Virus record (IMG/VR): IMGVR_UViG_3300030106_006724
Coordinates: 1 to 64,000 of that record
DNA from: a virus
Length of the DNA stretch: 64,000 nucleotides
Reading direction: 5' to 3' (one strand)
This document shows positions 1 to 64,000 of this stretch, piece after piece. Numbering within the stretch: position 1 is the first letter of the stretch; each line of letters starts with the position of its first letter. A program made the translations under genes and the position numbers. The notes beneath the pieces are model-generated. The model was given only the letters and a program-made list of their open reading frames with translations. It was not told the DNA's origin and ran no database searches.

Positions 1-2
1 GT

Positions 3-473
3 TCAGGTAAAGACGGAGCAAGAAGAGCTACCGATAGACAACATAAAGGTTTAGATATATCAGCAGCTCCTGGTACTAAAATGGTAGCTGCAATAGATGG
101 CAACATAAGTTTTTATAGTAAATATACTGCAAAAGGTGGTCCATTTTTGCAAATAGAAGGAACAGGAGACTATCAAGGATATGTAATACAGTACGGTTAC
201 TGTAATCATGGAGTAGTAGGAGTTTACGATCCTGTTACTGCGCCAGGAGGCGGTTCTTTAAAAGAAGTAAAAGCAGGACAGCATATTGGTTATATGACTG
301 ATATGGTAGGAGGACATCCAAAAGTGACTTCGATAGGGGTAACATTAAAACCTGAACAGTCATTTGTTGGATACGGAGGAAAAATGGTTAACCACGTTCA
401 TTTTAGAGTAACTGATCCAAATGGAACTAATATAGATCCTGAAACATTACCATATAAAACTGTAACAGTATAA
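3..473 (+). CDS. M23-family metallopeptidase domain protein, 5'-truncated (probably virion-associated lysin)
   Basis: Frame is open from the window start (SGKDGARRATDRQHKGLDISAAPGTK...); HxxxD (HKGLD) and HxH (NHVHF) motifs. Confidence 0.8.
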   Translation, partial: SGKDGARRATDRQHKGLDISAAPGTKMVAAIDGNISFYSKYTAKGGPFLQIEGTGDYQGYVIQYGYCNHGVVGVYDPVTAPGGGSLKEVKAGQHIGYMTDMVGGHPKVTSIGVTLKPEQSFVGYGGKMVNHVHFRVTDPNGTNIDPETLPYKTVTV

Positions 474-476
474 GAT

Positions 477-1343
477 ATGTATATACCATTAAGTAAATAT
501 ACTAAAGCAAAATATACCCGAGGAGGGGAGCTAGCTAAAAGCGACGGATCTAGTTATGTAGGCTGGTACTTTAAAGATTTAGCTGGTAATACTTTTGCAG
601 GTAAAAAGCCGTCTAAATCTGCTGTTAGGTTAACTAAAGATGATGATGAATTCGTTACAGTAATTCCTAATTCTCCTTTTAAACCTGATTATATTCAACC
701 TACCGCAGGTGATTATAGTAATGGTTTTTTTATAAGATATTTTTTACAAGATAAGAGATCTAAAAAAATTATAGAAGTAAAAAAAGAAAAATTTGATTAT
801 CATAAAAAATTTAGTTATATTATTAGTTTAGAATTAGAATGGTTATTAACTAATCCTATAGAAAATATTAATAAAGGACCTTATGTTTATTTTGGATCAT
901 CAGCAAGAAATAAAGAAACAGTAATGGATCAAAGTAAAATTAATTTTCCAAAAAATTACTTTAGCAATTACTATCAATTTATAAAAGAAGAAGAGGTTGA
1001 ACTAACAAAACAACAACTATCTAATCCTAAATTCGACCCAGTTACTGATAAAAAAGATAGAGTTCAAGAAAATTTATTTACTGAAGGTGGAGAATATTAT
1101 ATTAAAGGTACAAATAAAGAATATGTTGGTAAATATCATATTCATCCTACAAAAGGAGCTATGGTAGGTGCTAAGCATACTAGATTACCTCATGATTCCC
1201 TAGTAAGAATAGACCCTACTAAAATGGAAACTACCACTCAATTAGATACTGGTTCTCAAGAGTTTACCCCTTCAGTTAATATAAGTGGAGGAACCGGATT
1301 TACCGCAGGTAGTAGCGGAGGAGGAGGATCTTCTGGTTATTAG
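477..1343 (+). CDS. Phage hypothetical protein (possibly virion-associated)
   Basis: 288 aa ORF; two YTxGGE/FTEGGE...YVGxY repeats; Gly/Ser-rich tail. Confidence 0.6.
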   Translation: MYIPLSKYTKAKYTRGGELAKSDGSSYVGWYFKDLAGNTFAGKKPSKSAVRLTKDDDEFVTVIPNSPFKPDYIQPTAGDYSNGFFIRYFLQDKRSKKIIEVKKEKFDYHKKFSYIISLELEWLLTNPIENINKGPYVYFGSSARNKETVMDQSKINFPKNYFSNYYQFIKEEEVELTKQQLSNPKFDPVTDKKDRVQENLFTEGGEYYIKGTNKEYVGKYHIHPTKGAMVGAKHTRLPHDSLVRIDPTKMETTTQLDTGSQEFTPSVNISGGTGFTAGSSGGGGSSGY

Positions 1344-1375
1344 TTGGTAATTTAAAATTTATTACTTATATTATA
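1342..1375 (+). promoter_or_regulatory. Recurrent promoter motif class A (GTTG-N20-TATATT)
   Basis: TTGGTA 1344-1349, 17 nt, TATATT 1367-1372; same spacing at 10 other sites. Confidence 0.8.
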
Positions 1376-1389
1376 AAAAAGGTTATAGA

Positions 1390-2715
1390 GTGTTTTATAT
1401 TTCAGAAACGGATTATCAGTTAGAAAGATTAAAAAATTTAGGTAGATTAGGAGCATTTATACATGTTATTTCTTCTAATGATAATTATCACCCTAAATTA
1501 GCTGATACATTAGCAGTTTACATAAGGCCTATTGATAGTAAATACGGATATATTATTCCTATAGATCATGAAGAAGGTTTAAATGTAAAAAAAGAACGTG
1601 TCTACGACCTTTTACAAGGTTTTAGTACTCTATATACTATCGATAAGAAAGAATTGCTATACCACTTTAATATACAGGAGTCTATTGATTTATCTCTTCT
1701 ATACTCTATGGTAAAATTTGATAGGTTAGAATACTCTAAAGAAAATTCTACTATTAATTACTTTTACCATAAACATAGAGATTTTAAAGATATAAATAAA
1801 TTAATTCCTATAAGTAAATTATATGAGTCTTGTGAAAAACTATATGATCAAATAAAAAATGTTATAAAGTATAAAATACCATCAGGTTTTGATTTTTATA
1901 ATACTACTGCTATTAATGTATTTTACTTAATAGAGCAGGCTGGACTAGGAGTTTACTATGAAGCATATAATGAATTATTTAAACCTCGTAATCCTTTATA
2001 TAATACTGTTAATAATACAGTTTTAACTTATTATAATTTATATAATATTACATCTCGACCTACTAACTCGTTTAATAGTGTTAATTATGCTGCTATTCCT
2101 CATTCTGATAAGCATAGAAAAGCTTTTAAACCGTTGAACGACTATTTTGTAGAGTTCGATTTCGATGGTTACCATTTAAGACTATTATGTGATCAAATTG
2201 ATTATCCGCTTAATGAAGAATCTGCTCATAAGCAACTTGCTAAGTTATATTTTAATAAAAAAGAAATTAGTGATGATGAGTATAGTAAAGCTAAGCAGAT
2301 AAACTTTCAGGCTATTTACGGTAAAATACCTGAAGAGCATGCATTTTTAGAAGTTTTTGAAAAAATAGATAAGTTTATTAAAGATTTATGGAAAAAATTT
2401 GAAAAGAAAGGTAAAATTGAAGCTCCTATTAGTAAAAAACCCTTTACTAAGCAGTTAAAAGATATGCATCCGCAAAAATTAATGAATTATGTGATGCAAT
2501 CGTTGGAAACTTCAAGAAATATACTTATCTTAAAAGAAGTACTAAGGTACTTAAAAAATAAAAAATCAAAAATAGTTTTATATACGTATGATTCTATTAC
2601 ATTTGATTTTAGTAAAGAAGATGGAAAAGAAACTTTAGAGGATATTAAAAATATACTAGAAGAAGGTAAAAAATACCCAATAAAGTTTAAATATTCCAAT
2701 AATTTAGTTTTGTAA
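1390..2715 (+). CDS. Divergent family A DNA polymerase-like protein
   Basis: Motif A EFDFDGYHLRLL, motif B KAKQINFQAIYG, motif C LYTYDS; TSRPT; GTG start. Confidence 0.75.
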   Translation: MFYISETDYQLERLKNLGRLGAFIHVISSNDNYHPKLADTLAVYIRPIDSKYGYIIPIDHEEGLNVKKERVYDLLQGFSTLYTIDKKELLYHFNIQESIDLSLLYSMVKFDRLEYSKENSTINYFYHKHRDFKDINKLIPISKLYESCEKLYDQIKNVIKYKIPSGFDFYNTTAINVFYLIEQAGLGVYYEAYNELFKPRNPLYNTVNNTVLTYYNLYNITSRPTNSFNSVNYAAIPHSDKHRKAFKPLNDYFVEFDFDGYHLRLLCDQIDYPLNEESAHKQLAKLYFNKKEISDDEYSKAKQINFQAIYGKIPEEHAFLEVFEKIDKFIKDLWKKFEKKGKIEAPISKKPFTKQLKDMHPQKLMNYVMQSLETSRNILILKEVLRYLKNKKSKIVLYTYDSITFDFSKEDGKETLEDIKNILEEGKKYPIKFKYSNNLVL

Positions 2716-2737
2716 AACAGTTTAATATTTATATAAA

Positions 2738-3187
2738 ATGGCAAATGTTGTGGCCTCCAGGTTCGATTACGATTTAGAACCTCTTTATTTAAACGAAGAT
2801 ATGAGTAATAAACTGTTCTGTACTTTTGCTACAGAAGATTCACTTGAGAGTGTACTTAACCAAATTCAAGAACGTTATAAGATTATCTATAATAAGATAT
2901 TCGTTCTTTACTCTAAAAGTCAAGACGAGTATATCTGTACTTATAATGTAGATTTTGGTAATGTAGGCGCATTTTTAGATAATACTATTCTAGTTCATAG
3001 AAAGAAAGAATCTAATACTCTATATACTATCAACGCTTTAAATACATTAATTAAGCAATTAAATGGAGGAGTCTTAGATACTACCTATAAAATAAACTGG
3101 ACAGATTTCAGAAACTGCATACTACTCACTAAAGGTCCAGATCTCAAAAGAATAAATACAAAATTATACAAAATTTTAGAGATATAG
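2738..3187 (+). CDS. Phage hypothetical protein
   Basis: 149 aa ORF in replication cluster, preceded by TATTTATA at 2726. Confidence 0.7.
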   Translation: MANVVASRFDYDLEPLYLNEDMSNKLFCTFATEDSLESVLNQIQERYKIIYNKIFVLYSKSQDEYICTYNVDFGNVGAFLDNTILVHRKKESNTLYTINALNTLIKQLNGGVLDTTYKINWTDFRNCILLTKGPDLKRINTKLYKILEI

Positions 3188-3220
3188 TTGGATAATAGAA
3201 TTTTATTACCTATATTATAT
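3186..3220 (+). promoter_or_regulatory. Promoter motif class A
   Basis: TTGGAT 3188-3193, 17 nt, TATATT 3211-3216. Confidence 0.8.
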
Positions 3221-3249
3221 TAAACGTTATATTTTAAAATTAGTTATAT

Positions 3250-4053
3250 ATGGATTTAAATGCGATCAAGGCAAAATTAGATGCCTTAAACAACGGTAAT
3301 AATCAGCAAGAAAAAACTGATTATACCAAAATTTTCTGGAGACCTGAATTAGGTAAACAGACAGTTAGAATTGTTCCATCAGCGTTTGACCCTACATTTC
3401 CTTTTAAAGAGTTGAAGTTTCATTACGGTATAGGGAAGTACCCAATGGTAGCTTTATCGAATTTCGGTAAGCAAGACCCTATAGAAGAGTTTGTAAAGGA
3501 ACTTAAAAAGACTTCAGATAAGGATAATTGGTCATTAGCAGGGAAGCTTAACCCGAAAACTAGAATCTTTGCACCTGTAATAGTTAGAGGTGAAGAAGAT
3601 AAAGGTGTAAGGTTATGGGGATTCGGTATTACTATCTACAAAGCATTATTAGCATTAGCTGAAGATGAAGATGTAGGTGATTTTACTGATGTTATAAACG
3701 GTTGGGATATGATTGTTGAACAACAACAAGGTAATCCTTATCCTACTACTTCGGTTAGAATTAAACCTAAGCAATCTCCTTTATCAGATAATAATGATTT
3801 AGTAGATACTTGGTTAAAAACTCAACCTAACCCGGTAGAGGTTCATTCTCAATACGATTATGATTTTATTAAGAAACAACTTCAAAATTATTTGAATCCT
3901 GGATCAGCTGAGGAGAATGCTCCAGCAGCAGGTTCGGAATCAAGTACGCCAGAAAGCTCAGGAAGTCCTCAAAAGACTGACTTTACTTTGGAAACAGCTA
4001 CTGCTGGCAACAAAGATACAGTTAGTAAGTTTGATGATTTATTTAATGAGTAA
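3250..4053 (+). CDS. Single-stranded DNA-binding protein (T4 gp32-like)
   Basis: FWRP..GKQTVRIVP, DPIEE, acidic C-terminal tail (FDDLFNE); next to recombinase. Confidence 0.8.
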   Translation: MDLNAIKAKLDALNNGNNQQEKTDYTKIFWRPELGKQTVRIVPSAFDPTFPFKELKFHYGIGKYPMVALSNFGKQDPIEEFVKELKKTSDKDNWSLAGKLNPKTRIFAPVIVRGEEDKGVRLWGFGITIYKALLALAEDEDVGDFTDVINGWDMIVEQQQGNPYPTTSVRIKPKQSPLSDNNDLVDTWLKTQPNPVEVHSQYDYDFIKKQLQNYLNPGSAEENAPAAGSESSTPESSGSPQKTDFTLETATAGNKDTVSKFDDLFNE

Positions 4054-5123
4054 TGGCAAAAAAGAAAGAAGTACAACAAAGAGCGACCGCTGCAGTACGT
4101 AAGTCGTTCAATTTAAGCAATTTTAAAAAGAAGAAAGGTTTTTCTAATGCCTCTGTTAAATTTAAAGAACAGGGCTGGATACCACTATCTAAAGCTTTTC
4201 AAGACATTACTTCCCTACCCGGTATACCTACCGGTCACATCACTCTTTTAAGAGGACACAGTGATACGGGCAAAACGACTGCCCTAATAGAAGCTGCGGT
4301 GAGTGCTCAGAAAATGGGCATTCTCCCAGTCTTTATTATTACTGAGATGAAGTGGTCTTGGGAACATGCTAAAGAAATGGGATTAGAAGTAAGCGAGGTA
4401 ACAGATGCTAATGGTACTATCGTTGATTACGAAGGTCATTTTTTATATGCAGATAGAGGTACTCTAAATACTATAGAAGATGTAGCAGTTTATATTGCTG
4501 ACTTAATGGATGAACAAGCAAAAGGAAATCTTCCTTTTGATATGTGTTTTCTATGGGACTCAATAGGATCTGTTCCTTGTGATCTATCAGTACGTTCTAA
4601 TAAGAATAATAATGAATGGAACGCAGGAGCTATGTCTACTCAGTTTGGAAATAACCTAAATCAAAAAATTCTTTTATCTAGAAAAGAAAACTCACCTTAT
4701 ACTAATACTTTAGTAGCTATTAATAAGGTATGGACTATGAAACCTGAATCACCTATGGGTATGCCTAAATTACAAAATAAAGGAGGGATGTCTATGTGGT
4801 ATGATGCTACGTTAGTAGTTACTTTTGGTAATATTACTAACCCAGGTACGTCTAAAATTAAAGCTATTAAGAATGGTATGCAAGTAGAGTTTGCTAAAAG
4901 AACTAACGTTCAAATAGAAAAGAATCATATTGGAGGAGTACAGTCTAGAGGTAGAGTAGTAATGACTCAACATGGTTTTATCCCAGATGATAAAAGAGCG
5001 ATTGATAAGTATAAAGATCAGTATAAAGATCACTGGTTAAAATTAGTTGGTAGCTTAGATTTCGATCTAGTCGAAGAAGGAGATTTAGAAGAAGAAAAAA
5101 TTACTACTAATTTATTAGACTAG
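4053..5123 (+). CDS. RecA/UvsX-like recombinase
   Basis: Walker A GHSDTGKT, Walker B WDSIGS, KGG, KNH motifs. Confidence 0.85.
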   Translation: MAKKKEVQQRATAAVRKSFNLSNFKKKKGFSNASVKFKEQGWIPLSKAFQDITSLPGIPTGHITLLRGHSDTGKTTALIEAAVSAQKMGILPVFIITEMKWSWEHAKEMGLEVSEVTDANGTIVDYEGHFLYADRGTLNTIEDVAVYIADLMDEQAKGNLPFDMCFLWDSIGSVPCDLSVRSNKNNNEWNAGAMSTQFGNNLNQKILLSRKENSPYTNTLVAINKVWTMKPESPMGMPKLQNKGGMSMWYDATLVVTFGNITNPGTSKIKAIKNGMQVEFAKRTNVQIEKNHIGGVQSRGRVVMTQHGFIPDDKRAIDKYKDQYKDHWLKLVGSLDFDLVEEGDLEEEKITTNLLD

Positions 5124-6142
5124 TGGCATACGATAATATACTAAAGAATTTAAAGCAGACCCCACCCCGAGAGCTGAACGATCACATTTTAGTGATCGAT
5201 GCTATGAATATGTTGATTCGTAGCTTTTCCCTGCTCAAAGCAATGAGTCCAACAGGTCACCATATCGGAGGCCTGGTTGGCTTCTTGCGATCTTTAGGAT
5301 ATGTTACTAGAATATTTGACCCTACTAGAGTAGTAGTTGTATGGGACGGTAAAGGAGCTTCCGGAAATCGTCAAAATATAAACCCTGATTATAAAGCTCA
5401 TAGAGCTACTAATAGAATTACACACTGGGGATTATACGATACTAAGCAAGAAGAAACTGAAGCACTAGTAGGTCAATTATTTAGAACTAAAGACTATCTT
5501 GAATGCCTTCCAGTACATCAGATTATGATGGAAAAATTAGAGGCTGATGATATTATAGCTTACTTAGCTCAAGAAGCTACTAAAAATAAAAAGAAATTTA
5601 CTATTATTTCTTCTGATAAAGACTTTTTACAGATGATTAATAAGTACGTAGAGGTCTACGCACCAGTTAAGAAAAAAGTTTATACTATTAAAAATACTAA
5701 AGATGAAATAAAAGTAATACCAGAAAATTATAACTTAGTAAAAGCATTATTAGGTGATAATTCCGATGGGTTAAGAGGGGTAAAAGGTTTAGGTATAAAA
5801 ACTATAGTATCAGAATTTCCTGATGTAGTTAATAAATCTAAAACTAATTTAGATTATATATTTAATATATGTGAAAAAAATATAGAAGGTAAAAAAATCT
5901 TTTCTAAAATTATTCATCAATGGGATAAAGTAGAAACTAACTTTAAATTAATGAATTTACATGAAAGTGTGTTGGATAATAAAGAAAAAGATACTATATT
6001 AGATATTATAAAAAGTGATATACCTGATCTTCAAGCAGGAGCTTTCTTACATCTATTAGATACTGATAGAATAGAAGGTGTAACTAAGAATACTGAAGGT
6101 TGGTTAGAAAACTTTAGGGGTTTAACGGTTTTTAAAAAATAG
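5123..6142 (+). CDS. 5'-3' exonuclease / flap endonuclease (T4 RNase H-like)
   Basis: VIDAMN, YKAHR, EADD, SSDKDF, GDNSD..GVKGLG H3TH motif. Confidence 0.9.
   Translation: MAYDNILKNLKQTPPRELNDHILVIDAMNMLIRSFSLLKAMSPTGHHIGGLVGFLRSLGYVTRIFDPTRVVVVWDGKGASGNRQNINPDYKAHRATNRITHWGLYDTKQEETEALVGQLFRTKDYLECLPVHQIMMEKLEADDIIAYLAQEATKNKKKFTIISSDKDFLQMINKYVEVYAPVKKKVYTIKNTKDEIKVIPENYNLVKALLGDNSDGLRGVKGLGIKTIVSEFPDVVNKSKTNLDYIFNICEKNIEGKKIFSKIIHQWDKVETNFKLMNLHESVLDNKEKDTILDIIKSDIPDLQAGAFLHLLDTDRIEGVTKNTEGWLENFRGLTVFKK
5971..6000 (+). promoter_or_regulatory. Intragenic promoter motif class A upstream of helicase
   Basis: TTGGAT 5972-5977, 17 nt, TATATT 5995-6000 inside the exonuclease CDS. Confidence 0.6.
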
Positions 6143-6148
6143 GTTATT

Positions 6149-7495
6149 ATGACATTAAAAAGTCTTCAACAGTACGGTAAAGCATTTCAATTAAAAGTGC
6201 TTGGATCGTTGCTTACTGATAAGACATTTCTATTAAACGTTAGAGATGTACTTTACCCAGATTATTTTGATGCTGATTCTCATAAATGGATCATATCTCA
6301 AATTATAGAATATTTTGATCAGTATCACACGATAATTACTATGGATGTTCTTAAAGTTGAACTACATAAAGTGGAAAATGAAGTATTGCAAGTAGCATTA
6401 AAAGAAGAATTAAGAAACTCTTATGCATCATCTCAAGACGATTTAGAATACGTACAAGAGGAATTTACTAATTTTTGTAAGAATCAAGAAATGAAAAATG
6501 CTATTTTGAATTCAGCTGATTTACTTAAGTTAGGAGATTTTGATGGTATAAGAAACTTAGTAGAAAAAGCTATTAAAGCTGGAATGGATAAAAATATAGG
6601 ACATGAATATAATAAAGATGTTGAAACTAGGTATAGGGTTGATTACAGGCCTACTATTCCTTCTCCTTGGCCGATTCTTAATGAAGGAATTCAAGGAGGC
6701 TTCGGACCGGGCGACTTAGGAATTATTTTCGGTAGCCCTGGTGGTGGTAAATCTTGGACTATGGTTGCAATTGCAGCTCACGCAGTTCAGTTAGGTCATA
6801 AAGTTAATTACTATACTTTAGAATTAGGAGAAGATTATGTAGGTAAAAGATTTGACTGTTATTTTACAGGTTATAGTATTGATGAAATAAATAAACATAG
6901 AAAAGACGTTCAAACGTATGTTGATAATTTAAAAGGTAAATTAATAGTAAAAGAATACCCTCCTAAAGGTGCTTCTATTTCTACTATTAAAGCTCACGTA
7001 CAGAAATGTATTGATATGGATCATAAACCTGATATGATAATTATTGATTACGTTGATTATTTAAGAGCTCCTTCTAAAAGTAAATACTCAGAACGTAAAG
7101 ATGAGATTGATGATAATTTTATAGCTACTAAAGGTTTAGCTAAAGATTTAAAAATTCCTATTCTTACTCCTTCTCAAGTAAATAGAATGGGTGCTAGAGA
7201 TAGTATTATTGAAGGAGATAAAGCAGCAGGATCTTATGATAAAATGATGGTAGCAGATGTTTGTTTATCGCTATCAAGAATGAAAGAAGATAAAGTACTA
7301 GGAACTGGTAGAATACATGTTATGAAAAATAGATATGGTCAAGACGGTATGACGTATAATATTAAAATGGATACTAATAATGGACATATTGATTTCGAAG
7401 GTAAAACCGATCCTGCAGAACTAATAGTTGACGAGTCAAAACCTACTTTTAATCTAGATAGTCAGACTATGTCAAAAATATTTGAAAATAAATAA
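6149..7495 (+). CDS. dnaB: DnaB-like replicative helicase
   Basis: GSPGGGKS Walker A, TLE, IIIDY, SQVNR, KNRYG. Confidence 0.9.
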   Translation: MTLKSLQQYGKAFQLKVLGSLLTDKTFLLNVRDVLYPDYFDADSHKWIISQIIEYFDQYHTIITMDVLKVELHKVENEVLQVALKEELRNSYASSQDDLEYVQEEFTNFCKNQEMKNAILNSADLLKLGDFDGIRNLVEKAIKAGMDKNIGHEYNKDVETRYRVDYRPTIPSPWPILNEGIQGGFGPGDLGIIFGSPGGGKSWTMVAIAAHAVQLGHKVNYYTLELGEDYVGKRFDCYFTGYSIDEINKHRKDVQTYVDNLKGKLIVKEYPPKGASISTIKAHVQKCIDMDHKPDMIIIDYVDYLRAPSKSKYSERKDEIDDNFIATKGLAKDLKIPILTPSQVNRMGARDSIIEGDKAAGSYDKMMVADVCLSLSRMKEDKVLGTGRIHVMKNRYGQDGMTYNIKMDTNNGHIDFEGKTDPAELIVDESKPTFNLDSQTMSKIFENK

Positions 7496-7540
7496 AAAAA
7501 ATAACAAGGAACATGAATATATATGATATTTATTTGAGAG

Positions 7541-7571
7541 TCCTTGAGAGAATCCTTTCAAGGATCTTTTT
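7541..7571 (+). terminator. Intrinsic terminator-like hairpin
   Basis: TCCTTGAGAG-AATC-CTTTCAAGGA (10 bp, one G.U) followed by TCTTTTT. Confidence 0.6.
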
Positions 7572-7602
7572 GTCTAACCCCATAAGTAATATATAAAGAT
7601 AT

Positions 7603-8580
7603 ATGAGTTTAATAAAAGAAAGAGTGGTTTATAAACCCTTCGAATACCCTAAAGCGTTTGATTTTTGGTTAAAGCAACAACAAGCTCATTGGCTTCATAC
7701 TGAAGTACCAATGGCTCAAGATGTTTCTGATTGGAAAAGTAATTTAAAAGATCATGAAAAAAATATTATAGGTCAAATTTTAAAAGGATTTGCACAGACT
7801 GAAACTATAGTAAATGATTACTGGTCTACTTTAGTAACTAAATGGTTTAGGAAACCTGAAGTAATTATGATGGGTACTACATTAGGTTCTAGCGAAACTA
7901 TTCATGCAGAAGCTTATTCTTTATTAAACGAACAATTAGGGTTAGACGACTTTGCTGAGTTTTTAGAAGATGAAACTACAATGGCTAAAATAGAAGCTTT
8001 AATGAATGTTAGAGATAATCATGACGGTACTCCTAACTGGCATGAAAGAGCTAAATCATTAGCTATATTCTCAGCTTTTACTGAAGGTGTTAATCTATTT
8101 TCTTCTTTTGCTGTTTTATTATCTTTTAAAATGAGAAATAAATTAAAAGGAGTTGGACAGATAGTTGAATGGTCAGTAAGAGATGAATCATTACATTCAG
8201 ATGCTGGTTGTTGGTTATTTAGAACTTTAATGGAAGAAAATCCTAAGTTTAAAACTAAAAAATTAGTTAAACAAATAGAAGAAGCAGCTCATTTAGCTTT
8301 AGAATTAGAATTTAATTTTATAGATAAAGCTTTTGAAATGGGGGATTTAGAAAATCTTAAAAAAGATGAACTTAAAAACTTTATCAAGCATAGAGTTAAT
8401 ACTAAAATGACTGATCTTGGATTAGATCCTATAATTCCAGCATCAGAGATAGATAAAGGTGCGTTAAAAACTATGAAATGGTTTGATGCAGTAATAGCTG
8501 GTAAACAGCATACTGATTTTTTTGCAAATAGAGTTACTAACTATGCCAAAGGGCATATGGATTGGTCTAACGCATTTTAA
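7603..8580 (+). CDS. nrdB: Class I ribonucleotide reductase beta subunit
   Basis: ETIHAEAY, FTEGV, DESLH metal ligands; DFFANRVTNY C-terminus. Confidence 0.95.
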   Translation: MSLIKERVVYKPFEYPKAFDFWLKQQQAHWLHTEVPMAQDVSDWKSNLKDHEKNIIGQILKGFAQTETIVNDYWSTLVTKWFRKPEVIMMGTTLGSSETIHAEAYSLLNEQLGLDDFAEFLEDETTMAKIEALMNVRDNHDGTPNWHERAKSLAIFSAFTEGVNLFSSFAVLLSFKMRNKLKGVGQIVEWSVRDESLHSDAGCWLFRTLMEENPKFKTKKLVKQIEEAAHLALELEFNFIDKAFEMGDLENLKKDELKNFIKHRVNTKMTDLGLDPIIPASEIDKGALKTMKWFDAVIAGKQHTDFFANRVTNYAKGHMDWSNAF

Positions 8581-8589
8581 TATAAGGTT

Positions 8590-10305
8590 ATGACAATACA
8601 AGTAGATTATTCCCAATGGGAAAAGGGTAAGGATTACCCAGATTGGATGAATGAAATATCTTTAGCTACAATATCTAAAGGTTATTTACTACCAGACGAA
8701 ACTCCTAAATTAGCTTTTAGAAGGGTAGCTAATACTATAGCTATGAGATTAGATAAACCTGATTTAGCTAATAAATTTTTTAGGTATATGTGGAAAGGGT
8801 GGTTAAATTTAGCATCTCCTGTATTATCTAATACTGGTACTGATAAAGGATTACCTATTAGTTGTTTTGGTATAGATACTCCTGATTCTATTAGAGGAAT
8901 AGGTCTAACTAATGCTGAATTAATGAGGTTGACATCTTTAGGAGGAGGAGTAGGAATTAGTTTATCAAGAGTAAGAGGAAGAGGTAAAAAAATCGGAAAT
9001 GGAGTTATGGGTCATTCAGAAGGAGTAGTACCTTGGGCTAAAATTTATGATTCTACTATAATAGCTACTAATCAAGGTGCAGTAAGAAGAGGAGCAGCCT
9101 CAGTAAATCTTGATATAAACCATCCTGATATACAGGAATATCTACAAATAAGAAGACCTAAGGGAGATCCTAATAGACAGTGCTTAAATTTACATCAAGC
9201 TGTAATGGTAGATGATTCGTTTATGGAACGTCTTGAAAGAAGAGAACAAGAAGCAATGGATCTTTGGGTAAAAATATTAAAATCTAGAGTTGAAACTGGA
9301 GAGCCTTATATTATGTATTCAGATAATGTAAATAATGCTAATCCACCTGCTTATAAAAAGAATAACCTAGAAGTTACAATGACAAATATATGTTCTGAGA
9401 TAACGCTTTTTACAGATGAAGAGCATAGTTTTATTTGTTGCTTATCAAGCGTTAATCTTACAAAATGGCATGAATGGAAAAATACAGACCTAGTAGAAAC
9501 TGCAATTTACTTTTTAGACGGAGTTTTAGAAGAATTTTTAGCAAAAACTTCTGGAAGAGAATCACTAATAAGAGCGCATAGAAGTGCTAAAAAAGGTAGA
9601 GCAGTAGGATTAGGAGTATTAGGATGGCATACTTTTTTACAGAACGAAAGAATACCTTTTTCATCAGTAGCAGCAACTTCATTAACTCATCAAATTTTCT
9701 CTGATATTAAACAAAAAGCTGAAAAAGCATCAAGAGAGTTAGCTGATGAATATGGTGAACCAGTTTGGTGTAGAGGTACGGGGATGAGAAATAGTCATTT
9801 ACTTGCTATAGCTCCAACAGTATCTAATTCAACTATAGCTGGAGGAGTTTCTGCAGGCATTGAACCTTTACCGGCTAATATATGGACTTTTAACTCAGCT
9901 AAAGGTACTTTTATTAGAAAAAATAGGGCATTAGAAGCTTATTTAGAAGAAAGAGGTCATAATACTGATGAAGTATGGGATCAGATAATGAGAGATAGAG
10001 GATCAGTAGTAAATTTACCTGAAGAAATTATATCAGCTGAAGATAAAGAGATATTTTATACTTTTGCTGAAATAAATCAATTACAATTAGTAGAACAAGC
10101 AGCAGCTAGGCAAAAGTATATAGATCAAACTCAATCTTTGAATTTAGCTTTTGATCCAGGCGATTCTCCAAAATTTATTAACGAAGTTCATCAAGCTGCT
10201 TGGAGATTAGGAATAAAAACACTATATTATTTAAGAACAGACTCGGTAATTAATGGAGATATAGGAACTCGTACCTCTGTAGACTGTTTAAGTTGCGATG
10301 GATAA
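8590..10305 (+). CDS. nrdA: Class I ribonucleotide reductase alpha subunit (no ATP cone)
   Basis: ISCF, TNICSE, CCLSS, APTVS, KTLYY, C-terminal CLSC. Confidence 0.95.
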   Translation: MTIQVDYSQWEKGKDYPDWMNEISLATISKGYLLPDETPKLAFRRVANTIAMRLDKPDLANKFFRYMWKGWLNLASPVLSNTGTDKGLPISCFGIDTPDSIRGIGLTNAELMRLTSLGGGVGISLSRVRGRGKKIGNGVMGHSEGVVPWAKIYDSTIIATNQGAVRRGAASVNLDINHPDIQEYLQIRRPKGDPNRQCLNLHQAVMVDDSFMERLERREQEAMDLWVKILKSRVETGEPYIMYSDNVNNANPPAYKKNNLEVTMTNICSEITLFTDEEHSFICCLSSVNLTKWHEWKNTDLVETAIYFLDGVLEEFLAKTSGRESLIRAHRSAKKGRAVGLGVLGWHTFLQNERIPFSSVAATSLTHQIFSDIKQKAEKASRELADEYGEPVWCRGTGMRNSHLLAIAPTVSNSTIAGGVSAGIEPLPANIWTFNSAKGTFIRKNRALEAYLEERGHNTDEVWDQIMRDRGSVVNLPEEIISAEDKEIFYTFAEINQLQLVEQAAARQKYIDQTQSLNLAFDPGDSPKFINEVHQAAWRLGIKTLYYLRTDSVINGDIGTRTSVDCLSCDG

Positions 10306-10489
10306 GATAAAAGGACTTGGCGATGTGATATTTATAATAACAAAGTACACTGGAATAAGGTGGCTTGTTAAGAAGGTATGGGGAGAAGACTGTGGTTGTG
10401 ATGAAAGACAGGAAATTCTCAATGATTTAGTACCTTTTAAAGAAAACGAAAGAGTTATACAAAAACCGAAACCGACACCAAAGTTATGA
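10298..10489 (+). CDS. Small phage protein (DCGC motif)
   Basis: 63 aa, GLGD...DCGCDERQE.LN. Confidence 0.6.
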   Translation: MDKIKGLGDVIFIITKYTGIRWLVKKVWGEDCGCDERQEILNDLVPFKENERVIQKPKPTPKL

Positions 10490-11763
10490 CAATTAAAAAC
10501 GGTACAATATTTGTACAGATAGCAAGTTATAGAGACCCAGAATTAAGACCTACATTAGCTGATTTATTAGATAAAGCTGATAATCCTGATAGATTAAAAG
10601 TATGTGTTGCATGGCAACATACCTCAGAAGATGAATGGGATAAATTAGATGAATATTTAAATGATGATAGATTTATAATTTTAGATATTCCTCACAATGA
10701 AACTAACGGTACTTGCTGGGCTAGAAACAAAATACAAACAAAATACAATGGAGAAGATTATACTCTCCAGTTAGATTCTCATCATAGATTTGTAAAAGGA
10801 TGGGATAGCAAATGTATAAGAATGATAAAACAGTTAGAAAAAAAAGGACATAAAAAACCTTTATTAACTGGTTATATTCCTTCTTATAATCCTAAGAATG
10901 ATCCTGAAGATAGAGTTCAATCACCATGGAAAATGGATTTTGATAGATTTACACCTGAAGGGGTAGTATTTTTCTTACCCGCCACTATAGATGATTGGAA
11001 AGAAAGAACCGAACCAGTTCCTGCTAGATTCTTTTCTGCGCATTTTACTTTTACTTTAGGAATTTTTTGTAATGAAGTACAACATGACCCTAAATATTAT
11101 TTTCATGGTGAAGAAATAGCTTTAGCAGTTAGAGCATATACACATGGATATGATTTATTCCATCCTCATAGAATTATAGCATGGCATGAGTATACTAGAG
11201 TAGGTAGATCTAAGCATTGGGATGATGATAATTCCTGGGTTGAAAGAAATAAAACTACTTTTTATAGGTTAAAAGGTTTATTAGGTACTGATGGTACTAC
11301 ATGTACTCCTTGTATGAAAAAACAATTAGTTCCTTATTACTTAGGAGAAGAAAGATCTTTAGAAGATTATCAAAAATATGCAGGTATAAGATTTACTGAT
11401 AGAGGTATACAGCAGTATACATTAGATAAAAAAGGTTATCCACCTAATCCTGAAGTAGATGATTACGATAATTCGTTCCATTCAGTATTTAGACACTGTA
11501 TAGATATTCACATTAACGATGTTCCTGAAACTGATTATGAATTCTGGGCAGTAGCTTTTCATGATGGAGAAGGAAATGAGCTTTTTAGGCATGATGCTAG
11601 TAAGGAAGAAATAGCTAGTTTAAAAGCTACTAAAAAAGATGGTTGGATTAATTTATGGAGAGAGTATACTGGTCCTTTACCTGCTAGTTGGAGTGTATGG
11701 CCATATTCTACAAGTAAAGAATGGTGTAAGAGGTTAGAAGGTAAATTAGGTATAGAAAAATAA
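10486..11763 (+). CDS. GlcNAc transferase, GT60 (Skp1 hydroxyproline GlcNAc-transferase-like)
   Basis: IFVQIASYRDPEL, LQLDSHHRF, YFHGEE motifs. Confidence 0.8.
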   Translation: MTIKNGTIFVQIASYRDPELRPTLADLLDKADNPDRLKVCVAWQHTSEDEWDKLDEYLNDDRFIILDIPHNETNGTCWARNKIQTKYNGEDYTLQLDSHHRFVKGWDSKCIRMIKQLEKKGHKKPLLTGYIPSYNPKNDPEDRVQSPWKMDFDRFTPEGVVFFLPATIDDWKERTEPVPARFFSAHFTFTLGIFCNEVQHDPKYYFHGEEIALAVRAYTHGYDLFHPHRIIAWHEYTRVGRSKHWDDDNSWVERNKTTFYRLKGLLGTDGTTCTPCMKKQLVPYYLGEERSLEDYQKYAGIRFTDRGIQQYTLDKKGYPPNPEVDDYDNSFHSVFRHCIDIHINDVPETDYEFWAVAFHDGEGNELFRHDASKEEIASLKATKKDGWINLWREYTGPLPASWSVWPYSTSKEWCKRLEGKLGIEK

Positions 11764-13346
11764 TGGCTAATATAGCGTTTTATGGATCACATAATGCTGC
11801 TGTAGCTGTTGAACAAAATGGTAAAGTTCTAACGGTTATAGAGATTGAAAGATTTTTGAATACTAAAAACGCAGGATACGGTCAATACCTCATATCTTAT
11901 ACTCGACCAAAATTAATCAATTATATTTTAGATTATATTTATAGGACCTACGGTATTAAAACATACGATACTTGTTACTATCAAAATACCGATACTATAG
12001 AAGGTTCTAAAGGAAAAGTACATTACGAAAAATTAATACCTGCTAAAAACTATGTTGATTGTTTACATCATTATAGTCATGCAGCTAGTGGTTTATATCA
12101 AACTGATTATGAAAAAGCATTAATAATATCATTTGATGGAGGAGGAAATGATGGTTATTTTAATATTTACCATGCTAAAAATAGGAATGAAATAGAAATA
12201 CTTTATAAAGAAAATTTAGATTTAGGTTTCCCTTATATGATTTTTGGTAATTACTTAAATGATATTAAAATGGAACCTGCTCTTAATATAGGTAATCTAG
12301 TATATTCAGGTAAATTAATGGGTTTATGTTCTTATGGTAAAGTTAATCAAGAATGGTTACCACATTTTAAAAAGTTTTATTTAAGTAAACCTGATGGAGA
12401 AAATTATATAGAATTATTAAAAGTACTTTCTAAAAATACTGGGTTAAAATTTGATACTGAAGATAGGTTAAAAGATCAACTAGCATACGATGTAGCAGCA
12501 ACTTCTCAAGAAGCTTTTGAACAAATATTTTTTCAATATACTGAATCATATATTAAAGAGTACTCTAACATACCTATAATATTAGTAGGAGGTTGCGCAT
12601 TAAATATTATTCTTAATAGTAAGGTTAAAAGTAAATATAAAAGAGAAGTTTTTATACCACCGAATCCTAATGATTGCGGATTAGCTTCTGGTATGATTTT
12701 AAATCATATAAAACCTAAAAAAGCTATAGATTTGACTTATTCTGGAACTGAAGTATTAGATAAAGATATGTTAATGTATTATGTAGAAAATAAAAGAGGT
12801 AGTGAAACTAATCTTAAAGAGTTATGCAATGATTTAAATGAAGGTAGCATAGTAGGAGTTGTAAGAGGACAGTCTGAGCACGGACCTAGAGCATTAGGTA
12901 ACAGAAGTATTATTTGTAACCCAGGTATTGAGAATATGAAAGATATTCTTAACGAAAAAGTTAAAAAAAGAGAATGGTACCGTCCATTTGCTCCTGTATG
13001 TAAACTTGAAGATGTAAATAAGTATTTTAACTTTCAAGGAGAAAGCAGATTTATGAGTTTTTGCCCTACTGTAAAAGCTAAATGGAGAAAAAAACTTTCT
13101 TCTATAACTCATGTAGATAATACAGCAAGAATACAAACAGTAACCAAAGAACAGAATGAATGGCTATATAATTTACTTACTGAATTTGAAAAAGTATCAG
13201 GATATGGAGTTTTATTAAATACTTCTTTTAACGTTAACGGTAAACCTATACTTTCTAGTTATTCAGATGCAATAAAAGTATTTCAAGATTCTGATATGGA
13301 TAAATTAATTTTAGAAAATTATTATTTTAGATGGAAACACGTTTAG
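11763..13346 (+). CDS. Carbamoyltransferase (NodU/CmcH family)
   Basis: HHYSHA, DGGG, GGCALN, EHGPRALGNRS, RPFAP, LNTSFN. Confidence 0.9.
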   Translation: MANIAFYGSHNAAVAVEQNGKVLTVIEIERFLNTKNAGYGQYLISYTRPKLINYILDYIYRTYGIKTYDTCYYQNTDTIEGSKGKVHYEKLIPAKNYVDCLHHYSHAASGLYQTDYEKALIISFDGGGNDGYFNIYHAKNRNEIEILYKENLDLGFPYMIFGNYLNDIKMEPALNIGNLVYSGKLMGLCSYGKVNQEWLPHFKKFYLSKPDGENYIELLKVLSKNTGLKFDTEDRLKDQLAYDVAATSQEAFEQIFFQYTESYIKEYSNIPIILVGGCALNIILNSKVKSKYKREVFIPPNPNDCGLASGMILNHIKPKKAIDLTYSGTEVLDKDMLMYYVENKRGSETNLKELCNDLNEGSIVGVVRGQSEHGPRALGNRSIICNPGIENMKDILNEKVKKREWYRPFAPVCKLEDVNKYFNFQGESRFMSFCPTVKAKWRKKLSSITHVDNTARIQTVTKEQNEWLYNLLTEFEKVSGYGVLLNTSFNVNGKPILSSYSDAIKVFQDSDMDKLILENYYFRWKHV

Positions 13347-14230
13347 TTACAGCTTTTTATTTTGATAACTACGGTGGGGATCAGAGACCTCCTTATCATA
13401 TGCATAGTGCAGTAGCCAGATATCATAGGTATTTATACTCTATAGTTCAATTATCAAGAATGAATTTACCTATTAAGTTAGTTTGCGGTGAAAACGTATA
13501 CGATGCATTAACTATTGAATTACAACATAATAATGTTAAAAATATAGAAGTAGAAGTTAGAGATTTATCTAGCTTTAAGTATTCTAAAAAGATAGGAGAA
13601 TTAAAAAATAAGTATCCTGAAAAATTTAATTTTTATCATGAAATAGATTGGGCTAAATTAGACTTACTAAAAGAAGAAGCAGAAAAAGGTGCAGATTATA
13701 CTTACTGGATTGATTGTGGCTTAGCTCATAGAGGATTATGGCCGGATAGATATAGTAAAAGTCCTGATACTTTAACTGGTTTTTCTCATGATAGGCAAAA
13801 TTATGAATTTGATAAAGTATTTAACCCGCACTTTTTTACTAAAATTAATGAATGGGTAGGAGATAAGCTAATAGATATAAGAAGTATTATGCAATATCAT
13901 CCTTTCGACGAAATAAACAAACTAGCCGGTGAAGATATATGCTGTGACGGTCAGACCATAGGAGGCATACTCGGTGGTAATAAAAATCAATTAGATTTTT
14001 TTATTAATAATTTTTATCATTATGCTGATTTATGTTTAAGTGACGATAAAGTACTTAATCACGAAGCTATAATTACTACAATCGCTCATAAAAACTCTGA
14101 AAAATTTAAAACTTTTAAATTTGATACTTGGTACCATGAAAATACTGGTGGTATGGATTGGATAACTCCTGAATGGTTAGATACTCAAGTTAGTTTTTAT
14201 GAATTTATTAAAGAAATAGACCATGAATAA
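13331..14230 (+). CDS. HtrL/WlaTC-like glycosyltransferase-related protein
   Basis: LVTA, YWIDCG, GGILGG. Confidence 0.6.
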   Translation: METRLVTAFYFDNYGGDQRPPYHMHSAVARYHRYLYSIVQLSRMNLPIKLVCGENVYDALTIELQHNNVKNIEVEVRDLSSFKYSKKIGELKNKYPEKFNFYHEIDWAKLDLLKEEAEKGADYTYWIDCGLAHRGLWPDRYSKSPDTLTGFSHDRQNYEFDKVFNPHFFTKINEWVGDKLIDIRSIMQYHPFDEINKLAGEDICCDGQTIGGILGGNKNQLDFFINNFYHYADLCLSDDKVLNHEAIITTIAHKNSEKFKTFKFDTWYHENTGGMDWITPEWLDTQVSFYEFIKEIDHE

Positions 14231-15899
14231 AAAAGTTACTTTAGTTACAGGTCTCTGGGATATAAAAAGAGATACATTAGAAGAGGGATGGAATAGATCT
14301 TTTAAAGATCATTATATTGAAAAATTTAAAGATCTATTAAATGTTCCTTGTAACTTAATTATATTTGGAGAAGAAGAATTAAAAGAGGTAGTCTTTGAAA
14401 TAAGATCAGAAGAAAATACTCAATTTATAGTTAGAAATCAAGATTGGTTTAAAAATGAGTTTTATGAAAAGATTCAATCAATAAGAACTAGTGAACAATG
14501 GAAAGGTAGAGCACCTTGGTTACCTGAATCAACTCAAGGTAAATTAGAGATGTATAATCCTTTGGTAATGTCTAAAATGTTTTTATTGAACGATGCAAGG
14601 ATATTTGATAAATTTCAATCTGAACACCTATATTGGATAGATGCAGCCTTATCTACTACTGTTAGCATGGGGTATTTTACGTCTGATAACGTCTTAGATA
14701 AATTATATGATAAAGTAAATAAGTTTTTATTTATATGTTTTCCTTATGAGGCTAACACAGAAATTCACGGTTTTGCATATCCTGAAATTAACACATATAT
14801 TCAAGGTAATATAAATAAAGTAGGTAGAGGAGGATTTTTTGGAGGACCAGTAGATACTATAGGTGATATAAATGGAAAATATTACGATTTAATGAGTACT
14901 ACTTTAAATGATGGTTTTATGGGAACCGAAGAATCTTTATTTTCTATATTACTTTACCAATTTCCCGATTTAACTTGTTATTCTCTTATAGAAAGTAATG
15001 GTTTAATTTATTACTTTTTTGAAAAATTAAAAAATAACGAAGCAATTTTTCATAGCGAACTAAAAAGAGGTAGTTTAGAAATTATTGACTATAGAAAAGT
15101 TGCTCTTTATGTTATTACTTATAATTCCCCTGATCAATTCGATACATTATGCAAATCGTTTGAAATATATGATAAAGATTATTTAGATTTACCTAAACGT
15201 AAAATTTTACTTAATAACTCTATGGATAGATCTACTGATGATAAGTATAAAGAACTATGTACAAAATGGGGATTTGAAGAAATTAAAAAAGATAATATAG
15301 GAATATGTGGTGGTAGACAGTTTATAGCTGAACATTTTGAAGAGCAAAAAGATTTAGAGCATTACTTATTTTATGAAGATGATATGTTTTTTTATAATGG
15401 TAAAGAAACTACTTGTAAAAATGGGTTTTTAAGAAAAGTACCCGGTTTATATAAAAAATCATTAGAAATATGTAATATGGAAGGTTTAGATTATTTAAAA
15501 TTAAATATGACTGAATTTTTCGGGGATAATACAAGGCAATGGGCTTGGCATAACGTACCTAGCGATAAAAGAGCTGATTACTTCCCAGAGCATCCTATAA
15601 AAAATAATCATACTTTTGATTTTCCTAATACTATTTTTAAACATATAAAGTCACATAAGAATATTCCTTATGCTTTAGGTGAAGTATACTATTGTAACTG
15701 GCCTCAAGTAATAACTAAAGAAGGTAGTAAAAAAATGTTTCTTGAAACTAAGTGGGCTAATCCATTTGAACAAACTTGGATGTCTCATATTTTTCAATTA
15801 ACTAGAGAAGAAAAAATTAAAACGGGTATATTGTTATTAACTCCTACTGAACATGATAGATTTGATCATTACCCTAAAGAAGAAAGAAGAGAAAACTAG
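14223..15899 (+). CDS. HtrL-like domain fused to a GT-A-like domain
   Basis: LVTGLWDIKR, YWIDAA, GGFFGG, TEE; second domain with GICGGRQ and FYEDD. Confidence 0.6.
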   Translation: MNKKVTLVTGLWDIKRDTLEEGWNRSFKDHYIEKFKDLLNVPCNLIIFGEEELKEVVFEIRSEENTQFIVRNQDWFKNEFYEKIQSIRTSEQWKGRAPWLPESTQGKLEMYNPLVMSKMFLLNDARIFDKFQSEHLYWIDAALSTTVSMGYFTSDNVLDKLYDKVNKFLFICFPYEANTEIHGFAYPEINTYIQGNINKVGRGGFFGGPVDTIGDINGKYYDLMSTTLNDGFMGTEESLFSILLYQFPDLTCYSLIESNGLIYYFFEKLKNNEAIFHSELKRGSLEIIDYRKVALYVITYNSPDQFDTLCKSFEIYDKDYLDLPKRKILLNNSMDRSTDDKYKELCTKWGFEEIKKDNIGICGGRQFIAEHFEEQKDLEHYLFYEDDMFFYNGKETTCKNGFLRKVPGLYKKSLEICNMEGLDYLKLNMTEFFGDNTRQWAWHNVPSDKRADYFPEHPIKNNHTFDFPNTIFKHIKSHKNIPYALGEVYYCNWPQVITKEGSKKMFLETKWANPFEQTWMSHIFQLTREEKIKTGILLLTPTEHDRFDHYPKEERREN

Positions 15900-15905
15900 T
15901 AAAAT

Positions 15906-15940
15906 AGTTGTTTAATAAATAAATTTTAACTATATTATAT
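15906..15940 (+). promoter_or_regulatory. Promoter motif class A (near-leaderless trx mRNA)
   Basis: TTGTTT 15908-15913, 17 nt, TATATT 15931-15936; ATG at 15944. Confidence 0.75.
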
Positions 15941-15943
15941 ATT

Positions 15944-16204
15944 ATGAAAGATGTTATAAAATTTCACGCTGAGTGGTGTTCTCCATGTAGATATTATAAA
16001 ACTGTATGGAATGAAGCTAAAGAGAAACATGGAGCTAAACATAACTTTATAGAAGTAGATATTGATAATGATACTACTGGTTTAGCAGCTAAGTTTGCAG
16101 TTAGAAGCGTACCGACTACAGTAGTAGTTCAACCTAATAAAGATTTCGAAAAGAAAGTGGGAGCTTTAGCTTATGGAGATCTTGAAAAACTAATAAACGG
16201 ATAA
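15944..16204 (+). CDS. Thioredoxin
   Basis: WCSPC active site, VRSVPT cis-Pro loop. Confidence 0.9.
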   Translation: MKDVIKFHAEWCSPCRYYKTVWNEAKEKHGAKHNFIEVDIDNDTTGLAAKFAVRSVPTTVVVQPNKDFEKKVGALAYGDLEKLING

Positions 16205-16518
16205 TGTTAAGAAAACCAAATTCTATACCAAAAGGAGATACTATAATAGAAGATAAAGCTATAGAACCTTATTTTTTAGTAAAATCTCAAACAGGAGGAT
16301 ATGTTATTTACAAAAGAGTTATAAAAGGAGTAAATAATACACCATATATTAAGACTATTTGCTACCCAGGAAATTTTAGTCAAGCGCTAAAGTTAGTAGC
16401 TGAGAGCATACTTAATGATGGTAACGAAAAAGTATATAATTCATTACAAGATTATATTAGTGAATATAAAAATATTGAATCTAAAATAGGTTCGATGAAG
16501 GATCAGCCTATATCCTAA
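16204..16518 (+). CDS. Hypothetical protein
   Basis: 104 aa ORF, translationally coupled. Confidence 0.6.
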   Translation: MLRKPNSIPKGDTIIEDKAIEPYFLVKSQTGGYVIYKRVIKGVNNTPYIKTICYPGNFSQALKLVAESILNDGNEKVYNSLQDYISEYKNIESKIGSMKDQPIS

Positions 16519-16529
16519 AAATACCTGGC
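16499..16529 (+). ncRNA. Candidate H-type pseudoknot in the queC leader
   Basis: AGGAT/ATCCT stem; loop GCC can pair with GGC 16527-16529 after an A-rich linker. Confidence 0.4.
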
Positions 16530-16550
16530 AAATTTAATTTTTATATTATT

Positions 16551-17402
16551 ATGGCAAAAAATGCTGTTTTATCATTAAGTGGAGGAATGGATTCTTCTAC
16601 GTTATTGTTACATTTACTAAGAGAAGGTTATAATGTAACTGCACTCTCTTTTGATTATGGTCAAAAGCATAGAGTTGAATTAGAAAGAGCTCAAGCTCTA
16701 GTTGATTACGTTAATAGTAACTGTAATCAAGTTGTAGGTACTGAACCTGATACAGGTGCAACTATTGCAAAATTAAAATATATGCCTGTTAATTATCAAG
16801 TGATTAAGATTGATGGAATTACTAATTTACTAAATTCTGCTTTAGTAGAAGGTGGAGATGATGTTCCGGAAGGTCATTATGAGCAAGATAATATGAAAGA
16901 AACTGTAGTTCCTAATAGGAATAAGATATTTTCTTCTTTAACGCAAGCTGTAGCTCTGTCTATTGCTAATAAAACTGGAGAAGATACCTATATATCATTA
17001 GGAATACATGCTGGAGATCATGCAGTTTACCCTGATTGTAGACAAGAATTTAGAGATGCTGATATGGAAGCGTTTCAAATAGGTAACTGGGATGCTGATA
17101 GAGTTAAATTCTATACTCCTTATCTAGAAATAGATAAATACGGAATACTTCAGGATGGACAAGAAAGTTGTTTAAGTTTAAATATTGATTTTAATGAGGT
17201 CTATAGTAGAACTAATACTTCTTATAAGCCTTACCCTTCTGGTAATAGCGATTATAAGTCTGCTAGTAGTGTGGAGCGTATCGAAGCTTTTATTAAACTG
17301 GGTATCGCAGATCCTGTTCAATACGAAGACGAGACTGGACCAGTGGATTACGAAGTAGCTAAAAATCATGTTGAAAAGGTTCTTGCTGAATATGCAGGAT
17401 AA
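16551..17402 (+). CDS. queC: 7-cyano-7-deazaguanine (preQ0) synthase
   Basis: SGGMDS, FDYGQKH, VPNRN, YPDCR; C-terminal Cys4 Zn site absent. Confidence 0.9.
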   Translation: MAKNAVLSLSGGMDSSTLLLHLLREGYNVTALSFDYGQKHRVELERAQALVDYVNSNCNQVVGTEPDTGATIAKLKYMPVNYQVIKIDGITNLLNSALVEGGDDVPEGHYEQDNMKETVVPNRNKIFSSLTQAVALSIANKTGEDTYISLGIHAGDHAVYPDCRQEFRDADMEAFQIGNWDADRVKFYTPYLEIDKYGILQDGQESCLSLNIDFNEVYSRTNTSYKPYPSGNSDYKSASSVERIEAFIKLGIADPVQYEDETGPVDYEVAKNHVEKVLAEYAG

Positions 17403-18002
17403 ATGAGGATACTTTTAATAGCAAATGCTAGAACAGGTTCTACCGTACTTTATAAAGCTTTAAGTGATATCTTAGGTTTAAAAAAGTACGGTGAACCTTT
17501 CAATTATGGAATGCGCAGAAAAGCTAATTCCTTAATTAGAAAGTACCCTTTTCCTTTAGAAGATAACTGTATAGTAAAAACTTTAACAAGGCATATTCCG
17601 GAAGAATTCGAAAGCCAAGAAATTAATTTTTATGACGAATGGAAAAGAGATTTCGATAAAGTTATCTTATTAGCAAGAGAAAACCTACAGGATATATACG
17701 AAAGTCAAGATTTTTTTAGACATGTAAAAAAGCATTGGCATCAAAAGTACAAATACGAAACTCCTTATACTTTTAGAAGAGAACTTTATAAGTTTATTAC
17801 TGATTCTTACGATTATATAAAATGGTATAGTAAAAAATCTCACATACCTATTACATGGTACGAAGATTTATATAGTGGAGATAAAGAAAAAATAAAAGAA
17901 TGCATAGATAACTGGGAGATAGATATATCTGTAGATGATCTTTACAACTACGTAAACCCAGAAAAAAGATACAGACAATTTACTAAACAAACTATAATAT
18001 GA
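17403..18002 (+). CDS. Sulfotransferase-like protein (Stf0-like P-loop)
   Basis: ARTGST PAPS-binding loop, EPFN, YEDL; paralog of 40717..41292. Confidence 0.7.
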   Translation: MRILLIANARTGSTVLYKALSDILGLKKYGEPFNYGMRRKANSLIRKYPFPLEDNCIVKTLTRHIPEEFESQEINFYDEWKRDFDKVILLARENLQDIYESQDFFRHVKKHWHQKYKYETPYTFRRELYKFITDSYDYIKWYSKKSHIPITWYEDLYSGDKEKIKECIDNWEIDISVDDLYNYVNPEKRYRQFTKQTII

Positions 18003-18439
18003 TATACTGGTTTACAGGACAACCTGGCTCAGGAAAAACAGTACTAGCCGATTTACTTAAAGAACAAGCATTACCTCACGCTTATAGGATAGATGGTGAT
18101 GAAATGAGAGATTTATTTGAAAATAAAGATTATTCTATAAAAGGTAGAATAGCTAATATAGATGCAGCTCAAAAAATAGCTCATTATTTACATAATCAAG
18201 GTAAAGATGTAATAGTATCATTAGTTTCACCTTATCTTGATCAAAGAGAAGAATTTAAAAAGTTACTAGATTGGCAAATTAATGAAATATATGTTCATTA
18301 TACTAATGAAATTAGAGGTAGAGAAGAGTATCATGTGTTAGGGTATCAAGCTCCTCAATTTAATTACCTTGATATAAATACATCAGAGCAAACACCAGAG
18401 CAAAGTTTAGATATAATAAGAGAAAAACTTAAAGTATAA
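17999..18439 (+). CDS. cysC: Adenylyl-sulfate (APS) kinase
   Basis: WFTGQPGSGKT, IDGD, LVSPY, YQAP. Confidence 0.85.
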   Translation: MIYWFTGQPGSGKTVLADLLKEQALPHAYRIDGDEMRDLFENKDYSIKGRIANIDAAQKIAHYLHNQGKDVIVSLVSPYLDQREEFKKLLDWQINEIYVHYTNEIRGREEYHVLGYQAPQFNYLDINTSEQTPEQSLDIIREKLKV

Positions 18440-18440
18440 A

Positions 18441-18779
18441 ATGGAGAAAAAAAATACATACTTTGTAGATATAGATGGTACTATATTTAAGTATAGAAAA
18501 TTTGAAACTTACGAAACTAGTAAAGCTGAACCAATCCAAAGTACAGTAGACTATTTAAAAAATAAAAAAGAACATGGTCATATGATAGTATTAACCACAG
18601 CTAGACCTGACTGGTTATATGAGCATACAGTAAGAGAATTAAAAGTAAATGATATACCTTTCGATAGATTAATAATGGGTATTGAAAGAGGACCTAGATT
18701 TTTAATTAATGATAAGGATCCTAATATAAAAGAAGATAGAGCTACAGCAATTAATTTAATTAGAGATAAAGGAATATGA
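18441..18779 (+). CDS. HAD-family phosphatase (small, capless)
   Basis: FVDIDGT, TTAR, INDK. Confidence 0.75.
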   Translation: MEKKNTYFVDIDGTIFKYRKFETYETSKAEPIQSTVDYLKNKKEHGHMIVLTTARPDWLYEHTVRELKVNDIPFDRLIMGIERGPRFLINDKDPNIKEDRATAINLIRDKGI

Positions 18780-19129
18780 AAAAATACAGTATGTTTATAG
18801 GTAGATGGCAACCATGGCATAAAGGTCATAGGTGGTTGATTGACCAAAGATTAAATGAAGGTAAAAACGTATGGATAGCTATTAGAGATGTAGAACCTAA
18901 CGAAAATCAACCCTGGACTCCTCAAGAAGTGATGGAGAATCTTGAAAAAGAATTATCAGATTTAATAAACGAAGGTAGAATATTTATAAGTATAATACCT
19001 GATATTGAATCAGTTAACTACGGAAGAGGAGTAGGTTATGAAATTATTGAACATATACCCCCTCAGAGCATAAAGGAAGTTTCAGCTACTAGTATTAGAG
19101 CTGAAATGAGAAAAGATGGAAAACTCTAA
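18776..19129 (+). CDS. Minimal HxGH nucleotidyltransferase
   Basis: GRWQPWHKGH and SATSIR motifs. Confidence 0.75.
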   Translation: MKKYSMFIGRWQPWHKGHRWLIDQRLNEGKNVWIAIRDVEPNENQPWTPQEVMENLEKELSDLINEGRIFISIIPDIESVNYGRGVGYEIIEHIPPQSIKEVSATSIRAEMRKDGKL

Positions 19130-19604
19130 AGTTTGGAATAAAGATTATTGTAAAGAAGTTATTAATTATTTCTGTAACGAACAAGTTATGGAAAATTATT
19201 CAAGTGATAATAGAAAATATAAAAGAAATTTATTATTTGAACGTGATAAAGGTAATAACTGGGTATGGAAATCAGTCGACAATCTTATAAAATCTAATCT
19301 TGGAGAAAATTATTTTTTATCTACTTGGTTGATAGGTTTAAGATATGATAAAAACGATTTTTTTACTGAGCATAGAGACGGAGAAGGAACTGCAAATAGG
19401 TACCTTTCCGGTGGAATAGAATTATCAGACCAAAATAGTTACAAAGGAGGTATTTACGTACTAAAAGGTAGTAATAGTAGGAGTAAACAAGGAGAGTTAT
19501 TTACTCACGATCCGTATGTACTGCATGAAATTACAAAAGTTACTAAAGGTACTAGATATAGTCTTCATTTTTGCATAGGGAAAAAACCTGATACTTTAAT
19601 TTAA
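19116..19604 (+). CDS. 2OG-Fe(II) oxygenase (prolyl hydroxylase-like)
   Basis: HRD, YKGG, HEITKV..GTRYSL. Confidence 0.8.
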   Translation: MENSKVWNKDYCKEVINYFCNEQVMENYSSDNRKYKRNLLFERDKGNNWVWKSVDNLIKSNLGENYFLSTWLIGLRYDKNDFFTEHRDGEGTANRYLSGGIELSDQNSYKGGIYVLKGSNSRSKQGELFTHDPYVLHEITKVTKGTRYSLHFCIGKKPDTLI

Positions 19605-19813
19605 TGGTAGCTAAAAAAAGACATATAGTTAAGACAATAACTTGGAGAATAGTTGGTACTTTAGATACTTTTTTACTATCTTGGTTAATAACAGGTAGTG
19701 CTAAGATAGGAGCAGCTATAGGAGGAATAGAAATAGTAACGAAAATGATATTATACTATTTTCATGAAAGAGCATGGTATAAATTCAGTAAATTTGGTAT
19801 TAAAAAAAAATAA
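19604..19813 (+). CDS. DUF2061-like small membrane protein
   Basis: KTITWRIVGTLDT...YYFHERAW. Confidence 0.8.
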   Translation: MVAKKRHIVKTITWRIVGTLDTFLLSWLITGSAKIGAAIGGIEIVTKMILYYFHERAWYKFSKFGIKKK

Positions 19814-20533
19814 GTGAAAAATTTTGATATTTTAAGAACATCAGAATACGTAGTTACTGAAAGTAAACTTGTAAATAGCTTTAAGTCTAAATTTGAGTAT
19901 ATAGATATCAAAGTTGATCCTAATAATTATAGAGAAACTTATATTTTAAATAACGGAAACGAACCTCAAATTAGATATCAAATGCAATCCCAAGTTAGGA
20001 AGACAAAACTACAAGATATCTTAGTATATTTAAATTTTCCTATTAATTTTTTTAGTGATGATATTAAATCTACTACTCATGGTAATTTTGATTATAGTTT
20101 AGTAAAGCAATTCTGCGAAGAATTAGATATAGAAAATATTACTGGAAAAGAAATAGCTGAAAAATCAGGAGAATGGCGAGATCAATTCTTACCTGAACAG
20201 TATTGGTCTTTTATAAAATATGGACAATTAGGGGTTCCTTTAATTGATAGACCTCATCAATTATTTTTCGGTTCTTCTCATAGTTTATTTTCAGCTCATC
20301 TTGCTAAATTTAAATCAATGCCTTTATATATTCAAATTCCTAAACCTAAGAAAAAGTGGTTTATGAAGATGCCAGGTACAGTTTTTAAATCTAAATTTAC
20401 TTATTTATTTTATATAGATTTAGAGGAGAAAAGTTTATGGGGTAAAAAATCTTATGATCCTAATAGTTTAGGAGAAGGTTATGAGTTTAACGATGATGAA
20501 AAAAATTTAAATAACTATACTAAGTTGTTATGA
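19814..20533 (+). CDS. Hypothetical protein
   Basis: 239 aa ORF with GTG start. Confidence 0.55.
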   Translation: MKNFDILRTSEYVVTESKLVNSFKSKFEYIDIKVDPNNYRETYILNNGNEPQIRYQMQSQVRKTKLQDILVYLNFPINFFSDDIKSTTHGNFDYSLVKQFCEELDIENITGKEIAEKSGEWRDQFLPEQYWSFIKYGQLGVPLIDRPHQLFFGSSHSLFSAHLAKFKSMPLYIQIPKPKKKWFMKMPGTVFKSKFTYLFYIDLEEKSLWGKKSYDPNSLGEGYEFNDDEKNLNNYTKLL

Positions 20534-20688
20534 TTAAAATAGATGTAAAAAAAGGTGATACTATTTTAGTAGGTCGCTTTAAAAATAAAAGAACTAAAGT
20601 AAAAACTATAGAGTATGATGAATTCGGTATGCCTATAATAAACGGTAGACCTGCTTGTACTTTTAGACTAGTAAAAAACCCAAGATAA
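20530..20688 (+). CDS. Small hypothetical protein (52 aa), not in ORF track
   Basis: MIKIDVKKGDTILVGRFKNKRTKV...GMPIINGR; fills the gap and overlaps both neighbours (ATGA/TAATG). Confidence 0.7.
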   Translation: MIKIDVKKGDTILVGRFKNKRTKVKTIEYDEFGMPIINGRPACTFRLVKNPR

Positions 20689-22346
20689 TGTTACAATTAG
20701 GAATATCAGCCTTTTACCATGATTCTGCAGCTTGTATAGTTAAACATGGCGAAGTATTAGCAGCAGCTGAAGAAGAAAGATTTACTGAAATAAAACACGA
20801 TTCTTCTTTCCCTATTAATGCAATAGCATATGTATTATCAGAAGTAGGTATAGAAGATATAAACGATATAGATGAAGTATGTTGGTATGAAAAACCTAAA
20901 GTTAAAAAAAATAGGGTACTTAGAACGTTTAACAAGCATTTTTTCAAAACTTTTAAAAATAGACTTATTTTTCTTTATAACTATTATTTTAATTCTCCTA
21001 AAAATTTACTTAAACGTCATTTCCAATATAAAGGTATAATTAAATATACTGATCATCATTTATCTCATGCCGGTTTTAGTTATTATACCAGTCCTTTTAA
21101 AAATGCTGCTATTTTAACTGTAGACGGTGTTGGAGAATGGGAAACTATTACTATTTCTAAAGGTGAAGGTGCTGATATTACTAAAATGTATAGTATAGAC
21201 TTTCCTAATTCTTTAGGTATGCTGTATTCAACTGTAACAGCATTTCTAGGATTTAAACCTAACGAAGGAGAATACAAAGTTATGGGTTTAGCTCCTTTTG
21301 GAGATCCTTTAAAATATATTAATAAGCTATCTAAAATATTCGATAGAAAAGGTAATATTGATCAAAAATACTTTACATGGGAATATTCTGAAAAAATAAT
21401 GTTCAATATAGAATTTTGTAAACTTTTAGGATTACCTCCTAGATTTAAAGAAGAACCTATAACTCAAGATCATAAAGATTTAGCAGCAGCATTACAAAAA
21501 GTATACGAAAGAGAATTTGAAAAATTAGTACATAAAGCAAAAAAGTTAACTGGATCCCCTAATATTTGCTTAGGAGGCGGCTGCGCTTATAACGGAGTAG
21601 CTAATGTACTTGCCTATAATCATTTTAGATCAGTATATATTCCTTTTGCTCCTTCTGATGCTGGGTCTGCTATAGGAGCTTGTCTAATAAATAATCCTAT
21701 CTCAGGGTATGCAACTGATAATGGTTGTCCTTATTTAGGTAATGGTTATACTAATGAAGAAATTGAAAATATATTAGATAATTACAAAGATAAAGTTAAA
21801 GTACAATTATTTAATGAGAGTACTCTATTAGAAAAAACAGCTGAAATAATTAACGATCAGAAGATAGTTGCTTGGTTTCAAGGAAGAATGGAATTCGGTG
21901 CAAGAGCATTAGGAAATAGATCAATATTAGCTTCTCCTAGGGATGCAAGTATGAGAGATAAACTAAATAGAGTAATTAAAAAGAGAGAAGGATTTAGACC
22001 TTTTGCTCCTTCAGTTACAGTTAATCAAGCTTCTAAATGGTTTAATTTAAAACAAAGCGTACCGTATATGAATATAGTTTTACAAGCTAAGACTAATAAG
22101 TTTAAAGCAGCAACTCATATAGATGGATCATGTAGAGTACAGACAGTTGATAAATATCGAAATCCATTATATTTTAAACTAATAAAAGAAATAGGTAAAA
22201 AATCAGGTGCTGAAGTAGTTTTAAATACTTCATATAATCTAAAGGACCAGACTATTACTAGAACACCTCAACAAGCTATAGAAAGATTTTTAGATTCAGA
22301 TATAGATAATTTAGTTATAAATAAATTTTTAATTAGTAAAAAATGA
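20688..22346 (+). CDS. Second carbamoyltransferase (NodU/CmcH family)
   Basis: YHDSAA, EEERF, HHLSHA, DGVGE, GEYKVMGLA, EFGARALGNRS. Confidence 0.92.
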   Translation: MLQLGISAFYHDSAACIVKHGEVLAAAEEERFTEIKHDSSFPINAIAYVLSEVGIEDINDIDEVCWYEKPKVKKNRVLRTFNKHFFKTFKNRLIFLYNYYFNSPKNLLKRHFQYKGIIKYTDHHLSHAGFSYYTSPFKNAAILTVDGVGEWETITISKGEGADITKMYSIDFPNSLGMLYSTVTAFLGFKPNEGEYKVMGLAPFGDPLKYINKLSKIFDRKGNIDQKYFTWEYSEKIMFNIEFCKLLGLPPRFKEEPITQDHKDLAAALQKVYEREFEKLVHKAKKLTGSPNICLGGGCAYNGVANVLAYNHFRSVYIPFAPSDAGSAIGACLINNPISGYATDNGCPYLGNGYTNEEIENILDNYKDKVKVQLFNESTLLEKTAEIINDQKIVAWFQGRMEFGARALGNRSILASPRDASMRDKLNRVIKKREGFRPFAPSVTVNQASKWFNLKQSVPYMNIVLQAKTNKFKAATHIDGSCRVQTVDKYRNPLYFKLIKEIGKKSGAEVVLNTSYNLKDQTITRTPQQAIERFLDSDIDNLVINKFLISKK

Positions 22347-23107
22347 GATTAACAGGTACTGAAAATGTAAGAATAGTAGGAATACCTAAAAATGCAAGTC
22401 AATCTATTAAGAGAATAGGTTTAGATAACCCTAATATTTTTAACTGGGACTACGATATACCGAATGCTAATAGAGAAAAACATATACATTTTACTGAAAA
22501 AGAATTCTACAAAGAAGATTTAACAGTAATATTTCCTTTTAGAAACGAATGGGAAAGAGTAAAAAGCAATTTCCTTCAATTTTTTAGAGATCATTTAGAG
22601 TTAATAGGAGCATTTGATTCTCGAGATGAAGAAAAAAGTTATAAACGAGTTTTACATTTTATAAAAACCAGTCTTAAACGTCCTGAGCTTAATATAACTA
22701 ATAACCCTCGTAATCTAGTTATTAATACTGAATTAGATAATAGATTAAGTTATTTTAATGAAACAGTATTCAATTTTTTTATAGATAATATTTTTAATAA
22801 CAGTAACTGGAAAGGTATGAAGATGTACTTTGTTGATTTAGAAGCTTTACGTAAACAGCAATTTATAGATTGGCTTATAAAGTTAGATAGTAGATTTGAG
22901 GGTTGTACTGTTCCTGAAGCTAATTTAGCTTCTTCTAATTGGCATAAAACTTTAATAGTTAAAGCATTTAATGAAGTTCGAGATGAAAAACTATATTTAG
23001 ATTATACTAAATTATCTGACTGGAATACTAACGTTAAAGTTAATGTTGATAATAGTAGCAAGATTTGGAGATTGATAAAAAATACTAATTATTATAAAAG
23101 TATATAA
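22343..23107 (+). CDS. Sulfotransferase family 2-like protein
   Basis: IPKNASQSI 5'-PSB-like loop; RNEWERVKS 3'-PB-like motif. Confidence 0.55.
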   Translation: MRLTGTENVRIVGIPKNASQSIKRIGLDNPNIFNWDYDIPNANREKHIHFTEKEFYKEDLTVIFPFRNEWERVKSNFLQFFRDHLELIGAFDSRDEEKSYKRVLHFIKTSLKRPELNITNNPRNLVINTELDNRLSYFNETVFNFFIDNIFNNSNWKGMKMYFVDLEALRKQQFIDWLIKLDSRFEGCTVPEANLASSNWHKTLIVKAFNEVRDEKLYLDYTKLSDWNTNVKVNVDNSSKIWRLIKNTNYYKSI

Positions 23108-23223
23108 TGAAAGAAGATAAAACTAAAGAGCAAATAGAGAAAGAAAAGAAGCTAGAAGAAGAATTTCAAAAAAAATTGAAAGAGCTTAAAAAAAGAGATC
23201 CATTTATTTATAAAAATTTTTAG
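23107..23223 (+). CDS. Tiny charged protein (38 aa), not in ORF track
   Basis: MKEDKTKE...LKKRDPFIYKNF; TAATG coupling. Confidence 0.55.
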   Translation: MKEDKTKEQIEKEKKLEEEFQKKLKELKKRDPFIYKNF

Positions 23224-23227
23224 TAAT

Positions 23228-23260
23228 AGTTGGATAATAGAATATTTATACTTATATTAT
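23228..23260 (+). promoter_or_regulatory. Promoter motif class A heading the queD/queE operon
   Basis: TTGGAT 23230-23235, 17 nt, TATATT 23253-23258. Confidence 0.8.
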
Positions 23261-23269
23261 AGTATAATT

Positions 23270-23299
23270 AGTGTCGTAGCACCACTTTAAAAACACAAG
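23270..23299 (+). ncRNA. preQ1-I riboswitch-like aptamer
   Basis: AGTG-TCG-TAG-CA-C-CACT-TTAAAAACA-CAAG between promoter and ATG; matches class I preQ1 pseudoknot layout. Confidence 0.6.
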
Positions 23300-23300
23300 A

Positions 23301-23561
23301 ATGAAAAAAGACGTATTAAAGGTTATAGAAAAAGAACTCTACGATAGAGATCTAAGATACAATTCACACAAAGAAGTTAACCTCGAAAACTTACCGAATA
23401 CCACCGAATATCCGGATGCTAAATTACACCAGATAATATCATTTATAAAATCTGGTATTAGGATAGCAGCTTGTATTGCTGGTATTATGGGCTACATATG
23501 GATTGGTTTCTTAGGACTTGCTATTGCAGAGGTAGTTGGTATAATAGAAGAATTAGTTTAG
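23301..23561 (+). CDS. Small membrane protein
   Basis: C-terminal hydrophobic hairpin (SFIKSGIRI...AEVVGIIEELV). Confidence 0.65.
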   Translation: MKKDVLKVIEKELYDRDLRYNSHKEVNLENLPNTTEYPDAKLHQIISFIKSGIRIAACIAGIMGYIWIGFLGLAIAEVVGIIEELV

Positions 23562-23563
23562 TT

Positions 23564-24040
23564 ATGAATAAGAATAAATTTTTATCTACAAAAGTATTTG
23601 ATGGATTTAGTACAGTATTTCGTCAATGGAAAGCAGAAACTACTCACTGTAAATTTTTACACGGATATGGAGTATCTTTTAAGATTTGGTTCGAAGGGGA
23701 ATTAGATGAAAGAAACTGGGTATGGGATTTCGGTGGAATGAAAAGAGCCAAAGGAACTATTGATGGTAGATCTCCTAAAGAGTGGTTTGATTATATGTTT
23801 GATCATACATTTATAGTAGCAGAAGATGATCCATATTTAGAATCTTTTAATAAGATGGACGATGCTGAAGTTGCACAGGTTAGAGTAGTAGAAGCAACTG
23901 GAGCTGAAAAATTTGCTGAATTAGTTTATTATAAAGTTAATGAATTCATTACTTTAGAAACTGAAGGCAGAGTAAAAATAGCGAGAGTAGAATTTAGAGA
24001 GCACGGTAAAAATAGTGCTATATTTGAACCTAGTATATAA
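23564..24040 (+). CDS. queD: 6-carboxy-tetrahydropterin synthase (divergent)
   Basis: HCKFLHGY, DFGG, FDH, AE, E-x4-SA; start moved to ATG 23564. Confidence 0.85.
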   Translation: MNKNKFLSTKVFDGFSTVFRQWKAETTHCKFLHGYGVSFKIWFEGELDERNWVWDFGGMKRAKGTIDGRSPKEWFDYMFDHTFIVAEDDPYLESFNKMDDAEVAQVRVVEATGAEKFAELVYYKVNEFITLETEGRVKIARVEFREHGKNSAIFEPSI

Positions 24041-24042
24041 TA

Positions 24043-24819
24043 ATGTTAGGACGAGTTAAGAACTACGATAAAACCCTACCTATAGTTGAAGTGTATACTG
24101 CAGTTCAATCAGAAGGAAGTAGAGCTGGGTATCCTACAGTAGTTATTAGAACTACAGGATGTACTCATAGATGTTATTTTGGAGAAGGAGGATGGTGTGA
24201 TTCTTGGTATACTAGTATTCATGCTGAAAAAGGTAAATATACTTTTAATGATATTATTAAGATGTATGATGATAATCCTCAAATATCAGAAATGATGCTA
24301 ACAGGAGGTTCTCCTACTATGCATAAAAAACTAGTTAATGAATTAACACATTTTGCACATGAAAGAGATATTTTTATTACTATTGAGACTGAAGGTAGCC
24401 ATTTTCTTCCTACTGATTACCCTATTAACTTGCTTTCTATTAGTCCCAAGCTTAGTAATAGCGTCCCCGTACTTGGTGTACTTACTCCTCAAGGGGCAGT
24501 AACAGATCAAAAAATGATTGATAGACATAATAAATTTAGATTAAATTATGATGCTATCTCTAAACAAATTGAATATCATTCAGATTATCATATAAAACCT
24601 GTATGGGACGGTAAAGATCAAGATGCATTAAATGAAATAATGGACTTCATTGAAAAATTAAATATACCAAGGGATAAAGTATGGTTTATGCCTGCAGGTG
24701 ATAGTAGAGAATCTCTTTTTAAGTCATACCCAGTACTTTTTGATTGGGTTAGAGATAACGGTTATAGAATGACATGGAGACCTCATATTATAGCATTTGA
24801 AGATAAAAGAGAAGTTTAA
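24043..24819 (+). CDS. queE: 7-carboxy-7-deazaguanine synthase (radical SAM)
   Basis: QSEG, RTTGC, CX3CX7C, LTGG, ETEG, SPK. Confidence 0.88.
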   Translation: MLGRVKNYDKTLPIVEVYTAVQSEGSRAGYPTVVIRTTGCTHRCYFGEGGWCDSWYTSIHAEKGKYTFNDIIKMYDDNPQISEMMLTGGSPTMHKKLVNELTHFAHERDIFITIETEGSHFLPTDYPINLLSISPKLSNSVPVLGVLTPQGAVTDQKMIDRHNKFRLNYDAISKQIEYHSDYHIKPVWDGKDQDALNEIMDFIEKLNIPRDKVWFMPAGDSRESLFKSYPVLFDWVRDNGYRMTWRPHIIAFEDKREV

Positions 24820-25217
24820 TGGATAAAACTTTTATTACATGGAATCAGGTAAATAAATTACTCGACAAAATCCATGACCAAACTCAAGGAGGATTTGATT
24901 ATGTTTCTGGAATACCTAGAGGGGGATTAATTTTGGCAGTATTGTATTCGCATAGATTTGGAGTTGAATTTATGGAATACCCTAGTAATCATTATCATAA
25001 TTTATTAATTTTAGATGATATAGCTGATAGTGGTAAAACATTAAAAAAATGGACTGAAAAATTAAATATTCCTTACTTTGCTACTCTTCATTATAAGAGA
25101 AGTTCATGCGTAGAACCAGATTTTTACGGCAGAAAAATGATAAAAGAAGATAGATGGATAGTATATCCTTGGGAAAATAAAGACTCAAAAACTATACAAA
25201 ATTATTTGGAAAATTAA
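24819..25217 (+). CDS. Type I phosphoribosyltransferase (Gpt-like)
   Basis: GIPRGG, ILDDIADSGKT, WIVYPWE. Confidence 0.85.
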   Translation: MDKTFITWNQVNKLLDKIHDQTQGGFDYVSGIPRGGLILAVLYSHRFGVEFMEYPSNHYHNLLILDDIADSGKTLKKWTEKLNIPYFATLHYKRSSCVEPDFYGRKMIKEDRWIVYPWENKDSKTIQNYLEN

Positions 25218-25237
25218 ATAAAATTACTTATATTATA
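25205..25237 (+). promoter_or_regulatory. Promoter motif class A (near-leaderless folE2 mRNA)
   Basis: TTGGAA 25206-25211, 17 nt, TATATT 25229-25234; ATG at 25241. Confidence 0.7.
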
Positions 25238-25240
25238 GAT

Positions 25241-26260
25241 ATGAAAGACGATAAAGCAAAAGGTTACGAATGGATAGGAGATGCAGACGAAACTGTAGAA
25301 GCTCCAGCTAATGAACATTCAGTGAAATACTACGAACCTGATAGAGATTATGATTCTAAATATAATCCTACTAAAGATGATATTAAAACGTTTCCTGATC
25401 TTCAAAATGGTCCTTCTTCTTTGATTCAAGGGTCTCCTGTCGCTATACAGCAGGTAGGTATTCATAATTTTAGATTACCTTTAAAGTATAGCAAGAGAGG
25501 AGGTGGTGATATAGAATTAGAAACTAAAGTTACTGGTACGGTTTCTTTAGCGGCTCATAAAAAAGGTATTAATATGTCTCGTATCATGAGATCATTTTAT
25601 GAATATAAAGATGATTATGTATATGACAAGTTAGATGAAATATTATTAAAGTATAAAGAAAATTTAGAGACCTTTGATGCTAAAATAGGATTACATTTTT
25701 CTTACCCTATATTACAACCTTCATTAAGATCAGATAATGCAGGTTATCAATATTATAACTGTACTTTAGAAGGTAATATAGATGATAAAGGTAATTTTAG
25801 AAAGTTTTTACATTTCGATTTCGTTTATTCATCTGCTTGTCCTTGTTCTTATGAATTAGCAGAGCATGCTAGAAAATATAGAAATAAAGCAACAGTATCT
25901 CATTCTCAAAGATCTGTAGCAAGAATATCTATTGAATTTGACGATATAGTATGGATTGAAGATTTACAAGAGATGTGTGCTAATGCTCTACAGACTGAAA
26001 CTCAAGTAGTTGTTAAAAGAGAAGATGAGATGGCATTTGCTGAATTAAATGGTTCTTATCTTAAGTTTGTAGAAGATGCTGCTAGATTACTATATGAGCA
26101 GTTAATAGAGGATAAAAGAGTAAAAGATTTTAGAGTTATTTGTTCTCATCAAGAGTCATTACATTCTCATGATGCTGTTTCAGTAATTACAGCTCCTGAT
26201 AGTGAATTTTGTCAAGATGTTCCTCATGAGTTATGGTCAAGTTTAATTCATATATCATAA
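25241..26260 (+). CDS. folE2: GTP cyclohydrolase IB
   Basis: PDLQ, KGINMSR, SACPCS, HSQRS, KREDE, FVED, ESLHSH. Confidence 0.92.
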   Translation: MKDDKAKGYEWIGDADETVEAPANEHSVKYYEPDRDYDSKYNPTKDDIKTFPDLQNGPSSLIQGSPVAIQQVGIHNFRLPLKYSKRGGGDIELETKVTGTVSLAAHKKGINMSRIMRSFYEYKDDYVYDKLDEILLKYKENLETFDAKIGLHFSYPILQPSLRSDNAGYQYYNCTLEGNIDDKGNFRKFLHFDFVYSSACPCSYELAEHARKYRNKATVSHSQRSVARISIEFDDIVWIEDLQEMCANALQTETQVVVKREDEMAFAELNGSYLKFVEDAARLLYEQLIEDKRVKDFRVICSHQESLHSHDAVSVITAPDSEFCQDVPHELWSSLIHIS

Positions 26261-26796
26261 TGTCTAAAATTGAAGAATTAAAAAAATTATGTGGTGAGTT
26301 AAGAACTTTAACTGAACAGACTTTTGATGAGGTTAAGAGTGATAAATATTCTAAATATGAAGATGCTTTAAGATCTTTTATTGATAAGTATGAAATAGAT
26401 CATAGACCATGGGGTAAGTACGAAGTAATGTACAGTAGTCCTTTTGTAAAAGTAAAGAAGATAATAGTTAAACCTCGAGGTATATTATCTTATCAGTATC
26501 ATGATCAAAGAACTGAGGATTGGATAATTACTAGAGGAAGCGCTAAAATAGTACTTGATGATGAAGAGGTATGGAGAACTGAAGGAGAAAGAATTAGAAT
26601 AAAAGTAGGACAGAAGCATAGAGTTAGTAATCCTAGTTTTGATAATATATTAGAATTTATAGAAGTGCAAACAGGAACTTACTTTGGAGAAGATGATATA
26701 ATCAGAATAGAAGATGATTATGGTAGATTAGAAGACGAGCATTTAAGAGATCATGATATAAAAGGAGGAATAATTAATAGTTATGAAAAAAAATAA
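26260..26796 (+). CDS. Cupin, mannose-6-phosphate isomerase type II C-terminal-like
   Basis: RPWGKY, LSYQYH, HR, EVQTG.YFGEDDI; start moved to ATG 26260. Confidence 0.85.
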   Translation: MSKIEELKKLCGELRTLTEQTFDEVKSDKYSKYEDALRSFIDKYEIDHRPWGKYEVMYSSPFVKVKKIIVKPRGILSYQYHDQRTEDWIITRGSAKIVLDDEEVWRTEGERIRIKVGQKHRVSNPSFDNILEFIEVQTGTYFGEDDIIRIEDDYGRLEDEHLRDHDIKGGIINSYEKK

Positions 26797-26962
26797 AAGT
26801 TTAGCAGAATATATAGTTGAAATAGATGGTAAGCAATATGTACCTTACAGTAAAGCTGTAGAGGCGATAATGCAATCCGTAAGTAGAGAAGTAAGAGAAG
26901 CTATGGATGAAGTAGCTTCCGGAATGAAGGATGTAAATAGTTTATTAGAAGATAATGATTAA
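26783..26962 (+). CDS. Small hypothetical protein (59 aa), not in ORF track
   Basis: MKKNKSLAEYIVEIDGKQYVPY...; fills gap. Confidence 0.6.
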   Translation: MKKNKSLAEYIVEIDGKQYVPYSKAVEAIMQSVSREVREAMDEVASGMKDVNSLLEDND

Positions 26963-27770
26963 AATAGCGCACGAATCTCCTAAGAGTATTTTTGATGATG
27001 TACAGAAAGTAACTGACTACGATTACGCTCTAGTTCATTTATTAGAAGAAGACGAACAGTATCTTAAGCATTTTCAACAAGCTATTAAAAAAGGAAGAGA
27101 AGTAATTTTAGATAATTCAATATTTGAATTAGAAGAAGCTTTTGAAGCTGAAAAATTTGCATACTGGGTTGAAAAATTAAGACCTGAATGGTATATAGTA
27201 CCTGATGCTTTAGAAAACTCTCTTCTTACCATGGCTCAGATGGAAAAATGGAACTCTCAGTATAAAAACCTTCCCGGTAAAAAAATTGGAGTAGTACAAG
27301 GTCAAACTTATCAATCTATTATAGACTGTTATAAGTATATGGATTATGTAGCTGATGTTGATATGATAGCTATATCATTTGATTACTCTTATTATACCGA
27401 ATCAGTACCTCATGCTAATAAGTACGTTAGTTGGATGTTAGGTAGAATAAAATTATTAGGAGACTTACTTAAGCATGGTATAATAAATAAAAATAAACCT
27501 CATCACCTTTTAGGATGTGGATTACCTCAAGAATTTAGCTTTTATAAACATTCAGATTACGATTGGTTATACTCTTTAGATACTTCTAATCCAGTAGTTC
27601 ACGGTATCAAAGGTATTAAATATGGTGATGATGGTTTGTGGAGCAAAGAATCTCAAAAACTTTATGAATTAATTAATTATGAAGTTGAAGATACTAATAT
27701 AATAATGAATAATATACAAAAATTTAGATGGTTAACTAATGGGAGACACAAAGTGGATATCGTTCTTTAG
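26955..27770 (+). CDS. dpdA: TGT-fold guanine transglycosylase, DpdA (DpdA3-like)
   Basis: VILDNS, VPD, GVVQG, HLLG, SLDTS motifs; located within que cluster. Confidence 0.75.
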   Translation: MIKIAHESPKSIFDDVQKVTDYDYALVHLLEEDEQYLKHFQQAIKKGREVILDNSIFELEEAFEAEKFAYWVEKLRPEWYIVPDALENSLLTMAQMEKWNSQYKNLPGKKIGVVQGQTYQSIIDCYKYMDYVADVDMIAISFDYSYYTESVPHANKYVSWMLGRIKLLGDLLKHGIINKNKPHHLLGCGLPQEFSFYKHSDYDWLYSLDTSNPVVHGIKGIKYGDDGLWSKESQKLYELINYEVEDTNIIMNNIQKFRWLTNGRHKVDIVL

Positions 27771-28302
27771 TCAAACAGGATCTGAAATAGCTGATATATC
27801 TGAAGCATTAGGACAAGCTCCTGATGTTATTATTACTAATGATAGACCCGATCATCTTAGAACTATAGATGAAAGAATAGAAAAGCAAGGTTATTTTACC
27901 TGGGCTAATAAACCTTCAGAAGAAGATTATATTAGTTTATTAGAAGCTTATCCTGATGCAATAGTTACTTTACATGGTTGGTTAAGAATAGTACCTCCGT
28001 ATGTCTGTGAACGTTCTAAAATTTATAACGGTCATCCCGGTCTGATAACTAAATATCCAGAACTAAAAGGTAAAGATCCTCAAGAGAAAGCTTTTAAATT
28101 ACAACACGAAGTTATGGGGTGTGTACTTCATGAGGTTTCTCCTGGAGTAGATGAAGGGAAAATACTAATGGAAGAAAGATTTAACTCTCATGGGTTGGAT
28201 CTTAACGGAGTTTTTCGTACCTTAAGAGATAGAAGTTTATACATGTGGATTAAATTTTTAAGAATAGCTTTAATTCATCAAAATTATTATAATGATAACT
28301 AG
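27739..28302 (+). CDS. dpdN: PurN-like formyltransferase (DpdN-like preQ1 formyltransferase)
   Basis: FSQTGS, LHGWLRI, NGHPG, H-E-V..GVDEG; overlaps dpdA. Confidence 0.75.
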   Translation: MGDTKWISFFSQTGSEIADISEALGQAPDVIITNDRPDHLRTIDERIEKQGYFTWANKPSEEDYISLLEAYPDAIVTLHGWLRIVPPYVCERSKIYNGHPGLITKYPELKGKDPQEKAFKLQHEVMGCVLHEVSPGVDEGKILMEERFNSHGLDLNGVFRTLRDRSLYMWIKFLRIALIHQNYYNDN

Positions 28303-28813
28303 AATAGCTTTAGTAGGAGCAAGTAGTACAGGAAAAACTACTGTATTTGAATTACTTAAAAATAAATTACCTAAGTATGAATTCGTTAATGAATCGACTC
28401 GTACTATAGGTAACTATGGTTTTCCTATAAATGAACAAGGTACTGATGCTACTCAATTAGCTATTAGTAGCTTTCATTTAGAAGCTTTACTTCAACCTAA
28501 TAATTTAGTATTAGATAGATGCTATATGGATGTAGTAGTTTATTCTAAATTTATGGAAAATTTAAGAGCTAGAACTTATAATTATATTGAAGATACTTGG
28601 AATAGAATAAAAAAAGAGTATACTCATTATATTTATTTTCCTATTGAATTTGATTCAGTTGATGATGGAGTAAGGAGTATAGATGAGACTTGGAGAAAAG
28701 ATATAGATGATGAATTCCAAGCTGTATTAGAAGGAGTACGAAAACCTTATTTAACTGTTACTGGATCCCCGATGCAGAGAATTGAACAAATATTAAAATT
28801 TATAAATGAGTAA
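28292..28813 (+). CDS. P-loop nucleotide kinase-like ATPase (NadR/AAA_28 type)
   Basis: GASSTGKTT, LDR, DDGVR. Confidence 0.75.
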   Translation: MITRIALVGASSTGKTTVFELLKNKLPKYEFVNESTRTIGNYGFPINEQGTDATQLAISSFHLEALLQPNNLVLDRCYMDVVVYSKFMENLRARTYNYIEDTWNRIKKEYTHYIYFPIEFDSVDDGVRSIDETWRKDIDDEFQAVLEGVRKPYLTVTGSPMQRIEQILKFINE

Positions 28814-29318
28814 ACAATTAGAACTAGACTTTGGCGGTCCTGAAAAATATGTACCTTTCGTTTCAGAGGTAGAAGAATTTAATGCCACGTTTGGCAAACC
28901 TAATAATTATGAACCAACTATTCCAGAGAAAAAAGAATGGCAATTCGTCTATGACTTTATTCTCGAAGAACTTGAAGAATATAGAGAAGCTTGCGAAAGA
29001 GGAGACATCGTCGAAGTTTTGGATGCTCTTTGCGATATTGCTTACGTTTCCATTGGGAACGGTACTATGTTACATGGCCTTAAGGATAAGATATGGCCTG
29101 CTTATCAAGAAGTACAAGCGTCTAATATGTCAAAAGCTTGTACTACTGAAGAAGAAGCAAAAGAAACTGTCGCCCTCAGAACTAAAGAACAGGGTGAAGA
29201 GTGTTATTATGAAAAAGTAGGTGACTATTATATAGTATACCGAAAAAGAGATAAAAAGGTTATGAAATCTATAAATTATTTCAGACCAGATTTAAGTAAA
29301 TTTTTAAAAAATGTATAA
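28806..29318 (+). CDS. MazG-like/PRA-PH NTP pyrophosphohydrolase
   Basis: EELEEY, DALCD, VQASNMSK, KVMKS..YFRPD. Confidence 0.85.
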   Translation: MSKQLELDFGGPEKYVPFVSEVEEFNATFGKPNNYEPTIPEKKEWQFVYDFILEELEEYREACERGDIVEVLDALCDIAYVSIGNGTMLHGLKDKIWPAYQEVQASNMSKACTTEEEAKETVALRTKEQGEECYYEKVGDYYIVYRKRDKKVMKSINYFRPDLSKFLKNV

Positions 29319-29676
29319 ATACGGAGCAAAATTAGTTAGAGTAGTCGATGGAGATACAGCTGATGTAATGATCGACTTAGGTTTTGATACTTGGGTTAAG
29401 GCTAGACTTAGATTTAAAGGAGTTGATACCTGGGAAAAAAGAACTAGAAATAAAGAAGAAAAAATAAAAGGTTTAGCTGCTACAGCTTTTACTGCAACTT
29501 ATTTAGAAAAGAATAAAGGTAATTTTACTATTCAATCATACGGTAAAGGTAAGTACGGTAGAGTTTTAGCAGAGATCTTTATAGATGGAGAAGAAAAATC
29601 TCTTAATCAGTTATTAATAGAAAATGGTCATGCGTATATTTACGAAGGCGGTAAAAAACAAGTATTTAATGGATAA
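29311..29676 (+). CDS. Thermonuclease (SNase) family nuclease
   Basis: VVDGDT, GVDT.E, KYGRVLA, LIENGHA. Confidence 0.88.
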   Translation: MYKYGAKLVRVVDGDTADVMIDLGFDTWVKARLRFKGVDTWEKRTRNKEEKIKGLAATAFTATYLEKNKGNFTIQSYGKGKYGRVLAEIFIDGEEKSLNQLLIENGHAYIYEGGKKQVFNG

Positions 29677-30568
29677 TCAAAGTAAAGTAAAAGAAATAGC
29701 AGGTAAACATTTAGGTAAAGTAGGTGGAGCCGGCTATAGCGATCAGTATAATAGAGACTTATTAGTAAAAGTTCCTAGAAAGTTAAATAGAGAAACTTAT
29801 AATCTTTCTGGAAATGAATTTGTAGGAGTTGATACATGGAATGCATATGAAGTATCTGCTATTACTACTAAGGGTCAACCTGTAGCGGGTATGTTAAAAA
29901 TAGTATGCCCTTCTAACTCTGAATTTCACGTAGAATCTAAGTCTATAAAGTTATATTTAAATTCTCTTAATATGACTAAGATAGGAGATACAGCTAAAGA
30001 CTGTATTAAAGGTATAGAAGCTACAGTTAAAAGAGATTTAGATGAATTATTAGAAACTAATACGACTGTATCTTTTTATGCTGATGATTCAGAAACTACT
30101 CCTCTATCCTTTAAAGATTATGAAGATGTAGCCGAAATTGCTAATTTAGATGAAATAGATTTTACCTCTTTTAAATCTGATGCTTCTCAGTTAGAAGCTC
30201 AAGATAATGATGAAGTAGAAGAATTAAGGTATAGATCTAACTTATTAAGATCGAACTGTAGAGTAACTAATCAACCTGATTGGGGTGATGTATTTATCTA
30301 TCTTAGAGGTAAAAAATTACCTACTGCAGCTTCATTAGCAAAGTATATAGTAAGCCATAGAACTGTAAGTCATTTCCATGAAGAGATATGTGAAATGGTA
30401 TTTGCTCATTTATGTGAAGCATTTCAACCAGACCAATTAATGGTTGCATGTTTATATACTAGAAGAGGAGGTTTAGATATTAATCCTATTAGAGCTACTC
30501 ATTCTAGTTTAATACCAGAATTTTTTACTAATCCTGATTTTACTATTCAAAAAACTTTAAGGCAGTAA
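29669..30568 (+). CDS. queF: NADPH-dependent preQ0 reductase, bimodular
   Basis: WNAYEVS, VESKSIKLYLNS, CRVTNQPD, FHEE, YTRRGG; start moved to ATG 29669. Confidence 0.92.
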   Translation: MDNQSKVKEIAGKHLGKVGGAGYSDQYNRDLLVKVPRKLNRETYNLSGNEFVGVDTWNAYEVSAITTKGQPVAGMLKIVCPSNSEFHVESKSIKLYLNSLNMTKIGDTAKDCIKGIEATVKRDLDELLETNTTVSFYADDSETTPLSFKDYEDVAEIANLDEIDFTSFKSDASQLEAQDNDEVEELRYRSNLLRSNCRVTNQPDWGDVFIYLRGKKLPTAASLAKYIVSHRTVSHFHEEICEMVFAHLCEAFQPDQLMVACLYTRRGGLDINPIRATHSSLIPEFFTNPDFTIQKTLRQ

Positions 30569-31173
30569 TGAATAAACTATGGTCCTTTGGTGATTCTTGG
30601 ACATATGGTCAAGGAGTTAATTCTAATGAAACCTTCACACAGCTTATAGCTGATTCCCTTAATTTAGAACCTTTAAATTTAGGTATACCAGGAGCTGCTA
30701 ATAGTTACATATATAATAAACTTATTCATTACCGTATTAATTTTAAACCTGGTGATTTAGTTTTAATAAACTGGAGTAGTCCTCATAGAGATGAATATAC
30801 AGATAGATATGATTATAAACGTTCTGATAATAAATTAAACTTTAATATAAAATTCTATCCTGAATATTTAAATAATACATATAATAAATTAAAAGAGTTT
30901 AATTTTATTATGACTCAAGCTTTTAATCCTATTTTTGGTTATGACTATAGTTTAAATACTAACTATCACGGTAAAAATTTTATAGAGTGGGGCAAACCTA
31001 ATAATACTTTAGTTGATATTATAAGTGATAATTGGTGTAAAGAAAATAGAAATAATTTATTTATGTCAAATTTTCCTGTTAAAAAAGATTTTTCGATGTT
31101 TGTTAAAGACGATAATCATCCATCACCTAAAGGGCATAAATTAATAGCAGATAAACTTTTAGAATATTTATAA
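30568..31173 (+). CDS. SGNH/GDSL-like protein
   Basis: FGDSWTYG, NLGIPGAAN, DDNHPS..GH. Confidence 0.65.
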   Translation: MNKLWSFGDSWTYGQGVNSNETFTQLIADSLNLEPLNLGIPGAANSYIYNKLIHYRINFKPGDLVLINWSSPHRDEYTDRYDYKRSDNKLNFNIKFYPEYLNNTYNKLKEFNFIMTQAFNPIFGYDYSLNTNYHGKNFIEWGKPNNTLVDIISDNWCKENRNNLFMSNFPVKKDFSMFVKDDNHPSPKGHKLIADKLLEYL

Positions 31174-31175
31174 TT

Positions 31176-31433
31176 ATGACAAAAGAAACAGTAGAATCTA
31201 TAAAACTAATCGCAGAAAGAGTCCCCCCTGGAGATAACTGGGAATTAGTAATTGATAAAGAGAACGTAATAGAAGGTTTAGTTCAGACTCTTACTCAATA
31301 TATGCGTAAAACTAAATTTAAAGGTAACTATAGATTAGAGCCTTTACAAGGTAAATTATTCGCTATAGAAGAAGAGCAAGTAAATATTGTTGAACCTGAA
31401 CCTGAAAAGTTTGACCTTTACGGAGAATTTTAG
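31176..31433 (+). CDS. Hypothetical protein
   Basis: 85 aa ORF. Confidence 0.6.
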   Translation: MTKETVESIKLIAERVPPGDNWELVIDKENVIEGLVQTLTQYMRKTKFKGNYRLEPLQGKLFAIEEEQVNIVEPEPEKFDLYGEF

Positions 31434-31439
31434 AAAATT

Positions 31440-31472
31440 AGTTGGAATTCTGAGATATTCTTCTTATATTAG
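31440..31472 (+). promoter_or_regulatory. Promoter motif class A
   Basis: TTGGAA 31442-31447, 17 nt, TATATT 31465-31470. Confidence 0.8.
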
Positions 31473-31489
31473 GTTAATAAAACGGTTAT

Positions 31490-31921
31490 ATGGATAAAGT
31501 TTATCATTGGTTAGAAGAAGGTTTTATTCAAGCTGGTACTTTCTTTATTTCCGATAAATATACTCAAGGTGTTGATGTAGAATTTATAGTAGATAGAAAA
31601 GATTGGTATATACCTGGAGTATATATTTTTGCTGATAAACAAGGTAGTGTACTTAAAATAGGTGAAAGTGGTAAGCTTGCCGATAGAATGTTTAATCAAT
31701 ATAAGTGTATTGATAACGTTACTAATAATCGAATTAGAGAAAGCTTAAAAGCTGATTATAAAAAAGTTAATTTTTTCTTTTTTCCGGTTCCTCAAGCAAC
31801 TGAAACTATAATGAATAGAGAGATTACAGGAGCTTTTCATAAGCAGTTAGAAGAACAATTATTAAAAGAATACTTTAAAAATACTGGTAAACTTCCTACT
31901 TGGAACGAAATGAGAAAATAA
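31490..31921 (+). CDS. GIY-YIG-like nuclease
   Basis: PGVYIF...LKIGES...DR...E...P.WN. Confidence 0.6.
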   Translation: MDKVYHWLEEGFIQAGTFFISDKYTQGVDVEFIVDRKDWYIPGVYIFADKQGSVLKIGESGKLADRMFNQYKCIDNVTNNRIRESLKADYKKVNFFFFPVPQATETIMNREITGAFHKQLEEQLLKEYFKNTGKLPTWNEMRK

Positions 31922-31924
31922 TAT

Positions 31925-34252
31925 ATGCAATTAGAGAAAAAATACTATACCGTTCAAGATAATGAAACTCTTGAACTCTTATATAAACATATTGAATCGT
32001 CTGATATACTAGCTGTCGATACTGAAACTTCTGGTCTTAATCCTCGTAAAGATAAAATAGTTGGTTGGTCAGTATCTGGCGACGAAGGTGTAGGGTTTTA
32101 CCTACCTACCTTAGTTTGGAACTTTGATAAAGATGAATTAGAACTTCAAACTATTAACGGTAAATCTACTGAAACTATATCTAAAAACTTTATGAGAATG
32201 CTAAAAGGTAAAAAATTAGTATTTCATAATGCTTCGTTTGACTGTCAGTTTATTAAAAATTATTTTGGAGTAGATCTTATTGAAGATATATGGGTTGATA
32301 CTGGTCTATTAGTTCATACTGTATATGAAGAAGGTGCGTTTGGTTATGGTAATCCTTTTGGTTTGAAACCTATTGCTATAATGAATCAGAAAGAATTAGG
32401 TTTAGATGTAGAAAAAGCTGCTAACGAAGAGCAATTAGAACTTAAAGGCTCTATAAAGAAAAATGGCGGTCAGACTACTAAGTTACTATTTGAGATTTAT
32501 AAAGCTGATTTAGATATTCTATCTAAGTATGCTTCTGCCGATACCGATTTAACTTTACGTATATGTAACTTATATCTAAAGAAATTAAAAGAAGAAGGGC
32601 TAGAGAAGTTTTTCTTTGAAGAAGAAGTTATGCCGATATATAGAGAAGTAACTGTTCCTATGGAATCTGCAGGTGTTGATTTAGATGTAGAACTAATAGA
32701 AAAGACTCATAAAGAGATTAGCGAAGACTTAATTAAAAATAAAGAGATAGTAATGAAATCTTTATTAGCTATTTCTGAAGTTAAAGAATGGGTATTAGGT
32801 ACTGCATTAAGTAACTACCCTGTATCTCATAAAGGTAACTGGGCTCAGAATTTGGTTACTCGTTATTCTTTACCTTTACCTAAGTCTGAAAAAACTGGTA
32901 AGTATTCTCTTACTAGTAAAAATATAGAAGAGTTAGAGGAATCTAATGTTAAGCAGTTTTTACTTACTGGTGATACTGATCTTATAGAAGATGTAGAAAA
33001 AGCTCGTATATCGATGGCTATGTGGAAAGAATCTAATGATGGAGAGTATATTAATATTCAATCTAAGAAGCATTTAGGTGAAATAGTATTTAAGTATATG
33101 GGTATTAAACCTAAAGTAGCTGGTGCTAATACTAAATCTGGTAGAGCTAAGTTTGATATGGATATGGTAGAAGAACTAGCGAAAGAATATCCTTGGGCTG
33201 AAAACTTAAGAATATATAATAAACTACTTAAGATTAAATCTACTTATGTAGATAGGTTTAGAGATAGAAATGAAGATGGTAAATATTATTTTTACTTTAA
33301 GCAGAATGGTACTGTATCTGGTCGATATGGATCTGATGCTCAACAGTTACCTAAACCTTTAGAAGAAGGTGAAGATGCTCCTATTATTATGAAGTATGTT
33401 AATATAGTAAGGGCTTTCTTAGTAGCCGGTAAAGGTAGAAAAGTTATTGATGCTGATTACGAATCATTAGAACCTCATTGCTTTGCCTCAGTATCTGGTG
33501 ATAAAAAACTTCAAGAAATATTCGATAATGGTTGGGACTTTTATTCTTATGTCGCTATTCAAACTGAAAAGCTTGATGGAGTATCTGCTGATAAAAAAGC
33601 TGATAACTACCTTAAAAAATTAGATCCTGTTAAAAGAAATAAAGCTAAAGCTTATTCTTTAGGAGTTGCATATGGAATGGAAGCTTATGCTCTTAAAATG
33701 ACTTTAGGAGTAGATCAAAAGACTGCTGAAGGATTAATAAAGGGTTACTTAGATGGTTTTCCTGGTTTAAGAGATTGGAGAGAAAACTCTCGTAGGCAAG
33801 TAAAAGATCATGGTTTTATTAAAAATTATGTTGGTCGTATAAGGCACGTACCTAAGGTAAAAAAGATTTATGAAAAGTTTGGTGAAAAGATGATGGATTG
33901 GAGGTTTAGAAAAGACTTAGAGAATCAAGGATATAATAGAGATGATATAGTTAAGGTTTATAGAGATTACCGTAATGGATTAAACTTCTGCCTTAACTTT
34001 CAATTACAATCTTTAGCTGCAGCGGTAGTAAATAGAGCTGCTGTAGTTATTAATAGGACTGCTAGAGAAAAAGGCTTCGATGCTTTCGTTCAAGCACAAG
34101 TACATGACCAGTTAATTATAAACGTGAAAGACGATCAAGCTGAAGCCTTTGCTCCTTTAGTTCAAGAGATTATGGAAAATACTACTAAGTTACCTGGAGT
34201 AACTTTAAAAGCTCCTCCTGAAATAGCTAATAACTGGAGAGACGGACATTAA
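31925..34252 (+). CDS. polA: Family A DNA polymerase with 3'-5' exonuclease
   Basis: DTETSGL, HNASFD, YASAD; DADYESLE, KAKAYSLGVAYG, QVHDQ. Confidence 0.93.
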   Translation: MQLEKKYYTVQDNETLELLYKHIESSDILAVDTETSGLNPRKDKIVGWSVSGDEGVGFYLPTLVWNFDKDELELQTINGKSTETISKNFMRMLKGKKLVFHNASFDCQFIKNYFGVDLIEDIWVDTGLLVHTVYEEGAFGYGNPFGLKPIAIMNQKELGLDVEKAANEEQLELKGSIKKNGGQTTKLLFEIYKADLDILSKYASADTDLTLRICNLYLKKLKEEGLEKFFFEEEVMPIYREVTVPMESAGVDLDVELIEKTHKEISEDLIKNKEIVMKSLLAISEVKEWVLGTALSNYPVSHKGNWAQNLVTRYSLPLPKSEKTGKYSLTSKNIEELEESNVKQFLLTGDTDLIEDVEKARISMAMWKESNDGEYINIQSKKHLGEIVFKYMGIKPKVAGANTKSGRAKFDMDMVEELAKEYPWAENLRIYNKLLKIKSTYVDRFRDRNEDGKYYFYFKQNGTVSGRYGSDAQQLPKPLEEGEDAPIIMKYVNIVRAFLVAGKGRKVIDADYESLEPHCFASVSGDKKLQEIFDNGWDFYSYVAIQTEKLDGVSADKKADNYLKKLDPVKRNKAKAYSLGVAYGMEAYALKMTLGVDQKTAEGLIKGYLDGFPGLRDWRENSRRQVKDHGFIKNYVGRIRHVPKVKKIYEKFGEKMMDWRFRKDLENQGYNRDDIVKVYRDYRNGLNFCLNFQLQSLAAAVVNRAAVVINRTAREKGFDAFVQAQVHDQLIINVKDDQAEAFAPLVQEIMENTTKLPGVTLKAPPEIANNWRDGH

Positions 34253-34262
34253 AATTAATTAT

Positions 34263-35213
34263 ATGATTAGAACAGCAGAATGTATAACACCTAAGCATCC
34301 AGATAAAATCTGTGATAGAATATCAGATGCTATTTTAGATGCATGTTTAAAGCAGGATCCTAATACAAGAGCTGCTATAGAAACTATGGGAGGTCACGGA
34401 ATTATAACCGTAACCGGCGAACTAACTACAACAGCCTTTGTTGATATTCCGGAAGTAGTAAAATCAGTATACGGTAAAGATATAGGAGTACAAACCAATA
34501 TAGTAATGCAATCACCAGAAATAGCTCAAGGAGTAGATACTGGCGGAGCAGGTGATCAAGGTATTATGATAGGATATGCTTGTACTGAAAATGATGAAAT
34601 GGTACCTCTAGAGTATTATTTTGCAAGAAAGTTATGTGAATCTATCTATATAAATCATCCTTATGATGGAAAAACTCAAGTTACTATATTAGAAGATGAT
34701 TCATTAAATGTAGTAGCATCGTTTCAAAATACTTCTACTGAAGACTTAATACATCATATAAAAGATTTCTTTGCAGAAACAAATTATACCATCAATTCTC
34801 TACATTGCAACCCAGCTGGAGAATGGAATTTAGGAGGCTTTGATGCTGATACAGGATTAACAGGAAGAAAATTAGCTGTAGATAACTATGGTCCTAGAAT
34901 ACCTTTAGGTGGAGGAGCTTTTAGCGGTAAGGATAGTTCTAAAGTAGATAGATCAGCAGCATATATGGCTAGAAGAATAGCTACAGACTATATAGGAAAA
35001 TATAAAGCTAGTGAAGTTTATGTAACTCTAGCTTATGCTATAGGACATGATAAACCTTTACAAGCTACAGCTTTAGTAGATGGAAAAGAAATTTATATAA
35101 ACGACTATGATTTATCTCCAAAAGGAATAGTAGAGTTTTTAGGTTTAAAACAACCTATTTTCTACGAAACTTCTAAATGGGGGCATATGGGAAAAAACTT
35201 TTCATGGAATTAG
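34263..35213 (+). CDS. metK: S-adenosylmethionine synthetase
   Basis: HPDKICD, GAGDQG, GLTGRK, GGGAFSGKD.SKVDRS. Confidence 0.95.
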   Translation: MIRTAECITPKHPDKICDRISDAILDACLKQDPNTRAAIETMGGHGIITVTGELTTTAFVDIPEVVKSVYGKDIGVQTNIVMQSPEIAQGVDTGGAGDQGIMIGYACTENDEMVPLEYYFARKLCESIYINHPYDGKTQVTILEDDSLNVVASFQNTSTEDLIHHIKDFFAETNYTINSLHCNPAGEWNLGGFDADTGLTGRKLAVDNYGPRIPLGGGAFSGKDSSKVDRSAAYMARRIATDYIGKYKASEVYVTLAYAIGHDKPLQATALVDGKEIYINDYDLSPKGIVEFLGLKQPIFYETSKWGHMGKNFSWN

Positions 35214-35245
35214 TTGCCTATTAAATGAAAATAGTATATATTTAT
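35212..35245 (+). promoter_or_regulatory. Promoter motif class A (overlapping TATTTAT)
   Basis: TTGCCT 35214-35219, 17 nt, TATATT 35237-35242. Confidence 0.75.
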
Positions 35246-35254
35246 TATATATTG

Positions 35255-35761
35255 AAAGATCGACTCGAGAGCGATTTATTTTTAATATGTTAAACCGCGA
35301 GCTTAGGCCGCACAAATTTAAATGATATGAGTACATTATTTTATAGACCATCCCCTTTCGACATTTTAGTTCGAAATTTTTTTCAAGACGCAAGCCAATT
35401 TTCACCGCTTGCTGAAACCAAATTACAACATCCTGTAGATATCTATCAGACTGATAAAAGTCTTAATATTGATATAGCTTGTACAGGGATCTCTAAAGAA
35501 GAGATCGAGATTCAAATTCAAGATAATATCTTAAAAATCAATTACGATAAAGGTAAAGATGATAAATTAGAGTATATACATAAAGGTATAGCTAAAAGAT
35601 CGTTTAACTTAGGTTGGAAGATTGATAGTAAGTTTAATCTTGGAAAAGCAAACGCTAAGTTTGAAAATGGGTTGTTAGCCATTAGTATCCCTTATGCTAA
35701 AGGGTCAGAGTTAAAAACTTTGAAAATTAGCTAAATTTTTTTGTTCTCGAGTTGGATCTTT
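35255..35761 (+). repeat. Imperfect inverted repeat (arms 35255-35274 and 35741-35761) enclosing hsp20
   Basis: AAAGATC-GACTCGAGAGCGA pairs with TTGTTCTCGAGTT-G-GATCTTT: 20 pairs, three G.U, one bulge. Confidence 0.75.
35327..35734 (+). CDS. Small heat shock protein (Hsp20/alpha-crystallin)
   Basis: PVDIY, HKGIAKRSF, AKFENGLL.I.IP. Confidence 0.92.
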   Translation: MSTLFYRPSPFDILVRNFFQDASQFSPLAETKLQHPVDIYQTDKSLNIDIACTGISKEEIEIQIQDNILKINYDKGKDDKLEYIHKGIAKRSFNLGWKIDSKFNLGKANAKFENGLLAISIPYAKGSELKTLKIS

Positions 35762-35783
35762 TATAAAAATTTATTATATTATA
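35750..35783 (+). promoter_or_regulatory. Promoter motif class A for groES-groEL
   Basis: TTGGAT 35752-35757, 17 nt, TATATT 35775-35780. Confidence 0.8.
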
Positions 35784-35798
35784 TTAAAAGAAAGTTAT

Positions 35799-36110
35799 AT
35801 GCCAAAGTTATTAAACCCCGCAAATGATAGAGTACTTATCAAGCCTATAGATGAAGGTGAACAGACTTACGGGTCTATAGTTATTCCTGATATGGGTAAA
35901 GAAAAACCTGAAATGGGAGAAGTACTAGCCGTAGGACCTGGTAGATTATCAGAATATGGCAAAATGATACCGATAAGATCTTGTAAAGTAGGAGATATAG
36001 TTTTAGTTCCTAAAATAGGTTCTCTAAGAATAGATTTCGATGGAGAAGAATATTATATTACAAGAGATAGTGAAATATTAGCAGTAGTAAAAGAATCAAA
36101 TAATGAGTAA
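35799..36110 (+). CDS. groES: Co-chaperonin GroES
   Basis: P..DRVLI, GSIVIPD..KEKP, AVGPG, KVGD. Confidence 0.95.
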   Translation: MPKLLNPANDRVLIKPIDEGEQTYGSIVIPDMGKEKPEMGEVLAVGPGRLSEYGKMIPIRSCKVGDIVLVPKIGSLRIDFDGEEYYITRDSEILAVVKESNNE

Positions 36111-37746
36111 AAAAATTACATTTTCAAAAGACGCTAGGAATAAATTACTAAGCGGAGTTAATCAATTAGCAAATGCTGTAACAGCAACGTTAGGCCCTTC
36201 CGGAAGAAACGTTATTATAGAAAAAGATATGGGTAATCCAGTATCTACTAAAGATGGAGTTACGGTAGCTAAATCGATAGAGTTAAAAGATAAAGTAGAA
36301 AATTTAGGAGCACAAATAGTAAAACAAGCAGCTATTAAAACTGCTGACTATGCTGGTGATGGTACTACTACGTCTACTTTATTAGCTCAAGAAATTTTAA
36401 AAGAAGGTATAACTAGAATGGAAGCTGGTAGTAATGCAGTAGATATCAAAAAAGGTATAGATAACGCTACTGAAAAAGTTACTGATTTCTTATCTAGCAT
36501 ATCTAAAGATATTACAGATGAAGTACAATTAGAACAAATTGCTACTATATCTGCAAATAATGATAAAGAAGTTGGAAAGTTAATATCAACAGCCATGGAC
36601 AAGGTAGGGAGAGATGGAGTAGTTACGATTGAAGAGTCGAAGACAGGAGAGACGTATCTGGAAACAGTAGAAGGAATGCAATTCGACAGAGGTTATAAAT
36701 CTCCATATTTTGTTACGGACAATAATTCTATGACATCAGTACTGAAGGATCCTTTTATTCTTATTGTCGATAAGAGGTTAAATCAGGTCAAAGAGTTACT
36801 TCCTATCTTGGAGGCTGTTTCTCAACAGAATAAATCGTTATTAATTATAGCAGAAGATATAGACGGAGAGGCTTTATCTACTATGGTAGTTAATAAAATG
36901 AGAGGAATATTAGCCTGTGCTGCTGTTAAAGCTCCTGATTTTGGAGATAGAAGAAAGGCTATCATGGAAGATATAGCTGAATTAACCGGAGGTCAAGTAG
37001 TATCATCCGAAAAAGGTATGAGATTAGAAAAGTTTGATACTGGATGGTTAGGTAAGGCTAATAAAGCTACTATATCTAAAGAGTCTACTACTATTATAGA
37101 TGCTCAAGGATCTGAAGAATCTATTAATCAAAGAATAGCTTATCTAAAAGATCTTATTGAAGAATCAAATTCTCCTTTCGAAAAAGAAAATTTACAAAAT
37201 AGATTAGCTAAATTTATAGGAGGAGTTGCTGTAGTTAATGTAGGCGGTCATACTGAGATAGAAATGAAGGAAAAGAAAGATAGAGTTGAAGATGCTTTAC
37301 ATGCTACTAAAGCTGCATTAGAAGAAGGAGTTTTACCTGGAGGAGGAGTAGCATTATTAAATGCTGCAAATAATTTAGTTCAAAGCTTAGATGGAGTAGA
37401 TAATCGTGATGAAAGAACTGGTTACGATATAGTTATTAATGCTATAGAACAACCTTTCTTTAAAATACTAACTAATGCAGGATTATCAGATACTTATATT
37501 ACTAATATTGAAACTAATATTAAACAAACAGGAGACGTATGGGAAGGATTTAATCCTAGAGTAGATAAATCTGTTAATATGTTTAACGAAGGAATTATCG
37601 ATCCTACTAAAGTAACGAGATTAGCATTAGAAAATGCTTCCTCTGTTGCCGGTACTTTACTTATAACTGAAGCAGTAGTATCAAAAGGAAAAGAAAAAGA
37701 AAATAAACCAGTCGGAGGCGTAGATCCAAATATGCTTTTAGGCTAA
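36103..37746 (+). CDS. groEL: Chaperonin GroEL
   Basis: TLGPSGRN, TKDGVTVA, GDGTTT, GMQFDRGY, GIIDP. Confidence 0.97.
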   Translation: MSKKITFSKDARNKLLSGVNQLANAVTATLGPSGRNVIIEKDMGNPVSTKDGVTVAKSIELKDKVENLGAQIVKQAAIKTADYAGDGTTTSTLLAQEILKEGITRMEAGSNAVDIKKGIDNATEKVTDFLSSISKDITDEVQLEQIATISANNDKEVGKLISTAMDKVGRDGVVTIEESKTGETYLETVEGMQFDRGYKSPYFVTDNNSMTSVLKDPFILIVDKRLNQVKELLPILEAVSQQNKSLLIIAEDIDGEALSTMVVNKMRGILACAAVKAPDFGDRRKAIMEDIAELTGGQVVSSEKGMRLEKFDTGWLGKANKATISKESTTIIDAQGSEESINQRIAYLKDLIEESNSPFEKENLQNRLAKFIGGVAVVNVGGHTEIEMKEKKDRVEDALHATKAALEEGVLPGGGVALLNAANNLVQSLDGVDNRDERTGYDIVINAIEQPFFKILTNAGLSDTYITNIETNIKQTGDVWEGFNPRVDKSVNMFNEGIIDPTKVTRLALENASSVAGTLLITEAVVSKGKEKENKPVGGVDPNMLLG

Positions 37747-37764
37747 ACAATTAAATTTTAAATT

Positions 37765-37932
37765 ATGAATAAGCAAGAATTATTTGAACAAATCGTTTCA
37801 CATTTTGAAGAATTTGAAGCACATCATAGTGGTACTACAAAAGTATCACAAAGAAGAGCAAGAGCTGCAATTGGTTCTATTAAGAAGTTAATTACTCCTT
37901 ATAAGAAAGCAAGTGTAGCGGAGTCGAAGTAG
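37765..37932 (+). CDS. Histone H1-like (Hc1-type) small basic protein, not in ORF track
   Basis: MNKQELFEQI...GTTKVSQRRARAAIGSIKKLITPYKKASVAESK resembles Bacteroidota Hc1-like proteins. Confidence 0.65.
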   Translation: MNKQELFEQIVSHFEEFEAHHSGTTKVSQRRARAAIGSIKKLITPYKKASVAESK

Positions 37933-37970
37933 GGGGCGTTTTTCTCTCTTTGCCACGCGCGAATTTGAAG

Positions 37971-37997
37971 AACCTTCCGGAGACGGAGGGTTTTTTT
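37971..37997 (+). terminator. Intrinsic terminator
   Basis: AACCTTCCG-GAGA-CGGAGGGTT followed by a T run. Confidence 0.85.
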
Positions 37998-38021
37998 GTA
38001 TATTTATAGTAAACGTTTTAT

Positions 38022-38837
38022 ATGAAAGGAGACTACTACTCTCAATTTAAAAGGGTTTTTATGCGTAAACATGCAAATAGTATAGTGAATTATACTACCC
38101 CGGATAACGAAGAGCTATTTAAAGAGAACCTTGCAAAATACCCCGATAATAAAGAGTTATTACATTATCGAGATAACCCTATAAAGTATGCGTTAAATGA
38201 TTATGGTTTTAGAACACCGGATAATTTTGATAATGCTGAAGAAGAGGGTAATGTATTTCTGGGTTGTAGTCATACTTTTGGTATAGGACATTATTTAGAA
38301 AATACTTGGTCTTGGAGACTTAACCAAAAGATTGGAGGTAAGTTTTGGAATCTATCTGCGCCGGGAACAGGAATAGGAACCGCTGCGCGTTTGTTGGGAG
38401 AATTTAAAAATAAATTAAAAATAAAAAATATATTTCTCTACACTCCTTTCTGTTATAGGTATGAGGTTTATGAAGCTAAAAAAGGGGTATGGATAAATAT
38501 ATCTCCTGCTAATGTCTTTCACCATTATATAGAAGTATCAGATGAAGTAAGATTCATCTTAGGACAAGAAGAAAATATGAGATTAAATTGGAGAACTAAT
38601 CTTGCTGCTATAAAATACTATGCTCATGAAGTAGGAGCTAAATTATTTAGTATTGAAAATATAGATTTTTATGTTAATAATAATGATAACTTTCCAGAAA
38701 TAGCTAGAGATATATTACATCCAGGAGTTAGTTATCAAGATTTAGTTTATGATAAATTTTTAGATGCATATAAAAATAATTTACCATTATGGGAAGAACC
38801 TGCTAGCAGTTTTAAACCGTTAAAGACTTTGATATAA
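38022..38837 (+). CDS. SGNH-like hypothetical protein
   Basis: NDYGFR, FLGCSHTFG, NLSAPG, ARDILHPG; ends KTLI. Confidence 0.6.
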   Translation: MKGDYYSQFKRVFMRKHANSIVNYTTPDNEELFKENLAKYPDNKELLHYRDNPIKYALNDYGFRTPDNFDNAEEEGNVFLGCSHTFGIGHYLENTWSWRLNQKIGGKFWNLSAPGTGIGTAARLLGEFKNKLKIKNIFLYTPFCYRYEVYEAKKGVWINISPANVFHHYIEVSDEVRFILGQEENMRLNWRTNLAAIKYYAHEVGAKLFSIENIDFYVNNNDNFPEIARDILHPGVSYQDLVYDKFLDAYKNNLPLWEEPASSFKPLKTLI

Positions 38838-38953
38838 TGAAAAAGATAGTAGCTACAATGAAGGAAATATATGATGCGATGAAACCTAACGTTTATCGTA
38901 ATAGAAAGAAATATACTCGTAAAACAAAACATAAGAATAAAAATGAAAATTAA
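38837..38953 (+). CDS. Tiny basic protein (38 aa), ArfA-like tail, not in ORF track
   Basis: MKKIVATMKEIYDAMKPNVYRNRKKYTRKTKHKNKNEN; TAATG coupling. Confidence 0.55.
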   Translation: MKKIVATMKEIYDAMKPNVYRNRKKYTRKTKHKNKNEN

Positions 38954-39425
38954 TTTATTAGATTATATACATACTATAAAAGACTTTCCTAAAGAAGGGA
39001 TTTACTTTAAAGATATACAACCTCTATTAGCTGATACTGTAGCATTTAAACAAGCTATAACTGAAATGGGTAGATTAGTTGAACAACCTGATTATTGGGT
39101 TGGTATAGAATCTAGAGGTTTTATCTTTGCTTCTGCTTTAGCCGCTACTTTCGGAGGAGGGTTAAGATTGATAAGAAAGGAAGGTAAATTACCTCCTGAT
39201 TTTTTAGTTAAAGAATCTTACGACTTAGAATACGGCAGTGATACTATAGAAATGAAACGAGGTAATGGATCAGTAATATTAGTTGATGATGTAATCGCTA
39301 CCGGAGGCACTATGAATGCATCGGAAAACATCGTATCTAATGCAGGTTATGATTTATTAGATAAATTAGTATTAATAGATATTGGAATAGCTGAGAACAA
39401 CGTTAAATCTTTAATTAAATATTAA
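38943..39425 (+). CDS. apt: Adenine phosphoribosyltransferase
   Basis: DFPKEGI.FKDI, ESRGF, RKEGKLP, LEYG, VDDVIATGGT. Confidence 0.93.
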   Translation: MKINLLDYIHTIKDFPKEGIYFKDIQPLLADTVAFKQAITEMGRLVEQPDYWVGIESRGFIFASALAATFGGGLRLIRKEGKLPPDFLVKESYDLEYGSDTIEMKRGNGSVILVDDVIATGGTMNASENIVSNAGYDLLDKLVLIDIGIAENNVKSLIKY

Positions 39426-39967
39426 TGGAAAATAAAATACTTTTACTTTCTGCTACTGACTACGAACATGACTGTAAAGACTTATTTGGTATACCGATTC
39501 ATATCACAGGTATAGGTAAAATTAATGCAGCAGTAAATAGTACTAGATTGATACAAAAATACGATCCTGATATAGTTATCAACTTTGGTTCTTGTGGCAA
39601 TTTAAAAGATTATCAAATAGGAGAAGTATTAGAAGTAGGAACGGTAATAAACGATTTAGATACTCTAGGATTTTATAATCAAATGTCTAATATATTAAAT
39701 AAAGATTTAAATATAAAATGTTTAACTACTGATCATATGTACGATAGCTCTCATGATGATTATGTAGAGTCATATATGGAAAAAATAGATGAATGTGATA
39801 TAGTTGATATGGAACTATTTAGTATAGCAGAAAGTTGTAAAATTGCTAAAAAATTCTTATATTCATATAAATGGGTTAGCGACGATGGGAGTAATGACGA
39901 ATGGTTAGAAAACGCTAAAGCCGGTTTTAATAATTTTAAACAAATATTTAAATCTAAACATCTATGA
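39425..39967 (+). CDS. MTA/SAH nucleosidase-like (PNP_UDP_1 family)
   Basis: TGIGKINAA, INFGSCG, VDME, KWVSD. Confidence 0.85.
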   Translation: MENKILLLSATDYEHDCKDLFGIPIHITGIGKINAAVNSTRLIQKYDPDIVINFGSCGNLKDYQIGEVLEVGTVINDLDTLGFYNQMSNILNKDLNIKCLTTDHMYDSSHDDYVESYMEKIDECDIVDMELFSIAESCKIAKKFLYSYKWVSDDGSNDEWLENAKAGFNNFKQIFKSKHL

Positions 39968-40203
39968 GTGATTCAGTAAAAAAATGGCACGAAACTATTT
40001 CAGAAGATATACAAGCAGTTTATGAAACAGCAGAAGTAAGAAGAGAAAAAAAGATAAATAAGTTATTAAATGTAGCTAAAGAATCTGGTAAAATGACTGA
40101 GATAATGCTAAGAGTAGTAGAAGTTCAAAAAGAATTCAATACTAGTTCATTTTTGTTAGGTTTAGAAATAGCCTGTGATGAATTATTAAAAGATGGTGCC
40201 TGA
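39964..40203 (+). CDS. Hypothetical protein
   Basis: 79 aa ORF. Confidence 0.55.
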   Translation: MSDSVKKWHETISEDIQAVYETAEVRREKKINKLLNVAKESGKMTEIMLRVVEVQKEFNTSSFLLGLEIACDELLKDGA

Positions 40204-40717
40204 TAAAAAAGATGTAGTACAATTAGTATTACATAAAGAAAATTATATTCCTATACAAGAGATCGATAACTCATTCTCCTATAAATGGTTTTATAAGTTA
40301 GATCAAGAACACGACTTTCATTCTATTATAAAAAGTATTAACTTAATGCTAGAAGATTGGAATGAAGCACCTACTTTTGATGATATAGTATCTAGATTCG
40401 AAGCAGGAAGTTTTGTAATGCTTCAATATTATAAAAATGAACCTATAGGGTGGTTTTGGGGGAATACGAGACTAACTTACGACTGGAAAAATATAGTAAA
40501 AGAATTACCCTCAGTTAATTCAATGTATGGAGGAGGTTCTTATATTACTAAAGATAGAAACATTCCTAAAAATACTGGTATTCAGCTTTATACTAAATTT
40601 TTTAATGATATATTTGATTTTTATAAATCAGCTTATGGTTATGTAGATTCATGGAATAAAGCTCCTATAAGAATTAATAAAAGATCAGGAGCTATCGAAA
40701 TAAATAATCTTTTATAA
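40193..40717 (+). CDS. Hypothetical protein, possibly GNAT-fold
   Basis: PIGWFW, YI.K.R...TG, VDSWNKAP are GNAT-like elements. Confidence 0.45.
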   Translation: MVPDKKDVVQLVLHKENYIPIQEIDNSFSYKWFYKLDQEHDFHSIIKSINLMLEDWNEAPTFDDIVSRFEAGSFVMLQYYKNEPIGWFWGNTRLTYDWKNIVKELPSVNSMYGGGSYITKDRNIPKNTGIQLYTKFFNDIFDFYKSAYGYVDSWNKAPIRINKRSGAIEINNLL

Positions 40718-41292
40718 TGAGAGTATGTATTTATGCTCAATCTAGATCTGGCTCTACAGTATTAAGTTTATATGTATCTAATCAATTAGGTCTTTATAAT
40801 ATTGCAGAACCTTATAATCCAAGAAATTCAGCTAGAGGAAGATACTTTCCTGATGAAGCAGTTTGGTTAGATCCTGGAGTATCGGTTAAGTTTTTATGCG
40901 GAGAGCTTAGAGTTGAACAGCAAGAATCATTAGATAAGTATTTTGATAAAGTAATTATCTTAACTAGAGAAGATGATATAGCTGGTGCTGAAAGTCATAT
41001 GATGGGGCTTATAACTAGAATATGGGAACCATATAAGTATAATTTAAAAGAATTTAACGAAGAAGAAAGAATTAAACTTCAGTATAATATAAAATGGAGA
41101 ACTGAAACTAGAGAGCAATTAACTAATTTACCTTACTTTCAAGTAACTTATGAGGAATTATTTTATAAAAAAGTTGGAATTACGAGATTAAATTCTTATC
41201 TTAATATAGAAAAGGATAACTCGGATATAGGTATGTTTGATTTAAAGCATAAGTATAGACAGGATCCTATAAATAAAAAGTCTCTAATTTGA
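40717..41292 (+). CDS. Sulfotransferase-like protein
   Basis: QSRSGST, EPYN, FDKVIILTRE, YEEL, KYRQ; ends KSLI. Confidence 0.7.
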   Translation: MRVCIYAQSRSGSTVLSLYVSNQLGLYNIAEPYNPRNSARGRYFPDEAVWLDPGVSVKFLCGELRVEQQESLDKYFDKVIILTREDDIAGAESHMMGLITRIWEPYKYNLKEFNEEERIKLQYNIKWRTETREQLTNLPYFQVTYEELFYKKVGITRLNSYLNIEKDNSDIGMFDLKHKYRQDPINKKSLI

Positions 41293-41765
41293 TAACTAAT
41301 AAAATTTATAATCCTCCTTTAAGTAAAGCTTGGATAATTAAGTATTTTAAGAAAGATTATTTAAAAAGGTCATATAATAGATTTCAATGGTGGAGAAGTT
41401 ATACTCCTAAAAGACCTCCTTTGAAAGCTTCTGCTTCTTTTAAAGATAAGATATATAATGGTGATTTCGATCATTCTCCTCTTTTGTTTGAAGCTTATTT
41501 AGCTGAATATAAGTTAAATGAATTATGGAATGAATGTGATCAAGATCATACTAGGTTTGGTCAGCCTGCTTCTATTCATAAGGCTAGAAGAAAAAGACTT
41601 TTAGAAGATTATCAAAAAGATGAGACTAATAGACTAGAGTATATTCGTAAAGGTTTTATGAAAGAATTTAAAATTGATCGTGAAACTTATACTAAAGAAG
41701 TAGAAAAAACTACAAAAAGTTTAAAAGATTTTTACGATTATATGTCTAGAAAATATAAACCATAA
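41289..41765 (+). CDS. Hypothetical protein
   Basis: 158 aa ORF with TTG start. Confidence 0.55.
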   Translation: MITNKIYNPPLSKAWIIKYFKKDYLKRSYNRFQWWRSYTPKRPPLKASASFKDKIYNGDFDHSPLLFEAYLAEYKLNELWNECDQDHTRFGQPASIHKARRKRLLEDYQKDETNRLEYIRKGFMKEFKIDRETYTKEVEKTTKSLKDFYDYMSRKYKP

Positions 41766-41794
41766 ATATTTATTAACAATAACAAACATTAATT

Positions 41795-42100
41795 ATGAAT
41801 ACAATTTTTATTATTTTAGGGATTCTTGCAGTAGGAGCAGGTGTCTATTTCTTTTTCTACTCTAAGGGAAAGATTAACGATAGAGACGGAGATTTTATTC
41901 CTGACGAAGTTGAAGATAAAGTCGACGAAGTTAAGGAAAAAGTTGATAATGTCAAAAAAGAAGTTAAACGTAGAGTTAAAAATGTTAAAGCTGAAGTAAA
42001 AGACGTAAAAGAGTCTGCTGTAGATTTAGCAAAAGATGTGAGAGATGTAGGAAGAGCTGCTAGAGGTAAGAGCCGTAGAGGCCGCAAACCTAAAAAATAA
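41795..42100 (+). CDS. Membrane-anchored coiled-coil protein
   Basis: N-terminal TM, DRDGDFIPD, K/E repeats, basic tail. Confidence 0.65.
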   Translation: MNTIFIILGILAVGAGVYFFFYSKGKINDRDGDFIPDEVEDKVDEVKEKVDNVKKEVKRRVKNVKAEVKDVKESAVDLAKDVRDVGRAARGKSRRGRKPKK

Positions 42101-42102
42101 TT

Positions 42103-42324
42103 ATGCAGCAACAGCTAAATGTCGACATCAACCAAACAACAGGAGTTACATGCGATGAATGTGGAGGAATCTACTTTGAAAACGGACTTATTATCCGAGC
42201 AGCAAGTGGACTTCTCACCGGAACAGGTAAAAAGACTTACATCCCAATACCCGTCTTCAATTGTAAGAAGTGCGGACACGTTAATAGCGAGTTCCAACCC
42301 AAAGAACTTGAGTCATTGGTCTAG
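42103..42324 (+). CDS. Zinc-ribbon protein
   Basis: CDEC...CKKC. Confidence 0.7.
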   Translation: MQQQLNVDINQTTGVTCDECGGIYFENGLIIRAASGLLTGTGKKTYIPIPVFNCKKCGHVNSEFQPKELESLV

Positions 42325-42428
42325 GTACTGCTATTCCGGAATACAGGGACAGATATATGGTGATTCCTCTGATGAGGAATATGATGGAGAGACTAGTTAG
42401 AGGGTAGGAGCTCGACTAGTTAGAAATT

Positions 42429-42451
42429 GAGGCCTTCGGGCCTCTTTTTTT
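42429..42451 (+). terminator. Intrinsic terminator
   Basis: GAGGCC-TTCG-GGCCTC followed by T7. Confidence 0.9.
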
Positions 42452-42498
42452 ATATATTTAAATCTATTTATAATAAAGTTTTCTAAAATAAGTTACAT

Positions 42499-42756
42499 AT
42501 GAATTGGATAAAAAAAACATTTATGGACTTTAAAAATTTATTTAAAGACAATAACGACATTAACGAAAAGTCGATTGTCGGTTTTATAGCTTTTATAGTA
42601 ATGATATTATTTGCATTTGCAGACTTACTTACTGGTTACTTTGGAAAAGATTTAGTTATAAACGAATTTATTTATGATTCATTCCTTTGGATAGTACTTG
42701 GTTGTTTCGGTATAGCTGAAGCAGGTAGAGCTATTAACCCTAATAATAAAAAATAA
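42499..42756 (+). CDS. Two-TM small membrane protein (holin candidate)
   Basis: Two hydrophobic helices, basic C-terminus. Confidence 0.5.
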   Translation: MNWIKKTFMDFKNLFKDNNDINEKSIVGFIAFIVMILFAFADLLTGYFGKDLVINEFIYDSFLWIVLGCFGIAEAGRAINPNNKK

Positions 42757-42760
42757 AAAA

Positions 42761-43999
42761 ATGAAAAAAACATTATTAATTGCTCTTGCTTTATTGATAG
42801 CAGTACCATCATTAGCTCAAGAGGAAAAGAAAAAGAAAAACTTCTTCAAAGAGCTATATTCTGACTTTTTAAAATATGGAACATTATATGCAGCTGGAGA
42901 TATTAGAAATGCATATGAAAACTCAAGAAAAGACTTTTTTGTAGAAAGACCAGCTGACGGTGACTTATATGCAATACCAAGAGTAATAGAGGTAACTGAA
43001 TATTTCGACTTCGATTATAGATACGGAGTAGGTATTCGTAAATTAGGAAGATTCGGTTATGAAAGAAAACCAGGTAACTTTTGGACTGGTAACCAATATA
43101 GAGAGAGTCAATTAGCATTATCAGCTCCAACATCTGCAGTAGATGGTTTTGAATATTTATTTCATTTTGAAAAAGAAAGATTAAGAGGAGAAGAATTTGA
43201 AAACTTTAGATATTTTTTAAGACATACAGGTAAATACCATATAGCTAAAATAGAATCTAGAGAGCAAGGTGCATATGACTTTTCTTATAAGTCAGCTGAA
43301 TTAAGAGCTAGATTACCTATCGGTAAAAAATTCAGTATATCAGCAGGAGCAATATATAGAACACACGAAAGAGCTTATGGATATAATCCTATCGAAATTT
43401 GGTTAAATGAAACCGAAACTTGGACTAATCCTACTACAGGAGAAGAAATTGAATACCCAGCTAACCCTTGGTACAGCTTAGGATTCCAATATGGATATAG
43501 CGACCACTATACTACTTATACAGATGTTAATACTGGAGAGGTACTTAACGATTGGATTTGGAAAGATGAACAAGGAAACATAGTAGCATATTCAGATTTA
43601 GATTTTAGGAATACAGTATTTAGAGACCTAATTAACAGATATAATAATGAAATCTGGGATACTATAGACCCCTTCGGTGTTGTATCTCCAATCATAGGAG
43701 CAGATTTTTATCATTATAAATCTAATTTCTGGCTTCACGCTTATGCTAACTATTTACCTCCATTCCACAAATATGTCTCAGGAGATGAAGACTTTAGTTA
43801 CTTAAATAGAAATAACTGGGGTAAAGGCGGATTAATACAGGATGCTGAAGGAGAACAATGGGAAGATTATCAAGTAGGACTTAATTTTGGTTGGAAAATA
43901 GGAAAAAATTTAGGAGTATTTATAGAAGGAGAGTATAATAAAATGTGGGATACTAAATTCTATAACTCAACATTTGGTATAAATTATACATTTAGATAA
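42761..43999 (+). CDS. Exported protein, probable outer-membrane beta-barrel
   Basis: Signal peptide (..PSLA/QE), aromatic-rich alternating strands, C-terminal FGINYTFR. Confidence 0.65.
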   Translation: MKKTLLIALALLIAVPSLAQEEKKKKNFFKELYSDFLKYGTLYAAGDIRNAYENSRKDFFVERPADGDLYAIPRVIEVTEYFDFDYRYGVGIRKLGRFGYERKPGNFWTGNQYRESQLALSAPTSAVDGFEYLFHFEKERLRGEEFENFRYFLRHTGKYHIAKIESREQGAYDFSYKSAELRARLPIGKKFSISAGAIYRTHERAYGYNPIEIWLNETETWTNPTTGEEIEYPANPWYSLGFQYGYSDHYTTYTDVNTGEVLNDWIWKDEQGNIVAYSDLDFRNTVFRDLINRYNNEIWDTIDPFGVVSPIIGADFYHYKSNFWLHAYANYLPPFHKYVSGDEDFSYLNRNNWGKGGLIQDAEGEQWEDYQVGLNFGWKIGKNLGVFIEGEYNKMWDTKFYNSTFGINYTFR

Positions 44000-44001
44000 A
44001 A

Positions 44002-44286
44002 ATGGCAAAACAAATAGGTGAAGATACTAAGGTTACTTTAGATCTAAAAACAATAGGTATGTTAGCAGTAGGTATAGCTACCTTAGTTGGTATGTGGTTT
44101 GCCCTGCAAGGAGATATACAAGAAGCAAAAGAACTACCAGCACCAGTGATAGACAGGGTTGAATACGATTTGAAAGATGAATTGATTCGACAAACAATAA
44201 TGGATACTCAAGAAGACGTAGAAGATATAAAGGAACAGTTGGATAAGATTGATGAACGTCTTTATGAGTTACAACAAAAAAGATAA
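44002..44286 (+). CDS. TM plus coiled-coil protein
   Basis: Single TM, heptad C-terminus. Confidence 0.6.
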   Translation: MAKQIGEDTKVTLDLKTIGMLAVGIATLVGMWFALQGDIQEAKELPAPVIDRVEYDLKDELIRQTIMDTQEDVEDIKEQLDKIDERLYELQQKR

Positions 44287-44288
44287 GT

Positions 44289-44690
44289 ATGAAAAAAGTT
44301 ATTTTCATTTTACTACTCTTTCTTCCTTTTATTAATAATGCACAAGAATTTATCGATGATTCTAACTTTGATAATAAAATCAACGAACAATCTGCTTTTG
44401 GAGATGATGAGACTAACATAGTAGTTGTTGAGTTTTGGGCTAAATTTAATGAAGCTAATGCTTTTGCTGATTGGGATAAAGTAGAAGGTGTAAAGTACTA
44501 TAGAGTAGATATAGGAGCAGCACCAGAAGCTAAAAAAGAATATAGAGTAAGAATGGCTCCTACCATAATAATATTCAAAAACGGTATTAACCAAGAATCA
44601 TTTAAAGCAGGTTTAGACTTAGAATGTCCTGTAACTTTAGATGAGTTGATAGAATCTATTGAAGAAGTCAAAACAGCAGATCAATTTTAA
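44289..44690 (+). CDS. Exported thioredoxin-fold protein without CxxC
   Basis: Signal peptide; VVVEFWAKFN, YRVD, MAPTIIIFKNG. Confidence 0.7.
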   Translation: MKKVIFILLLFLPFINNAQEFIDDSNFDNKINEQSAFGDDETNIVVVEFWAKFNEANAFADWDKVEGVKYYRVDIGAAPEAKKEYRVRMAPTIIIFKNGINQESFKAGLDLECPVTLDELIESIEEVKTADQF

Positions 44691-44700
44691 TTTTATAATA

Positions 44701-45261
44701 ATGAAAAAGTTAGTATTATTTTTAGCAATGGTTTTACTAATAAGTTGTGATAAAGAGGAAGAAGTAATCTTAGAACCAGTATTTGAAATAAGTCTTAATG
44801 GTGAGTCCTTCGATCCTTATGAAAGATACTCTAAAATAGAATCATTCGGCGGTACTAAATATGTCGATGGAGTTGTAAAAAAGATATTTATTCTTTATCT
44901 TCAAATAGATGATGGTCCTCCTCGATTAGATAGACAGCATTTTGCTCTTTATACATTAGACCATGATGCTAATGATGATGGAGAGTTATTAGATGTTGGT
45001 ACCTATACTTGGGAAGCACCTGATGGTAAATATGCTGGTGTAGAAATACCCGGTAATGACGAGTATATAGTATGGAATGAAGTTATAGTACAAGATGCAG
45101 GACAATTAGGCGGACCTCATACAGGTCTAATTTGCTTAACTGCTGAAGGAGTATTTTATAATCCTTACATACAGTCTAATATGAGTGTAAGTTTAAAACT
45201 AGAAAATTTTCCTATAGGGTTAGATATAGATGCTACTCCTTATGGTTACTTATTAAACTAA
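44701..45261 (+). CDS. Lipoprotein
   Basis: MKKLVLFLAMVLLISC lipobox followed by DKEEE; start moved to ATG 44701. Confidence 0.7.
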   Translation: MKKLVLFLAMVLLISCDKEEEVILEPVFEISLNGESFDPYERYSKIESFGGTKYVDGVVKKIFILYLQIDDGPPRLDRQHFALYTLDHDANDDGELLDVGTYTWEAPDGKYAGVEIPGNDEYIVWNEVIVQDAGQLGGPHTGLICLTAEGVFYNPYIQSNMSVSLKLENFPIGLDIDATPYGYLLN

Positions 45262-45441
45262 GTGAAATATTTAATTTTATTGATATGTTTATTTGGATGT
45301 GCGGAGATAATATATACTCCTCCAACAGTATCCTATATAACTTCAATAACTCAAAAGGGAGATACTGTCAAAGTTATACAAGTTAAGGATAAGTATAAAA
45401 CTAGTTATTATGTTCCTCCTTGTAATAAAATAAATAAATAA
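45262..45441 (+). CDS. Small lipoprotein (59 aa), not in ORF track
   Basis: GTG start; MKYLILLICLFGC lipobox. Confidence 0.5.
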   Translation: MKYLILLICLFGCAEIIYTPPTVSYITSITQKGDTVKVIQVKDKYKTSYYVPPCNKINK

Positions 45442-45446
45442 AAGTT

Positions 45447-45650
45447 ATGGCTTTTCCTTGCCCTTCCTGTGGAAACCCTCTAGGGTTAACTATCGAACAT
45501 ATTATGAAGCACGATCAAATGGCTTGTCCTCATTGTTTTGCTATTTTATCTTTTAAAGTAAAAGAAGAAACTACTAAAAGGATGAAGAAAGGATTAGCTG
45601 AGATTGAAAAAATCAAAAAAAAGTATAGTAATATAGCTAAGTTTGGATAG
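45447..45650 (+). CDS. Zinc-ribbon protein
   Basis: CPSC...CPHC. Confidence 0.7.
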   Translation: MAFPCPSCGNPLGLTIEHIMKHDQMACPHCFAILSFKVKEETTKRMKKGLAEIEKIKKKYSNIAKFG

Positions 45651-45693
45651 TAGTATTCTATTTATTACTATATAACCTTTAAATTTTATGTAA

Positions 45694-46320
45694 ATGTCAC
45701 AAATTGCAGATCAATTCGTCGGATTACCAATCGAAGATCTTATCACCGGACCATTAGTAGGTATAGCAAAAGGACAAGCAAAACTAAACGAAGTAACTTG
45801 GGATTATGTTCAAGAGGTAGCTTTTGAAACAGGATCAGTAGTTAACGGAGTTGACGTTTTAAAGACCAGAGCTATAGATGTTCAAATTACTAAGGCAGTT
45901 ACAAACTCAAATTTAGATACTGGTAGCAATACCGATGGTAGTATTAAAGAATGGAAAACTTTCTATAGTAAAGTTCCAATGATTGCTTTAATTCCATTAC
46001 CATCTTTAGCAGTTACAAAAGCAGATATTAACTTTACAATGGAGGTCAAAGAATCTTCTGTTAGCAAAGACACTACGTCAAAATCAGGACAGTTTAGTGC
46101 TTCTATGGGATACAGCGGATGGGGCTTCAATGTTAAAGCTAATATATCTGGTAAAGTAGCTACTACGAAAGAAAATACCAGAAGTACTGATAATTCAGCT
46201 AAATATGTAGTTAATGTACATGCAGAACAATTAAAACCTACTGAAGGTATGTTAAAACTCTACGATGCAGTAAACTCAATGATTGAGCCAGTAGATCTAG
46301 CACCATCAGGTTCTAACTAA
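45694..46320 (+). CDS. DUF2589-family protein
   Basis: QFVGLPIEDLITGPL, VP...IPLPSL, F.MEV, TRSTDNSAKY.V.V.A. Confidence 0.75.
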   Translation: MSQIADQFVGLPIEDLITGPLVGIAKGQAKLNEVTWDYVQEVAFETGSVVNGVDVLKTRAIDVQITKAVTNSNLDTGSNTDGSIKEWKTFYSKVPMIALIPLPSLAVTKADINFTMEVKESSVSKDTTSKSGQFSASMGYSGWGFNVKANISGKVATTKENTRSTDNSAKYVVNVHAEQLKPTEGMLKLYDAVNSMIEPVDLAPSGSN

Positions 46321-46334
46321 ATTTTTATAGAATA

Positions 46335-46367
46335 AGTTGGTAATTAGGATAGTTTTTACTATCTTAT
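46335..46367 (+). promoter_or_regulatory. Promoter motif class A (TATCTT variant)
   Basis: TTGGTA 46337-46342, 17 nt, TATCTT 46360-46365. Confidence 0.7.
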
Positions 46368-46385
46368 AAAAAAAGGTTTCTATCA

Positions 46386-46871
46386 ATGGCAAAATTACAA
46401 ATTGAAGAGCTAGTAAGCGGTCTCCTTGAGGCCGCTATCGTAGCTAAACAGATAAGTGAAAGGCAACATATTAATGCCTTATCTAATTATTTTGACGATA
46501 AAGGTCAACCTATCACGACTGATGTACAGGTAGGAGACAAAAAAATCACTATACCTTATTATAGTATCGCAGATCATTCATCTATAGGATTAGACGAAAT
46601 GGAAATAGAGTTTGATGCAAGATTAGGATTCGATACTAGAAAAGGACCATCAGATCTTAAAAAATCATTGTTGGGTAAATTTAAAGGAGGAAAAAGGTAT
46701 AAGCATTTAGTTAAGAATATTGAGGTAGATCACGCTCATAATCCTAATAATATTGCTTGTGCTAAGATTAGAGTAAAATTTAAGAAAGATGAAACTCCTG
46801 AGACAGTTTCACGATTAGTAGATAGTTACATATCTATTATGGACGAACCAAATATAAACGATAAAGTATGA
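46386..46871 (+). CDS. Second DUF2589-like protein
   Basis: ELVSGL.EA, YFD, IP...A.HSSI.LDEMEIEF, PE.VSRL. Confidence 0.65.
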   Translation: MAKLQIEELVSGLLEAAIVAKQISERQHINALSNYFDDKGQPITTDVQVGDKKITIPYYSIADHSSIGLDEMEIEFDARLGFDTRKGPSDLKKSLLGKFKGGKRYKHLVKNIEVDHAHNPNNIACAKIRVKFKKDETPETVSRLVDSYISIMDEPNINDKV

Positions 46872-47473
46872 GCTATACAAGAGAACAAATAGAAGCGGCA
46901 GTTAAAAAAGAAGGACATAAATGGTTTGAAAATGGAGACTATAATGTTAATATAGTCGGTGTAAGAAACTCTGCAACACATAATGAAGTAACTAATAAAT
47001 TTGATGATTGGATGACAATCTCATATAAAGTCAATGGAGAATGGAATTTCCATTGCTATGACTGTACTACTGACCCTGGTAAGTATTGGGTTGATAACCT
47101 AATGAACCCAGATGGAGTAGCAATAGTAGTACCAGGACAGTATAGATCATCTCATAAGATTGGACTACATCAAGGTAAATATGAAGCTTTGAGACAACAA
47201 AAACCAATTAAAGTATGGAGAGATGATAATAAAGATAACGTTTATGATCATATTGCTGACGATATTCAAGATGGAGTATTCGGTATTAATATACATAGAG
47301 CAACTAAATATCCAGGTCATGAATCTACTCAAGTTGATAAATGGTCTGCAGGTTGCCAAGTAATAGCAGCATATAATGACTTCGAAGAATTTATGAACGT
47401 AATGTATAAAGCTAGAGATGCTTGGAGTAACTCTTTTACCTACACTTTGATAGAGTCTAAATATATAGACTAA
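46868..47473 (+). CDS. Endolysin candidate with L,D-transpeptidase-like His/Cys motif
   Basis: TTDPG, GINIHRA...WSAGCQV. Confidence 0.65.
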   Translation: MSYTREQIEAAVKKEGHKWFENGDYNVNIVGVRNSATHNEVTNKFDDWMTISYKVNGEWNFHCYDCTTDPGKYWVDNLMNPDGVAIVVPGQYRSSHKIGLHQGKYEALRQQKPIKVWRDDNKDNVYDHIADDIQDGVFGINIHRATKYPGHESTQVDKWSAGCQVIAAYNDFEEFMNVMYKARDAWSNSFTYTLIESKYID

Positions 47474-47859
47474 TGAAAAATAAAGATATAAGAACTTATC
47501 TCTTCTGGGCTATACTCGGTATATTTGTCGGGTATGTGATATTCGGTAGAGGAACCATCAAAGTTGATGTAAAAAAATATGAAGCACAAATAGAAGCTTT
47601 AAACATAGTTATTGATTCAGCAAGAACAAAAAATAAAGAATTAGAAAAAGAAGTCGCAGATTTTCAATTAGTGATTTCTGAAGCTAATAGTAAGATTAGT
47701 AATCTTAATGATAAAATTTTTATAATTAAAAAGCAAACAGATGAAAAGATTAATGCTATCAACAGTCTTAATAATGATGAGCTTTATCAGTTTTTCACAG
47801 AACGATACAGACAGTACCTCGATTCGATTGGAAGTACCGATAGTAAAGCTAGTAATTAA
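47473..47859 (+). CDS. TM plus coiled-coil protein (spanin-like)
   Basis: N-terminal TM, long heptads; follows endolysin; overlaps next ORF. Confidence 0.5.
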   Translation: MKNKDIRTYLFWAILGIFVGYVIFGRGTIKVDVKKYEAQIEALNIVIDSARTKNKELEKEVADFQLVISEANSKISNLNDKIFIIKKQTDEKINAINSLNNDELYQFFTERYRQYLDSIGSTDSKASN

Positions 47860-48151
47860 AGATCTAATTAACGGTGATGCAGCTAAAGAAGAACTAATAG
47901 TATTAGATACTATTTTACATCATAAAGATATTCAGTTAAACGTTAAAGATACTATCATTTTAAATCTTAATTCACAAATAGCTAACTTTAATAAAATAGT
48001 TTCTACTAAGGATAAACAACGAGAAATCCAAGAGAATCTTCAAAAGGACTTAGAAAAAGCTTTAAAAAAAGCTAAAAGAAGAGAGTTTCTATATAAAGTA
48101 GGTACTATAGCCGGCGGTGTAATGACCGTTCTTTACTTAACCACCAAGTAA
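47741..48151 (+). CDS. Exported coiled-coil protein with C-terminal TM (spanin partner candidate)
   Basis: Signal peptide (SFS/Q), coiled coil, hydrophobic C-terminus; 119 nt overlap. Confidence 0.5.
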   Translation: MKRLMLSTVLIMMSFISFSQNDTDSTSIRLEVPIVKLVIKDLINGDAAKEELIVLDTILHHKDIQLNVKDTIILNLNSQIANFNKIVSTKDKQREIQENLQKDLEKALKKAKRREFLYKVGTIAGGVMTVLYLTTK

Positions 48152-48175
48152 AAACTATTTATATTAAAGAAAATC

Positions 48176-49432
48176 ATGCTAAAAACTTTAAGAAAAGGTT
48201 TTTTTCCTTTTATTATAGCTATCTCTGCTCTTTCCGTTTCTGGTTCAGCAGCTTTTTATTCAGTATTTGGTTTAAGTAAACTATTTGCTGGTGCTACTGT
48301 AGAGGTAATTATAATGGCCGGTTCTTTAGAAGTAGCTAAATTAGTTATAGCTTCTCTACTTTATCAGTATTGGGATACTATAAATAAACTTTTAAGAACT
48401 TATTTAACAATAGCAGCTATTATACTTGTACTTATAACCAGTATGGGTATATATGGATTCTTATCAGCTGCATATCAAGATACATACCAAACATTACTAC
48501 TTAATGAAAATAGAATCGAATTTCTAGATAATAAAGCTAAATTTTATGAAGACGATATTCAAAGATACGATAAAGAACTTGAACAAATACTGGACAATAT
48601 TAGTACTCTTTCTAACGCCAAGTCGGTTTCTATACAAGTCAAGGACACCAGTGTGGCTGGAGGCATTCGAAATACGATTTCCACGGTTGACTTACGTCTT
48701 GCACAAGATAGACTCAGAGTTGAAGAAAGTAACAGGAAAGATGTCTATTTAAGAAGAAGTATAGCTGCAGATAGTTTACAAAAATATAAATTTGAAATAT
48801 TAGAGTTACAAAATAATTCTGATGCTGCAGGTGAATTAGGTCCTTTAAAATACTTATCTGGATTAACTGGTACTCCTATGGATAGCATAATTAATATTTT
48901 ATTATTAGTTATTATATTTGTATTTGATCCTTTAGCAGTAGCTTTAGTTGTAGCAGCTAATATGGCTTTCGCAAATGCTTTTCCTAGAAAAGAAGAAAAT
49001 ATATATGGAGAAGTAGAAGAAGAAGACGATTCGTGGGAGGCTTTTATAGAAGATGAAACTTACGAACCTACAAAAAATTATACTGAAGAGGATGAAAAGA
49101 GGATGGACATTATAGGTCAAAACGGAAATGATGGAGAACATTACGAAGCTCCTGTAATACAGACTTTATTAGCTGATGTAGAAGCATTAAAAAAAGAAGA
49201 AAAACAAGTACCTGCACCTAAAATTAAACCGAAAGAGGAACCTGTAGGTAATGTAAATGATCTTAAGTCTAATCCTAATACTTTTCAAATAGTCAATAAA
49301 GATGGATCTAGAGAATTTTTAAATGAAGAACCTAAAATAGATATTAGAGGTACTAGAGCATATGTAAAACTAAATGACGGTAGAGAAGGATGGATGGATC
49401 GAGACAATAGTGATAGAATAATTTACATGTAA
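48176..49432 (+). CDS. Multi-TM protein with long coiled coil
   Basis: Three N-terminal TMs, coiled coil, GPLKY, IFVFDPLA TM. Confidence 0.7.
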   Translation: MLKTLRKGFFPFIIAISALSVSGSAAFYSVFGLSKLFAGATVEVIIMAGSLEVAKLVIASLLYQYWDTINKLLRTYLTIAAIILVLITSMGIYGFLSAAYQDTYQTLLLNENRIEFLDNKAKFYEDDIQRYDKELEQILDNISTLSNAKSVSIQVKDTSVAGGIRNTISTVDLRLAQDRLRVEESNRKDVYLRRSIAADSLQKYKFEILELQNNSDAAGELGPLKYLSGLTGTPMDSIINILLLVIIFVFDPLAVALVVAANMAFANAFPRKEENIYGEVEEEDDSWEAFIEDETYEPTKNYTEEDEKRMDIIGQNGNDGEHYEAPVIQTLLADVEALKKEEKQVPAPKIKPKEEPVGNVNDLKSNPNTFQIVNKDGSREFLNEEPKIDIRGTRAYVKLNDGREGWMDRDNSDRIIYM

Positions 49433-49433
49433 A

Positions 49434-49467
49434 AGTTGTTCGTCTGATATATTTTTATTATATTATA
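49434..49467 (+). promoter_or_regulatory. Promoter motif class A (near-leaderless)
   Basis: TTGTTC 49436-49441, 17 nt, TATATT 49459-49464; ATG at 49470. Confidence 0.75.
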
Positions 49468-49469
49468 GT

Positions 49470-49676
49470 ATGGAAAAAGAAGTATATAAATTTTTAAAAG
49501 CAGAAGCAGAAGCTGATAAAGCTAAAGCATTAGCTAGTATTAAATTATTAACTAAACACTCAGCAGGTATAGGAGATCATTCTACTAAAGACTATTGGGA
49601 TAACTGTAATGAATCCTTAAAGTTACTTGCTTCAGCTGACGAAAGATTAGAAGTACTCGATAAGTATTTCAAGTAA
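49470..49676 (+). CDS. Small hypothetical protein
   Basis: 68 aa; helix-GIGDHS-helix. Confidence 0.65.
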   Translation: MEKEVYKFLKAEAEADKAKALASIKLLTKHSAGIGDHSTKDYWDNCNESLKLLASADERLEVLDKYFK

Positions 49677-49695
49677 AATTATTAATAAAAGTTAT

Positions 49696-50037
49696 ATGAG
49701 TAAAAAAACTATAGAAGTTTTAAAGAAAGAATACCCTACCATTTACAACGCTTATAAAGAGATAATGGATGAGCAGTTTGAACTGTTCGCTAAAAAGCAT
49801 CTCGATTACGGAATGGGTAATGTATCAGCTGGTACTCAATTAGTAAATGAAGAAGAGAAAGAATTTGCTATGACAGGACTTTGGTATAGACTATCTGATA
49901 AAATTAACAGATGGAAAAATATGATACTTACTGGTCGTAAAGCTCAAAATGAAACGTTGATAGATACCTTCCAGGATATTACTAACTACGGAATTATCGC
50001 TCAGTTAGTATTTAACGGTAAATGGAAAAATAAATAA
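49696..50037 (+). CDS. DUF1599 / nucleotide-modification-associated all-alpha domain
   Basis: KKHLDYG, RLSDKINR, E...DTFQDITNY. Confidence 0.75.
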   Translation: MSKKTIEVLKKEYPTIYNAYKEIMDEQFELFAKKHLDYGMGNVSAGTQLVNEEEKEFAMTGLWYRLSDKINRWKNMILTGRKAQNETLIDTFQDITNYGIIAQLVFNGKWKNK

Positions 50038-50038
50038 T

Positions 50039-50962
50039 ATGCCTAAAAAAATTCCAAAGCAAGTAAAACTTGTTAGGGATAGTTATATAAAGCAGAGTAA
50101 GAGTAATAAACATATCTCTTATAGTCAGCTATTTACTTACCTTAGTTGTAAACGTAAATGGGAATTACAGTATTTACGTAATATAGCTCCTTTCGAACCA
50201 TCAATACATGCTGTATTCGGATCAGCATTTCATGAAACATTGCAAAATTATTTAAATGTAATGTATACTGATACTGCAAAAGCAGCTGATGAAATAGATA
50301 CTAATGCGTATCTGTACGAAAGGATGACTAAAAATTATAAAAGACAGAAAATGCAGAACGGTAACGAGCATTTTTCTAATGCCGACGAAATGAATATGTT
50401 TTGGTTAGATGGGAAGCATATAATGGAATTTATTAAAAAGAAAAGAAGAGGTTATTTTTCTAAAAAGAATACTTACTTAGCAGGTATCGAGACTTTACTA
50501 TATCAAGAATTAAAACCAGGAGTTTATTTTAAAGGTTTTATAGATTTAGTTTTTTATAATAAATTTTTAGATGAATATACTTTAGTCGATATTAAAACGT
50601 CTACTAAAGGATGGAATAAATTTGCTAAAGCTGATGATAAAAAAATATTTCAATTACTTTTATATAAAGAATTTTTTGCTAAGCAATTTAATATTCCTAT
50701 TGAAAAAGTAAACGTAGAATACTTTATAGTAAAAAGAAGAGTACCTGTAGAAGCTGATTTTGCTTCTATGCAAAGAAGAGTACAAGAGTTTAGACCAACA
50801 GCTGGTAAAATAAAAAGAGGTAAAGCTCTATCAGCTATGAATAACTTTATAAAAGATGTATTAGATGAAAATAATAACTATATAGATAAAAGCTATCACT
50901 GTACTGGAGATAGAAATCCGTGCTGGCATTGTAACGTTTACGATGGAGTTTTAGAAAAATAG
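50039..50962 (+). CDS. PD-(D/E)xK nuclease (RecB/Cas4-like)
   Basis: SYSQ..C, GSAFH, GFIDL, DIKTS, QLLLY, C-terminal Cys cluster. Confidence 0.85.
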   Translation: MPKKIPKQVKLVRDSYIKQSKSNKHISYSQLFTYLSCKRKWELQYLRNIAPFEPSIHAVFGSAFHETLQNYLNVMYTDTAKAADEIDTNAYLYERMTKNYKRQKMQNGNEHFSNADEMNMFWLDGKHIMEFIKKKRRGYFSKKNTYLAGIETLLYQELKPGVYFKGFIDLVFYNKFLDEYTLVDIKTSTKGWNKFAKADDKKIFQLLLYKEFFAKQFNIPIEKVNVEYFIVKRRVPVEADFASMQRRVQEFRPTAGKIKRGKALSAMNNFIKDVLDENNNYIDKSYHCTGDRNPCWHCNVYDGVLEK

Positions 50963-51011
50963 CCTATTTATATATAAATATATACTTATATATAGTTATA
51001 AAACATTAGTT

Positions 51012-51200
51012 ATGATAAAAGATGAAAAGTTAACATCCGTTAAAATCACACAGCCTCACTTCGATAAATTTAAAATGGCTTGCTTACAAGATAATTTTTC
51101 TTTTAAAAAGCTTGCAGATCGGGCAATTTTTCTTTATATTACAGATAAGGAGTTTAAGAAATTAATTCATGATACTGTATCAATTAAATTAAAAAGATGA
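51012..51200 (+). CDS. Small DNA-binding protein (ribbon-helix-helix-like)
   Basis: LTSVKI strand followed by two helices. Confidence 0.55.
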   Translation: MIKDEKLTSVKITQPHFDKFKMACLQDNFSFKKLADRAIFLYITDKEFKKLIHDTVSIKLKR

Positions 51201-52630
51201 TAGAAGGGTATATTCCAAAAGCAGATAGAAAAAAGATACTACTATTGTGCGATGATATAAGAATGCATTCAGGTATTGCTACTATGGCAAGAGAGTTTGT
51301 AGTAAACTTATCACATAAATATAATTGGTTCCAATTAGGTGCAGCACTTAAACATCCTGATGCTGGTAAGACCTTTGATATAAGTCAAGACGTTGGTAAG
51401 AGAGCAGGAATAAATGATGCTGATATAAAAGTTATGCCATGGAATGGTTACGGAGACGCAGGTGTAGTAAGAAATTTAATGGCAAAAGAAGACCCTGATG
51501 CTATTTTTATATTTACTGATCCAAGATATTGGATATGGTTATTTGAAATAGAAAGAGAAATAAGAAGTAAAATTCCTATATTTTGGTTAAATATTTGGGA
51601 CGACTATCCTGCTCCTATGTACAATAGACCTTATTATGAATCAGTAGACTTATTAATGGGTATATCAAAACAAACAGTTAATATTAATAAATTAGTATTA
51701 GAAGAAAAAGCTAATGATAAAGTTATAGAATATGTACCTCATGGAATAGATACTAAAGATTTCTTCCCTATCAGAGAAGGAGATGAACTTTACCCTAAGT
51801 TAATAGAATTTAAAAAACAAACAGTACCTGTTGAAACTGACTTTATAGTATATTTTAATTCCAGAAATATTCATAGAAAAAGACCAGGTGATACATTAAT
51901 GGCTTATAAACATTTTTGTGATATAATAGGAGAAGAGAAAGCTAAAAGAACTGCATTAGTAATGCATACTCAACCAACTGATAATAACGGTACTGATCTT
52001 CAAGCGATGAAAAATACTTTTTATCCTAATGGTAATATATTTTTCTCTAGTGCTAAAATTAGTCCTCAACAGATGAACTTTATGTATAATATGGCTGACT
52101 TAACTGTATTACTATCATCTAATGAAGGATGGGGATTAGCATTAACTGAATCGATGATGTGCGGTACTATGATATCAGCTAATGTTACTGGAGGTATGCA
52201 AGATCAAATGAGATTTGTAGATGATAAAGGTAAATGGATAGAATTCGATGCTGATTTTCCTTCTAATCATAGAGGTACATATAAAGAACATGGTGAATGG
52301 GCTATACCAGTATTTCCTTCTAATATTTCCTTTACTGGTTCTCCTCTGACTCCTTATATATACGATGATAGATTAAGCCCTGAAGATGCTGCTCAAGCTA
52401 TATTAAAAGCTTATAATTTAAGTAAAGAAGAGAGAGATAAAAGAGGAATGAAAGGCCACGAATGGGTTATGTCTGATGAAGCAGGTATGTCTTCTAAGAA
52501 TATGAGTAAAAAAGTAGGAGAGTGTATGGAAAAAGCATTTAAAAACTTTAAGCCTAGACCTTCATATAACGTAATAAAAATAAAAGAGTATAAACCTCCA
52601 ACTGTTAAACATAAAATTATAGGTTATTAA
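51197..52630 (+). CDS. Glycosyltransferase, GT-B (GT4-like)
   Basis: VPHGID, RNIHRK, EGWGLALTE. Confidence 0.85.
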   Translation: MIEGYIPKADRKKILLLCDDIRMHSGIATMAREFVVNLSHKYNWFQLGAALKHPDAGKTFDISQDVGKRAGINDADIKVMPWNGYGDAGVVRNLMAKEDPDAIFIFTDPRYWIWLFEIEREIRSKIPIFWLNIWDDYPAPMYNRPYYESVDLLMGISKQTVNINKLVLEEKANDKVIEYVPHGIDTKDFFPIREGDELYPKLIEFKKQTVPVETDFIVYFNSRNIHRKRPGDTLMAYKHFCDIIGEEKAKRTALVMHTQPTDNNGTDLQAMKNTFYPNGNIFFSSAKISPQQMNFMYNMADLTVLLSSNEGWGLALTESMMCGTMISANVTGGMQDQMRFVDDKGKWIEFDADFPSNHRGTYKEHGEWAIPVFPSNISFTGSPLTPYIYDDRLSPEDAAQAILKAYNLSKEERDKRGMKGHEWVMSDEAGMSSKNMSKKVGECMEKAFKNFKPRPSYNVIKIKEYKPPTVKHKIIGY

Positions 52631-52631
52631 T

Positions 52632-53897
52632 ATGGATAAAATATCAGTAGTAATTAGTTCTCCTGTAGATACTTATTCAGGATATGGAGCAAGAGCTAGA
52701 GACTTTGTTAAAGCAGTTATGGCTTTAGATAAGTATGATGTTAAGTTATTATCTCAACGTTGGGGTAATACTAGATTCGGTTATTTAGAAGATCATGGTG
52801 AAGATGATATGTTAGTAAATATTATTCCTCAAATGACCTCACAACCTGATATATGGATACAGATTACTGTACCGAATGAATTTCAAAAGATAGGTAAATA
52901 TAATATAGGAGTTACTGCAGGTATAGAAACTACTCTTTGTGCAAAAGAATGGATTGACGGATTAAATAGAATGGATCTAGTTCTTACTTCTTCTAATCAT
53001 TCTAAAAACGTATTAGAAGAAACTAAATGGGATATTAAAGATAATAGAACTAATCAAATAGTAGAAACTACTAAAGCTACAGTTCCTATTAAAGTTTTAT
53101 TTGAAGGTATTGATAATAATAAGTACAAAGTAAGTCCTAGTAAAGAATTTGATTTATCTATAGTACAAGAAGAATTTTGTTTTTTATTTGTAGGACATTG
53201 GCTGCAAGGTAGTTTTGGTCATGATAGAAAGAATATAAGTTACATGATTAAATCTTTCTTAGAAACGTTTAAAAATAAACCTAAACAACCTGCATTAGTA
53301 TTAAAAACCTCTCATGTAGGAAGTTCTATAATAGATGAAGATAGAATACTTAAAAAAATAGGAGAAATAAGACAATCAGTAAAAGGTAAATTACCTAATA
53401 TATATTTAGTTCATGGAGAGATTTCAGATACTGAAATGAATAATTTATATAATCATCCTAGAATTAAAGCAATGGTTTCGTTTACTAAAGGAGAAGGTTT
53501 CGGAAGACCTTTACTTGAATTTAGTGTAGTTAAAAAACCTATTATAGCATCAGGATGGTCTGGTCAAACTGATTTCCTTAATAATAAACAGTCTTTTTTA
53601 GTAGGAGGTCAAGTTCATAAATTAGATAAGTCATCGGTACAGAAAGGAGTATTATTAGAAGAAAGTGAATGGTTCCAACCTGAAGATGCTCAAGTAGGTG
53701 CAGCATATAAAGAAATTTATAAAAATTATAAAAAATGGGTTCCTTTAGCTAAACAGTTAGGATTTAAAAATTCTAAAGATTTTAGTTTTGAAGCTATGAC
53801 TAAACTACTAGGTGAAATACTAGATGAAAGTTTACCTGAGTTTCCTAAACAAGTTGAGTTAGAGTTACCTAAATTAGATTTACCTAAATTAAAATAG
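52632..53897 (+). CDS. Glycosyltransferase, GT-B (GT4-like)
   Basis: SGYG, RKN, EGFGRPLLE. Confidence 0.85.
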   Translation: MDKISVVISSPVDTYSGYGARARDFVKAVMALDKYDVKLLSQRWGNTRFGYLEDHGEDDMLVNIIPQMTSQPDIWIQITVPNEFQKIGKYNIGVTAGIETTLCAKEWIDGLNRMDLVLTSSNHSKNVLEETKWDIKDNRTNQIVETTKATVPIKVLFEGIDNNKYKVSPSKEFDLSIVQEEFCFLFVGHWLQGSFGHDRKNISYMIKSFLETFKNKPKQPALVLKTSHVGSSIIDEDRILKKIGEIRQSVKGKLPNIYLVHGEISDTEMNNLYNHPRIKAMVSFTKGEGFGRPLLEFSVVKKPIIASGWSGQTDFLNNKQSFLVGGQVHKLDKSSVQKGVLLEESEWFQPEDAQVGAAYKEIYKNYKKWVPLAKQLGFKNSKDFSFEAMTKLLGEILDESLPEFPKQVELELPKLDLPKLK

Positions 53898-53899
53898 TT

Positions 53900-54373
53900 A
53901 TGAGTGATAATTTAACAAAAGATAGATTAGTAAAAGGTCCTTTTGGTAGTGATGCTTGTTATGAGCAATCATTTCAGCAAGAAGGTAAAGAAGTTAAAAC
54001 TTGGCTTTGTATGGGAAGTGGTTTCAGTACTTCAACTATGATGGATAAAGATTCTAAATTAGTAAAAGATACTTTAGAAACTTCCCCTGAATTATATAAA
54101 GATCTTATGCATATAGATGAAAATGATAGAGCATGGTTTCCTGCTACAATAACTCTTCCTGGAAAAGGAATGGTATTTGCAGATGGTACTAATAAAAAAG
54201 ATTGGAAATGGGCTGCAGTTAGAGCTCAAGAATTAACTAACGAAGAAGTTGAATCAGGAAAGTTTCCTAAAGATCAAACGCACAAAATGGATATGAAAAA
54301 TATGACTTATTTTGATGCTCATAGAGGATTTATGGATGCTTTAGAAGTAATAGGGTTTTATGAAATCAATTAG
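53900..54373 (+). CDS. Hypothetical protein
   Basis: 157 aa ORF. Confidence 0.6.
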   Translation: MSDNLTKDRLVKGPFGSDACYEQSFQQEGKEVKTWLCMGSGFSTSTMMDKDSKLVKDTLETSPELYKDLMHIDENDRAWFPATITLPGKGMVFADGTNKKDWKWAAVRAQELTNEEVESGKFPKDQTHKMDMKNMTYFDAHRGFMDALEVIGFYEIN

Positions 54374-54992
54374 TTACGCTATAACAGTTTGTAATGAGTT
54401 TATAGAAATACAAAAACTCGTTCCTTTTCTTTTAGAACATAAAAGAGATGAAGACCAGATAGTAGTATTGTATGATCAAAGTAATGGTACTGAAGGAGTA
54501 GAAGACTTCTTAAGAGCTAAGAGTATTAATTATGATTTTAGTTGGTATCCAGGATCATTCAATAAAAATTTTAGTGAATGGAAAAATTTATTAACTAGCT
54601 ATTGTTCAGGAGATTATATATTTCAAATAGATGCTGACGAATTACCTGATGAAGGATTAATTAAAGATCTTCCTAGAATTATAGAAGCTAATCCTGATAA
54701 TGAAGTATATTTAACCCCTAGAATTAATACAGTCGAAGGATTAACTCAAGAGCATATAGGTAGATGGCAATGGAGAGTAAATGAAAAAGGATGGGTTAAC
54801 TGGCCTGATTACCAATGGAGAATCTGGAAAAATATACCTAGTATAAAATGGATAAATAAAGTTCATGAAAAATTATCTGGGTATAAAACTTATGCTGCAC
54901 TACCTGCTTCTCCTAAATATGCTTTATATCATCCAAAAGATATTAAGAGACAGGAAAGACAAAATGAATTTTATAACACTTTAACAGATTAA
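54360..54992 (+). CDS. Glycosyltransferase family 2
   Basis: ITVCNE, IDADE, PDYQ.R, VHE. Confidence 0.85.
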   Translation: MKSISYAITVCNEFIEIQKLVPFLLEHKRDEDQIVVLYDQSNGTEGVEDFLRAKSINYDFSWYPGSFNKNFSEWKNLLTSYCSGDYIFQIDADELPDEGLIKDLPRIIEANPDNEVYLTPRINTVEGLTQEHIGRWQWRVNEKGWVNWPDYQWRIWKNIPSIKWINKVHEKLSGYKTYAALPASPKYALYHPKDIKRQERQNEFYNTLTD

Positions 54993-54994
54993 AT

Positions 54995-55411
54995 ATGGGA
55001 GCACCTTTTATATTACAAGAAGAATCAGTAAAAGATGTAGTTAACTCAGTAGGAGTAATTACTGATTATCTAAAAAAGTTTGAACAAAAAGATATATCAT
55101 TAGTAAAATTATTTTCAAAAGATGTAGAACTTATAGATTGGAACATACATAAGAAAGGATTTAGCGATGTAGTCAAAGCTTATGAAGATATATTTACATC
55201 AGTTAATACTTTTAAAATTACCAGTCCTGGTATAGGAGATGTATCTTCAACCGATTCAGTTTTACTTTATCCAGTTATTAAAGTTGACGCTCAAGCATTT
55301 CTTTGTAGAATCGATATAGCTATAGATGGTAAAGAACCTTTAAAAGTAATAGATATTATAACTTTAAATAATGAAGGGTTAATTAGTAAGATTAATGCTT
55401 TTAAACAATAA
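54995..55411 (+). CDS. SnoaL/NTF2-like protein
   Basis: LFSKDVELIDW, VIDII..N.EGLI.KI.AF. Confidence 0.65.
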   Translation: MGAPFILQEESVKDVVNSVGVITDYLKKFEQKDISLVKLFSKDVELIDWNIHKKGFSDVVKAYEDIFTSVNTFKITSPGIGDVSSTDSVLLYPVIKVDAQAFLCRIDIAIDGKEPLKVIDIITLNNEGLISKINAFKQ

Positions 55412-56223
55412 TGAAAGTAGGAATAATTGGTAATGGTTTTGTAGGAGAAGCTCAAGCTTTTGCTTTTAGTCCTACGTATGAAATAAAGATCTACGATGTT
55501 GATCCTCTTAAAAGTCTAAATACATTAGATGAAGTACATAACTGTGATGTAGTATTTGTTTGTGTTCCTTCTCCTATGAACGAAGATGGATCTCAAAATT
55601 TAACCTATATTGAAGACGTTTTTGATAATGCTGATCCTGGCCCAGTATATGTAATAAAATCAACTGTTATACCTGGTACTACACGTCTCTTACAAAAGAA
55701 ATATAAAGATTTAAGTATTGTATTTAGTCCTGAATTTTTAACTCAAAGAACCGCTAAATTAGATATGATGACTCAAGCAAGAGTTATCTTTGGAGGTGAC
55801 GATATAACTACTGGAGCATTAGAAAAATTTTATTCTAAAAGGTTTAAGAATAGAAACTATATACATACCGATCCAACAACAGCTGAATTAATCAAGTATA
55901 TGAATAATACTTTTTTTGCTACTAAAGTATCGTTTATGAATGAATTTAAAATATTAGCTAATAAGCTAGGAGTTGATTGGGATACAGCAGTATGGGGATT
56001 TGCATCTGATCATAGATTAGGAGATAGTCATTTAGATGTTCCTGGTCCTGATGGTAAGTTAGGATTTGGAGGAACTTGTTTTCCAAAAGATATAAACGCT
56101 ATTATTGATGTTGCTAATAGTAATAAAGTAGATATGAAAGTATTAAAAGCAGCTTGGGAAACCAATTTAGTAGTAAGACCAGAAAAAGATTGGGAAGAAT
56201 TAAAAGGAAAAGCAGTAGTATGA
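55411..56223 (+). CDS. UDP-glucose/GDP-mannose dehydrogenase family (short form)
   Basis: GNGFVG, KSTV.PG, PEFL, GFGGTCFPKD. Confidence 0.88.
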   Translation: MKVGIIGNGFVGEAQAFAFSPTYEIKIYDVDPLKSLNTLDEVHNCDVVFVCVPSPMNEDGSQNLTYIEDVFDNADPGPVYVIKSTVIPGTTRLLQKKYKDLSIVFSPEFLTQRTAKLDMMTQARVIFGGDDITTGALEKFYSKRFKNRNYIHTDPTTAELIKYMNNTFFATKVSFMNEFKILANKLGVDWDTAVWGFASDHRLGDSHLDVPGPDGKLGFGGTCFPKDINAIIDVANSNKVDMKVLKAAWETNLVVRPEKDWEELKGKAVV

Positions 56224-57308
56224 AAACAAAGATACGTAAAAAGTCCGCTTTAGTCTTAGGCGGAGGAGGATTTATAGGAGGACATTTAGCTAAAAGATTA
56301 AAAGAAGAAGGCTTTTGGGTTAGAATAGTTGATATAAAAACTAATCATGAATACTTTAACCATAAAGATATTTGTAACGATTACGTATCAGGTGATTTAA
56401 GGGATCCTAAAGTAGTAGAAGCAATCTTTAGAATAGAAACAGATCCTAATCATAAGGACGTAATTTATAATTATACTTTTTATAAACAACCTTTTACTAA
56501 CGTAGAAGCATTTGATGAAGTTTACCAACTAGCTGCTGATATGGGTGGTGCAGGTTATATCTTTACAGGAGATAATGATGCAAATGTTATGCACAACTCA
56601 GCATTAGTTAATTTAAACGTAGTAAATGAAGCTACTAAAACTGGAGTAGGTAGAATATTTTATTCTTCTTCTGCTTGTATGTATCCAGAACATAATCAAT
56701 TAGATCCTGATAATCCTAACTGTGAAGAGTCTTCAGCTTATCCAGCTGATCCTGATAGCGAATACGGATGGGAGAAACTATTTAGTGAAAGATTGTATTT
56801 TGCTTTTAATAGAAATTATAACTTAGATGTTAGAGTAGCTCGTTATCATAATATATTCGGTCCTGAAGGAACATACGATGGAGGAAGAGAAAAAGCTCCA
56901 GCTGCTATGTGCCGTAAAGCTGCTGAAGGTAAAGAAGAAATAGAAGTATGGGGTAGCGGTAATCAAACAAGATCGTTTATGTATGTAGATGAATGTGTTG
57001 AAGCAACTTTAAGATTAATGAGACAAGATAAATTTTTAGGACCTGTAAATATAGGCTCAGAAGAAATGGTAACTATTAATGAATTAGCTCAAATAGCAAT
57101 AGATCTTTCCGGAAATAATCTTTCTATAAAAAATATAGATGGTCAAGAGTTTATAGACAAATATGGCTTTCCATGTCCGTTAGGAGTAAATGGTAGAAAC
57201 TCTCATAATAAATTATATAAAGAAAAAATAGGATGGGAATCTAAAGCTACTCTTAAAGAAGGAATGGCTAAAACTTTTGAATGGATCAATAAAAAAATTA
57301 ATGGATAA
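56220..57308 (+). CDS. NAD-dependent epimerase, GDP-mannose 3,5-epimerase-like
   Basis: GGGGFIG, AADMGGAG, SSSACMYP, YGWEK, REKAPAA; start moved to ATG 56220. Confidence 0.85.
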   Translation: MKTKIRKKSALVLGGGGFIGGHLAKRLKEEGFWVRIVDIKTNHEYFNHKDICNDYVSGDLRDPKVVEAIFRIETDPNHKDVIYNYTFYKQPFTNVEAFDEVYQLAADMGGAGYIFTGDNDANVMHNSALVNLNVVNEATKTGVGRIFYSSSACMYPEHNQLDPDNPNCEESSAYPADPDSEYGWEKLFSERLYFAFNRNYNLDVRVARYHNIFGPEGTYDGGREKAPAAMCRKAAEGKEEIEVWGSGNQTRSFMYVDECVEATLRLMRQDKFLGPVNIGSEEMVTINELAQIAIDLSGNNLSIKNIDGQEFIDKYGFPCPLGVNGRNSHNKLYKEKIGWESKATLKEGMAKTFEWINKKING

Positions 57309-58092
57309 GAAAATATTATTATTTACAACTATTGGTAAACTCTCAGAAGAGTCTCAAGCTCATGTTAATGCTAGCTTTCAATCTTGGAAAGATTATGGGT
57401 TAGATATATTAGTATTTGGAGAAACATTTCATAAAGATTTATGTAGTAAGTTTGACGCTATATTAGATACATCAGTTGAAAAATCTGAGTTTGGTATACC
57501 TTTAGTAAGAAGCCTATTTGTTAAAGCATCACAATATGAAGGATACGATTTATTTTGTTATATTAATTCTGATATTATTTTTAATAAAGATCCTAGACCT
57601 ATACTGGAACTAATTAAATATAAAGAGTTTATGGCTGTAGGTCAAAGACTAGATGTATGGAACTGGCCTAATATTACTAAAAAGAAGGTACATAATCCTG
57701 GAGGTATAGATTACTTTTTTATGACCAAAGGGTTTAGAGATTGGAATGATATGCCTGACTTTAGCGTTGCAAGGGGTAGATTCGATCATTGGATTATGGG
57801 TAAAGCATTAGAAAGCGGTAAAGCAGTAGTAGACTTAACTAAGGTATTTTTACCTATCCATCCCGAACCTATAAATAGAATATCAGCAAATCCTGATATA
57901 CAGTACGCTAACGGTATGATTAAGTTAGGGTACCAGCAATATAGAAATATGAATATTTTTTTAGATCTACAATGTCATGGTCAAACTAATATGACTCCAT
58001 TTGTTATGACTAAAAAAGGATTAGAAAAAAGAAAAGACATACCTTTAAATGAATTTAAACATCAGTTCGAATATGACTACGAAAAATTTTGA
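57301..58092 (+). CDS. GT-A-like hypothetical protein
   Basis: YINSDI, GIDYF, FDHW; start moved to ATG 57301. Confidence 0.55.
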   Translation: MDKKILLFTTIGKLSEESQAHVNASFQSWKDYGLDILVFGETFHKDLCSKFDAILDTSVEKSEFGIPLVRSLFVKASQYEGYDLFCYINSDIIFNKDPRPILELIKYKEFMAVGQRLDVWNWPNITKKKVHNPGGIDYFFMTKGFRDWNDMPDFSVARGRFDHWIMGKALESGKAVVDLTKVFLPIHPEPINRISANPDIQYANGMIKLGYQQYRNMNIFLDLQCHGQTNMTPFVMTKKGLEKRKDIPLNEFKHQFEYDYEKF

Positions 58093-58453
58093 TTTATCTG
58101 AACCTAAAACTATAGTATTCGATTTAGATGGAACATTACTTAATGTTGATAGAAACTATTACGATAAAGCTACTCCTATCAAACATAGAATCAATATGGT
58201 TAATAAACTATACGATGAAGGCCACACGATAATAATAGAAACAGCTAGAGGCTGTGTAAGTGGAAAAAATTATTTCTTTTATACTTTAGATCAACTTAAA
58301 GAATTTGGTTTAAAATTTCATACTCTACGTACTGGAGTTAAATATGGAGCGGATTTATTTGTAGATGATAAGGGTATATCTGATAATAATTTTTTTAAAG
58401 ATAACGGTAAAGGTAAAAAATTAGAACCTTGGCAGTTAAAAGATCGTGATTAA
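58073..58453 (+). CDS. HAD-family phosphatase (capsule biosynthesis type)
   Basis: FDLDGTL, ETARG, FVDDK; start moved to ATG 58073. Confidence 0.8.
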   Translation: MTTKNFDLSEPKTIVFDLDGTLLNVDRNYYDKATPIKHRINMVNKLYDEGHTIIIETARGCVSGKNYFFYTLDQLKEFGLKFHTLRTGVKYGADLFVDDKGISDNNFFKDNGKGKKLEPWQLKDRD

Positions 58454-59781
58454 TGGCAAGTATAAAAAAGTTTATAAATAAAAGTCCAAACATAGTAAAA
58501 AAGTTATATTATAAATTAGTTCCATTTTATAAAAGATATGGGTCTGAATTTAAAGATACTTATGACTTTTTACTACATTCATTAGATTTTACTCCTAAGC
58601 AGTTAAAAGATTATCAGTTTAGTAAACTACGAGAGACTATTTCTAATGCTTATGAGAACGTACCATACTATCATAAGTTAATGGTAGATTACGGAGTACC
58701 TAAGTATATTCAAGATCCATCTGATATTTCTAAATTACCTATACTTACAAAACAAATAGTTAAAGATAATTGGAAAGATTTAATTAATAAGAAATACAAA
58801 GATGATATAATAACTTTTAAAACCTCAGGTTCTACTGGAGAAAAATTTAAGTTTTTAGGGAACGATAATTTATATAAAAGAGAAGCAGCATTTGTACTAA
58901 GAGCATTTAATATGCATAACGCTTCTCTATATGATAAACCTTCAGTTTGGGTTAGACGATATGCTCCTAAAGCCGGAGACCCAATTTCCTATACTGATCA
59001 TGAATTAAATAGAGTATATTTATCTCCTTTTAATTTGTCTCCTTCAACTATAGAAAGTTATGTTAGAGAAATAGATAGAACATCAGCTGAAACTTTAGTT
59101 ACTTATCCTTCGTTAGCTAATTTTATGGCTAACTTAATGTATGATAAATGTTTAAGATTTAAAAAGATTAGAAGTATTCATGTAGCTTCTGAAATGGTCC
59201 TTCCGGAATGGAGAAATAATATTAGAGCTAAGTTAGGAATTAATTTATATGCTCATTATGGTATGATGGAAAAGGTTTCTTTCTTTTCTAATTTTTTAGG
59301 TAGTGATAAGTATGCTGAAAGTTTAGAATATGGTTATACTGAAATAGTGAACGGTGATGTTATAGGTACTGGCTTCTTAAACGATGTTATGCCTTTTATA
59401 CGTTATTCTCCCGGTGATAGAGCTGTTAAAAATAGTAACATTGAATACTTTAATGCATTACCGGTTAGTATAGATGATTTTATAGGAAGATCCACAGATA
59501 TGATTTTTACAAAAGATGGTAGAAAGTTATCCGGAGTTAATTTTTATACTATGATGTATAAAATACCTGGAGTAGAAATGTTTCAAATTATTCAAAAATC
59601 ATTGGATGAAATAATAGTTAATTATATACCTTCTGATGAATGGGGTAAAGATACAGAAAACTGTATAATAGATGGTATGGAAGATAGAGCAGGAAAAGAT
59701 ATTAAGTTACAAGTTAATTCAGTTATAGAGTTGGAAAGAAGTTCTACTGGGAAGTTAAAAACGATTAAGAATGAATGTTAA
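58453..59781 (+). CDS. Phenylacetate-CoA ligase/CapK-like adenylate-forming enzyme
   Basis: TSGSTG, HYGMME, MPFIRY..GD, GR, TGK. Confidence 0.85.
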   Translation: MASIKKFINKSPNIVKKLYYKLVPFYKRYGSEFKDTYDFLLHSLDFTPKQLKDYQFSKLRETISNAYENVPYYHKLMVDYGVPKYIQDPSDISKLPILTKQIVKDNWKDLINKKYKDDIITFKTSGSTGEKFKFLGNDNLYKREAAFVLRAFNMHNASLYDKPSVWVRRYAPKAGDPISYTDHELNRVYLSPFNLSPSTIESYVREIDRTSAETLVTYPSLANFMANLMYDKCLRFKKIRSIHVASEMVLPEWRNNIRAKLGINLYAHYGMMEKVSFFSNFLGSDKYAESLEYGYTEIVNGDVIGTGFLNDVMPFIRYSPGDRAVKNSNIEYFNALPVSIDDFIGRSTDMIFTKDGRKLSGVNFYTMMYKIPGVEMFQIIQKSLDEIIVNYIPSDEWGKDTENCIIDGMEDRAGKDIKLQVNSVIELERSSTGKLKTIKNEC

Positions 59782-60766
59782 TTTAGATAATGTAAAACCT
59801 TATATACTTTCTGATAGAGTTATATCATCTGATATGACTTACTTAGATTGGAATGAAGGTAGTCCTATACCTATAGAACTTTTAGATAATATTAAAAGAA
59901 AATTAACTGACCTACACCACTACTCAGACCCTTCTAATAATGAATTAAAAGAAGCATTAGAGAACCATACAGGAGTAGATAAAACTTTTATCGAAGTATT
60001 TAACGGATCTGATTCAGCTTTAGATTATACATTTAGAGTTTTACTTAACAGTAATGATAAAGTCTGTATACCTTACCCTAATTATACTCAAGTAAATCAA
60101 ACTATAACTTCATTAGGATGTCGAGTTCTTAATTGCGATATTAGTACTTTAGAAGAGAATATTAAATCTTTTAAACCTAAAGTAGTTTACTTATCAGTAC
60201 CTAATAATCCTTTAGGGTATGTTTATAATACTTTACCTCTTGCTGAGAAGTACCCTAATACTTTCTTTATAGTAGATGAAGCTTATGCTGAATACTTTCC
60301 TAAATGCTCAGTATTTGATCAAGCTTATAAGTATTCAAATGTAATAGTTACAAGAACTTTTTCAAAAGGTTTTGGATTAGCTGGGATTAGGCTTGGATAT
60401 TTGACAACTAATTCATATATTATGAATAAGATAAGGTCTATTAATAACTTTAAACAAGTAAATACTTTAGCAGCAATAGCTGGAGTAGAAGCATTAAAAG
60501 ATTTTAAAACTATACAAGCAAGTATTAATTTAACTAATATAGTTAAAAAGAGTTTTTTAAATGTACTTAAAGATTATAGAATAAGAGATAGTCATGCTAA
60601 CTTTGTATTATTAGAGCATACTAGAGCTAAAGAAATAATAGAAGAATTAAAAAGATCAGGTATTTTAGTTAGAGATAGAAGTAAATTTATTAATAATACT
60701 ATGAGAATTACTATTGGAGATGGATCTATAATGAAAAAAATAGCTGAAATTATAAAAAAATATTAA
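59771..60766 (+). CDS. HisC/CobD-like PLP-dependent aminotransferase or decarboxylase
   Basis: NGSD, PNNP.G, VDEAY, RTFSKGFGLAGIRLG. Confidence 0.88.
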   Translation: MNVNLDNVKPYILSDRVISSDMTYLDWNEGSPIPIELLDNIKRKLTDLHHYSDPSNNELKEALENHTGVDKTFIEVFNGSDSALDYTFRVLLNSNDKVCIPYPNYTQVNQTITSLGCRVLNCDISTLEENIKSFKPKVVYLSVPNNPLGYVYNTLPLAEKYPNTFFIVDEAYAEYFPKCSVFDQAYKYSNVIVTRTFSKGFGLAGIRLGYLTTNSYIMNKIRSINNFKQVNTLAAIAGVEALKDFKTIQASINLTNIVKKSFLNVLKDYRIRDSHANFVLLEHTRAKEIIEELKRSGILVRDRSKFINNTMRITIGDGSIMKKIAEIIKKY

Positions 60767-62046
60767 TGTATAAAAAGATATCCTTTGTAGGTTTAGGTAA
60801 GCTAGGTCTTCCTTTAGCTACTAATTTTGCTAAAAACGGTCACGAAGTATTAGCAGTAGATAAAAATACTAGATTAATTGAAATACTAAACGCAGGTAAA
60901 GAACCTTGGTTGGAGGTAGGACTATTAGATAATATTAAGCAAGCAAAAAAGAATATAACATATACCACAGGTTACGATGGAGTAGGCAAATCTGATGTTA
61001 GTATAATATTAGTTAATACTCCTTCAATTAAAAAAGATGGATCGTTTTCAAATTTATATGTTGAACAGTCTATCCAATCTATATGTGAACAACTTGAATT
61101 AGAAAGAAAAAAAGAACATCATATAATACTATCTTCTACAGTAATGCCTGGTTCGATTAATAATGATTTTATTCCTCTAATTAAATCTTTAACTAAATGC
61201 AAAGTAAGTTTTAGTTATGTACCTGATTTTGTAGCTATAGGACAAGTTATAAAAGATTTTGAGAACCCAGACTTTTTATTAATAGGAAGTGATTCAAAAA
61301 AATCTTCTACGTTTACAAAAAAATTATATAAAAGTATTTTAAAAAGTAAACCTCCTGTAAAAGAATTAACGTTAGCTGAAGCTGAACTTTGTAAGGTATC
61401 GTTAAATGCATATATTACTACTAAAATATCTTTTGCTAACTATTTAGGATTATTAGCGAATAAATTAGATCCTAATATTCAAGTTGATAATATTACTGAT
61501 ACGATAGGATTAGATGCTCGTATAGGAACTAAATACTTTAAATCTGGAGGTCCGTACGGCGGTACTTGTTTTCCTAGAGATACCTGGGCATTCGCAAAAG
61601 TATCTGAAAAAGTAGGATTAGAATCTTTTCAAATGTTTGCCAATGAAAAAATTAACGATCAAACCGATAAAGATATATTCAATCAGGTAATGGATAGAAA
61701 TCCTGATAATATTGGTTTAATTGGTTTAGGTTTTAAACCCGGTACTTCTGTTATTACTGAAGGAGTTGCTACTAAATTTTTAGAAAAAATAAAGAATTAT
61801 CATTGTAAAGTTTATTTGTACGATAGATATTCTGATAGTATAGATAATATTATTAATGAGCATCCAGAGATAGATTTTGTAGACTGTAGAATAAATAATT
61901 ATACTATAAGAGATGTAGTTAGTGCTTGTGATTCTATTTTATTTTGCAACGGTGATAGAGAATATTTAGAAGACAAACATTTCGGAGAAGTAGATATGTT
62001 TGAAATTAATACTAAGACTGTTATAGACCCTTGGAGAATGTTATGA
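60766..62046 (+). CDS. Nucleotide-sugar (UDP-glucose) 6-dehydrogenase
   Basis: GLGKLG, STVMPG, GGTCFPRD, GFKP. Confidence 0.88.
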   Translation: MYKKISFVGLGKLGLPLATNFAKNGHEVLAVDKNTRLIEILNAGKEPWLEVGLLDNIKQAKKNITYTTGYDGVGKSDVSIILVNTPSIKKDGSFSNLYVEQSIQSICEQLELERKKEHHIILSSTVMPGSINNDFIPLIKSLTKCKVSFSYVPDFVAIGQVIKDFENPDFLLIGSDSKKSSTFTKKLYKSILKSKPPVKELTLAEAELCKVSLNAYITTKISFANYLGLLANKLDPNIQVDNITDTIGLDARIGTKYFKSGGPYGGTCFPRDTWAFAKVSEKVGLESFQMFANEKINDQTDKDIFNQVMDRNPDNIGLIGLGFKPGTSVITEGVATKFLEKIKNYHCKVYLYDRYSDSIDNIINEHPEIDFVDCRINNYTIRDVVSACDSILFCNGDREYLEDKHFGEVDMFEINTKTVIDPWRML

Positions 62047-63083
62047 AGATATTATTTGCAAAACAACAATTAGATTTAGTAGGACCAAGACAATCATTTG
62101 CTTATGCCGATGATCATGAATTAGAAATATTAAGAGGTTTTCAAGGTAAAGTTTCTTTATGGGAAATGTTATGTGCATTAAAAGCTGACTTTCTTATAAC
62201 TCCTACTTTAGTTCAAGCACCTTGGTTAGGTACTTTATTACAACAAGAAGGTTATAAAGATACTATGCAAAGAACTACTCCACAAGTTATAGATCCTAAC
62301 CATTTTGACTTTGGAGCCTACGATGTAGTAATAACTCATGATTCATTTTTAGGATTACAGATAGATGCTTTAAAAGAAAAGTTTCCTAAAACAGTTTTTG
62401 CTTATTTATTAGCTGAACATTCAAGTTGGCAAATGCATAGAATAGGATATAAATATGATTTATACTTAGATCATACTTTAGAATCAGTAGATAAGGTAGT
62501 AAGATTACCTCAAGCAGTTAACTTTTTATTTCCAAGAATACCTCAAAGAGTAAGAGAGTTATTTAAACAAGAAAGAACCTCAGTATTTTTAGATTATAGA
62601 ACCTTAGGTTATTTTATTGGTCATGGATCAAATAACTTTTTACTTACTGAAGATAAAGTAAATAACTTTTATGATAATTTAAAATTAGATTTACCGATAG
62701 AAAGAATAAGTAATATTTCTATGAAACCTTTTATGTTTGATGAAACATACAATAACGATTCGATTGAATATTATAGTAAATTATGTAGAACTAAATACTT
62801 CTTTACTATAGCTAATAGAGTAGGTCAAGCTGCTTTTGATGCAGCATCTGCAAATTGTATAGTATTTGGTAATTCTAAATCTAAACTTCATAAATTACTT
62901 TGTCATCCTTTTACTTTGATGGATGAAGAGATAAAAATAGAACATGTTAAAGATGCAATTAATACATTAGAAAACGATCAAGATTTATGTATGAAAATTT
63001 TAGATCATCAAAATAAATTTTTATTTGAAACTTGTGTAGAGCATCCTATAAACGTATTTAAAAAAGCAATTGAATTAAAATGA
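62043..63083 (+). CDS. Hypothetical protein (possible GT-B fold)
   Basis: ORF within sugar cluster; start moved to ATG 62043. Confidence 0.5.
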   Translation: MKILFAKQQLDLVGPRQSFAYADDHELEILRGFQGKVSLWEMLCALKADFLITPTLVQAPWLGTLLQQEGYKDTMQRTTPQVIDPNHFDFGAYDVVITHDSFLGLQIDALKEKFPKTVFAYLLAEHSSWQMHRIGYKYDLYLDHTLESVDKVVRLPQAVNFLFPRIPQRVRELFKQERTSVFLDYRTLGYFIGHGSNNFLLTEDKVNNFYDNLKLDLPIERISNISMKPFMFDETYNNDSIEYYSKLCRTKYFFTIANRVGQAAFDAASANCIVFGNSKSKLHKLLCHPFTLMDEEIKIEHVKDAINTLENDQDLCMKILDHQNKFLFETCVEHPINVFKKAIELK

Positions 63084-63271
63084 AAAAACTTATAATACTA
63101 TTTTTACTATTTACTAGTTGTGCAAGCGTACAACAGGAAAGATTAGCACCAGATAATATATTTGATGCAGTTAATATTAATGATAATAATCCTAAAAGGA
63201 ATAAAGGCATAATGAAAACATTAGTATTTAGTACTGCTGTATTTATATTAACTACAATAGCAAACAAATAA
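63080..63271 (+). CDS. Small lipoprotein
   Basis: MKKLIILFLLFTSC lipobox, hydrophobic C-terminus. Confidence 0.55.
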   Translation: MKKLIILFLLFTSCASVQQERLAPDNIFDAVNINDNNPKRNKGIMKTLVFSTAVFILTTIANK

Positions 63272-64000
63272 TGAAAATATTAGTAACAGGAGGTGCAGGT
63301 GCAGTAGGTACTAACCTTATAGAAAAATTATTAGAATTAGGACATAAAGTAACTAGCTGGGATAATTACTCTGCTGGTTTAGAATCTAATCATATTGAAG
63401 GTGCTACATATATTAATAGAGATACTAGAGAGATGAGTTATGGTACAGGTCCTGGGAGTATAAAAGGATTTGATTTAGTATACCATTTAGGAGAGTACTC
63501 TAAAGTTGTTCCTTCGTTTGATATACCTGAATTAGCTTTTAGATATAACTTAGATGGAAGTATGAGGGTATTAGAATCTTGCAGGCATGAAAATATACCT
63601 GTAGTATATGCAGGTTCTTCTACTAAGCTATCATACCCAGGAGAATTAGGATCTCCTTATGCTTTATATAAATCTACAGTAGCTAAATTATTTCAATGCT
63701 ATGGTGATTGGTATGATTTAAAATTTAATATATGCTATTTTTATAATGTTTATGGTCCTAGAACTGAAACTTGGGGTAATGAATGGCAAACAGTTATTAA
63801 TATATTTAGGGATCAAAAGAAAGCAGGAAAGAATTTAACTGTTACAGGAGATGGAACTCAAAAAAGAGATTTTACTCATGTAGAAGATATAATACAAGGT
63901 TTAGTTTTAGCAGGAGAAAATATTAATAATGAAGAATATCAATTAGGTACTGGGGAAGAGTTTAGTATTTTAGAAATAGCTGAAGCATTTGATCATCCTC
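63271..64000 (+). CDS. NAD-dependent epimerase/dehydratase, 3'-truncated
   Basis: MKILVTGGAGAVG, AGSS, YALYK, FYNVYG, RDFTHVED; runs off the window. Confidence 0.88.
   Translation, partial: MKILVTGGAGAVGTNLIEKLLELGHKVTSWDNYSAGLESNHIEGATYINRDTREMSYGTGPGSIKGFDLVYHLGEYSKVVPSFDIPELAFRYNLDGSMRVLESCRHENIPVVYAGSSTKLSYPGELGSPYALYKSTVAKLFQCYGDWYDLKFNICYFYNVYGPRTETWGNEWQTVINIFRDQKKAGKNLTVTGDGTQKRDFTHVEDIIQGLVLAGENINNEEYQLGTGEEFSILEIAEAFDHP

What the first reader, a model, noticed from the sequence alone, without database searches (positions are those of the whole stretch)
17403..41292. Unrelated modification enzymes share a C-terminal [S/T]-[L/I]-I tail
Seen: four dispersed enzymes from three different folds end in near-identical tails after a short Lys-containing linker: sulfotransferase 17403..18002 (..TKQTII), 2OG-Fe oxygenase 19116..19604 (..KKPDTLI), SGNH-like 38022..38837 (..KPLKTLI) and sulfotransferase 40717..41292 (..NKKSLI). 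Weaker cases are 22343 (..YKSI), 19814 (..TKLL) and 40193 (..NNLL). Core replication and metabolic enzymes do not end this way. Known: S/T-x-hydrophobic-COOH is the class I PDZ-ligand pattern. Inference: a docking or sorting tag that recruits interchangeable tailoring enzymes to a shared scaffold or substrate (virion glycan or protein), or into the capsid, or a degron. This would be a plug-in modification system that I have not seen described.
Basis: partly seen in the sequence, partly recalled or inferred. Interest (0 to 1): 0.78.

Follow-up and report, generated by a model that had tools for sequence, protein, structure and literature searches.

The report
Shared end-tag on phage tailoring enzymes
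Unrelated modifying enzymes of this uncultured marine phage and many relatives all end in the same short tail (about Lys-Thr/Ser-Leu-Ile), a selected protein label that travels with one ligase/self-cutting gene and whose reader is still unknown.

Summary
All four tails are at the stated coordinates, and a fifth (KKTLI) lies at contig 78600-79718. That is 5 of 141 ORFs against 0.24 expected.

The tail is conserved in homologues: 93 of 120 SGNH relatives and 88 of 127 sulfotransferase-like representatives end in two hydrophobic residues.

In 80 related viral loci, gene families are either almost always tailed or never tailed. Synonymous codon use and gene-junction type show the selection acts on the peptide, not the DNA. 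AlphaFold models place the tail as an unstructured add-on.

Tailed genes cluster around an ATP-grasp-like/Hint protein. Across eight whole records, that protein is the only untailed family present in all five tail-bearing genomes and in none of three complete tail-less ones. 2OG oxygenases carry the tail in 9 of 11 cases when that gene is present and 0 of 8 when it is absent.

No phage PDZ domain was found, and Hsp20 is not specific to tail-bearing genomes.

Five paper searches found no description. This scan has already reported the same tag in at least eight other genomes.

The parts
17403..18002 (+). Sulfotransferase-fold enzyme. The tail K-Q-T-I-I is encoded at 17985-17999.
   Evidence: Searches give the sequence. 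The AlphaFold model has pLDDT 93.7, and the last 8 residues are coil. Foldseek best matches are TPST2 and SULT1B1. Of 127 family representatives, 88 end in two hydrophobic residues.
19116..19604 (+). 2OG-Fe(II) oxygenase. The tail K-K-P-D-T-L-I is encoded at 19581-19601.
   Evidence: Family assignment. Of 9 homologues, 8 end in two Leu/Ile residues after a variable 7-8-residue linker that follows the conserved SLHFC[IV].
38022..38837 (+). SGNH/GDSL-fold enzyme. The tail K-P-L-K-T-L-I is encoded at 38814-38834.
   Evidence: Of 120 homologues, 93 are tailed. Catalytic motifs are invariant. The model has pLDDT 91.2, falling to 54 and then 38 over residues 261-271. Foldseek matches SGNH hydrolases.
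40717..41292 (+). Second sulfotransferase-like enzyme, a paralogue of 17403. The tail K-K-S-L-I is encoded at 41275-41289.
   Evidence: Paralogy (E 6e-9). Twelve of 14 homologues end KKSLI or KKSII; the two most distant end KKTLQ. Two further parts lie outside the window on the same contig and so cannot be listed as rows. (1) Contig 78600-79718 (+) is a methyltransferase fused to a 2OG oxygenase, ending L-K-K-T-L-I; all 3 relatives in the loci are tailed. (2) Contig 73807-76125 (+) is the untailed ATP-grasp-like protein with Hint domains that travels with the tailed enzymes.
17999..19129 (+). Untailed cofactor-supply genes between two tailed genes: APS kinase (17999-18439), a HAD-like protein (18441-18779) and a nucleotidyltransferase-like protein (18776-19129).
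   Evidence: Pfam. APS kinase relatives (cluster 5) are tailed in 0 of 17 cases.
19604..19813 (+). DUF2061 small membrane protein, untailed. It recurs in the islands.
   Evidence: Pfam. Cluster 6 is tailed in 0 of 16 cases.
20688..22346 (+). Carbamoyltransferase, an untailed tailoring enzyme. It is an exception to the rule.
   Evidence: Pfam. Cluster 19 is tailed in 0 of 8 cases.
35327..35734 (+). Phage Hsp20, a candidate hub that was tested and found not specific.
   Evidence: Pfam. Found in 15 of 22 records, including the complete tail-less records G013 and G019.
19814..20533 (+). Weak case ending ..TKLL; family unknown.
   Evidence: Sequence. No Pfam hit. No orthologue in 21 records.
40193..40717 (+). 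Weak case ending ..NNLL. The ending is not conserved.
   Evidence: Orthologues end ..DNLL..KFIQ and ..KFIK, so 1 of 3 keeps it.
22343..23107 (+). Weak case ending ..YYKSI. It has only one terminal hydrophobic residue; family unknown.
   Evidence: Sequence. No Pfam or PHROG hit. No orthologue in 21 records.

Best explanation
The tail is about K-(K)-[T/S/N/K]-[L/I]-[I/L]-COOH. It is a short linear motif kept by selection on the protein. It sits at the end of a flexible extension of variable length that has been appended to otherwise unrelated tailoring enzymes: sulfotransferase-like, 2OG oxygenase, SGNH, flavin halogenase, radical SAM, DUF6071, DUF6734 and unnamed families.

The tail marks the enzymes that belong to one accessory module of a large group of uncultured aquatic phages. 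That module is built around an untailed ATP-grasp-like protein that carries self-cutting Hint domains or a Cys-rich C-terminal peptide.

I infer that the free hydrophobic C-terminus plugs each enzyme into one common partner, so that interchangeable enzymes are brought to a shared substrate. That substrate is probably a peptide or protein made by the ligase/Hint gene. The partner is most likely that ligase/Hint protein or a complex containing it.

Shown here: the tag exists, is selected as a peptide, is family-specific, is predicted unstructured, and co-occurs with the ligase/Hint gene.
Inferred: that it is a docking tag, and who reads it.
For: 1. Conservation in independent sequences:
- 93 of 120 SGNH homologues
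- 88 of 127 sulfotransferase-like representatives
- 8 of 9 oxygenase homologues

2. Gene families are either tailed or not. In 80 loci with 1,670 ORFs, 79 clusters have 5 or more members. Of these, 56 round to 0% tailed and 12 to 80-100%. Runs of 10-14 consecutive tailed genes occur.

3. Selection acts on the peptide:
- Terminal Ile and Leu use all synonymous codons at roughly internal frequencies.
- 56 of 86 genes from tail-capable families keep the tail when the next gene is more than 20 nt away.
- 140 of 174 overlapping junctions in other families have no tail.

4. The tail is an appended, unstructured extension:
- pLDDT falls to 38-54 in the SGNH model and 50-70 in the sulfotransferase model.
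- Tailed SGNH members have a median of 46 residues after the catalytic His, against 23 in untailed members.

5. Link to the ligase/Hint gene:
- It is in 16 of 22 tail-dense loci against 2 of 58 sparse loci.
- It is the only untailed family in all 5 tail-bearing whole records and in 0 of 3 complete tail-less records.
- Within one 2OG family, tails occur in 9 of 11 members in genomes with that gene and 0 of 8 without it. For SGNH the figures are 7 of 16 and 0 of 6.

6. Cofactor-supply genes in the islands, such as APS kinase, are untailed.
Against: - No binding was tested, and no co-fold was possible with these tools.
- The co-occurrence with the ligase/Hint gene rests on related genomes and could reflect shared descent of one phage clade. 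Only eight whole records were profiled.
- Clustering was by BLAST, so a fast-evolving phage-encoded reader could have been missed.
- The carbamoyltransferase in the same islands is untailed (0 of 8).
- In this genome most tailed genes lie 33-56 kb from the ligase/Hint gene.
- The record is only 54% complete by CheckV.
- Basic residues followed by a terminal Ile also resemble the MuA ClpX degron (..RRKKAI, PMC12723719). A host reader cannot be excluded.
Confidence: 0.5

Rival explanations
1. The tail is a degron. A host AAA+ protease such as ClpXP reads it in the manner of the MuA C-motif-2 signal, giving the tailoring enzymes a short, timed life.
For: The tail is at the extreme C-terminus, is unstructured, and has Lys at -4 (67 of 208) and -5 (46 of 208) followed by aliphatic residues with Ile last (106 of 208). 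The MuA degron used experimentally is CILEQNRRKKAI (PMC12723719, methods passage).
Against: A host degron should be just as useful without the ligase/Hint gene. Yet the same 2OG family is tailed in 0 of 8 members in genomes lacking that gene. The untailed APS kinase and carbamoyltransferase sit in the same operons. The tail has a polar residue between the lysines and the hydrophobic pair, which MuA does not.
Confidence: 0.2
2. The tail docks onto the phage small heat-shock protein (Hsp20), imitating the C-terminal I-x-I/V anchor that fills the groove of the alpha-crystallin domain.
For: Hsp20 lies near the islands: in 5 dense and 0 sparse loci for cluster 52, and at 35327-35734 here, 2.3 kb before the SGNH gene. 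All five near-complete or larger tail-bearing records have it. This idea came from an earlier scan note, e1-5362792.
Against: Hsp20 is also present in the complete tail-less records G013 and G019, and overall in 15 of 22 records. The tail has two adjacent hydrophobic residues with a polar residue at -3 (K, T, S or N in 126 of 208), not the alternating I-x-I pattern.
Confidence: 0.08
3. The tail is a substrate rather than a dock. The ATP-grasp-like ligase, or a Hint thioester, modifies or joins the free C-terminus or the nearby lysine of the tailed enzymes.
For: The motif is always at the very end, so the free carboxylate matters. The co-occurring gene has weak ATP-grasp and TTL-like leads in the ESM Atlas, at score 0.81, which that tool rates as a lead only.
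Against: The ligase assignment is weak. A profile search of PDB sequences matched only the Hint part. The lysine is not invariant. No precedent was tested.
Confidence: 0.07
4. The tail is a sorting signal into the capsid or another phage-built compartment, like encapsulin cargo-loading peptides.
For: The architecture matches cargo proteins: enzyme, then a flexible linker, then a short shared C-terminal peptide, on unrelated enzymes that are encoded together.
Against: The gene that tracks the tail is not a shell protein. Ten to fifteen different cargo enzymes would be unusual. No virion data are available.
Confidence: 0.07
5. The tail is a by-product of AT-rich composition, stop/start overlap or a DNA/RNA signal at gene ends. 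Alternatively it is an internal structural element of each fold.
For: The genome is 30% G+C. Many tailed genes overlap the next start as TAATG or ATGA. Tail frequency is highest at overlapping junctions, 96-98%.
Against: The split by family within the same loci argues against composition. The tail persists with gaps over 20 nt, most overlapping junctions elsewhere lack it, and synonymous codons vary freely. The tail has low pLDDT in both models. The cyanophage Syn9 cluster of the same enzyme types lacks it: 1 of 47 CDS examined ends in two hydrophobic residues.
Confidence: 0.04

Closest known systems
Encapsulin cargo-loading peptides (recalled, not tested here)
   Same: A short shared peptide at the extreme C-terminus, behind a flexible linker, on unrelated enzymes encoded next to one partner gene.
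   Different: The partner gene here is an ATP-grasp-like/Hint protein, not an HK97-fold shell. The motif is different, and no compartment is known.
Peroxisomal targeting signal 1 (-SKL-COOH read by the TPR domain of Pex5). Recalled, and also named by earlier scan notes.
   Same: A three- to five-residue tag that depends on the free C-terminus and is carried by many unrelated enzymes.
   Different: PTS1 is a eukaryotic organelle import signal. No reader specific to the tail-bearing genomes, other than the ligase/Hint protein, appeared in the eight-genome profile. TPR domains were not searched for directly.
ClpX C-motif-2 degron of MuA (..RRKKAI; PMC12723719)
   Same: Basic residues followed by an aliphatic C-terminus ending in Ile, in an unstructured position.
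   Different: The tail has a polar residue between the lysines and a hydrophobic pair. Its presence depends on a phage gene, not only on the host.
Class I PDZ ligands ([S/T]-x-hydrophobic-COOH)
   Same: The four tails in this window fit the pattern.
   Different: Across families, Ser/Thr holds that position in only 64 of 208 tails. No PDZ domain was found in 5 tail-bearing records.
Cyanophage tandem dioxygenase/halogenase neighbourhoods (Iyer et al. 2010, PMC2938197; passages read)
   Same: The same enzyme classes (2OG dioxygenases, tryptophan halogenases, sulfotransferases) are clustered in marine phage genomes and were proposed to modify peptides or metabolites.
   Different: The passages I read mention no shared tail. 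In Syn9 itself only 1 of 47 CDS examined ends in two hydrophobic residues.

Membership tests
Class I PDZ ligand | Ser/Thr at position -3 counted from the last residue as -1 (P-2), with a hydrophobic last residue | tested here: not met
   Among 208 distinct tails, position -3 is T in 34, S in 30, K in 37 and N in 25. In the SGNH family it is N 30, T 21, S 18 and K 15 of 120.
Class I PDZ ligand | A PDZ domain available to read it | tested here: not met
   PF13180 and PF17820 were found in 0 of 5 tail-bearing records, two of them at least 94% complete. The controls were positive in 14 of 14 reference genomes. Host PDZ proteins were not examined.
ClpX C-motif-2 degron (MuA type) | Basic residues directly followed by an aliphatic C-terminus | tested here: inconclusive
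   K at -4 in 67 of 208 and at -5 in 46 of 208; I or L last in 158 of 208. A polar residue at -3 separates the two parts. MuA tag sequence taken from PMC12723719.
ClpX C-motif-2 degron (MuA type) | ClpXP-dependent degradation conferred by the tag | not testable with these tools
   Needs a degradation assay.
sHSP C-terminal I-x-I/V anchor | Two aliphatic residues separated by one residue | tested here: not met
   The hydrophobic residues are adjacent (-2 and -1). Position -3 is K, T, S or N in 126 of 208 tails.
sHSP C-terminal I-x-I/V anchor | Co-occurrence with an sHSP | tested here: inconclusive
   Hsp20 is in 15 of 22 records, including the complete tail-less records G013 and G019.
Bacterial beta-clamp-binding motif (QL[SD]LF) | Gln at the start and Leu-Phe at the end of a five-residue motif | tested here: not met
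   The tail logo has no Gln and Phe is a minority. A different protein family in these phages does end TQLSLF (cluster 106).
Encapsulin-type cargo-loading peptide | Short C-terminal peptide behind a flexible linker on co-encoded unrelated enzymes | tested here: met
Encapsulin-type cargo-loading peptide | An adjacent shell protein that binds the peptide | not tested
   The gene that tracks the tail is an ATP-grasp-like/Hint protein. Shell-fold neighbours were not searched for.
SGNH/GDSL hydrolases (38022-38837) | Block I Ser, block V Asp-x-x-His, and the SGNH fold | tested here: met
   S83, D230 and H233 are invariant in 81 sequences. Foldseek matches TesA and CgnD.
PAPS-dependent sulfotransferases (17403, 40717) | Sulfotransferase fold with an N-terminal P-loop-like PAPS-binding motif | tested here: met
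   Foldseek matches TPST2, SULT1B1 and Stf0 with probability 1.00 and TM 0.50-0.56. R10 and G12 are nearly invariant in ..PRSGST... APS kinase is the next gene. Sequence-only matches are weak, E 0.02, and activity is untested.

The most novel reading that the evidence does not exclude
The tail is the plug of a plug-and-socket system. The ATP-grasp-like/Hint protein acts both as maker or carrier of a Cys-, Tyr- and Trp-rich peptide and as the socket. Any enzyme that acquires the five-residue tail is recruited to modify that peptide. Recognition would then be the reverse of ordinary RiPP leader-peptide recognition: the enzyme carries the peptide and the substrate protein carries the receptor. 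Phages could swap tailoring chemistries simply by moving a tail.
Probability: 0.3. Interest if true: 0.88.

Novelty: new variant of a known kind. Interest (0 to 1): 0.72.

Why it matters
If the tail is a docking tag, it is a minimal, portable address of about five residues that a large group of aquatic phages uses to assemble changing sets of hydroxylases, halogenases, sulfotransferases, esterases and radical SAM enzymes around one product.

That would explain why these puzzling enzyme arrays are common in marine phage genomes. It would give a simple sequence rule for finding every member of the pathway in metagenomes. It would point to an unknown phage-made modified peptide or protein. It would also offer a small tag for recruiting enzymes in engineered systems.

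Tried and rejected
- Close-relative scans of viral contigs with the single SGNH and oxygenase proteins found nothing. The alignment-based scan worked.
- No relatives of the SGNH or sulfotransferase-like proteins were found in 50,697 cultured or deposited phage records. The oxygenase had one weak hit.
- No SGNH relative was found in 185,579 species genomes with the patterns used. No cultured host or isolate is therefore available.
- The listing of cluster members gave no organism names.
- Composition, overlap and DNA-motif explanations were rejected and on the family split.
- Intramolecular packing was rejected on low pLDDT. The models are monomers, so this is not proof.
- A phage PDZ reader was rejected.
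- Hsp20 as a specific marker was rejected, although it cannot be excluded as a reader.
- A shared N-terminal counterpart motif on tailed enzymes, as in head-to-tail docking, was not seen.
- The linkers between Hint domains (AP, RGGF, LKAVPT, VLS, YKR and others) do not resemble the tail in the 13 proteins examined.
- The small ORF after the ligase/Hint gene ends ..KAKHL or ..AHS, not with the tail.
- A profile of the ligase/Hint N-terminal part matched only Hint or intein chains in PDB sequences. The Atlas leads to ATP-grasp and TTL are at noise level.
- Paper searches found no description of the tag. Supplements are closed, so the supplementary alignments of PMC2938197 could not be checked.

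Full report
**What is in the window.** The window is the first 64 kb of an 89.2-kb viral record. The record is 30% G+C with nearly all genes on the + strand. CheckV rates it 54% complete. The only nucleotide match among deposited phages is a 445-nt stretch shared with Flavobacterium phages, so the host is not established.

- 17403-18002 ends ..TKQTII
- 19116-19604 ends ..KKPDTLI
- 38022-38837 ends ..KPLKTLI
- 40717-41292 ends ..NKKSLI

A fifth..LKKTLI, ends a methyltransferase/2OG-oxygenase fusion at contig 78600-79718.

**Is it more than chance?** [ST][LI]I at the C-terminus occurs in 5 of 141 ORFs. The frequency of the same tripeptide inside the same proteins predicts 0.24 (Poisson P = 5.6e-6). 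None of 100,000 shuffles of the last three columns reached 5.

The motif was chosen after looking at the data, and the five cases are not independent. 17403 and 40717 are paralogues (E 6e-9). The oxygenase part of 78600 is weakly similar to 19116 (E 0.04-0.1). I therefore treat the in-genome statistic as a lead and tested it on independent sequences.

**Conservation in homologues.**
- SGNH-like protein: of the 120 best homologues listed (289 significant; five are the window's own protein or identical to it), 93 end in two residues from LIVMF. Position -1 is I in 74 and L in 25. Position -2 is I in 53 and L in 41. Position -3 is N 30, T 21, S 18, K 15. Position -4 is K in 54.
- Sulfotransferase-like protein 17403: among representatives of 50%-identity clusters, 88 of 127 that are at least 180 residues long end in two hydrophobic residues (150 listed of 294 hits). 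The consensus is ..KYRQ-x(3-8)-K-K-[TS]-[LI]-[IL]. Most untailed members stop within three residues of the basic motif.
- Oxygenase: 8 of 9 homologues end in two Leu/Ile residues behind a variable linker.
- 40717: 12 of 14 homologues end KKSLI or KKSII, and the two most distant end KKTLQ.

**The tail is a property of particular families.** An alignment-based scan returned 80 viral loci around SGNH relatives. These total 1.28 Mb and 1,670 ORFs by my own caller. After clustering, 79 clusters have five or more members. Of these, 56 round to 0% tailed, 12 to 80-100%, and 11 lie between.

Tailed families include:
- several 2OG-FeII_Oxy_3 clusters (the largest is 66 of 73 tailed)
- a tryptophan halogenase
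- sulfotransferase-like proteins
- DUF6071 and DUF6734
- part of a radical SAM family
- GDSL-like proteins and several unnamed families

In 22 loci there are six or more tailed genes, with runs of 10-14 consecutive tailed genes.

Across 208 distinct tails the logo is I/L at -1 (158), L/I at -2 (168), K/T/S/N at -3 (126), K at -4 (67) and K at -5 (46).

The cyanophage Syn9 dioxygenase/halogenase cluster, described by Iyer et al. 2010 (PMC2938197; passages read), lacks the tail. Only 1 of the 47 CDS I examined, out of 76 annotated features in that stretch, ends in two hydrophobic residues.

**Selection acts on the peptide, not the nucleotides.** Many tailed genes overlap the next start as TAATG or ATGA, so I tested junction effects.
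- In tail-capable families the tail is present in 56 of 86 genes followed by a gap over 20 nt, and in 103 of 106 genes with 1- or 4-nt overlaps.
- In other families, 140 of 174 such overlaps have no tail.
- Terminal Ile codons are ATA 60%, ATT 34% and ATC 7%, against 47%, 47% and 7% internally.
- Terminal Leu codons use TTA, CTA, TTG, CTT and CTC in near-internal proportions.

Composition or a DNA/RNA signal cannot explain a pattern that splits by family within the same loci.

**Folds and where the tail sits.**
- SGNH protein: it has invariant GCSHTFG and DxxH motifs. Its confident model (pLDDT 91.2) matches SGNH hydrolases. Residues 261-271 fall to pLDDT 54 and then 38.
- 17403: the model (pLDDT 93.7) matches tyrosylprotein and cytosolic sulfotransferases. 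The last eight residues are coil, and eight residues have pLDDT 50-70.
- Tailed SGNH members carry a median of 46 residues (range 17-53) after the catalytic His. Untailed members carry a median of 23.

The tail is therefore an appended, flexible extension, not part of each fold. These are monomer models, so packing in an oligomer is not excluded.

**Context.** Next to the sulfotransferase gene lie an APS kinase, a HAD-like protein and a nucleotidyltransferase-like gene. A DUF2061 protein and a carbamoyltransferase are nearby. All are untailed.

In the islands, the recurring untailed gene is an ATP-grasp-like protein. It is followed either by Hint domains or, after an ..HN junction, by a Cys-rich peptide of 30-40 residues. 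This genome's copy is at contig 73807-76125, outside the window.
- It occurs in 16 of 22 tail-dense loci and 2 of 58 sparse loci.
- It occurs in 12 of 21 whole records. That is 9 of the 10 records whose SGNH is tailed, and 3 of the 11 whose SGNH is not.
- One of those three, G011, has an island of tailed genes around the ligase/Hint gene.

I then fetched seven whole records. Among BLAST families, only two are present in all five tail-bearing genomes (G000, G001, G005, G006, G011) and in none of the three complete tail-less ones (G013, G019, G020). They are the tailed sulfotransferase-like family and this ligase/Hint protein. A thioredoxin and a DegT-type aminotransferase score 4 of 5 and 0 of 3.

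Within single families, the tail follows the ligase/Hint gene:
- 2OG oxygenases: 9 of 11 tailed with the gene present, 0 of 8 without it (Fisher P = 0.0007).
- SGNH: 7 of 16 against 0 of 6 (P = 0.12).

These genomes are related, so the P-values overstate independence.

**Who reads the tail?**
- No PDZ domain is encoded in five tail-bearing records, and Ser/Thr at -3 is not required.
- Hsp20, proposed as the hub in an earlier scan note, is present in all larger tail-bearing records. It is also in the complete tail-less records G013 and G019, and the tail lacks the alternating I-x-I pattern.
- The tail is unlike the QLSLF clamp motif, which a different family in these phages carries.
- It does resemble the MuA ClpX degron ..RRKKAI (PMC12723719). 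However, a host degron would not be expected to depend on a phage gene.
- I found no shared N-terminal counterpart and no tail-like Hint linker.

My reading is a docking or address tag tied to the ligase/Hint module, with that protein the leading candidate partner. A degron, an Hsp20 dock, a ligation substrate and compartment sorting remain as rivals.

**Novelty and limits.** Five full-text searches found no description of the tag. Supplements were closed. After I had reached the conclusions above, a look-up showed that this scan had already reported the same tag in at least eight other genomes, with the same association and an unknown reader. A note on this same genome covers the ligase/Hint gene.

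What this report adds:
- the eight-genome presence/absence profile
- the within-family contrast between genomes with and without the ligase/Hint gene
- the negative tests for PDZ and for Hsp20 specificity

Nothing here demonstrates binding. The weak cases 19814, 22343 and 40193 remain unconfirmed.

Noticed in passing
L007:6169-7668, L013:5068-6561, L015:6427-7920, L036:8068-9564: Some ligase/Hint-family proteins have no second Hint domain. After an ..HN junction they end in a 30-40-residue peptide rich in Cys, Tyr, Trp and Pro. This looks like a releasable core peptide and a plausible substrate for the halogenase, sulfotransferases and oxygenases.
   Followed up: partly
contig 76129-76269 (L082:12129-12269) and the equivalent positions in L009, L012, L013, L020, L040 and L051: A conserved ORF of about 46 residues directly follows the ligase/Hint gene. 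It ends ..KAKHL or ..AHS, not with the tail.
   Followed up: partly
contig 79957-80460; cluster 106 in L045-L047: A 167-residue protein family ends in TQLSLF in relatives (..VQLSLDFS here). This is the classic bacterial beta-clamp-binding pattern and is unrelated to the tail.
   Followed up: no
window 15944-16204: A thioredoxin gene is present in 4 of 5 tail-bearing whole records and 0 of 3 complete tail-less ones. This would fit handling of a Cys-rich product.
   Followed up: partly
window 17999-19129: APS kinase, a HAD-like protein and a nucleotidyltransferase-like gene sit between the sulfotransferase and the oxygenase. This suggests the phage supplies its own activated sulfate.
   Followed up: partly
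window 1390-2715: This 441-residue protein and its relatives in G001, G005 and the tail-less G013 all end ..NLVL with no lysine. It is a family-specific hydrophobic end that is not part of the tag system.
   Followed up: no
L038 (5.7-kb contig): A contig labelled as a giant-virus bin carries two SGNH relatives with tails (..EKFTLI..WKSKII). I did not check whether this is a phage fragment mis-binned.
   Followed up: no
G008, G009, G007, G010 (L014, L034, L021, L039): The densest tail islands lie on 65-103-kb contigs that CheckV rates only 28-40% complete. These phages may therefore have genomes of roughly 200-330 kb.
   Followed up: no

Follow-up and report, generated by a model that had tools for sequence, protein, structure and literature searches.

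Can a phage regulate the supply of precursor for its own DNA modification through an RNA sensor? This question is raised by the leader of a queD/queE gene string in a viral DNA stretch of 64,000 nucleotides (hereafter the window), which is part of an 89.2-kb IMG/VR virus record (IMGVR_UViG_3300030106_006724; ~54% complete) whose closest named relatives are Flavobacterium phage vB_FspM_immuto and the Cellulophaga phages phiST, phi19:2 and phi13:1. Our analysis led us to read this leader, with a probability of roughly 0.68, as a preQ1/preQ0-sensing translational OFF switch built on a miniature type II-style preQ1-I-like aptamer, in a host that does not rely on Shine-Dalgarno sequences. What is inferred in this reading is that a ligand binds, where transcription starts and that expression is regulated.

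The element occupies positions 23270 to 23297 of the plus strand (AGUG-UCGUAGCAC-CACU-UUAAAAA-CACA; 28 bases) and is placed between a promoter-like site (23231–23258) and the ATG at 23301. The plus strand from 23270 reads AGTG TCGTAGCAC CACT TTAAAAA CACAAG A ATG; AGTG (23270–23273), TATATT (23253–23258) and the ATG stand exactly where a first-pass annotation, made from the letters alone, had described them. In the proposed architecture, the 5′ strand of helix P1 (AGUG, 23270–23273) pairs with its 3′ strand (CACU, 23283–23286) across the loop UCGUAGCAC (23274–23282; as DNA, TCGTAGCAC), which comprises L1 (UCG), the proposed 5′ strand of P2 (UAG), L2 (CA) and the proposed ligand-pairing C23282. 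The tail stretch TTAAAAACACAAG (23287–23299) includes the A-rich L3 (UUAAAAA, 23287–23293) and the proposed 3′ strand of P2 (CACA, 23294–23297), and is followed by a single A at 23300 and then the start codon of an 86-aa ORF, which lies 3 nt past the end of the proposed aptamer. The promoter-like site, with TTGG at 23230–23233 ahead of TATATT on the plus strand, gave 9 of 12 matches in a sigma-70-type scan (TGGATA-16-TATATT at 23231–23258). The TTGG...TATATT arrangement also occurs upstream of the element in related loci, 11–19 nt before P1, and a transcription start a few bases upstream of 23270 is inferred in the absence of TSS data. A scan of the window found no terminator-like site downstream of the element on the plus strand.

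The first-pass annotation had this leader heading a queD/queE operon. Both genes do lie downstream, and QueF is present, but the first gene is the 86-aa ORF (23301–23561, +) and not queD. This ORF has a hydrophobic C-terminus; it gave no Pfam or PHROG match and only viral look-alike clusters, and no family was assigned to it. Its homologues were the first ORF past the element in 53 of 107 contexts. QueD (PTPS; 23564–24040; PF01242, E 3e-13) begins 2 nt past the stop codon of this ORF, and is followed on the same plus strand by a QueE-like radical SAM enzyme (24043–24819; PF04055, E 1.2e-5, which is under the Pfam cut-off, with relatives annotated as QueE), a phosphoribosyltransferase of the same operon (24819–25217; PF00156, phrog_8995) and a FolE2-type GTP cyclohydrolase I of the same gene string (25241–26260; PF02649, E 6.5e-70). 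Past FolE2, the gene order is a cupin, a phrog_19058 protein, a formyltransferase, a kinase-like ATPase, a MazG-like hydrolase, a nuclease and QueF (29624–30568, +; PF14819 and PF14489), which converts preQ0 to preQ1 and would be the maker of the proposed ligand. A match to QueC, which makes preQ0, was found at 16563–17297 (+; PF06508, 129.8 bits). Since the genes for QueD, QueE, FolE2, QueC and QueF are all present, the phage can make preQ1. The phrog_19058 protein occupies the place where the first-pass annotation puts a DpdA-type transglycosylase. Six metatranscriptome runs contain small shares of this DNA, and contigs from four of them cover queD/queE with error-free pieces (23516–23769, 23611–23801, 24055–24217 and 23967–24119); these pieces do not show the start, strand or level of transcription, and DNA carry-over is not excluded.

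The conservation of the leader was analyzed in 80 viral loci collected via QueD (protein identity 62–87%). The 30-mer was found with at most five mismatches in 39 of the 80 loci, at the same place, and the best match in any other locus had at least 10 mismatches. Among 29 distinct contexts, the 27-nt core showed a mean pairwise identity of 0.96, against 0.31–0.49 for ungapped 27-nt flank windows, and the alignment across related phages that had been suggested as a check thus spoke for the proposal, with QueD identity at only 62–87%. The conservation ends at ACAC (23293–23296). At the position of the terminal CAAG, the relatives have CAAA, CACG, CGAA, CTAA, CCGG and others; of the parts that the first-pass annotation had listed as conserved, the U/C of L1, the ligand-pairing C and the A-rich L3 are retained, but the terminal CAAG and the 9-nt L3 register vary.

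A second, paralogous set of elements was identified with a loose descriptor upstream of folE in the same loci (TGAG-TCGTAGAAC-CTCA plus an A-rich tail; GGAG/CTCC in phage immuto). The folE-type elements have different stems, with loop and tail unchanged from the queD type; they have their own promoter-like site upstream, and their P1 ends 16–20 nt before the folE ATG. Among FolE-based viral loci, 57 of 80 carried an element, and the loci fetched with FolE added the stems TGTG/CACA, GGTG/CACC and TAAG/CTTA and the loops TCGGAG, TTGAAG and TCGAAG. A pattern of loop and tail, with the first three bases of the 5′ strand left free, was matched by at least 119 IMG/VR stretches. The element is absent in several relatives with the same genes, for example in the queD leader of immuto, in phiST and in 41 of the 80 QueD-based loci. 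The window itself has no second element according to R1, a covariance model built from the phage element, which found one copy only.

Helix P1 was examined in 67 distinct elements. It was paired in 99.3% of the 268 cells, with compensatory change at three of the four pairs (pair types AU/UA/GC, GC/AU and UA/AU); none of 500 shuffles reached the observed pairing, and slid controls gave 28–63%. The collection had demanded three of the four P1 pairs, which biases it towards pairing. Free of that bias is the result that P1 was fully Watson-Crick in 132 of 135 matches to the pattern with the first three 5′-strand bases unfixed. The closing G-C pair, at the top of the stem under the proposed pocket, was invariant (67/67). 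The claim that P1 still pairs over 4 bp was borne out by this covariation, and, as far as sequence comparison can tell, the expectation of a covarying helix closed by a G-C pair is met, with 4 bp instead of 5. No G-U pair was seen in P1 among the 67 distinct elements, and a pattern altered to seek G-U there returned 12 viral-contig stretches, none of them with P1 or que context. Because P1 has just 4 bp and no G-U pair, covariation cannot separate an RNA helix from a DNA inverted repeat, so that the repeat AGTG-N9-CACT just past the promoter might be a DNA operator bound by a transcription factor, the covariation reflecting matched half-sites. The exclusively Watson-Crick pairs, with no G-U even in the dedicated scan, and a location 11–19 bp from the promoter-like TATATT would suit such an operator. 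However, the half-sites are less conserved than the asymmetric 9-bp spacer and the A-rich tail present on one side only, the reverse of what a palindromic operator shows, and the orientation is constant, with a short fixed distance to the ATG and not to the promoter. We therefore regard the DNA operator as very unlikely.

The specificity of the element was then assessed with R1 and with pattern scans. R1 listed a single site in the window at 53.8 bits, the runner-up having 17.1 bits. Of 50 phage contigs of 43–191 kb, 34 gave one or two sites and 16 gave none, and in the 34 element-bearing contigs the copies were observed only before 7-deazaguanine genes. In 104 of 107 distinct contexts the next genes on the same strand were smallORF-QueD-QueE, FolE or FolE2, the remaining three giving no match; the distance from the conserved C to the ATG was 5–14 nt in these contexts (mode 7). 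A pattern scan of 596 Gb of bacterial and archaeal genomes returned 12 stretches, 11 of which were chance matches lacking both a full P1 and que genes. The remaining stretch (L211) carries both element types on a phage-like contig of 5.9 kb that is catalogued as a Verrucomicrobiales MAG. With one stem base altered as a control, the pattern matched nothing but unrelated sequence in viral contigs. In 151 Flavobacteriaceae genomes, R1 returned no site at E≤0.01, a result that shows little, as just 45 first-look candidates per genome were scored without a positive control. With one or two pathway-restricted copies per phage contig, the element therefore belongs to phages and is linked to two transcription units of a single pathway.

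Such a distribution also bears on whether the leader might be a constitutive 5′ element, that is, an mRNA-stabilising hairpin or an A-rich translation enhancer that senses nothing. The leader is indeed A-rich and weakly structured, like good Bacteroidota initiation regions (PMC6847099), but a general stabiliser or enhancer would not be limited to one or two pathway leaders per 60–190-kb genome, nor would it need an invariant loop sequence, and we give this explanation hardly any credence. As for QueF, matches over the Pfam cut-off were observed in all 34 contigs with the element versus one of the 16 without it, two of the 16 having sub-threshold matches. This link is not an independent statistical test, since the contigs are related, many are incomplete and they were picked by element status. 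The co-occurrence, which is confounded by shared ancestry, is consistent with preQ1 as the proposed ligand.

The invariant positions were compared with the ligand pocket of known preQ1-I aptamers. Type II aptamers of this class have AC before the 3′ strand of P1, and type I aptamers have UC there and UU after the 5′ strand; in the Thermoanaerobacter tengcongensis aptamer, the pocket is framed by a C7+-G11-C30 triple and a G5-C16 floor pair (PMC11625349). PMC7641330 gives C15 as the specificity base of this aptamer and U6 and A29 as edge contacts, and its methods print the same aptamer sequence that the first-pass annotation had given. In the 67 distinct phage elements, the invariant loop bases are U23274, A23278, G23279, A23281 and C23282; conservation of C23275 is 90% or more. 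Within the tail, three A columns of L3 are invariant, a fourth is nearly so, and the other A columns are at least 90% conserved; C and then A directly follow the A run in 67 of 67 elements, the parse itself having demanded that C. The length of L3 ranges from 5 to 9 nt across the family. The invariant or near-invariant columns, namely the first loop U, the next C, AG, AC, the closing G-C pair, four to five A and then C-A, would correspond to U6, G11, C15, G5-C16 and the A tail of the T. tengcongensis aptamer, with a counterpart of C7 that is at least 90% conserved; the agreement concerns aligned positions, and their equivalence is inferred. The type II hallmark, AC before the 3′ strand of P1, is invariant in the 67 elements, the features expected of the edge contacts are present (an invariant first loop U and a conserved A-rich end of L3), and the preQ1-I-style gene context is met, the element standing in 5′ leaders of queuosine/preQ1-precursor genes.

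The same plan is recognizable in the loop. A total of 32 canonical aptamers were collected from Bacilli, 11 of which are type II, with loops of the form U-U-C-(N)-UAGC-N(1-6)-AC; the phage loop U-C-G-UAGC-AC follows this plan and is one base under the shortest. A descriptor was made from the 11 type II aptamers and then relaxed, with knowledge of the candidate, to accept a P1 of 4 bp and a shorter L2, which makes it partly post hoc. It matches 11 of 11 type II aptamers and only one place on both strands of the 89.2-kb genome, 23270, and 1000 dinucleotide shuffles of the genome gave three matches in total. A further possibility is that an RNA of the same fold senses another ligand, such as preQ0 only, another phage 7-deazapurine (e.g. 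a carboxy intermediate) or a guanine-like base. The pocket may differ, as P1, L2 and L3 are each one to two positions under the canonical lengths, and the cluster has an additional PRTase, formyltransferase and carbamoyltransferase. Against this, the specificity C is invariant, as are the U and A contacts, and all 34 element-bearing contigs have QueF, the maker of preQ1, which leaves another ligand a distinctly unlikely choice.

Helix P2 stands on weaker ground. The predicted folding of the leader is weakly structured (MFE −3 kcal/mol, z +1.29, with a rival hairpin GUGU/GCAC), and minimum-free-energy folding provides no useful support for the proposed aptamer fold. P2 is an inferred and weakly supported helix with C23294-G23279 and A23297-U23277 as its pairs. 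The invariance of G23279 and of the C that follows the A run makes both uninformative for covariation; loop position 4 and the fourth tail base pair in 49 of 67 elements (shuffle mean 44.5, P=0.03, uncorrected for relatedness), and no other register stands out. Sorted by loop, CAG faces G (5/5), GAG faces C or U (2/2), UAG faces A or G (42/57) and AAG does not pair (0/3). Covariation of P2, as judged from these alignments, is weak. The invariant C after the A run may be the natural partner of the invariant loop G, which would give a 7-nt L3 with a 4-bp P1. The first-pass annotation had placed P2 at CAAG (23296–23299), with the S2 helix ending 1 nt before the start codon; that register works for the sequence of the window and not for the family, which is better suited by a 7-nt L3 with C23294-G23279 (23294–23297, ending 3 nt before the start codon) than by a 9-nt L3. 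On weak evidence, P2 resembles the S2 helix of T. tengcongensis, where two non-canonical pairs lie between G11-C30 and C9-G33 (PMC7641330).

Searches with profile models did not extend this agreement. With the Rfam PreQ1 model, the check that had been proposed for the site, no match in the window reached the RF00522 gathering level (39 bits), and the site was unlisted at E≤10 in searches of 251 nt and 41 nt; in the genome search, RF00522 listed three other places at 14 bits or less and not 23270. No family of Rfam 15 matches the site. Our own type II covariance model, R2, which was built from the 11 Bacilli aptamers and is narrow because they share one P1 sequence, aligns to 23270–23299 end to end, at a non-significant score (6.1 bits, E 9.6, rank 30 of 31 in the window). 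In the opposite direction, R1 ranked two canonical type II sites first and second (L244 and L231; 13.8 and 13.6 bits, E about 0.6), the other 9 of the 11 being unlisted, and did not recognize type I sites (best 6.8 bits). The canonical Bacillus-type pattern occurred in no stretch of the viral contigs. Sequence-profile homology to preQ1-I is therefore not demonstrable from the RF00522, R2 and R1 results, and the case for preQ1-I would rest on architecture, pocket positions and gene context, all of them read from sequence.

Protein-bound translational operators, too, typically present as a short covarying stem whose invariant loop lies beside a start codon. The leaders of the queD operon and folE might thus be bound by a repressor of translation, from phage or host, or by an RNA chaperone, without any small molecule being sensed by the RNA, and the P1 stem and loop, the undemonstrated P2 and the failure of preQ1-I profile models to score the site would all be compatible with it. 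Such an operator does not lead one to expect, however, that the invariant bases match the type II ligand pocket and A-minor tail one for one, that the A-rich tail and the following C are as conserved as the hairpin, or that the element is tied to the own pathway of the preQ1-I ligand and to QueF; moreover, the cluster yielded no candidate for an RNA-binding protein. We consider a protein operator unlikely. None of the four rival explanations accounts for the invariant positions that match the preQ1 pocket, and none can be excluded without a binding assay.

The preQ1-I-like riboswitch proposed by the first-pass annotation is thus upheld by conservation, by P1 covariation and by an element that stands only before 7-deazaguanine genes and always with QueF, ligand binding being inferred. 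The 4-bp P1, the 9-nt loop and the 7-nt A-rich L3 probably form a short H-type pseudoknot. In the proposed mechanism, a free 7-deazaguanine base (preQ1, possibly preQ0) from the phage FolE2-QueD-QueE-QueC-QueF pathway would pair with C23282 and stack between G23273-C23283 at the top of P1 and a ceiling pair, G23279-C23294. Ligand stacking would draw the A-rich tail into the groove of P1, and the folded knot, ending 3 nt before the AUG, would bury A-rich unstructured bases of the kind used by Bacteroidota ribosomes, which do without Shine-Dalgarno pairing, so lowering initiation at the first cistron. In Flavobacterium (F. johnsoniae), both mRNA structure and upstream A residues such as A-3 tune initiation (PMC6847099), and the ATG in the window carries A at −3. 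With no terminator and an ORF that starts 3 nt past the proposed knot, initiation control is the likely output; the direction of the switch, like its ligand, is inferred. A translational switch would directly reach only the 86-aa ORF of unknown function. The 2-nt gap between this ORF and queD suggests coupling, an inference under which expression of the later cistrons would probably fall too. In related phages, the paralogous copy would act likewise before folE, and the two units would constitute a small regulon with feedback on the supply of hypermodification precursor. The phage would thereby sense its own modified-guanine precursor and throttle its DNA-rewriting pathway, which we hold to be probable with ligand binding untested. 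On balance, we also favor a fuller account, in which the element is a phage-only minimal (~28-nt) descendant of preQ1-I, common across marine Bacteroidota phages and missed by current Rfam models, with two paralogous aptamers per genome that sense the free 7-deazaguanine base and shut off translation of folE and queD-queE, the first known riboswitch regulon for viral DNA hypermodification.

If this is true, the phage meters its own DNA-modification precursor with its own sensor, and the element is among the smallest natural aptamers. The element is a test case for riboswitch control without a Shine-Dalgarno sequence, which a recent review describes as an open challenge (PMC11625349). It also points to a search gap, in that family models trained on bacteria miss the phage variants carried by the IMG/VR stretches counted above. 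The first-pass annotation knew of no described riboswitch control of phage DNA hypermodification, and our literature search agrees: no report of a phage preQ1 riboswitch or of RNA control of phage 7-deazaguanine DNA modification was found, with subscription journals thinly covered and absence unproven. A preQ1 riboswitch was considered for Streptococcus phage Dp-1; cmscan of its que region found nothing at E≤0.1. The word ‘riboswitch’ does not occur in what was available of a 2023 paper on these modifications (PMC10516641).

Compared with known systems, the phage element resembles type II preQ1-I (the T. tengcongensis and B. subtilis queC aptamers; RF00522) in being a hairpin with an A-rich tail just upstream of queuosine-precursor genes, in a loop that opens with U-C/U and contains (U/C)AG, in the AC before the 3′ strand of P1, in a P1 closed by a G-C pair and in the C that follows the A run; it also extends, like the T. 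tengcongensis aptamer, nearly to the start codon, which suits translational control. It differs from type II in its dimensions (P1 of 4 bp versus 5, L2 of 2 nt versus at least 3, L3 of ~7 nt versus 8–9) and in the 3′ strand of P2 (CAC/CAA versus CUA), which leaves two canonical pairs at most. Furthermore, the phage leader has no Shine-Dalgarno sequence to hide, neither RF00522 nor the type II model scores the element, and its exact pattern occurs in phage contigs and not in bacterial genomes.

A nearer neighbor by host is a type I preQ1-I aptamer in a Flavobacteriaceae genome (locus L330; RF00522, 50 bits), the only one of 151 sampled genomes of this family over the RF00522 cut-off. It shares with the phage element the host family of the cultured relatives of the phage, and it abuts the ATG of a YhhQ-like gene in an organism without Shine-Dalgarno use; unlike in the phage element, P1 measures 6 bp, the 12-nt loop ends in UC, as in type I, and the tail reads CUAAG. 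As it is equally close to its start codon, the layout exists in the host family.

Among phages, riboswitches are held to be rare: McCown et al. (2017) list only c-di-GMP-I and glutamine examples, the former in C. difficile prophages (PMC5473149), and a 2022 paper describes glutamine riboswitches in cyanophages and pelagiphage-like phages (PMC9004378). Those riboswitches resemble the proposed one in being metabolite-sensing RNAs carried by viruses, and differ in being ordinary members of bacterial families, seen by standard models and unlinked to DNA modification. Unlike them, the element in the queD leader would be a phage-specific variant guarding the precursor pathway of the phage's own DNA hypermodification.

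Immediately 3' of the element lies the first cistron of the operon, an 86-aa ORF (23301-23561) whose C-terminal half is hydrophobic and for which no family match was found in Pfam or PHROG. Homologues of this ORF occupied the first position after the element in 53 of the 107 distinct element-bearing loci scored for their downstream gene, and its look-alike clusters were exclusively viral. The que genes are interspersed with genes for other proteins: a phosphoribosyltransferase (24819-25217) and, within 26233-29676, a mannose-6-phosphate-isomerase-like cupin, a member of phrog_19058, a formyltransferase, an ATPase resembling AAA_28/thymidylate kinase, a MazG-like pyrophosphohydrolase and an SNase-like nuclease. 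A family A DNA polymerase (31925-34252) and an SAM synthetase (34263-35213) are located farther along than this cluster. Just 5' of the operon, within 20688-23107, a two-domain carbamoyltransferase (PF02543 + PF16861) is encoded together with a 254-aa protein that belongs to no family, and both may play a part in base-modification chemistry. The intervening 38-aa ORF (23108-23224) contains an inverted repeat, TTTCAA-A8-TTGAAA, which matched the Rfam family CRISPR-DR25 below threshold (23158-23182, minus strand; 29.5 bits versus a cut-off of 36). No repeat array was present at this site, and the match probably arose by chance in A-rich coding sequence.

RNAfold favoured a competing hairpin over the aptamer fold, GUGU-CGUA-GCAC at 23271-23282, which takes up bases of the aptamer loop. 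This hairpin can form in queD-type elements, the copies preceding the small ORF-queD-queE operon, but not in the folE-type, the paralogous copies with another stem upstream of folE. For the queD-type only, the predicted hairpin might therefore represent an alternative, ligand-free state. Both types were present, alongside phage-like genes, on a 5922-base contig (NYWG01000135.1) assigned in the database to a Verrucomicrobiales MAG, which is most likely a phage contig misbinned into that MAG. In addition, the covariance model built from the phage element gave weak matches of 19-20 bits shortly 3' of queD in two fetched loci (L021, 3466-3492; L031, 3477-3503). These sites carry the stem AGTG/CACT, an A-rich tail and a deviant 10-nt loop, ACTGTAAAAC, and may constitute a third form of the element, either decayed or divergent.

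On the bacterial side, a preQ1-I riboswitch scored over the cut-off in only one of 151 sampled Flavobacteriaceae genomes. This canonical type I riboswitch (genome G040, contig 41, 20088-20132, minus strand; 50 bits) ends about 6 nt upstream of the ATG of a gene for a YhhQ-like membrane protein, and provides a bacterial case of control by preQ1 in a lineage that does not use Shine-Dalgarno sequences.

Follow-up and report, generated by a model that had tools for sequence, protein, structure and literature searches.

Gene neighbourhood of a predicted formyl-preQ1 guanine-replacement module in an uncultured phage suggests base exchange on free nucleotides

The DNA analysed here, a 64,000-nucleotide stretch (positions 1 to 64,000 of IMG/VR virus record IMGVR_UViG_3300030106_006724; hereafter the window), appears to derive from an uncultured immuto-like phage and carries a predicted formyl-preQ1 (fdPreQ1) guanine-replacement module. 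The presence in this module of genes for a kinase and for nucleotide-splitting enzymes suggests that the base swap precedes DNA replication and takes place on free nucleotides. In what we consider the best reading, a route drawn by analogy with that of phage T4 and to which we assign an even chance, the exchange of guanine would occur prior to replication, on deoxyguanosine in the form of a free nucleotide (or nucleoside).

The module spans positions 23564-34252 as a co-directional operon on the + strand, with partly overlapping genes in the order QueD, QueE, small Gpt-like phosphoribosyltransferase (PRTase), FolE2, cupin, DpdA3, DpdN, AAA_28 kinase, MazG-like protein, SNase, QueF and PolA. 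Every gene that the initial annotation had named and placed was recovered on the + strand. However, the GTP cyclohydrolase proved to be of the FolE2 type (IB) rather than FolE, and QueC, although present in the window, sits outside the operon. The cupin, the 59-amino-acid ORF and the GDSL-like ORF listed below were absent from that earlier description.

7603-10305: ribonucleotide reductase (RNR) genes
16551-17402, + strand: QueC (preQ0 synthase), found by genome search; PF06508, E = 9.3e-38
23301-23561, + strand: 86-amino-acid hydrophobic ORF at the operon head, no match in a Pfam search; homologue upstream of queD in 42/86 related loci
23564-24040, + strand: QueD (CPH4 synthase); PTPS, PF01242, E = 6e-13; 72% identity to immuto QueD
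24043-24819, + strand: QueE (CDG synthase, radical SAM); Radical_SAM; 80% identity to immuto QueE and 73% to phiST QueE
24819-25217, + strand: XGPRT-like small purine PRTase; PF00156, E = 4.4e-10
25241-26260, + strand: FolE2 (GTP cyclohydrolase type IB); PF02649, E = 6.5e-70; NF010200, 273 bits (cut-off 215)
26233-26796, + strand: cupin (mannose-6-P isomerase C-terminal-like); PF01050, E = 5.6e-29
26783-26962, + strand: 59-amino-acid ORF immediately 5' of dpdA, no match in family searches; most related loci have an ORF of 59-86 amino acids there
26955-27770, + strand: DpdA3 (TGT/DpdA-superfamily base-exchange enzyme), 271 amino acids; phrog_19058
27739-28302, + strand: DpdN (PurN-like formyltransferase); Formyl_trans_N, PF00551
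28292-28813, + strand: AAA_28 P-loop kinase; PF13521, E = 8.4e-19; 28% identity to CP220 gp057
28806-29318, + strand: MazG-like (PRA-PH type) NTP pyrophosphohydrolase; PF01503, E = 1.9e-10, 41.4 bits (cut-off 21.3); phrog_671
29311-29676, + strand: staphylococcal-nuclease-like SNase; PF00565; phrog_452, E = 4.5e-40
29624-30568, + strand: QueF (bimodular preQ0 reductase); PF14819 and PF14489; TIGR03138, E = 5.2e-71
30568-31173: GDSL-like ORF in the operon region
31925-34252, + strand: PolA, family A DNA polymerase with 3'-5' exonuclease; PF00476, E = 6.4e-58; PF01612
34263-35213, + strand: SAM synthetase (MetK-like); PF02773, PF00438 and PF02772
38943-39425, + strand: adenine phosphoribosyltransferase (APRT); PF00156; APRT structures, E = 3e-25
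39425-39967, + strand: MTA/SAH-nucleosidase-like protein; PF01048; MTA/SAH nucleosidase structures, E = 1.4e-8

Matching gene order was seen again in dozens of IMG/VR contigs, and the arrangement is therefore not due to chance. Homology predicts that FolE2, QueD, QueE, QueC and QueF convert GTP to the free base preQ1, and that the MetK-like enzyme supplies SAM to QueE. Base exchange is likewise assigned to DpdA3 and formylation to DpdN. DpdA3 has no match in a Pfam search and was identified by its 76.5% identity to the DpdA of phage immuto_2-6A and its 41% identity to CP220 gp056, whereas DpdN aligns to PurN structures through an N-x-H-P segment and the Asp that follows.

The closest known system is that of immuto_2-6A, in which dG is absent and fdPreQ1 is present instead (Cui 2023, PMC10516641, Table 1). 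The two phages share QueD, QueE, the small PRTase, a GTP cyclohydrolase, the MazG-like protein, DpdA3, DpdN, the AAA_28 kinase, QueF, PolA, GroES and GroEL at identities of 38-80% (DpdN 53%, kinase 67%, MazG 80%, QueF 60%, PolA 69%) and in related order. It is this homology and order that lead us to read the module as fdPreQ1 type. The phage described here differs in carrying FolE2 where immuto_2-6A has FolE, in having mazG after the kinase gene rather than before dpdA, and in its additional cupin (found in 8/31 full-flank loci), SNase, GDSL-like ORF and MetK genes. The main text of Cui 2023 (PMC10516641) does not refer to a kinase or to a phosphoribosyltransferase.

The evidence that carries the proposed route is the company that DpdA3 keeps. 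We compared IMG/VR loci that encode either DpdA3 (n = 43) or the DpdA1 type (n = 39), after dereplication at 90% DpdA identity and with at least 3 kb required on each side. Within 3 kb, the DpdA3 loci have a kinase in 40 cases, an NTP (pyro)phosphohydrolase in 29 and both in 28, whereas none of the 39 DpdA1 loci has either; the part of the initial interpretation that rests on these two genes is thus supported. At 8 kb the corresponding counts for kinase and hydrolase are 31/31 and 28/31 for DpdA3 and 0/29 for each with DpdA1. The queries were drawn from DpdA3 phages, and only the count of small Walker-A ORFs (40 of 43 versus 1 of 39 within 3 kb) is therefore unbiased. Moreover, small siphoviruses make up most of the DpdA1 controls, such that genome size confounds the contrast, and both sets represent a few clades, so that the counts are not independent events.

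Similar roles near DpdA3 are filled by different folds. The hydrolase position is occupied by a PRA-PH-type MazG here and in immuto_2-6A, by a PF03819 MazG in Cellulophaga phage phiST (gp039), by an HD domain fused to AAA_33 in Campylobacter phage CP220 (gp055) and by a dCTP-deaminase/dUTPase fold in loci L159-L161 and L071. The kinase is AAA_28 here, in immuto_2-6A and in CP220 (gp057), and AAA_18 in phiST (gp041); in L159 an AAA_18 is joined to a gp040-like domain. Unrelated folds in the same positions are as a nucleotide-level pathway predicts. CP220 (dADG) and phiST (dDG) share the hydrolase and P-loop kinase flanking DpdA3, as well as a PRTase elsewhere in the genome, but they lack QueF and DpdN and make other end-products.

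In the route we favour, the MazG-like enzyme would convert dGTP to dGMP, both removing the competitor and supplying the substrate on which DpdA3 would exchange guanine for preQ1. DpdN would then formylate the preQ1 mononucleotide, much as its model PurN acts on a 5'-phosphorylated sugar-amine; the AAA_28 kinase would re-phosphorylate the modified product, host NDP kinase would complete the triphosphate, and the phage PolA would make G-free DNA. The substrate specificities of MazG, kinase, PRTase and PolA are sequence-based predictions. In support of this scheme, dpdA, dpdN, the kinase gene and mazG overlap start to stop (as ORF coordinates, 32 nt for dpdA/dpdN, 11 nt for dpdN/kinase and 8 nt for kinase/mazG; mazG and the SNase gene also overlap, by 8 nt), and DpdA3 also occurs fused to DpdN (proteins P0166 and P0209). 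In phage T4, hydroxymethyl-dCTP is made by way of the dCTPase gp56, the dCMP hydroxymethylase gp42 and the dNMP kinase gp1. The dZ pathway of phage S-2L (PMC8342488, abstract) employs PurZ, DatZ and MazZ, and the common logic would be to destroy the canonical dNTP, modify the monophosphate, re-phosphorylate it and polymerise it. The modifying enzymes are not homologous, however, and here a TGT-type base exchanger would act on a purine. We know of no TGT-superfamily member for which base exchange on a free nucleotide has been demonstrated.

A strong rival, the published model, although one we consider somewhat improbable, holds that DpdA3 acts with high efficiency as a DNA transglycosylase, putting preQ1 in the place of G in phage DNA that is finished or nascent; DpdN would formylate the base, whether free or already within DNA. 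The nearby genes for kinase, MazG, PRTase and SNase would then serve the routine nucleotide supply of a large phage and reside in the replication region by chance, and large phages often do have kinases and MazG in replication modules. DpdA3 falls in the DpdA/TGT superfamily and is homologous to enzymes that act on polymers; its alignment with DpdA1 (hhalign probability 87.7%) places both putative catalytic Asp motifs in register, and its sole PDB match is the DNA-guanine transglycosylase 7ui4 (E = 0.033). For all 7-deazaguanine DNA marks, the group that defined DpdA3 proposes insertion after replication (Cui 2023, PMC10516641). The kinase family also occurs in 89 Streptomyces phage records, in general DNA-metabolism contexts (no deazaguanine genes were seen near it in the one region examined). 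Furthermore, of the 54 loci with enough downstream sequence, 48 have a kinase in the 3 kb that follow dpdA3 and six do not, and the presence of the hydrolase in only 29 of the 43 matched loci likewise weighs against our reading.

Post-replicative insertion nevertheless leaves unexplained why a kinase and an NTP hydrolase, each of shifting fold, accompany DpdA3 in all deep lineages examined bar one kinase-less sub-clade, why both are absent from all 39 DpdA1 loci, and why the reading frames overlap. To our knowledge, complete replacement by slow base exchange, at G residues numbering in the tens of thousands for each genome, would be unprecedented, as judged from TGT-type enzymes and fully substituted phage DNAs. 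Full replacement is confined to DpdA3 phages, with DpdA1, DpdA2 and DpdA4 reaching 30% or less, and DpdA3 gave no activity in the authors' E. coli plasmid assay (Cui 2023, PMC10516641). These findings, together with the ADG nucleoside from CP220-infected cells described below, also count in favour of exchange on free nucleotides.

Other arguments made initially for a pre-replicative nucleotide pathway, which drew on the Zn motif, the PRTase, the SNase and the polymerase, fared less well than those from the kinase and hydrolase. DpdA3 indeed has no Cys-rich Zn extension, with two Cys and no CxCxxC motif in its 271 amino acids. The phage DpdA1-type proteins compared (240-317 amino acids) also have no CxCxxC, and the absence therefore does not discriminate as a pointer to a nucleotide substrate. 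One such group acts within a strict sequence motif (PMC10484667, abstract), which implies action on DNA. The DpdA1-type phages (Queuovirinae such as PaMx25, JenP2 and iggy) share the preQ0 pathway genes, an adjoining polymerase and often a small PRTase domain, but their modification is partial and motif-specific (for iggy, as given in that abstract, PMC10484667).

The PRTase is not a mark of DpdA3 either. Its closest solved relatives are the archaeal purine PRTase 1vdm and E. coli XGPRT, to both of which its PRPP motif aligns, and it scores 40 bits against the NCBIfam XGPRT model (below the cut-off of 138). Homologues occur in 56 phage records. PRTase genes are found in 11/39 DpdA1 loci, often as PRT-FolE fusions (Queuovirinae), are missing from 10/31 full-flank DpdA3 loci, and are replaced by an Hpt-type enzyme in some others. 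The DpdA1 occurrences and the Hpt-type swap are more in keeping with guanine salvage than with a route through a preQ1 nucleotide, and the enzyme is better read as a candidate for salvage of expelled guanine, which it would return through GMP to GTP for FolE2 with no preQ1 nucleotide made.

The contrary proposal, also raised initially and in our view very improbable, is that the PRTase couples PRPP to preQ1 or to an earlier 7-deazaguanine, as described for ToyH and TubE in deazapurine antibiotic pathways, and that the ribonucleotide is then phosphorylated, reduced by RNR and incorporated, with DpdA3 only mopping up. All three isolated DpdA3 phage groups have a PRTase, and the window encodes a phage RNR. 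Against this stand the DpdA3 loci from which the PRTase is missing, its presence in partially modified DpdA1 phages, its interchangeability with Hpt-type enzymes and the loss of any role for the universal DpdA3.

The SNase, proposed initially as a pathway member, appears to be accessory and does not discriminate: it is present in 7/31 loci, an Endonuclease_NS gene in 16/31 and either nuclease in 23/31, the Endonuclease_NS gene (family confirmed) being located between the kinase gene and queF in related loci inspected. These nucleases bear on a nucleoside-level variant, an unlikely one in our view, in which host DNA is degraded, SNase-type 3'-nucleotides are dephosphorylated, DpdA3 acts on free deoxyguanosine and AAA_28 is a nucleoside kinase. 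The NadR domain with ribosylnicotinamide kinase activity belongs to the AAA_28 family, and the kinase, besides matching AAA_28, has weak matches to NadR and to a phage family of nicotinamide-nucleotide adenylyltransferases. In addition, ADG nucleoside was reported from the cytoplasm of CP220-infected cells (Cui 2023, PMC10516641). However, Endonuclease_NS relatives have a hydrophobic, signal-peptide-like N-terminus (by eye) that suggests export, the cluster yielded no 5'- or 3'-nucleotidase, and dGMP from MazG would already be a direct substrate.

The adjoining polymerase, also put forward initially as part of the pathway, lies beside DpdA in the four DpdA1-type phage records examined as well, and the polymerase of phiST is of the PolIII-alpha type, unlike the PolA found here. 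Returning to exchange on free nucleotides with salvage of the expelled base, the window also has the APRT and MTA/SAH-nucleosidase pair together with MetK; the pair would recover adenine from SAM by-products in parallel with guanine salvage.

The window covers the first 64 kb of a viral contig in IMG/VR that is 89.2 kb long (CheckV completeness about 54%), has a G+C content of about 30%, and carries nearly all of its long open reading frames (ORFs) on the plus strand. ORF calls and family searches define a tight operon at 23564-34252, whose genes are given below with those of the separately located QueC. Identities are to the proteins of Flavobacterium phage immuto_2-6A (hereafter immuto).

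Genes of the operon and QueC.
23564-24040, plus strand, QueD, 72% identical to immuto QueD
24043-24819, plus strand, QueE (radical-SAM), 80% identical to immuto QueE
24819-25217, plus strand, phosphoribosyltransferase (PRTase) of 132 aa, 38% identical to immuto PRTase
25241-26260, plus strand, FolE2, in place of immuto FolE
26233-26796, plus strand, cupin
26783-26962, plus strand, 59-aa ORF
26955-27770, plus strand, DpdA, 76.5% identical to immuto DpdA over 264 aa
27739-28302, plus strand, DpdN, 53% identical to immuto DpdN
28292-28813, plus strand, AAA_28 P-loop kinase, 67% identical to immuto homologue
28806-29318, plus strand, MazG-like (PRA-PH) pyrophosphohydrolase, 80% identical to immuto homologue
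29311-29676, plus strand, SNase
29624-30568, plus strand, bimodular QueF, 60% identical to immuto QueF
between QueF and PolA, GDSL-like ORF and two small ORFs
31925-34252, plus strand, PolA, 69% identical to immuto PolA
16551-17402, plus strand, QueC, outside 23564-34252

Overlaps of 8-32 nt in the ORF coordinates link dpdA, dpdN, the kinase gene, mazG and the SNase gene in succession. The preQ1 pathway is complete in the window (GTP cyclohydrolase I, QueD, QueE, QueC and QueF), with FolE2 substituting for FolE. The initial annotation was correct in placing a 7-deazaguanine gene cluster at 23564-34252, but it took the cyclohydrolase to be FolE, included QueC, which lies outside this range, and omitted the cupin. 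An Rfam search over 16000-35000 returned no preQ1 riboswitch family at an E value of 1 or better. At 23220-23300, upstream of the 86-aa ORF that heads the operon, a promoter-like sequence is found together with a short hairpin bearing an A-rich tail, and a sub-threshold Rfam CRISPR-DR25 match at 23158-23182 is probably due to chance.

The annotated order in immuto is comparable: QueD, QueE, PRTase, FolE, NTP pyrophosphohydrolase, DpdA, formyltransferase, ‘thymidylate kinase’, QueF, PolA, GroES and GroEL. The window DpdA is also 41% identical to gp056 of Campylobacter phage CP220 and matches gp042 of Cellulophaga phage phiST (E 1e-9), and it had no family match in the Pfam library. A profile built from 58 DpdA relatives weakly matches the DNA-guanine transglycosylase 7ui4 (E 0.033), and hhalign aligned DpdA3 with four DpdA1-type phage proteins at a probability of 87.7% (E 3.4e-6), bringing the LDNS and DTS Asp motifs of DpdA3 onto their DpdA1 counterparts. 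Among the 58 sequences, D53 is invariant and D209 nearly so, and the alignment pairs these residues with the D63 and D206 motifs in DpdA1. DpdN aligns to PurN structures across an N-x-H-P segment and the next Asp, which we take to be the formyltransferase catalytic residues. Because of the immuto identities and this DpdA-family evidence (the 7ui4 match and the aligned Asp motifs), the locus is classed on sequence with the DpdA3/DpdN systems that make the formyl-preQ1 deoxynucleoside (fdPreQ1). In immuto DNA, dG is absent and replaced by 7-(formylamino)methyl-7-deazaguanine, according to the relevant passage of Cui et al. 2023 (PMC10516641).

The locus is an unremarkable example of a system already described, and such systems are abundant in aquatic viromes. 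A search with DpdA recovered 3780 proteins at E 0.001 or better, forming 1392 representative clusters at 50% identity, and an atlas search returned DpdA-like viral clusters only. Two proteins of 447 aa (P0166 and P0209) are DpdA3-DpdN fusions, which show that base exchange and formylation are coupled while remaining silent on the substrate. Three metagenomic DpdA3 relatives carry different additions: a C-terminal part with a faint GNAT match below the cut-off (P0186, E 0.047), a 317-aa N-terminal part without a family (P0124), and a NUMOD3 homing-endonuclease tail (P0126). An acyltransferase fusion to DpdA3 would hint at other N-acyl preQ1 marks.

The significance of this locus, itself another copy of a described system, is in its mechanism. 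As set out in passages of Cui et al. 2023 (PMC10516641), all 7-deazaguanine DNA marks are, in the current view, inserted after replication, complete replacement is reached by DpdA3 phages only, and DpdA3 could not be made active in the authors’ E. coli assay. A passage of Hutinet 2019 (PMC6884629) mentions an earlier modified-dGTP proposal for Campylobacter phages. Our literature search found no proposal of a nucleotide-level DpdA3 and no comment on the kinase or the PRTase, although the supplements of Cui 2023 may list the genes; in the passages searched of PMC10516641, PMC6884629 and PMC10484667, neither ‘kinase’ nor ‘phosphoribosyl’ is mentioned.

In the pre-replicative pathway that we propose, preQ1 would be made as the free base, the MazG-like enzyme would convert dGTP to dGMP, and DpdA3 would exchange guanine for preQ1 on free dGMP (or on the nucleoside). 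DpdN would then formylate the product, the AAA_28 kinase would re-phosphorylate it, host NDP kinase would finish the triphosphate, and PolA would incorporate the modified nucleotide, with the PRTase sending guanine back to the GTP pool. This scheme is built on observed gene identities and gene order, on the linkage counts and on replacement by unrelated folds; its substrates are all predicted, and we judge the chances that it is correct to be about even. Slightly short of even, in our estimation, are the chances of the broader proposal that DpdA3, rather than being a DNA transglycosylase, would be the first TGT-superfamily base exchanger to act on a free deoxyguanosine nucleotide and would, alongside a dGTP hydrolase and a dedicated kinase, make up the purine equivalent of the T4 hmC pathway. 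The proposed pathway finds support in three statements of Cui et al. 2023 (PMC10516641): complete replacement is confined to DpdA3 phages, DpdA3 failed in the E. coli assay, and ADG nucleoside was detected in CP220-infected cells. A variant in which the exchange occurs at the nucleoside level appears improbable. If the nucleotide-level scheme is right, fully G-replaced phage genomes (fdPreQ1, dADG and dDG) are built before replication, contrary to the published view. The TGT superfamily would then gain a new reaction type, the route by which a phage writes a wholly G-free genome would become clear, and a compact enzyme set for 7-deaza-dGTP analogues would be at hand.

Linkage was evaluated in 150 DpdA3 loci from IMG/VR, which form 75 clusters at 90% DpdA identity, and in a matched control of 80 Queuovirinae-like DpdA1 loci, which form 47 clusters at the same identity. 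Loci with flanks under the stated limit were excluded from each tally, and a further IMG/VR scan from a distant DpdA3 representative yielded mostly the same contigs again. Among the 54 DpdA3 clusters with at least 3 kb downstream, DpdN follows DpdA in 50, and within 3 kb an AAA_28 kinase is encoded in 48 and QueF in all 54.

Clusters with each feature, by minimum flank length.
Kinase homologue: at least 3 kb, DpdA3 40/43, DpdA1 0/39; at least 8 kb, DpdA3 31/31, DpdA1 0/29
NTP-pyrophosphatase homologue: at least 3 kb, DpdA3 29/43, DpdA1 0/39; at least 8 kb, DpdA3 28/31, DpdA1 0/29
Kinase and NTP-pyrophosphatase both: at least 3 kb, DpdA3 28/43, DpdA1 0/39; at least 8 kb, DpdA3 28/31, DpdA1 0/29
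PRTase: at least 3 kb, DpdA3 24/43, DpdA1 11/39; at least 8 kb, DpdA3 21/31, DpdA1 10/29
Walker-A ORF of 130-350 aa: at least 3 kb, DpdA3 40/43, DpdA1 1/39; at least 8 kb, DpdA3 31/31, DpdA1 2/29

The expected linkage of the kinase and the NTP hydrolase with DpdA3 is borne out by these counts (40/43 and 29/43, against 0/39 for DpdA1), to be read with the provisos that genome size confounds the contrast, most of the DpdA1 controls being genomes of about 60 kb, that the kinase and hydrolase queries were drawn from DpdA3 phages, leaving the Walker-A tally alone unbiased, and that each set comprises a few clades, so that the counts are not independent events. In four annotated DpdA1-type phages (PaMx25, JenP2, phiSM and Vibrio 033B), kinases, hydrolases and Walker-A ORFs are missing within 5-6 kb. 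Pfam scanning of 10 of the 101 recurrent unlabelled ORF families in the DpdA1 control likewise revealed no kinase and no NTP hydrolase; these ten are QueD, QueE, Gat-QueC, a Vut_1 transporter, YdjM, a nucleoside 2-deoxyribosyltransferase, an HNH endonuclease and unknowns. The nucleoside 2-deoxyribosyltransferase (PF05014) adjoins DpdA1-type clusters at L208:7201-7596 and in three similar control loci, and some other control loci carry the gene of the Vut_1 family, putative vitamin uptake transporters.

A qualitative argument, stronger than the co-occurrence counts, comes from the replacement of these enzymes by unrelated folds. In CP220, the neighbours of DpdA3 (gp056) are gp055, in which an HD domain is fused to AAA_33, and the AAA_28 kinase gp057. 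The order in phiST is FolE, a PF03819-type MazG (gp039), gp040, an AAA_18 ATPase (gp041), DpdA3 (gp042) and PolIII alpha, and that in three phiST-like loci (L159-L161) is FolE, an Hpt-type PRTase, a dCTP-deaminase/dUTPase-fold protein, a gp040-like protein and DpdA3. In L159, the one of the three scanned against Pfam, the gp040-like protein has an AAA_18 domain and immediately precedes DpdA3; two more ORFs intervene in L160 and L161. The slots beside DpdA3 are filled by four hydrolase folds and three kinase families. Such displacement is expected if dNTP hydrolysis and re-phosphorylation belong to the DpdA3 pathway, and unexpected if DpdA3 acts on finished DNA, as in the published post-replicative model, which is the main rival and which we consider unlikely, though a serious contender. 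The gene neighbourhoods favour a DpdA3 branch that acts on the nucleotide pool.

Several observations nevertheless count against a nucleotide-level DpdA3. A sub-clade of six among the 54 loci, ordered DpdA, DpdN, QueF, QueC, lacks the kinase within 3 kb; most of these six then have glutamine-amidotransferase-like and dUTPase-fold ORFs after QueC, and two show neither in the short stretch available. The NTP pyrophosphatase was detected in only 29 of 43 loci, and members of the AAA_28 kinase family are also present in 89 records of Streptomyces phages. In the sole Streptomyces phage inspected, Jay2Jay, the genes near the kinase serve general DNA metabolism and include none for deazaguanine. Compared by tblastn with the phage collection, the MazG-like protein matched immuto, Tenacibaculum phages and two huge uncultured phages; neither Campylobacter or Cellulophaga DpdA3 phages nor any cyanophage record were among the matches. 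The MazG-like gene and the DpdA3-linked AAA_28 kinase of the window have predicted substrates only. They would correspond to the hydrolase of the canonical dNTP and the kinase for the modified dNMP in pre-replicative pathways of the T4 or dZ type, in which the modifying enzyme acts on a mononucleotide. The MazG-like protein gave only marginal matches to PDB sequences, and the kinase matched no solved structure below E 0.1. The window kinase scores below the curated cut-off for dTMP kinase, the name under which the immuto homologue is annotated (TIGR00041, 21.9 bits against 83.25). A peptide deformylase lies near the cluster in five kinase-less DpdA3 loci (L066, L073, L087, L089 and L146; PF01327, E 2.5e-39 in L066).

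The PRTase is not a DpdA3-specific partner, being present in 11 of 39 DpdA1 loci as well as 24 of 43 DpdA3 loci. Homologues occur in 56 phage records by tblastn, including immuto, phiST-like and CP220-like phages, and also in phages of Pseudomonas, Stenotrophomonas, Xanthomonas, Vibrio and Brevundimonas, in which they lie inside the GTP cyclohydrolase gene or next to it. In PaMx25 (L094:5893-6783) and Vibrio phage 033B (L165:4008-4928), both DpdA1-type Queuovirinae, one ORF encodes the PRT domain together with FolE; some records label this ORF simply GTP cyclohydrolase. A full-length Hpt-like PRTase occupies the slot of the small XGPRT-like protein in five DpdA3 loci and in L159-L161. The closest solved relatives of the window PRTase are the 6-oxopurine PRTases 1vdm, Sulfolobus GpT-1 and GpT-2, and E. 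coli XGPRT; its PRPP loop is intact and aligned, although it scores 40.1 bits against the NCBIfam XGPRT cut-off of 138 and is about 20 aa shorter than 1vdm between aligned blocks. For a generic 6-oxopurine PRTase activity that goes with FolE and occurs even in systems whose DpdA works on DNA, recycling of expelled guanine into GTP fits better than synthesis of a preQ1 nucleotide. A PRTase-driven ribonucleotide route, for which deazapurine PRTases of the ToyH/TubE type are the precedent, is very improbable.

Other putative salvage genes, which parallel the proposed recycling of guanine, lie downstream. MetK (SAM synthetase) is encoded at 34263-35213 directly after PolA, and an APRT gene (E 3e-25 to APRT structures) followed by an MTA/SAH-nucleosidase-like gene occupies 38943-39967, just after GroEL. 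Together, these three enzymes would regenerate the SAM that radical-SAM QueE uses and salvage adenine from the 5ʹ-deoxyadenosine by-product.

Features of DpdA3 itself do not discriminate between the two substrates. A Zn-binding Cys/His cluster is a defining feature of the TGT/DpdA superfamily. The window DpdA lacks it, with two Cys residues and no CxCxxC motif, as the initial annotation stated for a Cys-rich extension. This absence is uninformative, however, and the argument that such a protein is not a nucleic-acid enzyme was rejected: the four compared DpdA1-type proteins (240-317 aa) are equally short and free of the motif. Isoelectric point was also dropped as a proxy for DNA binding (median 5.48 for 133 DpdA3 representatives, against 5.46 for PaMx25 DpdA).

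The nuclease and polymerase genes are similarly equivocal. SNase is present in 7 of 31 full-flank DpdA3 loci and the non-homologous Endonuclease_NS (PF01223) in 16, with one or the other in 23 of 31. Endonuclease_NS sits between the kinase and queF, the SNase position of the window, at L008:12525-13136 and in 16 further related loci. These proteins have, by eye, a hydrophobic, signal-like N-terminus, which does not suggest cytoplasmic recycling of host DNA, the role that the initial annotation gave to SNase. A polymerase beside DpdA does not discriminate either, as one is present in four DpdA1-type phage records too. What survives of the interpretation as a whole is the kinase and hydrolase linkage, whereas PRTase specificity, the SNase, the neighbouring polymerase and the Zn motif have fallen away. 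Partly supported in this manner, it sharpens a question that can be tested directly, namely how phages make guanine-free DNA.

Elsewhere in the window, a 441-aa ORF at 1390-2715 has a partial family A polymerase match (PF00476, E 1.6e-10) and neighbours gp32-like, RecA-like, 5ʹ-3ʹ exonuclease and DnaB-like genes. The block of sugar- or group-transfer genes around QueC (10486-22346) encodes a GlcNAc-type glycosyltransferase, HtrL_YibB-like, APS-kinase-like and 2OG-Fe(II) oxygenase-like ORFs, and two NodU/CmcH-type carbamoyltransferases (11763-13346 and 20688-22346); in 14 of 86 related loci, the second carbamoyltransferase precedes the que operon. Two DUF2589 genes lie side by side at 45694-46871.
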